Part shown: positions 1-64,000 of the stretch, in pieces
Layout: the number at the start of each line of letters is the position of its first letter
How positions within the stretch are numbered: position 1 is the first letter of the stretch
Origin: Hypanus sabinus
Taxonomy: Eukaryota
Length of the DNA: 64,000 bases
NCBI RefSeq assembly: GCF_030144855.1
Contig: NC_082710.1
Location: 149,234,001 to 149,298,000, forward strand
Direction: 5' to 3'
The notes under the pieces: generated by a model
Databases searched by the model: none
Told to the model about the DNA's origin: nothing
The model's input: the letters and a program-made list of their open reading frames with translations, nothing else
Translations under genes and position numbers: made by a program

Positions 1-775
1 AGGGTAATTTACCTTCTTCTTTCTATGAAGCGTCTATTTCCTTAATCCTTAAGAAAGATAAAGATCCTACTGAATGTTCATCATATAGAACTATTTTGTT
101 ATTAACTGTTGATGCAAAAATCCTTTCTAAAATAATAGCTGACTGCTTGGAAAATATTTTAACTAAAATCATCTCTAAGGATCAAACAGGCTTTATTAAA
201 GGCCATTACTCTTTCTCCAATGTTCGGAGACTGATTAACATCATTATCTATGGAACCCCAATGTGTTATTTCTCTTGACACAGAAAAAGCATTTGATAGT
301 GTTGAGTGGTCATATCTGTTTAAAGCATTAGAACAATTTGGTTTTGGTAATAATTTCAATAGGTGGATTCAAAAGATCTATAAGAATCCTACTGCTATGG
401 TTATTACTAATAATTTCAGGTCCTCTTTTTTCACTTTTGCGTGGTACTAGACAGGGATGTCCATTAAGCCCGTTGCTATTTAATCTTGTACAGGAGCCTT
501 TGGCCATAACACTCCGAGAAGGTAAAAATATCCATGGTATCTCTATGAATGGGACCATACATAAGTTTTCTCTTTATGAAGATGATATTTTGGTTTTTAG
601 TTCGAACCCTGAGGAATCAATTCCTAATCTTTTGGAAATACTAAAGGATTTTGGAAAATTTTCAGGATATAAACTTAACTTGAATAAAAGTGAATTGTTT
701 CCATTAAATGCCCCTGTTTTTATACATAATGATATTCCATTTAGAATTGTTAATTCTTTTAAAGATTTAGATAAG
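1..775 (+). mobile_element. L1-clade LINE ORF2 (RT region), degenerate
   Basis: Frameshifted pieces LLTVDAKILSKIIA..DQTGFIKG, ISLDTEKAFDSVEW, RGTRQGCPLSPLLF, LYEDDIL (YADD-like). Confidence 0.9.
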
Positions 776-780
776 CTGTT

Positions 781-1810
781 AACTGTCCTGTGCTATTATC
801 AGTGGGATCATCAGTTGACCTGCCACCTGTCTTCAGGAGTTTCGGCCCGTTTATGATCAAGACTCCCTCGAGGTGGTGGGCCAGCAGTGCTAAAGCACCA
901 CCTCCCACTGATGAGCTTAACAACTTGGCATCTGCCTCTATCAGAGTTGTTGGTCGCTTCCATCCAACAGATAGTCCACTCTTCAGGTATCTATGCAGCT
1001 AATGAAGAGTTTACAAAAGATGGATACACTGTCCGATTATCTCCCCTTTGGACGTACTTGGTCCACACCCATGATGATCCTGTCTCTGTTGCCTCAGCTA
1101 CAGCCCTGCTGGTTGACTTGATCTCTCTTCTAGTGAAGCCAAGGTCACGCAGCCACTTCTGGAAAGTGAACGCAATAAAGCCACGGCACCCTACTTTGAA
1201 TGGATAGCATGAGACCGTCCACCCTCTGTCTCTGCAATCTGATCTTTATTCTGCATACTTGGTTAACTTGTGCTCATGGGCTTCATCGATGTTGTTTTCC
1301 CAGGGGACTGTGAGTTCTCCAATAACCATCTCTCTACTGGTGTCAGACCATGCGATTATATCTGGATGCAATGTGGTGAAAACTATTTGCTCCGGGAAAC
1401 TGCCTCTCCCATCCAGTTCGGCCTTGACACACCAATCATTGGCTGAAGAAAGTATGCTCGATCGTGGGCCTGCGCTGTACACCCTTGACTTGGAGCCATC
1501 TTACACAAATGATATGCGATGTTCTGTGCAGCATGGGGCATGAGATAAGTTGTGCTGCAGTACTCTCTGCTCAACCGCTTCTGTTACAACTTTGAGAACG
1601 TTGTTACGACTCCAAGTGTACACGCTGCTGAAAGATTGACCCTGCATGCACTCAAAATATGCTGAAGTGTTCCCTTCTCACCACAACCAGCACACCTGTC
1701 TGTCTTATCTTCATACCAGGTGCTGAGGTTGGCAGGTGTTGGGAGCAGGTCAGACATTGCTCTGTATAGAAAAGAAATGTGGAGCAGTTCCATCTGCCAC
1801 AGAACATTCC
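781..1810 (-). mobile_element. HERO/NeSL-like non-LTR retrotransposon 3' fragment (CCHC knuckle + restriction-like endonuclease), inserted into the L1
   Basis: Minus strand LPTPANLSTW..CAGCGEKGTLQHILSAC, then PDIIAWS..ELTVPWENNIDEAHEHKLTKY, and C-terminal AVAEATETGSSWVW. Confidence 0.75.
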
Positions 1811-3600
1811 AAGATAGGTGTCTTGGATATAAAGATATCCAATATAAAGATCTCTATAAGGCTAATGTAGTTCCTTTAATGGACTCCATGAAACAACTAT
1901 TTTCTAGATGGAATCCACTTACTCTTTCTTTAATAGGTCATATCCATGCCGTGAAAATGATGATTTTACCTAGAGTTTTATATCTTTTTCAAAATATACC
2001 TATCTTTTTAACTAAAAAAATTTTGATCAAATTGACTCCATTATTTTGTCCTTTACTTGGAACAATGAAAGACCAAGAGTTAATAAGTATCATTTATGAT
2101 AATCTAAAAAAGATGGTGGACTTCCACTTCCTAATTTAAGGCTGTAATATTGGGCTATTAATATCTGGCAATTATGTTTTTGGTTATATTGGCTTGATAA
2201 GAGCCAAAAACCAGTTTGGATTGATTTGTCAAACAATTTGTCAAAGCTGTCAAACAATTTTATTTAACCTCATTATTGGGAGCTCCATTACCTTTACAGC
2301 TGTCTAAAATTCCAAATTTAAATCTCTACCCTGTTATTAAACAGTACTTATGGATTTGGTTTCAGTTTCGCAATTTTTAAAATATTAAACAACTTAAATT
2401 ATATGGTTCTCTATATCGAAATTTTAAATTTAAACCTTCAATAACTGATCCCACTTTTCTCTTATGGAGAATTAAGGGGATCTGTTCTTCTACAGATTTA
2501 TTTTGTGATGGTCGATTGATGACTTTTGATGAGTTAATCAGCAAATATTCTCTCTCTCATACACACTTTCTGCAATATTTTCAGATCAGACATTTCTTAC
2601 AACAATACTTATCTAAATTTCCACATATGCAAGAATCTGATTTGTTGGAAACCATTTTGAATTTGAATCCTTTAGTAAGAGGTTCCATTGGTAGAATTTA
2701 TAATTGAATTTTACTATAAAAAGATAACCTCTCACTAAAGATTAAACAAGATTGGGAGAGAGAACTTAATATGAGCTTTGTTAATGAAGATTGGTTGCGA
2801 GTTCTGAAAATGGTAAATTCTTCAATATGTACCAATCACTGTTTTAATTCAATTTAAAATTGTTCACCATTATTATTTAACAAAGGAGAGAATATCCAAA
2901 TTATTTCCTAGCATAGACAATTACTGTGATAGGTGTAAAACTGAAGTAGCATATATGTTCTGGTCATGTTCTTCATTAAAATCTTTTTGTAAATCTTTAT
3001 TTTCTACAATTTCTAAATCGCTGAGAATTAATTTACAACCTAATACATTGACTGTTCTATTTGGAATAGTTCCACATCATATTCAGGGTATTTCATCTTC
3101 AGATCAACATGTAATTCTATTTGTTACATTATTGGCAAGAAGGGCTATTTTATTAAAATGGAAATGTACCTCTGTCCCTGCATTAATTCATTTGTTTTCT
3201 CAAGTAATTTTATGTCTCAGTTTGGAAAAAATTAGAAGTAAAACTTTTGATCCTCGATTTGATTTTGAGAGAAGATGGGCTCTTTTGCCAAATATTATCA
3301 TTTAATTTGAGTTATTTTATATGGTTTCTTTCCAATTTTATTCTATATAAACATGAATTGGTGGTTGATGATTCTTTTCCTTTATATATATAGATGATGG
3401 TAAGACGTATTGCTCCGGGGGTTGATTCCTAATGGGATTTTTTTTCCTTATTTCTTTCTTTTGTAGTTATTGTTTTTTTTTAGTTAGTTGGGGTTCTCTT
3501 TTTTCCTTCTTTTCCTTATATAAAAAATTATTTTCATTTTCATATATTACGATTAGTTTGTTGAAGTTTTGCATCATTTCATAGCTGTAGAAGATTATGT
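1811..3600 (+). mobile_element. L1 ORF2 C-terminal part and 3' UTR (continuation of 1-775)
   Basis: RWNPLTLSLIGHIHAVKMMILPRVLYLFQ; YCDRCK..MFWSC; LLARRAILLKWK; AT-rich 3' UTR. Confidence 0.85.
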
Positions 3601-3639
3601 ATTAATAACAATATTCTAAAAGTGAAAATGAGAAATAGG

Positions 3640-4345
3640 AGCAGGAGTCGGCCATCTGGCCCATTGAGCCTGCTCTGTCGTCCAATAAGATCGTGGCTGA
3701 TCTGGCCATGGATTCATCTGCACCTACCTGCCTTTTCCGCATGACCCTTAGTTCCCCTAGTATGCAAAAATCTACCAACCTTGTCTTAAATATATTTACT
3801 GAGGTAGCCTCCACTGTTTCATCTGCAGAGAATTCCACAGATTCACCACCCTCTGGGGAAAGCAGTTCCTCATCTCCACCCTAAATCCACTCCCCCAAAT
3901 CTTGCGTTTATGTCCCCTAGTTCTAGTCTCACCTATCAGTGGAAACAACTTTCCTGCCTCTATCTTTTTGAAAATCTCTTTGAAAGTCCACTGTTCCTCA
4001 ACCATCCCACCATAAAGCCTGTGTTCCCAGTCTGCACTGGCCAAATCCTCCCTCATCTCATTGTAGTCTTCATTGTTTAGGCATATTACACTGGTTTTCG
4101 ATGGAATTGTTGCACCCTCTATTGGTATGAGAAGCTCAGTCATACTGTGATCACTCTTTCCAGAAGGATCCCTAACTACAAGATCTGCATCATTGCACAG
4201 GACCAGGTCCAAGATAACACATTCCCTTGTAGGGTCAGTAACATGCTGTTCAAGAAAGCCATCACAGATGCATTCTTTGAAATCCCCCAAGAGTGCCTCG
4301 ACCAACTTGATTCACCCAATCTATGTGCAAGTTAAAGTTCCCATG
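3640..4345 (-). mobile_element. CR1 LINE fragments (APE end joined to RT 3' end; internally deleted)
   Basis: FLEQHVTDPTRECVILDLVLCN..SDH then TRGHK..FPQRVVNLWNSL on the minus strand; CR1 3' UTR near 3650-3700. Confidence 0.8.
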
Positions 4346-5009
4346 ATAACTGCTGTTCCATTCTTACATACTTCAGATATTTCTCTGTTTTATTGCCTGT
4401 GGCACTGTAATGTTATTATTCGGTGGCCGATAGACAACTCACACCAGATATTTTTCCCCATTACTATTCCTAATCTCCACCCAGATGGACTCAATATTCT
4501 ACCTCTTAGATTTTATATTGTTTCTCACTATTGCCCTGATCTCATCTTTAATTAAGAGCATCTATAGGAGGCTATTAATTGACTGTAATCACAGAAGCCT
4601 GTGAAAGGATGGTGTCTGGACCAGAGTGTAATATTATAATCAAAGTGTGTGATGGAATCTTACCCCATTACAGCACAGAGAGAGCTGATTCTATCATTGC
4701 TGACCCTACTGGCTTAAAGAGTTACCCAGTACTCACCCACTCTTGTAACCCTGTTCCCATCACCCCATTCTGTCCATGATGGATTCACATCGATCACATT
4801 ATCCTTAATTCCCCCATTTTTCACAGCCCTTGAGCTTGCATTCAGAATGATCTTCCCCTTGGACAAAAGGCATTGTTTGCCTTCGTATGGTCTCTGACAG
4901 TGACTGACTGTCGCCATTCCTGGATCTGGGTCTCCACGGGTTTAAACTGTCCTGTTTAGCAACAGCCGCCAGTCTGTCCTGTCAAAAACTGAGTGGAGAA
5001 TCTGTAAAC

Positions 5010-5175
5010 ACAAAGTACACTGCAGATGCTGTGGTCAAATCAACACGTACAAACAAGCTGGATGAACTCAGCAGGTCGGGCAGCATCCGTTGAAACGAGC
5101 AGTCAACGTTTCGGGCCGAGTCCCTTCGTCCGGTCCTGACCTGCTGAGTTCATCCAGCTTGTTTGTACGTGTTGA
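5010..5175 (-). mobile_element. Penelope-like element terminal fragment with a local inversion
   Basis: Matches the PLE 3' terminal sequence at 51670-51790; perfect 38-bp inverted repeat 5040-5077 / 5138-5175. Confidence 0.75.
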
Positions 5176-5471
5176 GTGGAGAAGCTGGACCAGGCTTTGG
5201 GAATCTCCCTGACTTTATCAAACCCCGCCCCATGTTCAGCTTGAATTCTCTTTTCACGACTCTGAAAAGCAGGTTCTGTGCATTCCGAGGTTGGTTTAAT
5301 CCAGAGGACAGAAATGCTTTTAATGGGGCTTTTAGCATCCTGTAGGAAGGTTGACCTTCCAATTTCCAGATGACACTAGCAGTTCCACAACAATCAGAAA
5401 CCATCTCCATAAGGGATTTTTAAGCCAAAAGGTTTGATGTTATTCACTGGAGGCCCAAACTCTGTTTGCAT

Positions 5472-6517
5472 TTACTATGCCCTCACTGACACACTTACAG
5501 TATTCTCTCCCTGTCACACTTACTATGCCCTCACTGACACACTTACAGTATCCTCTCCCTGTCTCACTTACTATGCCCTCACTGACACACTTACAGTATC
5601 CTCTCCCTGTCACACTTACTATGCCCTCACTGACACACTTACAGTATCCTCTCCCTGTCTCACTTACTATGCCCTCACTGACACACTTACAGTATCCTCT
5701 CCCTGTCACACTTACTATGCCCTCACTGACACACTTACAGTATCCTCTCCCTGTCACACTTACTATGCCCTCACTGACACACTTACAGTATCCACTGTCA
5801 CACTTACTATGCCCTCACTGACACACTTACAGTATCCACTCCCTGTCACACTTACTATGCCCTCACTGACACACTTACAGTATCCTCTCCCTGTCACACT
5901 TACTATGTTCTCACTGACACACTTACAGTATTCTCTCCCTGTCACACTTACTATGCCCTCACTGACACATTTACAGTATCCTCTCCCTGTCACACTTACT
6001 ATGCCTTCACTGACACACTTACAGTATCCTCTCCCTGTCACACTTACTATGCCCTCACTGACACACTTACAGTATCCTCTCCCTGTCACACTTACTATGC
6101 CCTCACTGACACACTTACAGTATCCTCTCCCTGTCACACTTACTATGTTCTCACTGACACACTTACAGTATTCTCTCCCTGTCACACTTACTATGCCCTC
6201 ACTGACACATTTACAGTATCCTCTCCCTGTCACACTTACTATGCCTTCACTGACACACTTACAGTATCCTCTCCCTATCACACTTACTATGTTCTCACTG
6301 ACACACTTACAGTATTCTCTCCCTGTCACACTTACTATGTTCTCACGGACACACTTACAGTATCCTCTCCCTGTCACACTTACTATGTTCTCACTGACAC
6401 ACTTACAGTATTCTCTCCCTGTCACACTTACTATGCCCTCACTGACACACTTACAGTATCCTCTCCCTGTCACACTTACTATGTTCTCACTGACACACTT
6501 ACAGTATCCTCTCCCTG
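5472..6517. repeat. 48-bp minisatellite, about 22 copies
   Basis: Unit cacttactatgccctcactgacacacttacagtatcctctccctgtca; one unit near 5790 is 4 bp short. Confidence 0.97.
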
Positions 6518-6519
6518 AT

Positions 6520-8130
6520 AAACTGTGCACACGTGGCTTTGGTGGACATACTGTTCATGCTGTCGGTCGGGTACAACATCCGCTGCAGCCTACAGAACTG
6601 CCCAGAGGCAGCCATCACATCAGCAGCTGAGAGAGCCAATGCACAGGCATTAATCGAGAGAATTAATCACAGATACGATCCAGTAACAGAACACAGAATC
6701 ATTTTTGTCACAGTCACACGGGACACACTCAATGTTTGCGACTCTGGTAATACTGGTGGTAAACAGCAAGGACCCAGTGCAGAACATCTGTAACACATGA
6801 TTGACACGGAATTGTAGAGCACCAGGACATGTGGGATACTGGCCTCATCGAGGTCTCTACACAGGGATCGCCAGGGTGTGGCCACAGGGTCCCTAATCAA
6901 GTGCTTGACTGGTCAGCAGTCATGGCCAGAGCTTTCCCTGAAGCCAAACGAGCTCTTTCCAATGCAACTCCCACCAGCAAACCCACACCCCAATGCGCCA
7001 ACACCCATTACCACTGATGCTTCAGTCTATGTTTCGGTGCTGTGTTCGAAAAGTTGGTCGGAGGCCAACTCGCCTTCTGCAGCCGGGAGCTCCGTCCCCC
7101 CGAAAGGGAGTCCAGCACATAGGACCACAACCTTCTCAGTCTCTCTCTGGCTGTCCGCTAGTTACGCTTTCTACCGGAAGGTCGGCATTTTACAGCGTTC
7201 GTAGAAAACAAACCCCTCCTGCACGCGATGGCGAAAATATCAGAGTCTTGTTGTGCACGGCAGCAACACCACCCGGCCAACATATCACACTTCACGGCTG
7301 ACATCCAACACATCAAGGGGAAATATAACGCCGTGGCCGATTGCCTCTGACAGCCAACAGTGGTGACCATACTCATCAGAGTTGATTATGCCGGCACAGC
7401 AGCCGACAAGCGACTGAACACAGCCTCAGAATACACAGGCTCTATTGGAGGCGTACTGTTCTTAATTCCATTCACGGCCTCGCAGAAACTGGTTCCACTA
7501 AACTGAGAAAGGACGTGAGTGATTGGAGAGCAGCCTGTGTTGAGTGCTAGTGAGCGAAAACTAATGGTCACATTCGAGCACCATCACCACCCTGTGAGAT
7601 CCCTGAGTGATGGTTTGACCATGTCAGTGTAGGCTTCTCCATCCACTTCACCCCACGGGTTTCAAGCATCTCTTACCAGAGGCCAGAGGCCGTTCCTCCA
7701 GCATTGAAGATTGCCATCAGTGCCTGGCTGCTGGGTTTGGCACCCCATTTGATATTTCCTCTGACCGCAGTCCCTGTTAACATCGGACCTCTGGGCTGTG
7801 ATGACCCAGAACCTTGGCGTTAGGCTACGTCACACCATGGCGTGTCACCCGCAGTCCAGTGGCCTGTGTGAATGATTTCACCGCTCTTTAAAGGCTGCTG
7901 TAAGGATTTCCCTGATGGATGAGTGTTGGCATGATCATCTCCCGTGGGTCCTGCTGGGGCTCAGAATTGCTCCAAAGGAGGACCTGCAGTCATCCTCGGC
8001 TGAGCTGGTGTACGGGCAGCCATTACAAGTGCCGGGTAATTTCATTTCTGACACCAGGATCTCAGGTCGGCCTCTCAGCAGCGTTCGCTGGATGCACACC
8101 AACACCCCTTAGGTACCCTTACGATGGTCC
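6520..8130 (+). mobile_element. Gypsy LTR-retrotransposon pol remnant (RNase H end, integrase)
   Basis: TADIQHIKGKYNAVADCL near 7300; YHPQSSGLC; WHDHLPWVLLGLRIAPKEDLQSSSAELVYG (7915-8112). Confidence 0.85.
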
Positions 8131-8319
8131 ATTCCGTCTGCTGGCCCACCATTACAATATCTGGGTTATGACCGCAGGAAAAAGTGGCTGGACTCGCTTA
8201 GCACTATGGAGCAAGGGTGTTTATTAAGCTTGTCAAAATCAAACTAACAAAAGTTAGCAAAAATAAAACTGCCAATATATATATACAAAAAGCTATCTAA
8301 CAGAAAACACAACAAATAA

Positions 8320-8445
8320 ATCCTGATGAAGGGTCTCGGCCTGAAACGTTGACTCTTTATTCTTTTCCATGGACGCTGCCTGGCCTGCTGAGTTCCTCCA
8401 GCATTTTGTGTGTGCAGATTGGATTTCCAGCATCCGCGGATTTTC
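8320..8445 (+). mobile_element. Penelope-like element 3' end with a hammerhead core (helix I largely lost)
   Basis: CTGATGA 8323-8329, AGG..CCT stem, GAAACGTT 8343-8350, followed by the typical PLE tail. Confidence 0.7.
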
Positions 8446-8699
8446 TCGTCTGAATAGCCCCACATTATTTTTGTCCAGTCTGAACTCCTGGCAGCTCGAT
8501 CGCTCACTCACACTGAGAGCGAACCGCCCCGTTTTCTTAAGGCACCAGGGCATAACATTGGAATTACCCACAACATTAACTTAAGACTGCACATAAATCA
8601 GAATATGATGCACAATGCAGTTACACTCATATTACAAAATAACTGACATCCACCTTAAATACTACAAACAACAACATACACGCATTTACAGATCCCCAT

Positions 8700-9790
8700 T
8701 ATTCTTTCCAATATTATTATTAATTTACATATAAGAATACAGAGTACTGTACAAGAAAAAATATATCAATATATTATACTAAATTGCATATAAAGACTCC
8801 TTACCCTATATTCATACAGACTAATTAATTTGTAACATTGAAATATAGTAAATTTATTATTTTTTAAAATCTAACCCACTACCAAGACCGAAGCTGATTA
8901 AAGAAAAAAAAGGAAAAAAATTATTAGTCATCATCTGTGCTTTAACAGCAAATCAAAGGTTTTGAAAATAATTCAAAAGAGGTTCCCACAATGTTTGTAA
9001 GTCTTGGCTAGATTCAGAGATGTAACATCATATCTTCTCTAAATTTAAACATGACATCACATCACCTAACCATTGGGCGTGAATAGGAGGGGCCACATCT
9101 TTCCATTTAAGCAAGAGCATCCTTCTGGCCATAAGAGAAATAAAAGACAAAATGTGCAAGTCAGATGACTCCAAAATAATATTCTTTCCTTCACCAATAT
9201 CAAATAAAGTGGTCAAAGGATTAGGCGTAAAGTTTACTTTTTTAAACCCTCTAAGATTGATGTGGCTTTTAAAGAATGGAATAGATTAGGTATTAAATGC
9301 TTTCAGGACTTGTTTGTAGAAGGAAGTTTCTTTTCAATCGAACAACTGTCAACTAAATATAGGTTACCCAAAACTCATTTTTTTCAATACCTACAAATAA
9401 GAGATTTTTTTATGGTCTCAAATAAGTACATTTCCTAAAAGACCTGATCAGAATCTACTAGATGTAATTTTTAATTTGAAACCTTTCTATAATAGATCTA
9501 TATCTAATATTTATAATATGCTGTTGGGAATGAGAAGTGTTCCTTTAGATAAAGTTAAAAATCTTTGGGAACAAGATTTACAAACTTCAATTTCTGTGGA
9601 AACTTGGAATCAAATTTTTAAATTGGTTAGCACTTCATCGTTATGTGTCCGCCACTCTCTCTACAATTTAAAGTGGCCCATAGGGCCCAGATGACCAAGG
9701 ACAAGTTGTCTCATTTTTATTTAGATATATTTCCGTATTGTGATAAATGTAATAATGGAGAAGCTTCATTCATTCATATGTTTTTGTCAT
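8700..9790 (-). mobile_element. 5'-inverted L1 insertion (3' part on -, upstream part on +)
   Basis: Minus 9028-9216 TTLFD..MARRMLLLKWKD; plus 9476-9790 LWEQDL..YCDKC..HMFLSC. Confidence 0.75.
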
Positions 9791-10189
9791 GCTTCTGGTT
9801 GGCTTTAACACTCCTTTCTCCCTGATTATGCCCTAATTTCAGTCATTAGATCTCCAATTGCTGCTAGTTTACTCAATTACAGTACACGTGGTTTTCATCA
9901 GAGACTGAAATAAGTACGATGGTGTCACTATCACAGGTTGCCAGTTTGTTAGTCTTTTCCCATGTGATAACTTCGTTTCCTGACCGCTTAGAACCGTTAG
10001 TTCTAAGTTCAGCTCCAGTTTCAAGATATTCCAGGAAAACCCTGTCTCCGTGTTAAGACTCCATATCAGAGCTCCGTGTCAAGATTCCTTCGGTTTGCTG
10101 TTCAACGTTCACATCTGCGCCCGCATCCCCAACTCAATCTCTGTGCCTGTGTCCTGCACTTGGGTTCTCCTCATTTGCTCCGTGCAACA

Positions 10190-10560
10190 GTTTTGGACAT
10201 GTCCGACTGTTGGAAAATATTGGAAAAAAGTATTTCAAACTTTCTCGATACTGATCCCCATTATTAAAGAAATGGAATATTCCACTGTGTATGGTGGGAC
10301 TGGCAGCAAAAACGGATCCATTATAGGAATATACCAGGGGAATAACTGACCTGTGCTCACTTAGCACAATGGCAGCAGAATGTTGTTCTGAGGGAGCAGA
10401 TTCACAGACTTGGTAAGTGAGTCTGATGCATATCAATCCTGTATTTACAAGATTCGACCAAATATCCAGGTTCTCCAAGTTACATGGACAACAAAGCTAA
10501 ATATTCCACAAACAGATACTTAGATTAGATTGTGCATATATTTGCAGAGTACTTTCCCAA
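10190..10560 (-). mobile_element. L1 ORF2 fragment
   Basis: MENLDIWSNL; sequence shared with the L1 fragment at 15504-15558. Confidence 0.6.
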
Positions 10561-10599
10561 TAATATTTTGGCACCTGTGGTGACTTCAGTGTGAAAATG

Positions 10600-11520
10600 A
10601 ATGCCTGGGGACAGAAGGAAGAGAGGCTGAGCCCATGCAGTGTGCTGTTCCTTTACTGCCGAGGTGACTGAAAACCAGACAGTGTCTTCACCACAAATAG
10701 GAAAGAGGTGCTGCATCCTTCAAATGGTCCATTCGATAAATGGCACAGTAAAAACGCTCCCGGCTGATGTATAAACTAACCCCCGACATGCCAAATGACA
10801 AAGAAACATTTTTCGTAATTTCCCACTTACAGTTTTGTAGATTGAGGGTGAGACCGACAGCATGAATATTCCCCAAGATCCTTTACAAATGGTTGAAGTG
10901 CTTTGACCACGCTTGGCTTTAGACAACCACATCATCTCGGCAGGCCACACTACAGTCCTCACAACCTTGCAGGACTCGGTCCATCAGTCGCTGGAGAACC
11001 ATGAGGATCACGGGGCATCATGGTGAATGGAAGCAGACCCAGGGTGTGTGGAAGGTAGTGATTGGTTGTCCAGGGGAACCTGCCAGTAGCCTTTATTACA
11101 ATCCAGTGTAGTGATATCATTTGCCCTCTGATCATTTCCAGTAGATCGTCAATACGAGACATGGGATAGGCTTCAAGTAAGGAAATGGCATTTAACTTCC
11201 GGAAATCAATGCATAACCTCAGGGTACCATCCTTCCCGGGGACAGTAACAGTAGGACAGCTCCACTCACTATCTGGAGGCTCGATGACTCCCAGCTCCGG
11301 CTTGGTCCGATTCTCATTATTCAGGGCTCCCACAGTTCACTCTGGCACTCTGTGGCAGTGTCGGCGTAGTGAACCCTGATCCTGAAGGAGTGTGTTAGGA
11401 CCGTTGTCAGCCCTGGTCTCTGCTGGAACAACTGAGGAAAACCAGCAAACACTCTCTGAAGCTCCACTGGTTGTTTGTCATCGAGGTGGGAGAGGTCAAC
11501 CTTCCCAGTCCCCTTCCAGG
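10600..11520 (-). mobile_element. Gypsy pol remnant (RT/RNase H)
   Basis: GVIEPPDSEWSCPTVTVPGKDGTLRLCIDFRKLNAIS..YPMSRIDDLLE (10959-11333). Confidence 0.85.
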
Positions 11521-11529
11521 CCTCAATAA

Positions 11530-12415
11530 CCCCTTCCAAACCATCAATGAACACATCATCCGTACGTATATCAAAGAGGCAGGAGGACCAGCATATCTCC
11601 CATGGTGCCATTGCCTGCATAACTTGCGAGGCCTTTTTACCCCCTCGCACAGACTGGCATCAAGTCAGGCAGAGGTTGCAACCCGGACTTCAGACAGTCC
11701 TTCCAGGTGAGGTGACACTTCACCTGTGAGTCGGCTGGAGTGGTATACTGCATCTGGTGCTCCCGGTGCGGCCTTTTATATATTGGTGCGACCCGACGCA
11801 GACTGGGAGACCTACGTTCTGTCTGCCAGAGAAAGCAGGATCTCCCAGTGGCCAGACATTTTAATTCCATGTCCCATTCCCATTCTGATATGTCTATCCA
11901 TGGCCTCCTCTACTGTCAAGATGAGGCCAAGGACACTCAGGTTGGAGGAACAACACCTCATATCATGTCTGGGTAGCCTCCAACCTGATGGCATGAATAA
12001 TGACTTTTCTAACTTCCATTAATGCCCCGCCTCCCCTTCTTACCCCATCCCTGATTTAGTTATACTCCCCTCCTTTTTTTCTCTCTCTGCTCATCACTCT
12101 TTGTCTGTTCTCCATTTCCGTCTGGTGCTCCCCTCCCCCTTTCTTTCTCCCTTGGCCTCCTGTCCCATGATCCTTTCCCTTCTCCAGCTCTGTATCCCTT
12201 TTGTCAATCACCTTTCCAGCTCTTAGCTTCAGCCCACCCCCTCCTGTCTTCTCCTATCAGTTCAGATTTACCCCTTCCCCTCCTACTTTCAAATCTCTTA
12301 CTATCTTTTCTCTCAGTTAGTCCTGATGAAGGGTCTCGGCCCGAAACGTCGACAGTGCTTCTCCCTATAGATGCTGCCTGGCCTGCTGTGTTCCACCAGC
12401 ATTTTGAGTGTGTAA
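11530..12415 (+). mobile_element. Penelope-like element 3' portion (GIY-YIG end, 3' UTR, hammerhead)
   Basis: VYCIWCSRCGLLYIGATRRRLGD; LRLEEQHLI..LGSLQPDGMN.DFSNF. Confidence 0.9.
12320..12353 (+). ncRNA. Minimal type I hammerhead ribozyme of a Penelope-like element
   Basis: GTC(12320-22)/GAC(12351-53) helix I; CTGATGA 12323-29; GGG/CCC helix II; GAAA 12343-46; CGTC giving a GUC cleavage triplet. Confidence 0.75.
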
Positions 12416-12629
12416 CCCGGACTTTACTTTGGTTTTAGCACAAGTCATGGCAAAATAAGAAACACACCCTGTACTACTGGATTAACCAACAGAAATGATT
12501 GGCTATGCCCCTTCCTCAGTAACTCATATAACAAGGGCAAATCTCGCTCCATGATTCATGTCAGCTGATAGTTTCTCCTGCAAATCCACCTTCATCAAGG
12601 CCATAACTGTTCTTTTTTAATGTAAGTTA

Positions 12630-13200
12630 AGCTTCAGTTAAGAGCTGAGTTTGAATTCTTTCTTGTAAGACTCCACAAATTTAACGATCTGTCGGTGCAT
12701 CCGTAAGCCCATTTCCGAAATACTAGTTTCTTCTGTTCAGCCACATACAGTGAAATGGATTCTCCTGCTTTTTGACTCTGTTTATAAAACCTAAAGAGTT
12801 CTGTAATCAACAACATCTTTGGTTCTAAATATTCCTGCATTCCTTTCACAATATCAGCAAAGCTCATTTCTGCCGGTTTGGTTGGAGCAAACATTATGCC
12901 TTTAAACCCTGACCCCTGAATTCTTCTGTGTTTTCTGCCTGTTTTAAATGGTCTGTCTCTGCTCATGCTGTGCTGTTTCTTTCACTCGCTGTTCCTCGGT
13001 GAGCTTCAACAGGTCGGTAGCTATTGTTATATTTCGTAAATTCAAAACATTAAACCAGTTCAAAGGAAAACAAGAGAGTTGGGAGATTAGTCGTGTACTT
13101 TGTTTTGTCTTACTTTAAGCAAGGCGTGGACTTACCACGTGGTAGCATGAAGACGTGTGCAAGTCACGTATTTATAAATATAACACGTAATTAATTATTT
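12630..13200 (-). mobile_element. Gypsy gag remnant and probable LTR
   Basis: APTKPAEMSFADIVKGMQEYLEPK..ELFRFYKQSQKAGESISLYVAE (12634-12966). Confidence 0.7.
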
Positions 13201-13479
13201 AAACCAACAACAATGCTTAATACAAGGTCACTCATACTTCTGAAATACTAACTACACAACACCACACACACCCCGCTGCAATCCTGGGGACACACCACTC
13301 CAAGCTGGCTGGGAATTGTCCGGTTGACCTGCTGCCACAACACTCCTTCAGCCCCGGAGTGGCAGCAGGACACACCTGGATCTGCCAGAACGACCAGTGA
13401 GAGTAGAACTGTCTTACTGATCACACCTCTCTGTGACCTCTCCAAGATTACGCCAGCAACCAATGGACAGACAGTTCAG

Positions 13480-15178
13480 TTTTCACTAAGGAAGACACAA
13501 GCAATCTCCCAGATGTTTGGATGGGCCAAGGACATAGGGTAACAGAGGAAATGAAACAGATTGACATTAGGAAGGAAACGGTGATGAGAAGACTGATGGG
13601 ACTGAAGGCTGACAAATCCCCAGGTCCAGATGGTCTGCACCCTAGGGTACTAAAGGAGGTGGCCCTGGAAATTGCAGATGCATTGGTAATCATTTTCCAA
13701 TGTTCCTTAGATTCAGGATCAGTTCCTGAGGATTGGAGAATGGCTAATATTATCCCACTTTTTACGAAAGGAGGGAGGGAGAAAACAGAGAACTATCGAC
13801 CTGTCAGCCTGACATCAGTGGTGGGAAAGATGCTAGAGTCATTATTAAGGATGAAATAGTGGCATATCTAGATAGCAGTGATAGTATTGGGCCGAGCCAG
13901 CATGGATTTACCAAGGGTAAATCATGCTTGACTAATCTGTTGGAGTTTTTCGAGGATGTAACCAGGAAGTTAGACGGGGGAGATCCAGTGGATGTAGTGT
14001 ACCTCGATTTTCAGAAGGCATTTGATAAGGTCCCACATAGAAGATTGGTGGGTAAAATCAAAGCTCAGGGCATCGGGGGAAAGGTATTGACATGGATAGA
14101 AAACTGGTTGGCAGATAGAAAGCAAAGGGTAGCGGTGAATGGGTGTTTCTCGGAATGGCAGGTGGTGACTAGTGGGGTGCCACAGGGCTCGGTATTGGGA
14201 CCACAGCTGTTTACCATTTACGTGATGAAGGCATAGAAAATAACATCAGCAAATTTGCTGATGATACTAAGCTGGGTGGCAGTGTGACATGTGATGAGGA
14301 TGTTAGGAGAACTCAGGGTGACTTGGATAGGCTGGGTGAGTGGGCAGATACTTGGCAGATGGCGTTTAATGTGAATAAGTGTGAGGTTATCCACTTTGGG
14401 AGTAAGAACAGGAAGGCAGATTATTATCTGAACGGTATAGAGTTGGGTAACGGAGATCTCGGAGTCCTTGTTCATCAGTCACTGAAGGTGAATGAGCAAG
14501 TGCAGCAGGCTGTGAAGAAGGCTAATGGAATGTTGGCCTTTATTACAAAGGGAATTGAGTACAACAGCAAGGAAATCCTCTTGCATTTGTACAGATCCCT
14601 GGTGAGACCACACCTGGAGTATTGTGTACAGTTTTGGCCTCCAGGGTTAAGGAAGGACATCCTGGCTGCAGAGGAAGTGCAGCGTAGATTCACGAGGTTA
14701 ATTCCTGGGATGTCTGGACTGTCTTACGCAGAGAGGTTAGAGAGACTGGGCTTGTACGCGCTGGAATTAAGGAGATTGAGAGGGGATCTGATTGAAACAT
14801 ATAAGATTATTAAGGGATTGGACAAGATAGAGGCAGGAAATATGTTCCAGATGCTGGGAGAGTCCAGTACCAGAGGGCATGGTTTGAGAATAAGGGGTAG
14901 GTCATTTAGGACAGAGTTAAGGAAAAACTTCTTCTCTCAGAGAGTTGTGGGGGTCTGGAATGCACTGCTTTGGAAGGTAGTGGCGGCCAATTCTCTGGAT
15001 GCTTTCAAGAAGGAGCTAGATAGGTATCTTATGGATAGGGGAATCAAGGGATATGGGGACAAGGCAGGAACCGGGTATTGATAGGAATTGATCAGCCATG
15101 ATCTCAAAATGGTGGTGCAGGCTCGAAGGGCCGAATGGTCTACTTCTGCACCTATTGTCTATTGTCTATTGTCTATTT
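13480..15178 (+). mobile_element. 5'-truncated young CR1 LINE (RT), (CTATTGT)n tail
   Basis: ORF pieces 13521-13859, 13859-14236 and 14284-15081 (KSPGPDG, YRPVSLTS, SGVPQGSVLGP, FADD); tail ctattgt repeated at 15153-15178; same subfamily as 53132-57323. Confidence 0.95.
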
Positions 15179-15179
15179 T

Positions 15180-15562
15180 GTTTTAATGTATGAAGTCGAA
15201 TGTGTTTTAAGATTTGACAACCCCTTATACATGTTTGAAATGATTCTTCTACCATTATCTGAATTATATGCTTTTCTAAAAAGCTCTATCAAGCATGTAT
15301 TTGCCTTGGTTACATTTTTAAGCATCTTATTAACATATTGTCGCATCTGTAAATACCGATAAAAATCTTGTTTTTCCAATAAGTGTTTCTCTTTAAGCAT
15401 TTCAAAACTGAACAGTGTTCCTTCTCTCATTATGTTGCAAAGAACTGCTATTCCTTTAGCGGTCCAGTCCTTAAATCTACCATCCAATTTATTTGGTGTA
15501 AAATATCCAGGTTCTCCAAGTTGCATGGACAACAAAGCTAAATATTCCACAAACAGATTCAC
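15180..15562 (-). mobile_element. L1 ORF2 fragment
   Basis: FKDWTAKGIAVL..FSFEMLKEKHLLEKQDFYRYLQMRQY. Confidence 0.75.
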
Positions 15563-15564
15563 AG

Positions 15565-16530
15565 GCAGCAGTCAGGAAGTGAGGATGGTGAGTGAAGATC
15601 GAAGAAGGACAGTGGGGATAATGACTACTAGATGTGACCTACCCCATCATACTCCACTTTTTGCTTCCTGCAAGGATCACTCTCACCGTGACTCTCTGTT
15701 CATGAAGAGAATGGTCCTGCCTACCTCTCCACCCACCCTCCCCTCCACTGGACACAACAGGTGGTCTCCCTATGCCCTCTCCATCACCTAAACATGCACC
15801 TAAACAACCCATCCAGGTGAAGTTAAATTCATCTGCTCCACTTCCAATCTCCTCTATTTCATTCAGTACTCCAGCCTGACTCACATCAGCGAGATTGAGT
15901 GACAGCCATTTAACGGTGTGCCGTGCCCTGTTCATACCAGCCACCCTGAGCTTTCAATTCCTGTCCTTTCACCCCACACAGCTGGTTCGTCTGTACAGTG
16001 AGCTTCCACATTTCAGGTAATCAGTCCCCTCAGTGTTCCCGTCTCATTTTGTCTTGCATTCTATCTCCCGTTGCTCAATCCCTTCAGCCTCTTTATCCAG
16101 TCTGCCTCTCTCCCCCAGCCCACTCTAATCCCATCTGCCCATTGTTAGTGGGTAATAGATAATAACTAGGGGTAAATACACATATTTACCTGGCGTTCTC
16201 CTCCTTTGGCCAACCCTCCCCATTACTTCTGCCATCTGGTTCCATCTGCCCATCACCCCACCCTCCTACGGTTCTACCTATCATTTGTCCCAGACCCCAT
16301 CAGGCCATTTCCTCTCCCTTCACCTGGTTCAACCCGTCAGATACCAGCCCCTGCCTCACCCTTCGCTCTCGCCCCTCAGCCCTCTCAATCTCAAGATACT
16401 GACGATCCCTCTCCTTCCACGGAAGCTCACGCTCACGAGATGAAGGTCTCGGCGCGAACTGGTCACACTTTTCCATCGATGCTGTCTGGTCTGCTGATTT
16501 CTTCCTGCGTTTTGTGTGTGTTCCTTCCAC
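15565..16530 (+). mobile_element. Old Penelope-derived sequence upstream of promoter A
   Basis: Decayed PLE C-terminal and 3' UTR sequence; homologous to 50540-51650. Confidence 0.6.
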
Positions 16531-16719
16531 AGAAGCTGCTCGCCCAGCTGATTTGTTTTAATCAGGTTAATTTTCTCCTCCAGAGTCATCCTCCCCAGTC
16601 TGTGTGTCCCGGGGTCTCAGGGTCTGTGTCCCCGGGATCTGGCCCCGATGTCTGTTCCCGGGTCTGTGACATCGGGACTCCGTCTCTCCCTTCCGTCCCC
16701 ACACTTGTCATGTCTGTTC

Positions 16720-16860
16720 CAGACTCCGCTCTCGCCCCCCTTCCTGGCAACAGATGACTCTGCATTCGGCTCTTTTTCTGATTGGACAGATGCGGATACG
16801 GTCAATTTAATTTCCAAATGATGACTTGTGGTCACTCCTGCCCAGAGGCTAATGACGTTA
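16720..16860 (+). promoter_or_regulatory. MHC class I gene A promoter: X1-X2-Y module plus a second X1/X2-like box
   Basis: CCTGGCAACAGATG 16743-56; TGACTC; CTGATTGG 16778-85 (21-nt spacer); CCCAGAGGCTAATGACGTTA 16841-60; aligns to 58786-58907. Confidence 0.8.
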
Positions 16861-17043
16861 AATAGAGGCACATTATGTTTAGTCTGGGGGTATCGCGCGG
16901 ACTGATCTGCATACAGTTCGGGGATGAATTTGACGGACGCCGCATAGAGTCCGTGGATCGTTAGGGGTCGGTGAGCCGAGGGGTAATGGGATCGCACTGT
17001 GCAATGGAGGAGGACTTGGAACAGCGCTGACCGGGAGGGAATA

Positions 17044-17095
17044 ATGATGCTGCGTCTGCTGCTGCTGGCCCTCCTATGTGGAGGGGTCTCCGGAG
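17044..17095 (+). CDS. MHC class I gene A exon 1 (signal peptide MMLRLLLLALLCGGVSG)
   Basis: ATG, hydrophobic leader, phase-1 donor G|GTGAGT, SXY module upstream, paralogous exon at 59066. Confidence 0.9.
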
Positions 17096-17399
17096 GTGAG
17101 TGAGGTGTCAATGGTCAGCGGGACATTCAGACTCTGGTCAGTCAGTGAGAGGGCGGACACAGGGTAACAGTCCCAAGGCAAGGTGTGAGGGTCCCACAGC
17201 ACCCAGCCTGAGCTCAGTGGGTTCAGTTTTGGGGAGGGGAGGGGAGAGGGGGCTGCAGTTCATCTGGTCCGGGTAACTTATGTACCCTAAGGTCTTTTAG
17301 CGTTTTGAGCACCTTCTCAGTAACTGCACTCACTTCTCTCGCTCACACCCTTCAACATCTGGCACACTGCTAGTGTCTTCCACAGTGATGACTGATACA

Positions 17400-19950
17400 A
17401 AACACTCATTTAGGAGATTGCAGATGAACTAAGAATTTGTTAGCGGCGGCAAAAGTGGAGGCCAGGTCATTGGGTGTATTTAAGGCAGAGATTGATAGAT
17501 TCTTGATTGGAAATGGCATCAAAAGTTATTGGGAGATGGCCGGGGAGTAGGGCTGAGGATGGCAAAAAAGGACCAGCCATGACTGAATGGCAGAGCAGGC
17601 TCGATGGGCTAAATGGCCTAATTCTGCTCCCATGGTCCTATGGGAACCCCTGCGGAGATTGTACATGGGAGATGACATCGGGCGAGAAGCGCAGAGGGAT
17701 GGGTTAACTGAGTGGGAGGGTGATCAGCCAGAAGTCATTGTCCATGTAGGTATCAATGACATGGATAGGATGTGTGATGAGGTTCTGCAAATGGAGTTCA
17801 TAGAATTAGGAGCAAAGTTAAAGGTCAGCACCCCTAGTTTGTGATCTCAGGACTGCTACCCATGCCGTGTGCTAGTGAAGCCAGATCGAGGAAGATGGTA
17901 CAGTTTAATACATGGCTAAGGAGTTGGTGTTGGAGGGAGGGCATAAGGTTTTTTGGATCTTTGGGCTCTCTTCCAAGGAATGGGGGACCTGTATAGAAGG
18001 GATGGTTTGCACCTGAACTGTGGGGTGGTGGGGGTGGGTGTGGGTGGGGAATAATATCCTAGCAGGAAGGTTTTTTAACACAGAATGGTAAGGTTTAAAC
18101 TAGAGCTGCAGGGGGATGGAAACAGTGTGACAGACCAAATAGTGGACAGGTTTTAGAGACAGATATTGGTAAGACCTGAACAAAAGTAAGAATCAAAAGA
18201 TTGATTATCATGTGACTAGTGCCCTAAGCCTCATATATTTCAATGCAAGAGCACCGTAGGAAAGGCAGATGATAGTGCTATAGATGACGTAGTTGGTTTA
18301 CAAACACAGGCAATTTGTAGTGACGGGAGACTATTAACTGGGCAAAGTTTCAGTCAACAGGGTGAGTTGCAACGTAATAGGTAGACAAAATCAGATATAT
18401 CAGTATTATACTGGAGTAAAAGGAATTATATCAGCGTGAGAAAGGAGCTGGTCAGAATTGATTGGAAAAGCACACAGGCAGGGATGTCAGCAGAGCAATT
18501 CAGAAAGCACAGGATATATACATACCGAAGAGGAAGGAGTATTCTGGAGGAAAGATGACACAACAGTGGCTAACAAGAGCAGTCAAAGCCCACATGAAAG
18601 CCAGAGAGGGCACGTAACTGAGCAAAATCGTAGTGGGAAGTTAAAGCAATGGGAAACTTTTAAAAATCAACAGAAGGCAACTAAAAAAAGTCATTAAGAA
18701 GGTAAAGATGGAATACGAAAGTAAACTAGCCAATAATATTAAAGAGGATACCAAAACTTTCTTCAGGTACATAAAGTGCAAGTGCAAGTCAAAGACCAGG
18801 GTGGATATTGGGCCATTGGGAAATTACACTGGAAAGGTATTAATGGGGGGGAAATGAAATGGTGAACAAACCTCATGCCCCCTGAATAAGTATTTTGCAT
18901 CAGAGTTCACCGGGGAAGACCCTAATAGTATGGTGGAATTTCCATGTGTCAGTGTGTGAAGTTACCATAACTAGACTGAAGGTTCTTGGGAAACGGAAAG
19001 GTCTGAACACAGATAAGTCACCTGGACCGGATGGTGTACACCCCAGAGTTCTCAGAAAGGTGGCTGAAGAGGTTGTGGATGCATTAGTAATGACTTTCAA
19101 GAATCACTAAATTCTGGGTTGGTTCTGGAAGACTGGAAAATTGCAAATGTCTCTTCACTTCTGAAGAAGGGAGATAAGCTGAAGAAAGAAAACTGTGGGC
19201 CAGTTAATCTGACCTCAGTGGTTGTGAAGATGTTGGGGTTGATAACGTGGTTCAGTTTGGGAGGTTGAACAAGGAAACTATGTGAATGACTTACATGTAC
19301 ATGCTATGTGAAGGACTTACATAGTGAATGACAAGAATTTGCTGAGGAGTGTGGAACAGGAGTACAAATACCTTGTTCCATGAACGTGGCAACACAGGCA
19401 GACAAATAGTTGTACACGGGTGGTTTCCAGGCTGGGGATGAACCAGGGTTGGTTTGGTGAGTTTCCATAGTTTTAACGTGTGAACCTCCAGGAGCGGCCT
19501 AGACTGAGTGTAGAGGAGACCAGAGACGAGAATGGAGTTGAACAGAAATTCATCGCTTGTGGATTGGTTTATTGCATAGGGTGTTGAAATAACTACTGAG
19601 TTTAGATTTGAAAGTCTCCCAGGTACCAATTCCAACTGCACAACGAGGTAGTTTGTTCCATGTGTTCACAACTCACGTGTAAAGAAATTCTTCCTGATGT
19701 TAGTCTGAAATCTCCCTTTAACCAGTCTCCACCTATGGCCCGGTGTCCTTGTTGGTGGATGAATTCTGAAAGCGCAGCTGGCATCCACCTTACTTATGCC
19801 CTGAATGATTTTGAACTCTTCTATCATGTCTCCTCTCATTCAGCGCTACTTAGGCTAAAAAGATTTAATTCTTTCAATGTTTCTTCATAGCTCATACCCT
19901 GCAGATCTGGAGTGAGTCTAGGTCTCATCCAAAAAACAAATTAGGATCCC
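17400..19950. mobile_element. Stacked decayed CR1 fragments in intron 1 (3' end, esterase-type ORF1, APE/RT; both strands)
   Basis: QPEVIVHVGINDM..ELGAKLK; NTDKSPGPDGVHPRVLRKVA; CR1 3' UTRs. Confidence 0.7.
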
Positions 19951-20904
19951 CTTTCCTGGCCTCAGTTTCTCCTTTCCAGGATCCAATTTATATCAAATCA
20001 AAAGAGATCAATCTCCTTAACTCCAACCATATACATTACTGGAAGATGTAACAGAGGACCTGTTGCTCCCTGTTTCCAACCAAACCTTACCGCTGGGTGA
20101 ACCTGGGGGAGCTAGCAGGTTGCCCAACAGTCGTTTTGACCTTTTGTATTTTGCAGTTTTCTTCTCGGTGTGTTTATTCATTGGAGCCTTCGTGATCGGA
20201 TCAGCCGGTCGTTCATGTGGAAGTCCCTTATTCTTTTTTGATTGGGTTGGCTTGATCAGGGGCATCCCCGCACGGTTACCCATTTTACATATACTCTTAC
20301 TGAATTAGTAGTACTCTATGCTCTATGTTTCTATATATATGTTCCTCTATATTTAAGAGGAAGTTAGATATGGCCCTTGTGGCTAAAGGGATCAGGGGGT
20401 ATGGAGAGAAAGCAGGTACATGGTTCTGAGTTGGATGATCAGCCATGATCATATTGAATGGCGGTGCAGGCTCGAAGGGCCGAATGGCCTACTCCTGCAC
20501 CTATTTTCTGTGTTTCTATGTTTCCAACTGTACTTCATAATCAGATAATTACCATAAACAGATACCTGGGACCCATTAAATTTCATAAAATATTTTATCT
20601 ATTAGGTCTATTCTGCTTCTCCCAGTTTCCTTCTTGTTCTTACTGGAACTCAGGAACTGGTCGCTGGCTGGTTAGGGACAGTCTTCCTCACGTCTCACCC
20701 TGGTCCTGGTCTTAACTCCCGTCTTTCAAGGAAGTCTCATAGATACTGTATCAAATTCTTCCCAATGGGCCAATTGCTTGGTCAAGGTTCAGTGGGATCC
20801 CACATATAGGATTCCCATCTTTGTTGCCAGAATGTTAGGGGAATTTTATTTCCACACCAGACTCGGACCCATGTATTCAGGAGACTCTTTATTCAATGTT
20901 ACAC

Positions 20905-21215
20905 AGAGAGACAATAGACAATAGACAATAGGTGCAGAAGTAGACCATTCGGCCCCTCGAGTCTGCACCGCCATTCTGAGATCATGGCTGATCATTCACT
21001 ATCAATACCCAGTCCCTGCCTTGTCCCCACATCCCTTGATTCCCCTATCCACCAGATATCTATCTAGCTCCTTCTTGAAAGCATCCAGAGAATTGGCCTC
21101 CACCATCTTCCGAGGCAGTGCATTCCACACCTCCACAACTCTCTGGGAGAAGAAGTTCTTCCTCAACTCTGTTTTAAATAACTGACCTCTTATTCTCAAT
21201 CCATGCCCTCTGGTA
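20905..21215 (-). mobile_element. CR1 3' end, young subfamily
   Basis: (ACAATAG)n at about 20909-20931 is the reverse of the CTATTGT tail; FKTELRKNFFSQRVVEVWNAL. Confidence 0.9.
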
Positions 21216-21689
21216 TGGATTGAGACATCCCTCCTGAGAGCAGGAGCTGTACCTTTGGTTGCAGAGAGGTCCTTTAGATATCATACAGGACATGCAAGCA
21301 GTATGGTTACATGTTTGAACAGGAACTTTAGTGATAAAACAGGAACTTTACCCCAGACATTGCTCAAGTGAATACATACACATAGAAACCCTCAAGTTAC
21401 ATAGTCTTGTGATTTACACACAGTCTTGTGACTGGCACCAGCAGGGAAGTACCTGATTTCTGCTGGTCTATGCATTAAGCAGTGTAGACATGCAATTCTT
21501 TAGTCACACCAAGGTATGAACCACAAGTCTGGCAAAATTCATTCACATTTGCATTAATTTTTTTTTTTTTTGTATGTTATATACTTTATATTCAAAGAAA
21601 AATCAAATGGAAATGAGAATGTTGAGATTACCAAATAAAGTCTTACAATTCTTGGCGACAGTACAGGAAATGAGGTCGAATTTGTAGAA

Positions 21690-22900
21690 AAAGCTGATCT
21701 GCAGGATGTCTTCTGTGCCTTTCACTCCGCACCGAGTGCTGCTGATCTACTCCGGTGTCAGACCCGTCATTTGCATTAAATTTCATCTGCCATTTATCTG
21801 CCCACATCTGGATTTTGTTTAGATCTAAGAATATTGATTTTGCTGCCTGAATATTATCAGCCTGTCCCCCTAATTTTATGCCATTAGCAAACTTCACTAG
21901 TTTATTTGTTATGTGCTTATCCAGATCATGAATGTAAATTCAAGAACAGCAGCAGCCCCAAGAACCGTTCCATGTGGAACCCACTTTTAACACCTTCTTG
22001 GTGTGAAAATGATTCTCTCACCATAACTCATTTTTTTTCCGTTTTTGAGCCAATTCTGTGGCCATTCACACACCTGACCCTGAATCCTACCTCCTGTAAT
22101 TTGATTATTAACCTGTTGTGAGGTTCCTTGTCAAAAGGCTTCTAAAAGTCCAATGATACCAACTGCTCTATTGTTGTCATAAATTTGAATTGCCTCTTCA
22201 CACAGCTCCAGCATAATAGTTAAACATGATTTCCCCTTTCTGAACTGATACTGGCTTTCTGCCAACATGTGTGTTCTTATCAGCTGCTTTTCTAACTCAT
22301 TCTTTATTATTGGTCCCATAATCTTATGTGTGAAACATGTTAACCTTACTGGTCTGTAGTTACCGGAGCAGTACAGTCACCCTTCTTATATACTGGGACG
22401 ATGTTAGCCCATTTCAAGAACTCAGGGATCTCACCAGTCTTCAGTGACTTTTGAAAAATGCATGTTTGAGGGTTTGTACATATAATCACAGATGCTTGGA
22501 TATATGTTGTCTGGCCCTGGAGATTTATTAACGTTTATCCTTTTCAGCTGAAGCAGGACCTCACTCTCTAAGATCTCTAAATCATTTTAAACAACTTTAT
22601 TTTTCTCCACACTTACTAACATATTACTAACATCTTTGCAGCTAAAATCTTTAGCAAAATATCAGTTAAGAATATCCACGATGTCCTTCTCTGCATAATT
22701 TAATATAATTTATATTAATAAATTTAATAATTTATTTCTATACATTTAACTTCCTTTTCCTTTTCTACTAAAGTACTGAAAAAATCTCTTGGGGTCAATC
22801 TTAGCATTCATTATCAGCAACATCCTTTTCAACCTGCCTTTTGGCAATCAAATTCCCTCTTAGCTATAGCTCTTGTATTTTCCTATGCCCTATGGTTAAC
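21690..22900 (-). mobile_element. Decayed CR1 RT fragments
   Basis: KFANGIKLGG..WADKWQMKFNA; ESQYQFRKGKSCLT. Confidence 0.65.
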
Positions 22901-23079
22901 ATCATTATTAGTTTTCCTGTATTCATTATATGGCTGGCTTTTATTCAATAATTTATGTATATACTTGCCCAAAAAACTTTCATGATGTCCTCTCCCAAAA
23001 AACTTTGTGACGAACAATGTTATAATCACTCGTTCCTAAAGGTTCAACAACTTCTGTACTCAAAATTCTATCCTGATTG

Positions 23080-25700
23080 TTCTAGTTGTGAGCTGAATGT
23101 CGAAGGTTACATGTTTTATCACGGGGATTGGAAAGTAGGCAGAGGGGGTGGTGTGGCTCTGCTGGTAAGGAATGGCATCAAATCAGTTGGAGGATGTGAC
23201 ATAGAATCTGAAGATGTTGAATCCTCGTGGATTGATTGAAGATACTGCAAGGGTAAAAGGACCCCTATGGCAGTTATATACAGGTCTCTGAACAGTAGCT
23301 GTGATGGGGACCACAGATTACAATGGGAGATAGAAAAGGCATGTCTAAAGGGCAATGTTATAATAGTCACGGGAGAGTTTAACATGCAGGTTGATTGGGA
23401 AAATAAGGGTGGTAAAGGATCCCAAGTGAGTGAGTTTGTTGAATGCCTATGAGATGGCTTTTCATAGAGAAGCTTGTCAGTGAGTTGACTAGGGGATCAA
23501 CTATACGGAATTGGGTGTTATGTAATGAACTGGAGGCGATTAGGGAGCTTAAGCTAAAAGAACCCATCGGAACCAGTGATCATGACATGATTGAGTTCAA
23601 TTTGAAATTTGATAGGGAGAAAGTAAAGTCTGATGTAGCAGTATTTCAGTGGAGTAAGGGAAATTACAGTGGTATGAGAGAGGAGTTGGCCGAAGCAAAT
23701 TGGAAGGAGCTGCTGGCATGGGTGTCAGCAGAGCAGCAATGGTGTGCGTTTCTGGGAAAAACAAGGAAGGTGCAGGACATGTGTATTCCAAAAATGAAGA
23801 AATACTCAAATGGCAAAATAGTACAATCATGGCTGATGAAGTCAAAGCTATTGTAAAAGCAAAAGAAAGGGCATACAACAGAGCAAAAATCAGTGGGAAG
23901 ACAGAGGATTGAGAAGCTTTTAAATACATACAGAGAGCAACTAAAAAAATCATTAGGAGGGAAAAGATGAAATATGAAAGCAAGCTAGTAAATAATATCA
24001 AAGTGGACAGTAACTGTTTTTTCAAGTATGTCATCATGGTTTCCTGAAGGGAAAATCTTGTCTGATGAACCTGTTGGAATTCCTTGAGGAGATTACAAAT
24101 AGGATAGATATAGGGGATGCACTGGCCACTGTATATTTGGGCTTACAGAAGACCTTTGACAAGGTGCCACACTTGAGGCTACTTACCAAGTTAAGAGCCC
24201 ATGATATTACATGAAAGTTACTGGCATGGTTAGAGCATTGGCTGATAGGTAGGAGGTAGAGGGTGGAAATGAAAAGATCCTTTTCCCGTCGGCTGCCAGT
24301 GAGTAGCATTCCGCAGGGGTTGTGTTGGGACCGCTTCTTTTTATGCTGTATATCAATGACTTATATGATGGAATAAATGGCTTTGCGGCCAAGTTTGCAG
24401 ATCTTATGAAGATTGGTGGGGGGTGGGGGGCAGGTACTGTTGAGGAAGTAAATAGGCTGCAGAAGGACAGAGAGATTAGGAGAATAAACAAGAAAATAGC
24501 AAATGAAATACAATGTTGGAAAATGCATGGTCATGCACTTTGGTGGCAAAAGTAAATGTACAGACTACTTTCTAAATGGGAAGAAAATCCAAAAACCTGA
24601 GATGCAAACAGACTTGGGAACCCTGAAGGTTAACTTGCAGGTTCAGTCTGTGGTGAGGAAGACAAATATAATGTTAGTATTCATTTCAAGAGATCTTGAA
24701 TACAAGAGCAAGGTTGTGATGCTGAGGCTTTATAAGGCACTGGTGAGGCCTCACTTTGAGTATTGTGAACAGTTTGGGTTCATCATCTCAGAAAAGATGT
24801 GCTAGCATCGGGCATTGGAGAGGGTTCAGAGGAAGTTCACAAAGATGATTGGGCATTGGAGAGGGTTCACAGGAGGTTCACAAAGATGATTGGGCATTGG
24901 AGAGGGTTCACAGGAGGTTCACAAAGATGATTGGGCATTGGAGAGGGTTCACAGGAGGTTCACAAAGATGATTGGGCATTGGAGAGGGTTCACAGGAGGC
25001 TCACAAAGATGATTGGGCATTGGAGAGGGTTCAGAGGAAGTTCACAAAGATGATTGGGCATTGGAGAGGGTTCAGAGGAGGTTCACAAAGATGATTGGGC
25101 ATTGGAGAGGGTTCAGAGGAAGTTCACAAAGATGATCGGGCATTGGAGAGGGTTCACAGGAGGTTCACAAAGATGATTGGGCATTGGAGAGGGTTCACAG
25201 GAGGTTCACAAAGATGATTGGGCATTGGAGAGGGTTCACAGGAAGTTCACAAAGATGATCGGGCATTGGACAGGGTTCACAGGAAGTTCACAAAGATGAT
25301 TGGGCATTGGAGAGGGTTCACAGGAAGTTCACAAAGATGATTGGGCATTGGAGAGGGTTCACAGGAGGTTCACAAAGATGATTGGGCATTGGAGAGGGTT
25401 CACAGGAAGTTCACAAAGATGATTGGGCATTGGAGAGGGTTCACAGGAGGTTCACAAAGATGATCGGGCATTGGAGAGGGTTCAGAGGAAGTTCACAAAG
25501 ATGATTCCAGGAATGAGAGGGTTAGCATGTGAGGAACATTTGTTGGCTCTGGGCTGTACTTGATACAATTTAGAAGGATGGTGGGGGAAGGAATCTCATT
25601 GAAGCCTTTCGAATGTTGTAAGGCCTGGACAGGGTAGATGTGGAAAGGATGTTTCCCATGGTGATTTAGGACAAGAAAACACAACCTCAGGGTAGAGGGC
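23080..25700 (+). mobile_element. CR1 APE-RT, rearranged, carrying an internal 41-bp tandem array
   Basis: RGGGVALLVRNGI; GEFNMQVDWEN; LDLVLCN-like..SDH; FAAKFAD; LVRPHFEYCEQF. Confidence 0.85.
24811..25506 (+). repeat. 41-bp minisatellite, 17 copies, derived from CR1 RT sequence
   Basis: Unit gggcattggagagggttcacaggaggttcacaaagatgatt; CR1 resumes at ccaggaatgag (25507). Confidence 0.95.
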
Positions 25701-25719
25701 CAGTAAAATCGACCTCAGG

Positions 25720-28700
25720 ATTCATTTGGGGCCAGTAAATTCAATCTCTGACTGATCCATAGGTCTTGTCAAACCCCAGATAACCTGAATCATCATGGGG
25801 CGATTTAAACATGATCCTCCGATACTTCTCAAGCAGAACCAGATGGGAACGCTGAGGCCTGTCTGGAGGAGACATGACCCGGTATAGAATCTGGTTCCTC
25901 AACTTCAGTTTGTTCCATTCTCTCAGCAGTAGAGATACAACAGGGCAGTTCATCTTTTCAGCTTGGACCATATCCCCTTTCACAACAGCTGACCAAACGG
26001 TACCTATGTAAGGGTCATCATGCTGAGCGGCAGCCGCTTCCCCTGGGCTCAGCTCAGGCAACTCAGAGCTCAGAGTTGCAGCAAGCTGATGGAATGGCAC
26101 AACTAGAAGCTCCCAAATGATCTGCTCGATCCGGTCCTCGCCTTTCCTCTGACTTCCCTGATGGAGAACTGGCACATTGCTTTAACTCCAGGTGCTGGAA
26201 CACACTCCGTCCATTTCCAGCCCTTCATGTGCACCTTGGGGTGATGTATCTGCATCAATGCCAGGGTCACCAGCCGGTACTTCAGGCTGAGGTCAGAGGC
26301 AGACAACCCCACCAACTACTGATGGCCTGTGGCATCCAATTTTGCCGAGGTCAGGATGTAAGTTAATGGATTATTGTCAGTCCTCATCTCCAACTGGCAT
26401 CCTTTCAAACTGGAAGAATCCAAGTGGACATATGAATTCACCTTCTCTTTGTCAGCCTCACTCATGGGTATCTGATAATACCCACTTCTTAGGTTCTGCA
26501 CACTGAACCATTTTACTCCATTCAGGCAGGCCCGTGTGTCCTCCGTCGTTGGAACAGTCGGGGACTGTGCGTCGGTTCCCAGTCTGATGGTCAACGCACA
26601 GTAGTACCTTCCCATTATTCTTCCTCGTCACCACTATAGGGGAAGCATAGACACTCCTGGACTCAGTGATAATCCCAGCTTCCTCAGATGTTACCGGACG
26701 TTCTCCACCTTGGTGGGTGCCAGTGGCTGAGACCTTTCTCTGAAAGGGTTGTCCTCTCTCACTCAGGCGGTGTGGCGAGTTAACTTGGAACAACCCACAT
26801 CAAACTCGTCAGTAGAAAAGACATCTTCAAACTTTAACATCTCTGTCAGTCTCCTTTTCCATCTCCCAGGTACTGGGGAGTCACCGAAGTTGAACGATTT
26901 GGCTGTCAACTTTCCTGTTCCAGGAGATTGTCTCTCTCCTGGTTTTCTCACAGGAAAGTAGGCGTTATATTCACTGGAAACAGATGTGCCATCGACATTC
27001 CCCGCCCGAGGGTGGCGACTCACTCTCTCTGAAGTGTTCCTGACAATCACTGTCATCCTGTTCACCTGTACAACCCATTGTTTCTGCAGTTCAGGCCTCA
27101 CCAATACCCCAGCAGGTATGCGTGACTCCTCTTTGAGGTCTTCCGGAGCACCCACCAGGTGCCCCCCCCCCGGCATTGGGTATTCCGGGAAATCTGGGGT
27201 TTCCCGTCACTCTAGCTACTTCCCCAGACTGTAGCACGATGGGTCTGTACTGGGTGAACCACACATTTCCTCGTTTGAGCTCATCATCCAGCCTAGGGTG
27301 AACCTGCACTCCCTCAAAAGCAGCTCTGAACATGGTGAACGGACAGGGATTCAGAAAGCTCTCGGCAACTTTCTCCTTGCAGGCTCCCACTTGCCTCCTC
27401 ACAATGGGATTATTCATTCCCACAAGAACTGAAGCTTCACCTTCTCAACCGGGTCCGGACAAACCAGAACTAACGTCTCAAGGACCCCAGCTGCCTCCGG
27501 AACTCCAGCTTCACTGACAAATACCATCATCCGGATAGTCATTAGTACGGAGGCCCGAGAGCTCTCGGGCACTGAGTGGCATCAATGGTAAACGAGTCAA
27601 ATACCGTTTGTAGAAGGGTTTGTACAGCAGAGAAACTAAGTATGGCTCCAGCATGAATACTCCCGATCTGGAAGGATACACTGGAGTTTGGCCTCACTAA
27701 GCCTTCGTGAATAGGACTTTTCACTTCAGTCTTTTCCTTGACACATTGATTGAAACGAAACGCCAGGCCGTTCCCTCACTGGGCCTCTCCGAAGTTTCCC
27801 GATTCCCCTTCTGTTTAAGCAACCGTGGGTTCACCACATTTATAACAGACAACACTGCTCACTCCCCTCTCCAAGGGACTCCGGTCAATAGCAGCCCTCT
27901 GTTCAGACCGACCCAACAGTGGGTCCGGATCTCTATCGGTTTCATCATGTTTGCTGGCAGCACCCGCCGATATCAACCGCGGTTCCTCGGCTCTCAAATC
28001 TTTCACAAGATCCTGCAAAACTCCCACCTGTCTGGCTTTAGGGGTCACTTCAGCAACAGGGGCAACTAGCGGGGACTGTACCCTGCGGACGTAGGCCTCC
28101 TGCTCCTCCATCACGTTTTCCTCCTCTCTTACTTCTCTGATCAGCTCGACAAATGAGGGAGGGGCGCGTCTTACGGGACATCCGGAGGCTTAAAGCGACC
28201 ATGTCCTGTGACTGTGCGCGCTTCCCCACTTTGTCCATCCTTAACTGATTCACGTTGTCCAGTTGAATCGCTGCTTTAAGCGAGCAACACCACTGTCTCT
28301 GGCCGAAAAATGTGGACAGAAAGTTTCTCCTCTCCTGAAACATGCTGCTAAACACCATCATAAACTCCATTCGACTGCCCGTGGTGCCCAAAACATTTTC
28401 TAATGCTCACATGTAGGCCGCGGAAGTAGCTGAGGGGTTCTCTGTCTTTAAAGATTCCGCTACCTCGGCAGCCGGACCTCTCAGAATCTGTACCACTCAC
28501 TGTCTTTTCACATTATCAGAGCTCTGCTACTCATCCAGCATCTGAGAGGTCTGTTCCCCACTCCTCCTCCCCCCCCACCGGGGGTGGGCTTCACTCCTAA
28601 GAACGTTCTCAAGCTACGATAGCACTGAGTCTCCACAGGTGCACTTTGCCATTTATCCGCCAGGGACGTAAAGGCCGATACCAACTCAGAATTTTCACCC

Positions 28701-29100
28701 CTTACTGGAGGACACATTAGACCTTCCGTATCAGACAACTCCTTCCCCTCACTCTGCAGAAACGAGAACAACTTGTCTTTAAAGTCTCCGCCCTTAGCTA
28801 CGGGAACTCGGGCTCCAGTTCGACTGTCTGGGTTACACTCCACTCCTCTCGGAAAGAATGGACGGCCCATGGCCCCGCCTCTCCCAGGACCCCAGTGGTA
28901 ACAGGAGATCTGCCATTACGTCGGCACTCGTCCACACTAACACAACATCTACCCCCTCCCCCCCATTAACACTACATTTTCCCCATGCTTTAACTTTCCC
29001 TATTGCTTTAACAGTACTTAAAACCCCAATCAACAATTCATCTGGGCTGGGGATTTTCACTCTACACAGAACACAAGCTATCTCTTTGAATCACACCAAT
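25720..29100 (-). mobile_element. Gypsy internal region with PNMA-like gag, CCHC knuckle, RT and integrase remnants
   Basis: VETQCYRSLRTFLGVKPTP (PNMA-like); VVCYKCGEP; SPIVV.RKNNGKVLLCVD; SLHDD-like HDDSGYLGFDKTY. Confidence 0.8.
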
Positions 29101-32100
29101 ACTTAATCCCTGCGGCGTCCATAATCATGTATCATAATCAGTTTCCCGGACGTTAGTTTGACACAGGCTTAACCACAAACCCACTTAACCAATGAATGCT
29201 TAGGGCCATCACACAGCATCCAACGAACTCAATCCCAGATGATCCCTCACAATGAAATCCGTTTTTTCTGGGCGTCTCTGGAAACGGCTCGTTAGCCCCT
29301 CGCTAACAGCCAACGGACTCCACGCTGAGAAATCCACCTTTCTCCGGCTTCATACGTCTAGGTGTGTACAACTTTGGCCCGGCCAAGTCCGTGAGATTGG
29401 GGTATCTCACCCATCCAGACCCCGGTTTGTGTGAATGCCTCCTCAATAACCCATCGGCATAAAATAACAGATTGCTCTCCGCACATAATTATAAGGAAGT
29501 ATATTTATGAATGTTAACCAAGGAGTTAGTAAAGAAAAGAAAGATAAAAAAAACAAAAAGGGCCCATTATAGTTAAACAGTCGCATGTTTACAGTTTGGA
29601 GCTGAAATCTCCCAAAAGCCAAATTCACTTATCCTTGGTAGACCCCCGCGCCTTTGCTCCATCGAATTGCGTTTTCCCACTGCATCGAATCCCACGACCG
29701 GTTCTCTCCAGTGTTGCCTCTCCAGCTGAACACAGACAAAGACCCACACAGGTGTCAGTCACAAAGGCCTTTCTCCCAGCCTTCCCTCGAACTTTCTCCC
29801 TGTTCCTCCATCCTGACTGGATGGCCAACCTTCCTAAGCATCCGTTATCTTGAACATTAACCCAAAACAAGCTTTACAGAGAGACCATTACATGAAATAC
29901 CCTACAGCATTAGCAGTAAAACCTTCAGGGCTACTCCTCCACCTTTACGATCTTGCCCATCTTTCCTAAGTAAAGTATATAATTTAATACTATATTCATC
30001 ATTGCGCTTTGAGGTCAGCCAGGTTTCAGTTATTATCTCACACTTATACACATTCATATAATTCCAGCTCATTTATTTCATTCTTAATACTTGCATTTAT
30101 ACAGGCCATCCTTTGTCCATTCTGACCACCTTGTCAGTTCTGTTCATAAGCTTCCCGCATAACTTTTTAAATTTGTCTTGCAGAACTGACAGCCTGCCCT
30201 TAACCTATGTCATTTGTTCTGTTGTGGACAATGACGACTGGATCCATCCCAGCTCCGGCCAGCCGCATATCTACTCATCCAGGGAGGTCTCCTACTTGTG
30301 CTCCTGTTACGAGACCCCTTGTCAGTACCTGATTCTCAATACCCCCCCCCCCCCCAGTCCCTATTACCACTACTTTCTTTTAAGGGGGTTTAGTTTTAGG
30401 ATTAGAGACGGTCTGCTCTGCGACCACCTCAGAGGTTCCATGGTTATTGTGGAGCATCACTAAATGTTCAAAATGATTGGACACTTCCAATTCTGGAGTT
30501 GGTGCTCCTGGACAACATGCACATCTTACGCTGAACTTCCTTCCCACGATCACCCTCCTGTCTCTCTGGTCTGGATCCTCAACCCATGGCTCTCTTGGGG
30601 TGCACGCTATCTCCCTAAAGGACATCTGGAGCACATCTGCCAATTCTCTACATCACAGGTCAGCTACCTCCTCCCCAAGTTCCACCAGTGTGTTCCAGAG
30701 TTGTTGAATTAACTGACATTTAGAACATAGAACATAGAATAGACAGCACAGTGTTGTACCAACCCTCAAACCCTGCCTCCCATATAACCCCCACCTTAAA
30801 TTCCTCCAAATACCTGTCTAGTAATCATATGAACTCTCATATTTACATATGAACTCTCCGGGGAGTAATTTTCCATGAATCTGAACATAAGGCAAGACTG
30901 ACATTACAGAGGCTGCATTTTTATTCTTTTAGGGGAAAGAAATAATGAAGATTAAGTGATTATATTTATTGATAGTCTTAAAAGTAAACTACTATTTATA
31001 CTACTACTCCTGCTTTGTTCCCGATGTACAGATAGTGCCTAACGCTTAACATGTACTTGGACCTTCTTCGAACTTTCTAGATTTGCATTCCCTGATAATT
31101 TCACTTTCTCCACCAGTAAAATATACCACAAAGTGACTCTTGGTCCCACCTTGTTAGGCCTACAACAACTTCACCACTAACTACTGGCTCGCTTTTTCAT
31201 CAAAAGCACACTAAGCGTCTCTATTACCACTAGTGCTAGTGAACTGCTTATGCAAAGGTGAATAAAGAGTTTGGCATATTCCTTCATTGGTACAAGAGTT
31301 GAGATGTCGTCTTACCGCTGTATAAGACATTAATGAGAATACATTTGGAAATATTGTGTACAGGTTTGATCACCCAGCTATAGGAAGGATGCAATTAACC
31401 TAGAAATGGTGCAGAAAAGATTCACATACAGTTAGCAGAATTGGACGGTTTGAGTTACAAGGAGTGATTGGAGAGGTTGTGACTGTTTTCCATGGAGTTA
31501 AGGAGAGAGGGGTGACTTTCTGGATGTTTATAAAATCATGTGGGGCAAAGATAAAGTGGATGGTCACTAGCTTTTTCTGAGGATTGGAGGACATATGTAG
31601 ATAAAGATAAGGAGGGAAAGATTTAAAGGGGACCTGAGACTGTTGAGTATGTGGAATGAGCTACTCGGGAAAGTGGTACAGGTGGATACAGTTACAGTGT
31701 TTAAAAGATGTTTCGGCAGATACACATCAGAGGCCAGTGAGATATGGGCCTGACACAGGCGAAAGGATTGGCGCAGGGAGGAACCTTTGCCAACATGGTT
31801 GAGTTGAGCCATATGGATGTGTTTCAGTGCCATATGAATCTATGATTTCCCAACTCTTGTATTCTGTGCCCTGACCGATGAAGACCAGAGAATCATATGC
31901 CTTCTACACTACCTCGCTACTTTCAAGGAACTGTGGATTTGAGCCTCATTTATTGTATGTCCTACCCCATACCCTTACACTTGATGGAATTAGCTTCCAT
32001 CGGCCCAAAATCCTTCATCAGGAGTGAAGGACTTCACTCCCGAAACGTCATCACTACCTCCTCCCATAGATGCTGTCTGGCCTGCTGAGTTATGCCAGCA

Positions 32101-32580
32101 TTTTGTGTTTTTTTTATTTATTTCCAGCATCCACAGATTCACTCGTGTAATCCCTGTCAAATGCCTTATTCAGGTCATATACTCAACATCTCCCACCCTG
32201 CCTTCCTTAGTCTTCTTCACAACCATCTCACAAGATGTTGAAGTTAGTGAGGCAGGATTTCCACAGAGCCCTATTGAATTTCTCTGATCAGACTCTGATG
32301 TTCTAAATTTACATAACTCCTTTTGTTTTTTTTGCCAATCGCTTCCCTGCTTCTGATATGAGACTCTCTGCCCGATAGTAACCAGGACTTTCTCTTCTTG
32401 AACAAAGGAACAATTATTCAAAATCACACCGGTAGTTAGTAAAGATACAAATATATTTGTCAATGCCCCAGCAACCTTTTTTCTTGCCCCTCTCTATAAC
32501 CTAGGTATATCACTAGCTCTTCCTTTTTCTTGAAACACCCAGTATCGTAGCATGCTGCACACTGATCTAATTGCGCTGCC

Positions 32581-32742
32581 TGCCACGGTAGTGTAGCGGC
32601 TAGCGTGACATTATCACAGCTTAGGGTGTCAGAGTTCGGAGTTCAATCCTAGTATCCTCTGTCAGGAGTTTGTACATTCTCTCTGAGGATTGCATGGGTT
32701 TTCTCCCGATGCTCCAGTTTCTTCCTACAGTCCAAAGATATA
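32581..32742 (+). mobile_element. tRNA-derived V-SINE (HE1-like), 5' half
   Basis: A box ggtagtgtagcgg; B box ggagttcaatcc; V-domain-like ggagtttgtacattctc..gctccagtttcttcctacagtccaaagat. Confidence 0.75.
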
Positions 32743-34584
32743 GAGTCATAGAAATGTACAGCTCGGTGATAGGCCCTTCAGCCCATCTAATCCATGCTGA
32801 ACCATTTTAAAATGCTATTCCCATTGACCTGCACTTGGACCATAGCCCTCCATACACCTAACATCCATGTACCTATCCAAAATATTTTAAATGTTGACAT
32901 TGAGTTTGCATTGCACCATTTCTGCTGGCAGCTCATTCTACGCTCTTACTACCCACTGAATGAAAAATTCTCCACATGTTCTCCTTAATCTTTTCACCTT
33001 TCAGCCTTAATCCATGACCTCTAGTCCCACCCAACCTCAGTGGAAAACCCTGCTTGCATTTACCCTATCTATTTACTCTATTGATAGGTGGAGGAGTGGG
33101 TAGTATTGAGGAAACTGGGAGTCTGCAGAGAGACTTAGATAGTTTAGGGAAATGGGCAAAGAATTGGCAAATGAAATACAATGTTGGTAAGTGTATGTTC
33201 AGACACTATGGTGGAAGAAATAAATGGGCAGACTATTATTTAGATGGTGAGAGAATTCAAAATGCAGTGTCCTTGTGCACTCCAGGTTGCACAAAGGTTA
33301 ACCTCCAGGTTGAGTAGGTGGTGAAGAAGGCAAATGCAATGTTAGCATTCATTTCTAGAGGTATTGAATATAAGAGCAGGGATGTGATGTTGAGGCTCGT
33401 GAGACCACACTTGGAGTATTATGTGCAGTTTTGGGCTCCTTATTTCAGAAAGGATATAATGGAGAAGGTTCAGAGAAGAGTCACAAGAATGATTCCAGGA
33501 ATGAAAGGGTTACTGTATGAGGAATGTCTCACAGCTCTTTGGGCTGTATTCCCTGGAGTTCAGGAGAATTGCGGGGGGTGGGGGGGGGTGGAATCTCATA
33601 GAAACATATCGAATGTTAAAAGGCCTGAACAGATTAGATATGGCAAAGTTATTTCCTATGGTAGGGGAGTCTAGGACAAGAGGGTTTGACTTCAGGATTG
33701 AAGGACATCCATTTAGAACAGAAATGAGGAGAAATTACTTCAGTCAGAGGGTGGTCAATCTGTGGAATTTGTTGTCATGAGCAGTTGTGGAGGCCCAGTC
33801 ATTGGGTACATTTAATGCAGAGATAGATAGGCACTTGATTATCCAGGGCATCAAAGGGTATGGGGAGAAGGCAGGGGAGAGGGGATGACTGGAAGAATTG
33901 GATCAGCCATGGTTGAATGGTGGAGCAGATTCAATGGGCTGAATGGCCTACTTCTGCTCCTACATCTTATGGTCTAATACTGCTTATAATTTTGTATACC
34001 TCTATCAAATCTCCCTTGAATCTTCTACGTTCCAAGGAATAAAGTCTATTTATTCTTTCTTTATGACTCAGGTCCTCCAGTATCATCCTTATAACTTTTC
34101 TTTCAGTCTTAATTACATCTTTCCTTGCAGGTAGGTGGCCAAAATTTCACACAATTCTTTATGCACCTTCAACATAACATCTCATCTCCTGTACTCAATA
34201 CTTCACTTTCTTTACAACCCGATCTATTTGTGATGCCACTTCCAATGAACTATGTACTTGTATTCCGAGATCCCTTTGTTCTACCACACTCCTCAGTGCC
34301 CAATCTTAGTATCATCTGCAGATTTGCTGATCGAGTTAACCACATTATTATCCAGCTCTTTGATATAGATGAGAAACAACAATGGACAGAACACCGATCT
34401 CTGTGCACACCTCTAGATACAGGCTTCCAGTCGGAGAGGCAGCCATCTACTACCACTCTCTGGCTTCTCCCACAAAGCCATTGAGTAATCCATTTCACTA
34501 CATCAGCTTGAATGCTGAGCGAATGAATCTTCTTGACCAATCTCCCATGCAGGACCTTGTCAAATATCTTGATAAAGCCCATGT
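32743..34584. mobile_element. Nested CR1 fragments (-, +, -) interrupting the SINE
   Basis: WAKNWQMKYNVGKC; KEKANAML-like..LVRPHLEYYVQFW; minus FIKIFDKVLHGRLV. Confidence 0.8.
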
Positions 34585-34710
34585 AGACAACATCTAGTGG
34601 TCATTGTAAATTGTCTCATGATTAGGTTTAGGCTCAGATTAAAACCAGTGGTTGCTGGTGGCATGGCTCATAGAGCTGGAACGGCCCTTCCAGATGTTTA
34701 TCAAAAATTA
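34585..34710 (+). mobile_element. Probable 3' half of the V-SINE
   Basis: tggtcattgtaaattgtctcatgattaggtttagg.. resembles the sequence that follows the V-domain in this SINE type. Confidence 0.5.
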
Positions 34711-34826
34711 CAGTAGCATCTTGATCAACAGGGCAAATGGTTCAATTAATTCAGATAGGTATGAAGTTTTGTAGTCAGTTCCAGGTACGTCTTTCATGAT
34801 GAATGGTTCGGAATGTTTTAGAAGAG

Positions 34827-35017
34827 GTTGTTGTTGTTGAGTGCCATCGAGTCATCGCAACCCTATGGGTAGTGTAATTGGCCGTCAAGTTTTCATAACA
34901 AGATACAGAAGTAGATTGCCAGGCCTTTCTTCTGCACAAATACTGCTGCTGCCCATGTTGGGACCCAACAGGATTCAAACTCAGGATCAGTGCTGATGCC
35001 ACTACACCACCGGCCGG
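34827..35017 (-). mobile_element. tRNA-headed SINE with a (CAA)n tail
   Basis: Minus strand ccggtggtgtagtggcatc (A box), gagtttgaatcc (B box), 3' actcgatggcactcaacaacaacaac. Confidence 0.65.
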
Positions 35018-35019
35018 TT

Positions 35020-36480
35020 AGAAGAGGTACCTAGGTGTAAAACTACACAATTCCCTGGAAGTGGCATCACAGGTAGGTAGGTTGGCGAAGAATGGTTTTG
35101 GCAGGTTCGTCTTCACCAGTCAAGTCACTGAGTATAGAAGTTGGTTCGTTATTTACAGAACATTAGTGTGGATTCATTAGGAGTATTGTGATCTAGTTTC
35201 GTCACCCTGTTTCAGGAAAGATGCAATTAAACTGTAAAATAGCAGAGGAGATTTATGAGCATGTTGCCTGGACTGGAGGGATTGTTATGGAGACTGACTG
35301 GGCAGCCTGGGATTTTTGACTTTGGGATTTAGGAGCATGAGGGGGTGATCTTGTTGAAGTGCGTAACAGGTAGGAAGGACAAATGAGATTTGGTGGATGT
35401 TGTGCACGTGGATTTTCAGAAGGCCTTTGACAAAGTATCACATGCAAGGCTGATTAATAAGATACATGGCATTACTGGAAAGATACTAGTGTGGATAAAG
35501 CAAGGGCTGATTGTTAGGAGGCAGAGTGTAGGAATGAAGGAAGAATTTTCTGGTTGGATACTGGTGACTAGTTACGTTCTGCAGGGGTCAGTTTCGGGAT
35601 TGCTTCTCTTTACATTGTATGTCACTGATTTGGAATTGCCACAGAATTGATGGCTTTATGGCCAAGTTTGAGGATGATATGAAGATAGGTGGAGGGACAG
35701 GCAGTGTTCATGAAGCAGAGAGGCTGTAGAAGGACTTGGGCAGATTAGGAGAGCAGGCAAAGAAGTGGCAGATGGAATACAGTGTCAGGAAGTGTATGGT
35801 CATGCACTTCGGTAGAAGGAATAATAGCATAGACAATTTTCTAAATGGAAAGAGAATTCAAAAGTCTGAGGTGCAAAGGGACTTGGGATAATCTTGGGAT
35901 TCCCTCAAGATTAACTTTCAGATTGAGTTGGTGCTGAGGAAGGCATGTGAAATTTTAGCATTAATTTTGAGAGGACTGGAATATAAAAGCAAGGATGTTA
36001 TGTTAAGGCTTTGTAAGGCACTGGTTAGCCTCACTTGGAGTACTGTGAGCAGTTTTGAGCCCCTTTTTTAAAGGAAGGATGAGCAGACATTGGGGAGGGT
36101 TCAGAGGAGGGTCATAAGAATGACTCTGGGATTGAAACACTCTATGGGAGTATGAGGAGCAATTGATGGGTCTAGCCTTGTACTCGCTGGAAATAAGGTG
36201 AATGAGGAGTGATCTCATTGAAACCTATCAAATGATGAAATGACAGAACAGGCTCAATGGGCCAAATGGCCTCAATCTGCTCCTATGTCTTCTGGTTTTA
36301 TTGTAACATCTTGAGGGCGAACGCTCATAATCTTTTTCCCAGGGTTGGGTAATCAGGGCAAAGGTTTAAGGTGGGAGGGGAAAGAGGGCAGAGACGTTTC
36401 TAAAGGGCAACTTCTTCACCCAGTGGGTGATTCATTTTTGCCGGAGTTTATGCCAGATAAAGTGGTGAGGTAGGTACAGT
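35020..36480 (+). mobile_element. Decayed CR1 RT fragments
   Basis: VDVVHVDFQKAFDKVSHARLI; VLQGSVSGLLLF. Confidence 0.75.
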
Positions 36481-37409
36481 AACACCATTCAAAAGGTACA
36501 GAGTTTGGCTGGAATTGAACCCAGAACACTCACACTATAAAACTTTATGCTAACCATTGCATTCCTCTATCAAAGGGCAAATCTGCTTTGCTTTTCCTCA
36601 CAGAATGGCCGCACCTCTTTTCCTACCCTTCCTATAGCTTTCCTCCACCAGTGATCCCACAAATTCTGCCTGTCCCACTGTTGCCTCTGGTTCTGCTGAC
36701 TGAGTGACGTCCTGTCCATCAGTGGAGGGTTCGTTCTCCACTTAGATCCTCTCTCTGCCTCAAATGTGGTTTTCCAGACACAGCAGCATATGGAGCTGAG
36801 GTGATCCACTTATGGGAGGTGTAACAGCCTCCCCCCCCCCTCTTTGGACACCCTGACAGTAACCCCAGGAGTCACTGTGGGTCAGAGGTGAAGTGAGAAG
36901 CACTCTACAGGAGCTGGGAGAGTGCTGCTACTGGTGGGGAACTTGGTGCGAGTTCTCAGCTGGTCTCTCCACTGACAGCAGGGAGAAACTAAACCAGGGA
37001 GGGAGCACAGACTATTCCTGACCGTGACTGGAAGTGTTCTCACCAGCACTGAGCACCTCCCTATCCGTCCAGAGACACTTACCCCGACCTCAGAGAGACA
37101 CACTGATGATTTAACCCAGTCTGGTCCTGATGAATGTGTTCTGTTCCATAACCCCGCTCCATCACTCGGTCCGGGACACCACAGCTCATTCGGGGGAACT
37201 GCAGATGTGATCAGGGTTTCACTCCCACTATCTCCAGCTGAGGCTCACGTGCCTCGGGATGAGGAGTCAGTCCCGGTTCTCTGGGTTTGGGATCCTGATT
37301 CTCTCGGGGGTTGGGATTGGAGCCCAGTGTCTCAGGGTGCTGGTTTCAGAAATGGCTCCCCCTCGGAACCTGGACTCCCAGTCACTCTGACTCTCTGTTC
37401 CAATTTCAG

Positions 37410-37670
37410 GCTCTCACTCTCTCCGTTATTTCAACATGGCGGTGACCCCGGGGTCAGGTGTCCCTGAGTTTGTGGTGGTTGGGTATGTGGATGAGGAGAA
37501 GATCGTTTACTACGACAGTGTGTTGGGACGGACGGTGCCCCGACAGCAGTGGATGGCGGAGAGTCAGGGACCCGACTACTGGGAACGGGAGACACAGATC
37601 TTTCGGGGCAATGAGCAGGTGTCCAAGGCCAACATCCACACCCTGATGAGACAGACCAACCAGACAGGGG
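37410..37670 (+). CDS. MHC class I gene A exon 2 (alpha1)
   Basis: cag|GC acceptor; GSHSLRYFNMAVTPGSGVPEF..PDYWERETQ..TLMRQTNQTG; Y7, Y59 and N86 glycosylation site; G|GTGAG donor; 261 bp. Confidence 0.97.
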
Positions 37671-37689
37671 GTGAGTGGTGAACAACGTT

Positions 37690-48156: not shown

Positions 48157-48998
48157 GTAGCACTGGAGGGAGTTGGACTATTCCCCTGGGGAAGGGGGCT
48201 TGGGCAGGGTATGTCCTCCTGGCATTCCTCAGCAAACCCCATCCCAGCACCCTTGTGTTTCTACACCCAAGGGTGCCCACATCCAACACTGTCTGTCTTC
48301 ACCCCACCATTCCCCACCTCTTTTCCTTCTCTCGTTATAACGGTTTCCACTTCTTGACCGTCCTTAATGTGTCAACCTCTATCACCACCAGCAGTGTTCC
48401 ACACAACCCTGTGATGTCACCATCCCCCCGCCTCTGTACTTCAATCATCTTACAAGCATGTTCTTTGGTATTTGGCATTGCTTCTCTGGTTTTAAAAAAA
48501 AAGTTGGTTGTCCACTTTATCTATATCTCTTATCATCTTATAGACTAAAGATCACTTTGTACTCTACTTGCCCCCAGTGCAAAAGTCACCGAGTCAGACT
48601 GGATGGAATTAGTCCCTTTGGCCTGACATGCCATTGCTGGGTACTTGCTTGCATACTCTGATCCCACTTCCTTGCCCTCTCTATCTTGGTGTTTCAAGTA
48701 CCTGTCTAGATCTATCTTCAATGTTGTGAGAGTCTGTTCTCACCGCCCCATCAGTGTGTTCGATTCCAGCCACCCTCTGGGGTTGTGGGGTGGGGGGAGG
48801 TTGGTGGTGTGTGAAACATTCTTTCTTCCAGTCACTCCCACCGTTCTTGCTTCTCAGTTCCAGATTCTGATCTTGGACTCCTCTGCTCTGGGAAATCAAT
48901 TTCTCCTACTTGCTCTACCTAAGCCTCTCATTACCGTGTGCATCTTATCTGATGGACCTGACCAGGGTCTCTGTGTTTTTCAGCAGCGTGTTTCTCAG

Positions 48999-49028
48999 CA
49001 GGGAACAAAGGCTACAATCCCACCAAAA
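48999..49028 (+). CDS. MHC class I cassette B cytoplasmic exon (AGNKGYNPTK; may start at 48984)
   Basis: Paralog of 44139-44168; A|GTAAGT. Confidence 0.85.
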
Positions 49029-49096
49029 GTAAGTTCGCTGTGAATCACAGCTGGATGGTTGTATTACATTGTTCATATTCACTGTGTCTGATGGGT

Positions 49097-49099
49097 TCT

Positions 49100-49133
<34 letters not shown>
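49097..49133. repeat. (TG)n microsatellite in intron 6 of B (shorter paralog near 44244-44260)
   Basis: Direct reading. Confidence 0.9.
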
Positions 49134-49134
<1 letters not shown>

Positions 49135-49286
49135 ACGCTTTTCTGTATGTCTCTGTCAGGGTGTGAGATTACCCGTATATACCTGTGTTTGTGCGGTGGT
49201 GTATTGTGTGATGTGGCTGTCTTTGTTTCTCTGAGTCTGCACTGTATTGGTAATAAATGTTTTCCTGCCTGTCCTTCCATTCACAG

Positions 49287-49333
49287 CTTCTGACAAAGGA
49301 GAATCCTCCTCCAACTCCTCTGCCCTGGCCTGA
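49287..49333 (+). CDS. MHC class I cassette B last coding exon (TSDKGESSSNSSALA-stop)
   Basis: cacag|CT; Ser-rich tail typical of class I; TGA 49331-33. Confidence 0.85.
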
Positions 49334-50539
49334 GGTAGGAACCGTGTTGGACACCGGTCAATACTGGGCTTCCCAGCTCTTGTCACTGGAGCTGGAGCTG
49401 GTCATTACAGCACAGTCTGGGCACTGAGAAACCCCGGTCCGGAACCGGAACTGTGGGAGGGGGTGTAACCAGTCCCCACAGCACCTCACCCTGGGAATGG
49501 CCTCCTGCTCCGTTCCATTCCAGGGATCCAGTGCCCAGTTTTCATGGTTTGTCACTGGAATTGCTGCTTTTCCAGGGTTGCTCAGTGTTTTGTGGTGGGG
49601 GAGGGGGGTAGGGAGAGTTTGGGGTACGGGGGTGTTGTGGGTGATTTATGGTGGTGAGGGGAGATGGGTTTTGTGGGATGTGTTATGGTTGTGATGTGGT
49701 GGGGAATGGGTTTAATGTTATAGATTATGTTGTAGTGCCTGTTGGAAAAAAAAATCCTTGCCCAGGCTTGTGCCCTGGAAACTTTCCAAGGCGCAAATTC
49801 ACGGTGTATCGAGACTAACACAGAGGCCTACATACCTACCTACTGCTTGTAGGGAATTGGAATCACTGGACATTATTCCCAGTGGTGGGTTTCAGTTGGT
49901 TTCATTGTCAGTGTTGGGGAGGTTTACTGCTGATGCCTCACTCCTTAGCCATTTTTCCTCACCCCTCTCCTCCTGTTCTGCCGGAAATTCAGTTCCCCGC
50001 AGGATATTGATGAAGAAATCTATGGGAACAGAGTGTAATTCTGGGAATTCACTTATCCCTGCATGCATAAGTGCTACACCTGTCCCTACACCTCCTCTCT
50101 TACCACCATTCAGGGACACTTCAAATGTAATGCGGGACCACTCTAGAATTCAAATAGTCAGTTGAAGTTTGACCCAAATAAACTAGAAAGAAAGCTGAGC
50201 TAAGAAACCCGTGTGTGCATAACAGGAAGACTTTGCAGTGGAGATGTTCCACCTACAGTCTGGGTACCTTCATGTAGAGGGAAGGGAAACTAATGCCAGA
50301 GTTCTCTAATGCCAAAGGAGAAAGTCCATGCACCCCAGATCCCTCCATTCATTCACTACATCCTTTCAAGTTCATATCATACCTTTTGAAATGTAACATG
50401 ACACTTTTCACAGGATTAAACTTCATCCACCTCCTCTCCATCCATTCCACCACTCTCTTATCAACTTCTTCACAAATCAGACCCTCCAGTTCTGTACAGA
50501 CTGCAGATTAGACCCCAGTGACTGTGGACCACCAGCTGT

Positions 50540-51650
50540 AGGGAGTGAGACAGCAGTCAGGAAGTGAGGATGGTGAATGAAGATCAGAGAAGGGCAGAGA
50601 GGATCATTACTGTTAGGTTTGGTCCAGCTCCTTATCTGTACCCCCATGCTTGTACCCATGGGGTTTGTCCCACAGGTATAGTACAACAGCCTATTCCCGC
50701 AGTGTCTGTGCCCCCTATGTCTCTGCCCACAGGACACCATCAGGGTCCTTATCTCAGGGTATGTGCCCTCATGTTCAGTACCTCCCTCTATCAGTGCTAC
50801 ATCAGCTTCCATATCCAGCGTATCATCCTTCATCATTTTCATCATCCGTGGTGGAAAACCACCTCATCACAGCTTCTCCTCATACTTCACTTTTGGCTTA
50901 CTGTAGGGACCACTCCCTTCGTGACTCACTGGTCCACTCATCCCACCCCTCTACATGCACCATTGGTGTCCCCATACCCTCTCTACCGCCACCATCTAGG
51001 GACCTGAACACCCCTTCCAGGTATTAATTTGCACCACTTCCAAATTCCTCCAGTTTTCAGTACTCCAGCCTGATTTGTATCAGCGAGATCAAGTGGCAGC
51101 CATTTAGCAGTCTTGTGTCCTGTCCACACCACTGACCTGACCTTTCACCTTATACAACCCATTGTTCTGCACATTCTACTTTCAGATATTGGGTAATCAG
51201 TATCCTCTGTGTTCCTTCCAATTTGCTATGTTCTCTCTAGCTTACTCCCCACCCCTTTATCCAGTTTGCTTCCCTCTCCAACGCTCACTCTGATCCCACC
51301 TGCCCATTCGATAATAAATAGGTTTAAATACACTGATTTATCTGGGGTTTTCCTCCCTTGGCCAAACCCCTCCTACTACCACACCCTCACCAACTGTCTC
51401 CTCTGCTATCTGGAGCCATCCACCTATCACCCCTCTCCTTCTGGTTCTACCTATTACTAACAGAGTCTGTCTCTGAACTCCATCTGCTCTTTCCCTCTGC
51501 CCTCACCTGCTTCTACCCATCATCTACCACCCCCTGCCTCACCCACCTGTCTGGCCTGGCTCTTCTCCCCCATGACACTCTCAATCCCAAGATACTGACG
51601 ATCCATGGAATTCCACAGATAATTCTCGCCCTGCTGAATTTCTTTAGCAG
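50540..51650 (+). mobile_element. Old Penelope-derived sequence, paralog of 15565-16530
   Basis: Shared start cagcagtcaggaagtgaggatggtga and shared end ctctcaatc.caagatactgacgatcc. Confidence 0.65.
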
Positions 51651-51666
51651 GTTATATTTCTTCTTC

Positions 51667-53131
51667 ACAAAGTACACTGCAGATGCGGTGGTCAAATCAA
51701 GACGTACAAAAAAGCTGGATGAACTCAGCAGGTCGGGCAGCATCCGTTGAAAGAAGCAGTCAATGTTTCGGGTCGAGACCCTTCATCAGGATTAAAGGAG
51801 GAGGGGGCAGGGGCCCTGTAAAGAAGGTGGGGGGAGGGTGGAAAACCAGTCGGAGGAAAGATCAAGGGGTGGGGGAGGAGATAGGCAGGAGAGGTGAAGA
51901 AGGAATCTAAGGGGAAAGCACTATGGGTAGTCAAAGAAGGCAGAGTCATGAGAGGTGAAAGGCAGCTAGAAGAGGAGACAGAGTGAAGGTGGGATGGGGG
52001 AAGGGAGAGAGAGGGAATTACCGGAAGTTGGAGAATTCGATGTTCATACCAAGGGGCTGGAGACTACCCAGACGGTATATGAGGTGTTGCTCCTCCAACC
52101 TGAGTTTGGCCTCATCATGGCAGTAGAGGAGGCCATGTATGGACATATCCGAATGGGAATGTGAAGCAGAGTTGAAGTGGGTGGCAACCGGGAGATCCTG
52201 TCTGTTGTGGCGGACGGAGTGGAGGTGCTCGACGAAGCAGTCCCCCAATCTGCGTTGGGTCTTGCCGATGTAGAGGAGGCCGCACCGGGAGCACCGGATA
52301 CAATAGATGACTCCAGCAGACTTGCAGGTGAAGTATTGCCTCACCTGGAAGGACTGTCTGGGGCCCGGAATGGTGGTAAGAAATGAGGTGTAGGGACAGG
52401 TGTGGCACTTACGCGTGCAGGGATAAGTGCCAGGAGGAAGATCTGTGGGGAGGGACGTGTGGACCAGGCAGTCGCAGAGGGAATGATCCCTGTGAAAAGC
52501 GGAGAGGAGTAGAGAGGGAAAGGTGTCCTTAGTGGTGGGGTCCTGTTGAATGTGGCGGAAGTTGTGGAGGATAATATGCTGGATCCGGAGGTTGGTGGGG
52601 TGATAGGTGAGGACAAGGGGGACACGGTCCCTGTTGTGTTGACGGGAGGATGGGATGAGGGCTGAAGTGCAGGAAATGGAGGAAATGCGGGTGAGGGCAT
52701 CATTGATGACGGCAGAAGTGAAACCATGATTCTTAAAGAAAGAGAACATTTGGGATATCCTGGAACAGAAAGCCTCATCCTTGAAGCAGATACGGCGGAG
52801 ATGGAGGAACTGGGAATAGGGAATAGAATTTTTGCATTGGGCAGGGTGGGAAGAGGTATAGTCAAGATAGTTATGGGAGTCAGTGGGTTTGTAGAAGATG
52901 TCAGTGGATAGTCTGTCTTTGGAGATGGAGACCAAGAGATCGAGAAAGGGGAGAGAAGTGTCCGAGATGGACCAAGTGAATTTGAGGGCTGGGTGAAAGT
53001 TAGAGGCAAAGTCGATGAAATTGAGGAGCTCAGCATGGGTGCAGGAAGCAGCACCAATGTAGTCGTCAATGTAGCGAAGGAAAAGTTGGGGAGCAGTACC
53101 AGTATAGATTTGGAGCATAGACTGTTCCACA
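51667..53131 (-). mobile_element. Young Penelope-like element: RT C-terminus, GIY-YIG and 3' terminus
   Basis: Open 370-aa frame 52018-53130: FLRYIDDYIG, FLDL, KPTDSHNYLDYTSSHP, VIYCIRCSRCGLLYIGKT..SNFR. Confidence 0.95.
51757..51794 (-). ncRNA. Hammerhead ribozyme motif (PLE), helix I weakened
   Basis: Reverse strand taatc-CTGATGA-A-GGGT-CTCG-ACCC-GAAA-CATT-gactg. Confidence 0.5.
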
Positions 53132-53304
53132 CTGGACTTCTTGTCAGAGCGGGCAGCGGAGTCCGTGGAAGCAGAGTCCTGGGCTTTGGCTAAGTGGGCT
53201 TCGGCGTAAGGGGACTTTGGTAAGCCCGTGTGATTGCTCGCTGAGGGGAAGAAGGTAAGGTCGCTAGGTGCTTTTTAGACTTATTCTATCAATCCAGTTC
53301 AGGT

Positions 53305-54180
53305 ATGGGGGAGACAGTCAGAGCAGTGGTGTGCTCCGTATGCAGTATGTGGGAAGTCAGGGTCAACACAGTTGTCCCTGATGACCACACCTGCAAGAGG
53401 TGCATCCAGCTGCAGCTCCTATCAGCCCGAGTTAGGGAGTTGGAGCGGGAGCTGGATGAACTACGGATCATTCGGGAGGCAGAGGCAGAGATAGATAGGA
53501 GTTATCAGGAGATAGTCACACCAAAAAACCAAGATTTAGGCAGATGGGTGACGGTCCAGAGAGGCAGGGGGAGCAGGCAGAGAGAGCAGAGCACCCCTGC
53601 GGCCATTCCCATTAACAATAAGTATACCGTACTGGATACTGTTGATGGGGATGATGTACCAGGAATGAGTTGCAGTGGTCCTGCCTCTGGCACAGAGGTT
53701 GAACCCTCAACTAGAAAGGGGAGGAGGGAAGAGAAGAGAGCGATAGTTTTAGGGGATTCTATAGTTAGGGGGGCAGATAGGAGATTTTGTGGGGCAGATC
53801 GGGAGTCTCGGATGGTATGTTGTCTCCCTGGTGCCAGGGTCCGGGACATCTCAGATCGGGTGCAGGCTATTCTTGAGAACAAGGGCATGAACCCAGATGT
53901 AGTGGTCCATGTAGGGACAAACGATGTAGGTAAGGTGAGTGAGGGGGTCCTGCTTAGAGAGTTCAGGGAGTTAGGAGTGAAGCTGAAAGGCAGGACCTCC
54001 AGGGTGACAATCTCGGGATTGCTACCTGTGCCACGTGCGAGCGAGGCGAAGAATAGAATGATTATGCACATTAATACGAGGCTGAGAGCATGGTGCAGGA
54101 AGGAAGGGTTCAGGTTTTTGGATAATTGGTCTTTGTTCCAGGGACATTGGGATCTGGGACAAGGGACGGTCTACATCTGA
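53305..54180 (+). CDS. CR1 ORF1 (CxxC..CxxC zinc finger, coiled coil, SGNH esterase-like domain)
   Basis: VVCSVCSM..TCKRCIQL; LGDSIVRG; VVHVGTND; open 291 aa. Confidence 0.9.
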   Translation: MGETVRAVVCSVCSMWEVRVNTVVPDDHTCKRCIQLQLLSARVRELERELDELRIIREAEAEIDRSYQEIVTPKNQDLGRWVTVQRGRGSRQREQSTPAAIPINNKYTVLDTVDGDDVPGMSCSGPASGTEVEPSTRKGRREEKRAIVLGDSIVRGADRRFCGADRESRMVCCLPGARVRDISDRVQAILENKGMNPDVVVHVGTNDVGKVSEGVLLREFRELGVKLKGRTSRVTISGLLPVPRASEAKNRMIMHINTRLRAWCRKEGFRFLDNWSLFQGHWDLGQGTVYI

Positions 54181-54247
54181 ACCGGAGGGGTACTAACATT
54201 CTTGCAGGAGTGTTTGCCAGTGCTGCTCAGGGGGGTTTAAACTAGAT

Positions 54248-57236
54248 GTGCAGGGGGCAGGGATCCAGATCCAGAGGGTTGGTCAGAAGGAGCATGGGGT
54301 TAAATGTGTAGAAGGTTTGGGTGATCTTGAGAAGGTCATCAAAGTTCAGGGTGCAATTAGCCCGATGGAAGTTCAAGGAGCTGGGTTAGGTACAGTAGAC
54401 AGTGTTTTAAGCAAAGAGAGGAGGAATGGGCTAAGAATTCCATACTTGAATGCGCGTAGTGTCAGAAATAAGACAGATGAGCTTGAAGCTCAGATGAAAA
54501 TGGGGAACTACGATATTGTTGGGATAACGGAGACATGGCTGCAAGGGGATCAGGCCTGGGAATTGAGTGTACCAGGGTATACGTGCTATCGTAGAGACAG
54601 AAATATGGGAAGAGGGGGTGGGGTGGCCCTGTTGGTGAGGAATGAGATTCAGTCCTTAGCAAGAGGTGACTTAGGAACAGGGGAAGTAGAGTCTGTGTGG
54701 ATTGAGCTGAGGAACAGCAAGGGTAAAAAGACCCTAATGGGTGTTGTGTACAGGCCCCCAAACAGTAGCGTGGATATTGGGTACAAGTTGATTAGGGAGT
54801 TAACATTGGCATTTGCTAAAGGTAATACAGTCATTATGGGAGATTTCAACATGCAGGTGAACTGGGAGAATCAGGTAGGTGCTGGACCCCAGGATAGGGA
54901 GTTTGTGGAGTGTCTAAGGGATGTATTTTTGGAACAGCTTGTGCTTGAGCCAACCAGGAACGAGACTATTTTGGACTTGGTGATGTGTAATGAACAGGAA
55001 TTGATAAGTGATCTTGAAGTAAAGGAGCCATTAGGAAGTAGTGATCATAACATGATAAGTTTTTATCTACAATTTGAGAGGGATAAGGGCAGATCAGAGG
55101 TGTCAGTGTTGCAATTAAATAAAGGAGACTACGGAGCCATGAGGGAAGAGCTGGCCAAAGTTAAATGGGCGGATGCCCTGGCAGGAAAGACAGTGGATCA
55201 GCAGTGGCAGATATTCTTGGGCATAATACAAAAGATGCAAAAGCAGTTCATTCCAATGAGAAGGAAGGATTCAAAGAGGGGGAAGGGGCCATAGTGGATG
55301 ACAAAGGAAGTCAGAGATTGTATAGCATTAAAGAAAAAGAAGTATGACAGGGCTAAGATGAGTGGGAATACAGATGATTGGGAAAGTTTTAAGGAGCAGC
55401 AGATCTTAACTAAAAAAGCAATACGGAGAGAAAAAATCAGGTATGAGCTCAGTCTAGCCAGGAATATAAAAGGGGATAGCAAAAGCTTTTTTAGTTATGT
55501 GAAGAGAAAGAAGATAGTTAAGAACAATGTTGGCCCCTTGAAGAATGAATTGGGAGAAATTGTTATGGGAAACAGGGAAATGGCAACAGAATTTAATGCG
55601 TACTTTAGATCTGTCTTCACCAGGGAGGACACAAGCAATCTCCCAGATGTATGGATGGGCCAGGGTCATAAGATATCAGAGGAATTGAGACAGATTGACA
55701 TTAGGAAAGAAACTGTGATGAGTAGACTGGTAGGACTGAAGGCTAATAAATCCCCGGATCCAGATGGTCTGCATCCGAGGGTTCTAAAAGAGGTGGCTCA
55801 GGAAATTGCGGATGCATTGGTAATCATTTTCCAATGTTCCTTAGATTCAGGATCAGTTCCTGAAGGTTGGAGAGTAGCTAATGTTATCCCACTTTTCAAG
55901 AAGGGAGGGAAGGAGAAAACGGAGAACTATCGCCCTGTTAGCCTAATGTCAGTCGTGGGGAAGATGCTTGAGTCCATTATTAAGGACGAAATAGTGGCAC
56001 ATCTAGATGGCAGAAATAGGATTAGGCCGAGCCAGCATGGATTTACCAAGGGCAAATCATGCTTGACTAATCTGTTGGAGTTTTTTGAGGGTGTAACAAG
56101 GATGTTAGACGAGGGTAAGCCAGTGGATGTTGTATACCAAGATTTTCAGAAGGCATTCGATAAGGTGCCACATAGGAGATTGGTGAGTAAAATCAGAGCT
56201 CATGGCATTGGGGGCAGGGTTTCAACATGGATAGAAATGGTTGGCAGATAGAAAGCAAAGGGTAGCAGTGAATGGGTGTTTCTCGGACTGGCTGGAGGTG
56301 ACTAGTGGGGTACCACAGGGCTCTGTATTGGGACCACAGCTCTTTACGATTTATGTCAACGATTTAGATGAGGGCATTGAAAACTATATCAGCAAGTTTT
56401 CTGACGATACTAAACTGGGTGGCAGTGTGACATGCGAAGAGGACGTTAGGAGAATACAGGGAGACTTGGATAGGTTGGGTGAGTGGGCAGATACTTGGCA
56501 GATGTCATTCAATGTGAATAAGTGTGAGGTTATCCACTTTGGGAGTAAGAACAGGAAGGCAGATTATTATCTGAACAGTATAGAGTTGGGTAAGGGAGTA
56601 ATACAAAGAGATCTCGGAGTCCTTGTTCTTCAGTCACTGAAGGTGAATTAGCAAGTGCAGCAGGCTGTGAAGAAGGCTAATGGAATGTTGGCCTTTATTA
56701 CAAAGGGAATTGAGTACAACAGCAAGGAAATCCTCTTGCATTTGTACAGGGCCCTGGTGAGACCACACCTGGAATATTGTGTACAGTTTTGGTCTCCAGG
56801 TTTAAGGAAGGACATTCTGGCAGTTGAGGAAGTGCAGCGTAGATTCACTAGGTTGATTCCTGGGATAGCAGGGCTGTCTTACGCAGAGAGATTGGAGAGA
56901 TTGGGCTTGTACACGCTGGAATTGAGGAGATTGAGAGGGGATCTGATTGAAACGTTTAAGATAATTAAAGGATTTGATAGGATTGAGGCAGGAAATATGT
57001 TCCAGATGTTGGGAGAGTCCAGTACCAGAGGGCATGGATTGAGAATAAGAGGTCAGTTATTTAAAACAGAGTTGAGGAAGAGCTTCTTCTCCCAGAGAGT
57101 TGTGCAGGTGTGGAATGCACTACCTCGGAAGATGGTGGAGGCCAATTCTCTGGATGCTTTCAAGAAGGAGCTAGATAGCTATCTGATGGATAGGGGAATC
57201 AAGGGATATGGGGACAAGGCAGGGACTGGGTATTGA
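54248..57236 (+). pseudogene. CR1 ORF2 (APE + RT) with two stops and one frameshift
   Basis: YLNARS, GITETWL, GDFN, SDH; TAG 55292-94; frameshift near 56245; TAG 56649-51. Confidence 0.92.
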
Positions 57237-57323
57237 TAGTGAATGATCAGCCATGATCTCAGAATGGCGGTGCAGACTCGAGGGGCCGAATGGTCTACTT
57301 CTGCACCTATTGTCTATTGTCTA

Positions 57324-57885
57324 TAACCCACGTAGAGGCAGGTATAGCTGGGACCCATGCGAGTGCCCATAGCTACACCCTTGGTCTGAAGAAAGTGGGA
57401 AGAGCCGAAAGAGAAGTTATTAAGTTTGAACACCAGTTCCACCAACTTGAGTAGTGTGGTGGTGTTGGGGAACTGGTGAGGTCTATTGTCCAGAAAGTAG
57501 CAGAGGGCTTTGAGGCCTTCTTGATGGGGAATTGAAGTGTATAAGGATTGGACATCCACGGTGAAAATGAAGCAGTCGGGACCGGGCAACTGGAAGTTAT
57601 TGAAGAAGTGGAGGGCATGGGATGTATCCCGGATGTAGGTGGGGAGGGATTGAACTATGGGCGACAAAATGGAGTTGAGGTAGGCAGATACAAGTTCGGT
57701 GGGACAGGAGCAGGCCGAAACTATAGGCCTACCAGGACAATCAGGCTTATGGATCTTGGGGAGGAGGTAAAAGTGAGCAGTGCAGGGTGTGGGAATTAAG
57801 AGTTTTTTGGCTGAGGATGGAAGGTCTCCGGAGTTGATAAGGGTGGTGACGGTACGGGAGACAATGGTTTGATGTTTTTTGGTTG
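57324..57885 (-). mobile_element. Penelope RT, part upstream of the CR1 insertion
   Basis: LLPKIHKP..GRPIVSAC; FTVDVQSLYTSIP; GVAMGTRMGPSY. Confidence 0.92.
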
Positions 57886-57889
57886 GGTC

Positions 57890-58640
57890 CTTCCGCCACC
57901 TTCAACAGGATCCCACCAGTAAGGACATCTTTCCCTCTCTACCCCCTCTGCTTTTCGCAGGGATCATTCCCTCCGCGACTGCCCGGTCCACGCGTCCCTA
58001 CCCACAGATCTCCCACCTGGTTCTTATCCCTGCAAGTGTAAGTGCTACACCTGTCCCTACACCTCCTCTCTTACCACCATTCAGGGCCCCAAACTGTACT
58101 TCCAGGTGAGGCAATACTTCACTCGTGAGTCTGTTGGGATAATCTATTGCATCCGGTGCGGCCCCCTCTACATTGGCCAGACCCAACGCAGATTGGGGGA
58201 CCGCTTCATCAAGCACCTACACTCCATCCGCCACAACAGACAGGATCTCCCGGTTGCCACCAACTTCAACTCTCCTTCATATTCCCATTCGGATATGTCC
58301 ATAGATGGCCTCCTCTACTGCCCTTCCCCATCCCACTTTCACTCTGCCTCCTCTTCCAGCTGCCTATTACCTCTCTCATGATTCTGCCTTCTTCTACTAC
58401 CCATAGTGCCTTATATGGAAATGTAAGAGTACCCTTAGATTCCTTCTTCACCTCTCCTGCCTATTCCCTCCCCCACCCCTTGATCTTTCCTCCGACTGGT
58501 TTTCCACCCTCCCCCCACCTTCTTTACAGGGCCCCTGCCCCCTCCTCCTTCAGTCCTGACGAAGGGTCTCGACCCGAAACGTTGACTGCTTCTTTCAACG
58601 GATGCTGCCCGACCTGCTGAGTTCATCCAGCTTCATATAC
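57890..58640 (+). mobile_element. Inverted Penelope 3' segment (inverted pLTR-like arm)
   Basis: Reverse complement of about 51710-52563, with an internal deletion. Confidence 0.88.
58551..58588 (+). ncRNA. Minimal type I hammerhead ribozyme, intact core
   Basis: CAGTC/GACTG helix I; CTGACGA 58556-62; extra A; GGGT-CTCG-ACCC helix II; GAAA; palindromic AACGTT; predicted cleavage after 58583 (GUU). Confidence 0.78.
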
Positions 58641-58699
58641 GTTATCTTTCTCCTCCTGTGTCATTTCCCTCGAGTCTGACCCCCCGGGTCTGTTCCCGG

Positions 58700-58945
58700 G
58701 ATCTGTGACGTCAGAACCCTGACTGCCTCCCCTCCCGTTCCCATACTTTCGATTTAAGATGCCAATCTCCGCTCACCCCACCCTTCCCGGCAAACGATGA
58801 CGCATACACAGCTCTTTTTCTGATTGGACGGATGCTGATATTTGTAATTTTATTTTTAAGCGGCTCAAACTTCAGCGACAACTTCTGCCCAGAGACCAAT
58901 GACGTTAATCAGAGATTGGGTTACGCAATTGCGCGGACCAATCAG
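58700..58945 (+). promoter_or_regulatory. MHC class I gene C promoter (CRE, ISRE-like, X1-X2-Y, second X box, CCAAT boxes)
   Basis: TGACGTCA 58706-13; ACTTTCGATTT 58745-55; CCCGGCAAACGATG 58786-99 + TGACGCA; CTGATTGG 58820-27 (20-nt spacer); CCCAGAGACCAATGACGTTA 58888-907; ATTGG 58915-19; CCAATCAG 58938-45. Confidence 0.82.
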
Positions 58946-59065
58946 CGTGCAGTTTGGGTTGCGTCTGCCGGCGTTTGGGGAGTGGTGAGCTGAGTGTAAT
59001 CGCCACTGTACCGGGCAGTGGCGGAGGACATGGAAACCCGAAACAGCACCGAGAGGGAGTGAGAA

Positions 59066-59117
59066 ATGAAGCTATGTCTACTACTGCTGGCCCTCCTATT
59101 TGGAGGGGTCTCCGCAG
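59066..59117 (+). CDS. MHC class I gene C exon 1 (signal peptide MKLCLLLLALLFGGVSA); rest of the gene presumably beyond the window
   Basis: Paralog of 17044-17095 with G|GTGAGT donor and homologous flanks. Confidence 0.88.
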
Positions 59118-59539
59118 GTGAGTGAAGAGTCAATGGTCAGCGGGACATTCAGTGAGTGAGAGGGTGGACACAGGGTCACCGTCCCCAGTCAAGGTGTGAG
59201 GGTGCCACGCCACCCAGCCTGAGGTCAGTGGCGATCGGTTTGGGGGTGTTGTGTGGTGGGAGCCTCTACACACGGGAGGCGAGGGGAGGGGAGGGGCGGG
59301 GCGGACGGATGGGTTAACTTCGACACCTTCACTGACCTGGGCAGGAAGTGGATAGTGGGACAGCAGATGACTGGTTAACACTGGGGTTTAGAGGATATCC
59401 TTCCCTCCCCCCGGTCTTGTACGGTAGTTGGCACTCAGCTTAATGGTGCATTACCGCCACCTTCTGCTCCGGAGTGTGCGATAGACTCACATTCTAAATC
59501 CCTTCAATCAATATATCTCTCCCTCTCCCTCCCTCCCCT

Positions 59540-59997
59540 CATTTGTAAGGCCAGTGATGTTGTGGAACTGGACTCTGATGGTGGTGTCTGAAAGGGTCTT
59601 TTTTTTGCTTCCGGTCTTTTCTGCCCCGGTGCGCATGCGTGTAACTAGTCGAAAAGAGGCTGCTGTCCAAGTTGTATGCCATCTTGCACAATGACTCCCA
59701 TCCACTCCATAATGTACTGGTTTGGCACAGGAGTACATTCAGCCAGAGACTCATTCCACCGAGATGTAACACTGAGCATCATAGGAAGTCATTCCTGCCT
59801 GTGGCCATCAAACTTTACAACTCCTCCCTCGGAGTGTCAGACACCCTGAGTCAATAGGCTGGACCTGGACTTAATTTCACTTGTCATAATTTATTATTAT
59901 TATTTATTTAATTATGGTTTTATATTGCTATATCTCTACACTATTCTTGGTTGGTGCGACTGTAATGAAACCCATTTTCCCTCGGGATCAATAAAGT
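59540..59997 (+). mobile_element. Rex1/Babar-like LINE 3' end
   Basis: LYAILHNDSHPLHNVL..STFSQRLIPPRCNTEHHRKSFLPVAIKLYNSS; aataaa near the end. Confidence 0.7.
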
Positions 59998-60250
59998 CCC
60001 CCTCTTCCCCTCTCTTCCCCCCCCACCCTAAACTCCATCCTCCCATCTTTGACCATCCTAGTACCCTATTCCTGTTTATCCATCATATCCTGTTTAAAAA
60101 AAAACCTCTACCCCTTAAGGAAGCTAAAACTACCCTCACCTGTGTTCTCTCACTCATGCCCAGCAACCCTTTTAATGTGAATTCCTGCACCCCCCAATTC
60201 CCTTAGATTAATTCTCATCATCTGTCTCTGTATCCCATATGGGTTTAGAG

Positions 60251-61427
60251 TAGTAGTCGCCAACCCATCGATCGTGATCAACTAGTCGATCTTTGAGACT
60301 TTCCCAGTAGATCCCGAAAAAAAATAAATCCACAAATACTGTTGAGAGATTGTTTCTGGGTTGTGGGGTTTTAGTTCCGTTCTTTCTGCCCAGTGCGCAT
60401 GCGTGTAGCTCCCCCACACTACACAGTGTAATTCAGTGGCCCCCAACCACCAGGCCGTGAGGAAACAATACACTTTTCTCCATTCCCTGTCATGCCCACT
60501 GTTGAACTTGAACCCACATGAGGTCATTGGTCGCCTAAACGCAGTGATACCCTCGTGGCAGGTTGGCCTCGGGTGGCCGGCGGGAAGTGCCGTTGGTACT
60601 GGCCTGGATGGAGCGAGGACAGATGGGTGCCGCCTCTGAACCTGTTTACCACACTGAACGTTCGTAGCGAACCCAGTGCTAAAATATTTGCAGACGACCT
60701 AATTCAGGTTCAAGGTTTCTTAAGTATCAGAGCAGCTACCACGCTGTGATCTACCAAAACAAACTTTTGTTGGCTGATAGCTCGTACAAGGGGGGGCAGG
60801 CTGGTGCCCTGTCGCACTCCTCGCTCAGCCGGCCACTCTCTCCGGACTGCGACTGCTGTGGCCCTGGCACGGGGCCCTCCTGTCGTGACCTTGTCCTCTC
60901 CCCCCATCCACGACCAGCCGCACCTGGCCAAGGCGTCTGGCGGTGGGTGGGCGGAGGCTGCAGTTCAGGCCAGGAGGCTTCCGAGGCAATGAAGCCCTCA
61001 AAACGGCTTCGGCACCTTGAGTCCAAGCACCCCACACTTAAAGACAAATGCGTTGAGAATTTTCAGCAGAAAAAACGTGAGCAAGCGGGACAGAAGTTAA
61101 GTGCCAAGAGCCGCGAAAACTAAGTTGCAGAATAGACTGACTGGACATAAGGAACCTGTATCGGTGTATTCTGGTCGTGTTTAACACCAACCCCCACCCC
61201 CCTCCCCCGTTGGCCGGTCTGCGAGGATATTGTCAATATTAAACAGCTCCGCAGTGCAAAAAAAGGGGTGGGTACCCCTGGGGTTTATACATCATTTCTA
61301 CTTCTGAGTTACGGGGTTTTACTTACGGTCTTTTCTGCCCTGGTGCGCATGCGGGTAACTAGTCGATCTCATCTTTCACTAAGGCCGAGGTAGGGGATCT
61401 TGGGCTTAAAAATGTTGGTGACTGCTA
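60251..61427. mobile_element. Non-autonomous hAT (Charlie-type) element with a transposase remnant
   Basis: 8-bp TSD GTTTAGAG at 60243-50 and 61428-35; TIRs TAGTAGTCGCCAAC / GTTGGTGACTGCTA (12/14); EAMKPSKRLRHLESKHP near 60985-61040; inner hAT-like ends at 60434 and 61280. Confidence 0.88.
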
Positions 61428-62779
61428 GTTTAGAGGATGGCGCAGGAAGAGCCCATTCAATCCTGTAGATCCGTGCTGGAGTACTGCTTCCTTCCGACAC
61501 GTTAATGTGAGGTAAGTGTGTGTGGGGGGAGGGCATTTACACAGGACAGAGAGGGGTTTGGGCTGGGTTGTGGGAAGCAGCTTAAATGTGTTTCAGTAGG
61601 GTAATGAGGTGCAGCACCTTTGAGTTGTGAAGGAGAGGTTATTAATTTGTTAACCAGATGGGTCTATGTACTGGCTGGTGCTGACCATCCTATCAGAAAT
61701 ATTGTCCAATCCCTCCCATCTGTTGTTACGTGAATGAAGTCACCGGAGAAAGTTACTAGTAGATACAAGGCAGCTTCTTTATTCGACAAAACAAGGTACA
61801 GCAGGCATCGTATAGAGATGCTTCCAGTGGAAGGGAGTTGTTGGCCCAACACGGGGCTTGATATTTTATGTGCCGAACATCAAAGGACATTCCATATTTA
61901 CAATGCCTGGACAATGCTTTCTTTGAAACTACATACAATCTTCACACCTTAGTTTCACATCCACACCACAGACATCCAAATGAATATTAATCAAAATTGT
62001 CTGGACTGGGATTCCAGGAATTTCGGAACCCATTGTTCAGAACTGCACCCCAAATTAAATGCACAATAAATTTTCAGACGTGAAGACTGGCAGCCAGTCA
62101 ATTGTTAAATGTAAATGTCCTAAACTCAAAAACCACTCTAACACCACCCACTTGTTTCCTCACTTTCCCAGTTCTGGACCTGAAACAATATCTGTGGTGC
62201 TGCCTGGGCTGTTCCGAGTTTTCAGTTTTATGGTGCAGCTGATCTTGTATCTTCCTTCCTCTCCCAGGGATGAAATCTTCGGAGTTTCTGTAGCTCTGTA
62301 TTTTTACTGGATCGGTTCCTAGCCTCGTGCCCAACCCTCCTCCTTTCCCAGCTGGTCTCGGAACCACCCGTGGCTGAGTTTTTCCTGTTGAAGTGTCCAA
62401 AAGCCTCTTTAATGTAGTGTTAGTATTCGATTGCACCACGTCCTCTTGCCGTAAGTTCCAGATATCAGCCACTCTACGTGTAAAAACACCAGATCTCCTG
62501 TAAAACTCCTTCCTCTTGCCTTAACCTACGACCCCGTGTTTTAATAACACTATGATGGGACAAGGACTTTGACTGTCCATCCTATCTGTGCCTCTTACAT
62601 ATCAGGTCACCTCTTGGCCTCCCAAAGCATACTGAGCAGAAATGTTGACAGTGCTCAGTGCAGACTCACCACTGTTTTATGCAGTTCCATCATAGGGAGA
62701 ATGAGATTTTCTTTACCTTCTCAGTCAAGGATAATCTGAAAACTCTCTGTATATCAAGAGTAAAGGGGTAATTGGGGAG

Positions 62780-64000
62780 AGCAGAGGTCCCTGAAGGATC
62801 AGTGTGGCTGTATATATGTGGAGCCAGAGGTCTCAAATAAATACTTCCCATCTCCACTTACTGGGGAGAAGGTCATGCCCAAGCTGGGAATTCAGGAAAG
62901 ATTACAGAGACATCCTGAAACATTTCAATATTACAAATGAGATGTCGGTGTTCTTGAGGTGCATAAAAATGGACAAATCCATGGGTCTGAATGAGAGTAT
63001 CCTAGGATATTATGAGAATGAAGGCAGAAATTGGTAGGGCCCTGGGAGATCCGTTTCTTCAACAGACAAGAATATGGCACCAGAAGACTGGAAAATACCT
63101 GATGATGTCCTTTTATGTAAGAAAGATTGCACGGGCAAGCTAGGGAATTACAAGCTGTTGAGCCTAATGTTAGTGCTGGAAAATTTACCAGATGGGATTC
63201 CGAGAAACTGGATCTACCTGTATTTGGAAAGGCATATCTGAGAAACTGTTTCTCACAAATCTGATTGAAGTCTTTGAAGAGGTGACCAAGAGGATTGACA
63301 AGGGATGGACAGTGTATGTTGCCAACATAGACTTTAGAAAGGCTTTTGATAACATCCTACATGATAGACAGGTCCAGAAAGTGAGAACACATGGGACCCA
63401 GGGAAAGCTAGCCAAATCGATACATAATTAGCTCAGTGGTAGAAGTTAGAGTATGACAGTGGACGGTAGATTTTTCAGATTGGAATCCAGTGATTGGTGT
63501 TGTGTTGCAGGCATCAGTTTTGGAACTCCTATTGCTTGTTATTTGTGTTTATGATTTGGATGAGAATGTGGACGCCATATTTGGAAGTTTGCAGATGACA
63601 ACAACTTAACTAAAGAAACAGAACAAGGCATGGGTGCACTGATAACTAAAATAAGATACATGTGAAAATAATCAGCTAATAATTAGGAGAGGAGCAGCAG
63701 CGGAGCTTGGAGGATTTGGTGCCCCCTGATTGAAGCATGGCAGGTAGTGAATAAAGAGATTGGCATATTTACCATCATTGGTCATGTTACTGAGTACAAG
63801 ACTTGAGATATCATGTTACAGTCGTACAGGACATTGAGAATGCACTTGTGTATATTCTGTGCAGTTTTGGTCACATAGCTATAGGAAGGATGCAATTTTT
63901 TAGAAATGATGCAGAAAAGATTCACACGCAGTTACCAGAACAGGAGGGCTTGAGTCATAAGGAGGGATTGGAGAGGCAGTGACTGTTTTCCATGGAGCGA
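62780..64000 (+). mobile_element. Decayed CR1 RT fragments
   Basis: LTNLIEVFEEVTKRIDKG..IDFRKAFDNILH. Confidence 0.75.

Follow-up and report, generated by a model that had tools for sequence, protein, structure and literature searches.

A headless MHC class I cassette behind a damaged class I gene in the ray Hypanus sabinus

The window analysed here is a stretch of 64,000 nucleotides from the class I cluster of the Atlantic stingray, Hypanus sabinus (CM057978.1), in which the gene order is Z - A|B - C - D - E; features lie on the plus strand unless stated otherwise. One promoter and one leader are located upstream of two class I cassettes, A and then B (46374-49333). The exon translations of A and B match Pfam PF00129 (MHC_I) with E-values of 2e-20 to 5e-24, PF07654 (C1-set) is matched in the alpha3 domain of both, and the closest proteins to both are class I chains of batoids. 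Transmembrane (TM), cyt1 and tail exons are present separately in each cassette, and mapping of the exons of both cassettes revealed no downstream constant exons common to the two. All internal exons across A and B are of phase 1-1. Among the residues that contact the peptide termini in classical chains, the A translation reads Y7, Y59, T143, K146 and W147, with Q where the paralogs carry R84; F7 and L147 are found in both B and C and S143 in B. The next gene, C, has an X-Y promoter at 58786-58827 and a leader at 59066-59117; its body lies past the end of the window (alpha1 at +75036) and it equals P0003. A one-to-one ortholog of A|B was sought in Hemitrygon akajei and none was found, the best match to A being 86% identical and the best to B/C 77%.

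Promoter A (16743-16785) lies in a CpG-rich stretch and consists of an X1 box, CCTGGCAACAGATG (16743-16756), and a Y box, CTGATTGG (16778-16785). Its region is 70% identical to the promoter region of C (58688-59246). The leader exon, MMLRLLLLALLCGGVSG (17044-17095, 52 nt), ends at a phase-1 donor, G|GTGAGT, and matches residues 1-18 of the NCBI models P0005 and P0004 at 100%. It is followed by an intron 1 of 20.3 kb that is rich in transposable elements (17096-37409) and by the exons for alpha1 (37410-37670, 261 nt), alpha2 (40543-40815, 273 nt), alpha3 (42273-42584), the TM segment (42829-42930, 102 nt, 1 nt different from the TM exon of paralog Z) and cyt1 (44124-44168, 45 nt, AVCFSAENEGYNPTK). 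Gene A itself is damaged. The ancestral alpha3 donor after 42536 has been lost (GT to TC), and the last coding exon is cut after 21 nt (44414-44434), homology to B and C stopping at 44434. An in-frame cryptic donor, CTG|GTGAGT, is present after 42584, and its use would add 16 residues to alpha3. Beyond the exon stump the reading frame of A continues into a Penelope-like element (PLE) and reaches a stop at 44602-44604.

The body of B is complete. Its alpha1 exon (46374-46634, 261 nt) is identical to that of C at 260/261 nt, its alpha2 exon (47083-47355, 273 nt) carries three B-specific non-synonymous changes (47236, 47254 and 47280), and its alpha3 exon (47577-47840, 264 nt) has an intact GTAAGA donor. 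The TM exon (48052-48156, 105 nt) contains an in-frame 3-nt insertion relative to C, the cyt1 exon (48984-49028, 45 nt) is nucleotide-identical to cyt1 of C and Z, and the last coding exon (49287-49333) reads SSALA before the stop. All six exons have AG acceptors, the same as in the functional gene C, and the five internal donors are GT. The open reading frame spans 331 codons plus the stop, with no disabling mutation in 996 nt and none in 11 splice dinucleotides. The first-pass annotation had described six intact B exons with canonical splice sites and uniform phase 1-1 exons in A and B; both descriptions hold, the latter also by the B exon lengths of 261/273/264/105/45. The 3' UTR and flank remain homologous to C up to 50046 (49334-50046), and the first AATAAA past the B stop is at 50177. 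A scrap of PLE at the right edge of B (50050-50115) was considered as a mark of the duplication unit and rejected, since several positions in the overlap disagree with the junction copy; it closely matches a copy at 58 kb and is read as an unrelated insertion.

Between A and the alpha1 exon of B, neither a promoter nor a leader had been noticed on first inspection, and our scans of this gap agree. The search for leaders (an ATG, a hydrophobic core and a phase-1 donor) found none in 44169-46373 and recovered both true leaders (17044 and 59066). The plus-strand scan for X1-Y modules returned 16743 and 58786 alone, with none in the gap, and CpG o/e is 0.12-0.46 over the gap versus 0.83-0.97 at both true promoters. 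A signal-peptide exon of its own and an X-Y (SXY-type) promoter are thus present in A and C and absent in B. Neither AATAAA nor ATTAAA was found in 44435-46373, in line with the earlier remark that no canonical poly(A) signal separates the two cassettes. The minus strand has an X-Y-like motif at 61717, which has no leader-like exon downstream and is probably a chance match.

The junction between A and B is filled exactly by a 5'-truncated PLE piece in sense orientation (about 44435-44908), which carries in-frame phase 1-1 donors at 44534 and 44594. The remnant of B intron 1 follows (44909-46373), made up of 44909-45241 and 46231-46373 with a LINE reverse-transcriptase fragment in minus orientation between them (45242-46230), which is also carried by C. 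Homology searches therefore reproduce the initial description of the gap as a PLE piece, a copy of distal intron 1 and a CR1, the last being our LINE fragment. The labels PLE and LINE denote homology to longer copies, with weak GIY-YIG and with RVT_1 matches respectively, the fragments themselves having no Pfam match; in the longer PLE copy at 52021-53274 on the minus strand it is the homologous part that gives the weak GIY-YIG match. No PLE was found at the homologous intron site of A and C.

By alignment, B was copied from the next gene, C, with its 5' part missing, and is no twin of A. It is 96.2% identical to C over 4.2 kb, including the LINE insert common to both, and 80-88% identical to A. 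Homology of B to A and C starts at 44909 within intron 1, whereas homology between A and C extends about 430 bp further upstream; the distal intron 1 of A (36511-37409) is homologous to intron 1 of C, and the equivalent of the B truncation point in A is 36931. The promoter, the leader and everything else upstream of alpha1 except the last 1.46 kb are therefore missing from B. The two copies differ by 19 indels, an 800-bp insertion and their flanks on both sides, and exons are less diverged (1.4%) than non-coding sequence (3.4%; Fisher p = 5.6e-4). The dN/dS between B and C is 0.86, from 6 non-synonymous and 2 synonymous changes, which are too few to decide anything; on these 8 changes B would be under no measurable constraint. 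In a simulation under neutrality, the probability that B would still be intact was 0.06-0.38.

We consider it probable that B is a young, not-yet-decayed headless gene fragment fused behind the crippled gene A. A 5'-truncated sense retroelement lies exactly between two segments, the A stump and B intron 1, which are non-contiguous in the paralogs, and a young C-type copy would have been butted through this single truncated PLE copy onto the 21-nt exon stump of A. The simplest origin would be a deletion associated with the retroelement, or some other non-homologous rearrangement, by which the 3' end of A and the 5' end of B were lost together. An origin of B by PLE 3' transduction was rejected, as A and C lack a PLE at the homologous intron site and all introns of B have been kept. 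That B was recently beheaded had been offered at the outset as the alternative to a functional arrangement, and it now fits best, given the stop of homology at 44909 and the truncated PLE at the junction. Several observations count against the fragment reading: B is fully intact, divergence from C is lower in its exons than in its non-coding sequence, the defects of A and B are complementary, and intact leaderless cassettes recur at other ray loci described below, which shows that such cassettes can persist.

As no poly(A) signal is found between the two cassettes, transcription begun at promoter A should continue into B, and any splice from A to B would stay in frame since all internal exons are of phase 1-1. 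Read-through from A into B is mechanistically expected from this layout, in which a single promoter and leader are present, B is not preceded by a terminator signal and the junctions are all in frame. Splicing of A and B exons in order would yield a topologically senseless two-TM product or a transcript with a premature stop, which is why we read B as a fragment that has not yet decayed. The unit as a whole would, more probably than otherwise, be a largely non-productive conjoined one with no regulated system of cassette choice, and a product of rearrangement within a birth-and-death class I cluster. The proposal that transcripts from promoter A reach B is accordingly sound in its structural premises, whereas the splice-based diversification of class I that had been built on it is unsupported.

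The NCBI models bear on this point. Of the two that cover the position of B, one begins with leader A and one with leader C, and neither starts in the gap. The models here string A, B and C exons together into proteins of the order alpha1-alpha2-TM-cyt-alpha3-TM-cyt. The isoforms X1 and X3 skip A alpha3, and the B exon they contain is cyt1 only, placed by colinearity. Their junction from A TM to B cyt1 is nucleotide-identical to the TM-to-cyt1 junction of paralog Z itself, so these chimeric models can be explained by multi-mapped reads from Z, as judged from sequence identity. No annotated product containing B alpha1-alpha3 or TM was found, and a join of A alpha3 to B alpha1 is absent from all three isoforms of this gene that were retrieved (P0003-P0005). 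In a protein search (152-485 aa) no returned protein carried the B-specific alpha3 residues, and a search for the B-specific alpha2 residues (61-194 aa) gave one unrelated, uninformative match.

Related arrangements exist in this species and in other rays. Locus E of H. sabinus (LOC132394446), 91 kb downstream, has one leader and two ectodomains, with breakpoints separate from that of A|B. Its counterparts are the Pristis pectinata locus encoding P0032 (NCBI name LOC127585898) and loci of Mobula birostris and M. hypostoma (the latter LOC134346730). At locus E and in Pristis, where the DNA was read, one leader and a long intron 1 precede two or three alpha1-alpha2-alpha3 cassettes, which share one orientation and are not separated by further leaders, and the junctions are all phase 1-1; the Mobula models likewise contain repeated cassettes, known at the protein level. 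The TM exon is deleted at locus E and none was found in Pristis, so that tandem ectodomains without a TM segment are annotated as the products. The dN/dS between cassettes 1 and 2 of locus E is based on too few changes to decide anything. A|B resembles these loci in that a single leader precedes at least two leaderless cassettes of like orientation. It differs from them in keeping TM and cyt exons in both cassettes and in showing no annotated alpha3-to-alpha1 join.

The main competing explanation is that A|B is a working composite gene, whose promoter and leader A drive productive mRNAs with B exons. These could encode a hybrid of A alpha1-alpha2 with B alpha3-TM-tail, a chain made by leader-to-B choice, or a tandem double ectodomain spliced from the cryptic donor of A to B alpha1. 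Much of the structure described above is compatible with such a gene, namely the single promoter and leader, the absence of a poly(A) signal before B, the phases, B acceptors that are the same as those of a functional gene, and an intact B with exons less diverged from C than its introns. Moreover, the defects of A and B are complementary, in that leader-alpha1-alpha2 of A and alpha3-TM-tail of B would add up to a complete heavy chain; the donors that the PLE supplies at 44534 and 44594 keep the frame as well; and alpha3-to-alpha1 joins are annotated at locus E (P0028, P0126), in Pristis (P0032) and in Mobula (P0026-P0031). However, neither the annotated products nor the protein searches gave transcript or protein evidence for the B ectodomain, and the A-specific NCBI junctions skip alpha3 into the A TM, so that downstream parts would be cytosolic. 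A|B also retains TM and cytoplasmic exons between its cassettes, unlike locus E and Pristis, the dN/dS between B and C is about 0.86, constant exons in common were not seen, and the promoter of C already yields a near-identical product. We therefore regard a composite gene as unlikely. The forms of it put forward by the first-pass annotation (cassette choice, hybrid grooves and a double ectodomain) have no support here, given the missing B products, the missing common constant exons and the dN/dS; the double ectodomain is made somewhat more plausible by the class I loci with two and three cassettes that formed independently in this genome, in Pristis and in Mobula.

We consider two further explanations highly improbable. 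A retained C haplotig or a misjoin at the PLE repeat might have given rise during assembly to the B copy or to its junction with A through the PLE; B and C are nearly the same sequence, the junction lies within a high-copy repeat with many nearby copies at 75-93% identity, and MHC regions are prone to haplotype-related misassembly. Yet N runs are absent from the window and the neighbouring loci examined, the PLE piece is only about 475 bp long and easily spanned by long reads, and a like architecture with different breakpoints exists at locus E. The differences between B and C (3.4% in non-coding sequence, the indels, the 800-bp insertion and the flanks on both sides) also speak against a retained haplotig. 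Equally, B might have a first exon and promoter of its own, unrelated to the family leader and X-Y module and derived, for example, from a transposable element. Promoters can come from such fragments, and our scans were confined to leaders resembling those of the family, X-Y modules, CpG-rich stretches and exons of signal-peptide type. But all of 44909-46373 corresponds by homology to ordinary intron 1 sequence that C removes by splicing, the gap is CpG-poor and holds no exon with an ATG, a hydrophobic stretch and a phase-1 donor, and neither NCBI model covering B starts in it.

Returning to B as a headless fragment, truncated class I fragments are common in other MHCs, such as HLA-N, -P, -S, -T, -U, -V, -W, -X, -Y and -Z (PMC2848993). 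Like these, B is a partial class I copy from duplication and deletion in a birth-and-death cluster, with gene parts including the 5' end missing. It differs in that all six body exons are retained intact, with none of the disabling exon mutations of a truncated fragment, and in its sense orientation directly behind a terminator-less paralog with which it is probably co-transcribed. In HCP5, the promoter and leader of a class I gene are fused to retroviral sequence (PMC6562477). There, too, a class I piece was joined to a retroelement by rearrangement, giving a hybrid unit under a class I promoter; HCP5, however, keeps the head and has lost the body, whereas A|B joins the head of A to the headless body of B through a PLE. 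With conjoined genes, Dscam and the protocadherins, A|B shares several homologous coding units of compatible phase in one transcription unit. The Dscam exon clusters and clustered protocadherins have constant exons in common and a selection mechanism, either competing RNA pairings or a promoter per variable exon; neither was seen at A|B, and each of its cassettes has its own TM and tail. Most likely, B is a young gene fragment and A|B no new splicing system.

In the literature searched, we did not find batoid multi-cassette loci or tandem single-chain class I molecules described. It is conceivable, if doubtful, that several in-frame cassettes are served by a single promoter and leader in some class I genes of rays, with A|B as a recent, membrane-anchored member. 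In that event A|B would give a hybrid chain with an A groove and a B stalk, TM and tail, a B-type chain under the A promoter, or a tandem double ectodomain, and locus E and the loci of Pristis and Mobula would be TM-less secreted versions.

The multi-cassette loci of Hypanus, Mobula and Pristis probably arose by loss or sharing of leaders through breakpoints in intron 1. Ray class I genes would be prone to such events because of their 16-20-kb intron 1 and uniform phase 1-1 exons: a breakpoint anywhere in this intron would leave a leaderless, still in-frame cassette behind another gene, which would explain A|B. If such units are unexpressed, they are a warning for annotation, as chained A/B/C models can arise from multi-mapped reads. 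If some of them are expressed, rays would possess single-chain tandem class I molecules.

Gene A, the promoter-bearing MHC class I gene, has its X1-Y promoter at 16743-16785 and its leader at 17044-17095, followed by alpha1 (37410-37670), alpha2 (40543-40815), alpha3 (from 42273), the transmembrane (TM) exon (42829-42930), the first cytoplasmic exon, cyt1 (44124-44168), and a last exon starting at 44414. Cassette B lies 3' of A, with exons 1-3 at 46374-46634, 47083-47355 and 47577-47840 and exons 4-6 at 48052-48156, 48984-49028 and 49287-49333. With the window at CM057978.1:149,234,001-149,298,000 of assembly GCA_030144855.1, and the P0003 locus sequence (L001) starting at window position 49066, the next gene, C, was read past the window end, to +88,755, and comprises a promoter at 58786, a leader at 59066-59117 and a body at 75036-78755; its translation is exactly protein model P0003 (isoform X2, 347 aa). 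All three are on the forward strand. B had been described as six intact, canonically spliced phase 1-1 exons, and we found an AG acceptor on all of them, a GT donor on all internal ones, lengths that are all multiples of three and a reading frame open up to ...SSALA*, with the Pfam domains MHC_I and C1-set. Intron 2 of A (37671-40542) is 2.9 kb long, compared with 448 bp for its equivalent in B, and consists mostly of a G-rich minisatellite (GC skew <=0.73) whose translation yields GGECSMGG-type repeats in each of three frames. A long tandem repeat of YYALTDTLTVSSPC units at 5413-6627, open in several frames, likewise looks like a minisatellite rather than a gene.

The first-pass annotation stated that B has neither leader nor promoter and that no polyadenylation hexamer separates it from A, and our searches agree. 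A scan for an ATG, a hydrophobic core and a phase-1 donor picks up the two true leaders but nothing in 44169-46373, and tblastn with the leaders as query gave two sites only, with no extra one for B. The X1-Y module occurs on the plus strand at 16743 and 58786 only, and CpG o/e, at 0.83-0.97 for the two promoters, is down to 0.12-0.46 over the A-B gap. That B has a hidden promoter or first exon is therefore hard to credit. AATAAA and ATTAAA are both absent from 44435-46373, and the first such hexamer 3' of the B stop is at 50177. As claimed, the gap is filled by part of a Penelope-like element (PLE), sequence copied from the distal part of intron 1, and a LINE fragment. An AATAAA 35 nt 5' of the last-exon acceptor, within the last intron, is conserved in A (44379), B (49252) and, at the same site, C. 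In intron 1 of C, an X-box-like motif followed by GATTGG on the minus strand (61700-61730) is probably due to chance, because no leader-like exon follows it.

Rather than being a twin of A, to which it is 80-88% identical, B aligns without a break to C at 96.2% identity (44909-49092 and 73550-77807). Over 992 nt of exon sequence there are 14 differences between B and C, alpha1 being identical at 260 of 261 positions, and both carry a LINE insert that is missing from A. The homology of B to A (36931) and to C (73550) begins at one common point, 44909, while that between A and C extends about 430 bp farther upstream (A 36511, C 73111), which makes B a C-type gene cut within intron 1. At the junction, only the first 21 nt of A's last exon align with B and C; beyond them lies a sense-oriented PLE copy, truncated at its 5' end, whose homology to other PLE copies reaches approximately 44914 and overlaps the start of B intron 1 at 44909. 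No PLE was found in A or C at the matching intron site. A longer copy at 52021-53274 (minus strand) shows a weak GIY-YIG match across the part homologous to the junction piece. We infer that one event, a retroelement-associated deletion or another non-homologous rearrangement, may have removed the 3' end of A and the head of B together; LINE-1 insertion-mediated deletions offer an analogy. A partial duplication of C is a possible alternative.

The 3' modules (44307-44434, 48970-49748, 78602-79181 beyond the window and L002:28031-28802) are 93-99% identical among B, C, D (a further class I gene of the cluster) and the final 110-130 nt of A, versus 77-88% for the gene bodies. Starting at cyt1 and continuing into the 3' UTR, B is 94-95% identical to D and 93-100% to C, and A, over its last 110-130 nt, shares 98-99% identity with B and C. 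This pattern indicates that the tail module evolves in concert, so that the 3' segment tells little of ancestry. B and C diverge by 1.41% in exons versus 3.41% in non-coding sequence (Fisher p = 5.6e-4), with a dN/dS of 0.86 (6 non-synonymous, 2 synonymous changes), which points to exon homogenisation or low power, not protein-level constraint. When changes in alpha1-alpha3 are polarised against A, one synonymous and three non-synonymous ones fall to B, the latter confined to alpha2. At the substitution and indel rates observed, simulations gave a probability of 0.06-0.38 for B being intact under neutrality.

Gene A itself is damaged. The GT of its alpha3 donor is mutated to TC, an in-frame strong cryptic donor (CTG/GTGAGT) lies 48 nt farther 3', and its tail continues into the PLE up to a stop at 44602-44604. 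We consider it probable that B is a gene fragment of recent origin that has lost its head and was joined onto the end of a crippled gene. A productive composite gene appears possible but doubtful. Because no poly(A) signal precedes B, transcription begun at promoter A should continue into it, all A-to-B joins are in frame, and the PLE adds two in-frame donors (44534, 44594); to this extent the proposed read-through from A into B is to be expected. Splicing in order, however, would place the B ectodomain after the A TM segment, which is topologically senseless, and transcripts that keep the PLE stop and are spliced farther 3' should undergo nonsense-mediated decay, as is established for such stops. 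A productive outcome would require exons to be skipped in an ordered way, and no shared constant exons for cassette choice were found at the locus. An assembly artefact seems very improbable; the window has no N runs. Its class I exons are 100% identical to Hypanus sabinus gene models from NCBI.

The NCBI isoforms X1 (P0005) and X3 (P0004) combine A and C, together with a single exon of B, into one gene. Both begin with leader A and A alpha1 (X1 also has alpha2), omit A alpha3, and take the A TM exon, a cyt1 of B/C sequence and then alpha3-TM-cyt-tail of C, giving alpha1-alpha2-TM-cyt-alpha3-TM-cyt. Exon colinearity demands that this cyt1 be B's. The TM exon of the upstream paralog Z (P0127; L005:32285-32386) differs from that of A only in the base at exon position 9, and its cyt1 (L005:34327-34371) is identical to those of B and C, so that Z reads across TM and cyt1 are indistinguishable from a join of 42829-42930 to 48984-49028. 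X1 and X3 are thus probably multi-mapping artefacts of Z's normal junction. No carrier of B-specific alpha3 residues was among the proteins returned by a 152-485 aa search, nor of B-specific alpha2 residues among the fragments from a 61-194 aa search, which weighs little because B and C are so similar.

Lists for the human MHC include truncated fragments of class I genes (PMC2848993), and HCP5 joins a class I promoter and leader to retroviral sequence (PMC6562477). Elasmobranchs have Ia-like genes in variable number near the MHC-Ia gene (PMC10751288), a report in which an arrangement like that of A and B is unmentioned. In the same cluster, locus E (LOC132394446; L004:10001-33667, window +155,144 to +178,810) has a single leader followed by a 13.8 kb intron 1. 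The TM exon is deleted from both of its alpha1-alpha2-alpha3 cassettes (23823-26119 and 29842-32099), between which lies a cyt1 remnant (26751-26801); the tail exon is at 33602-33664. Its NCBI isoforms, joining alpha3 to alpha1 directly (P0028) or via the cyt1 remnant (P0126), predict tandem class I chains that lack a TM segment. The breakpoints of locus E correspond to A 44217 and A 37223 and are not those found between A and B, so it arose independently. In Pristis pectinata (CM019888.1; L003:10001-46217), one leader precedes three alpha1-alpha2-alpha3 cassettes in tandem, all canonically spliced in phase 1-1, and a single tail exon; the sole TM-like match is inverted (39805-39692), and the annotated product (P0032, 573 aa) is a double ectodomain without a TM segment. 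Models from Mobula birostris and M. hypostoma (P0026, P0027, P0029-P0031; 654-747 aa) carry two or three class I cassettes along with a short tail, ASDKGES.SNSSAMA. When alpha1-alpha2 units are placed in a tree, the multi-cassette ones group by genus, those of both Mobula species forming one clade, which indicates repeated origin or homogenisation. We take this recurrence as a structural propensity of genes with a very long intron 1 and phase 1-1 exons, and it makes tandem class I products in rays more plausible, without establishing them.
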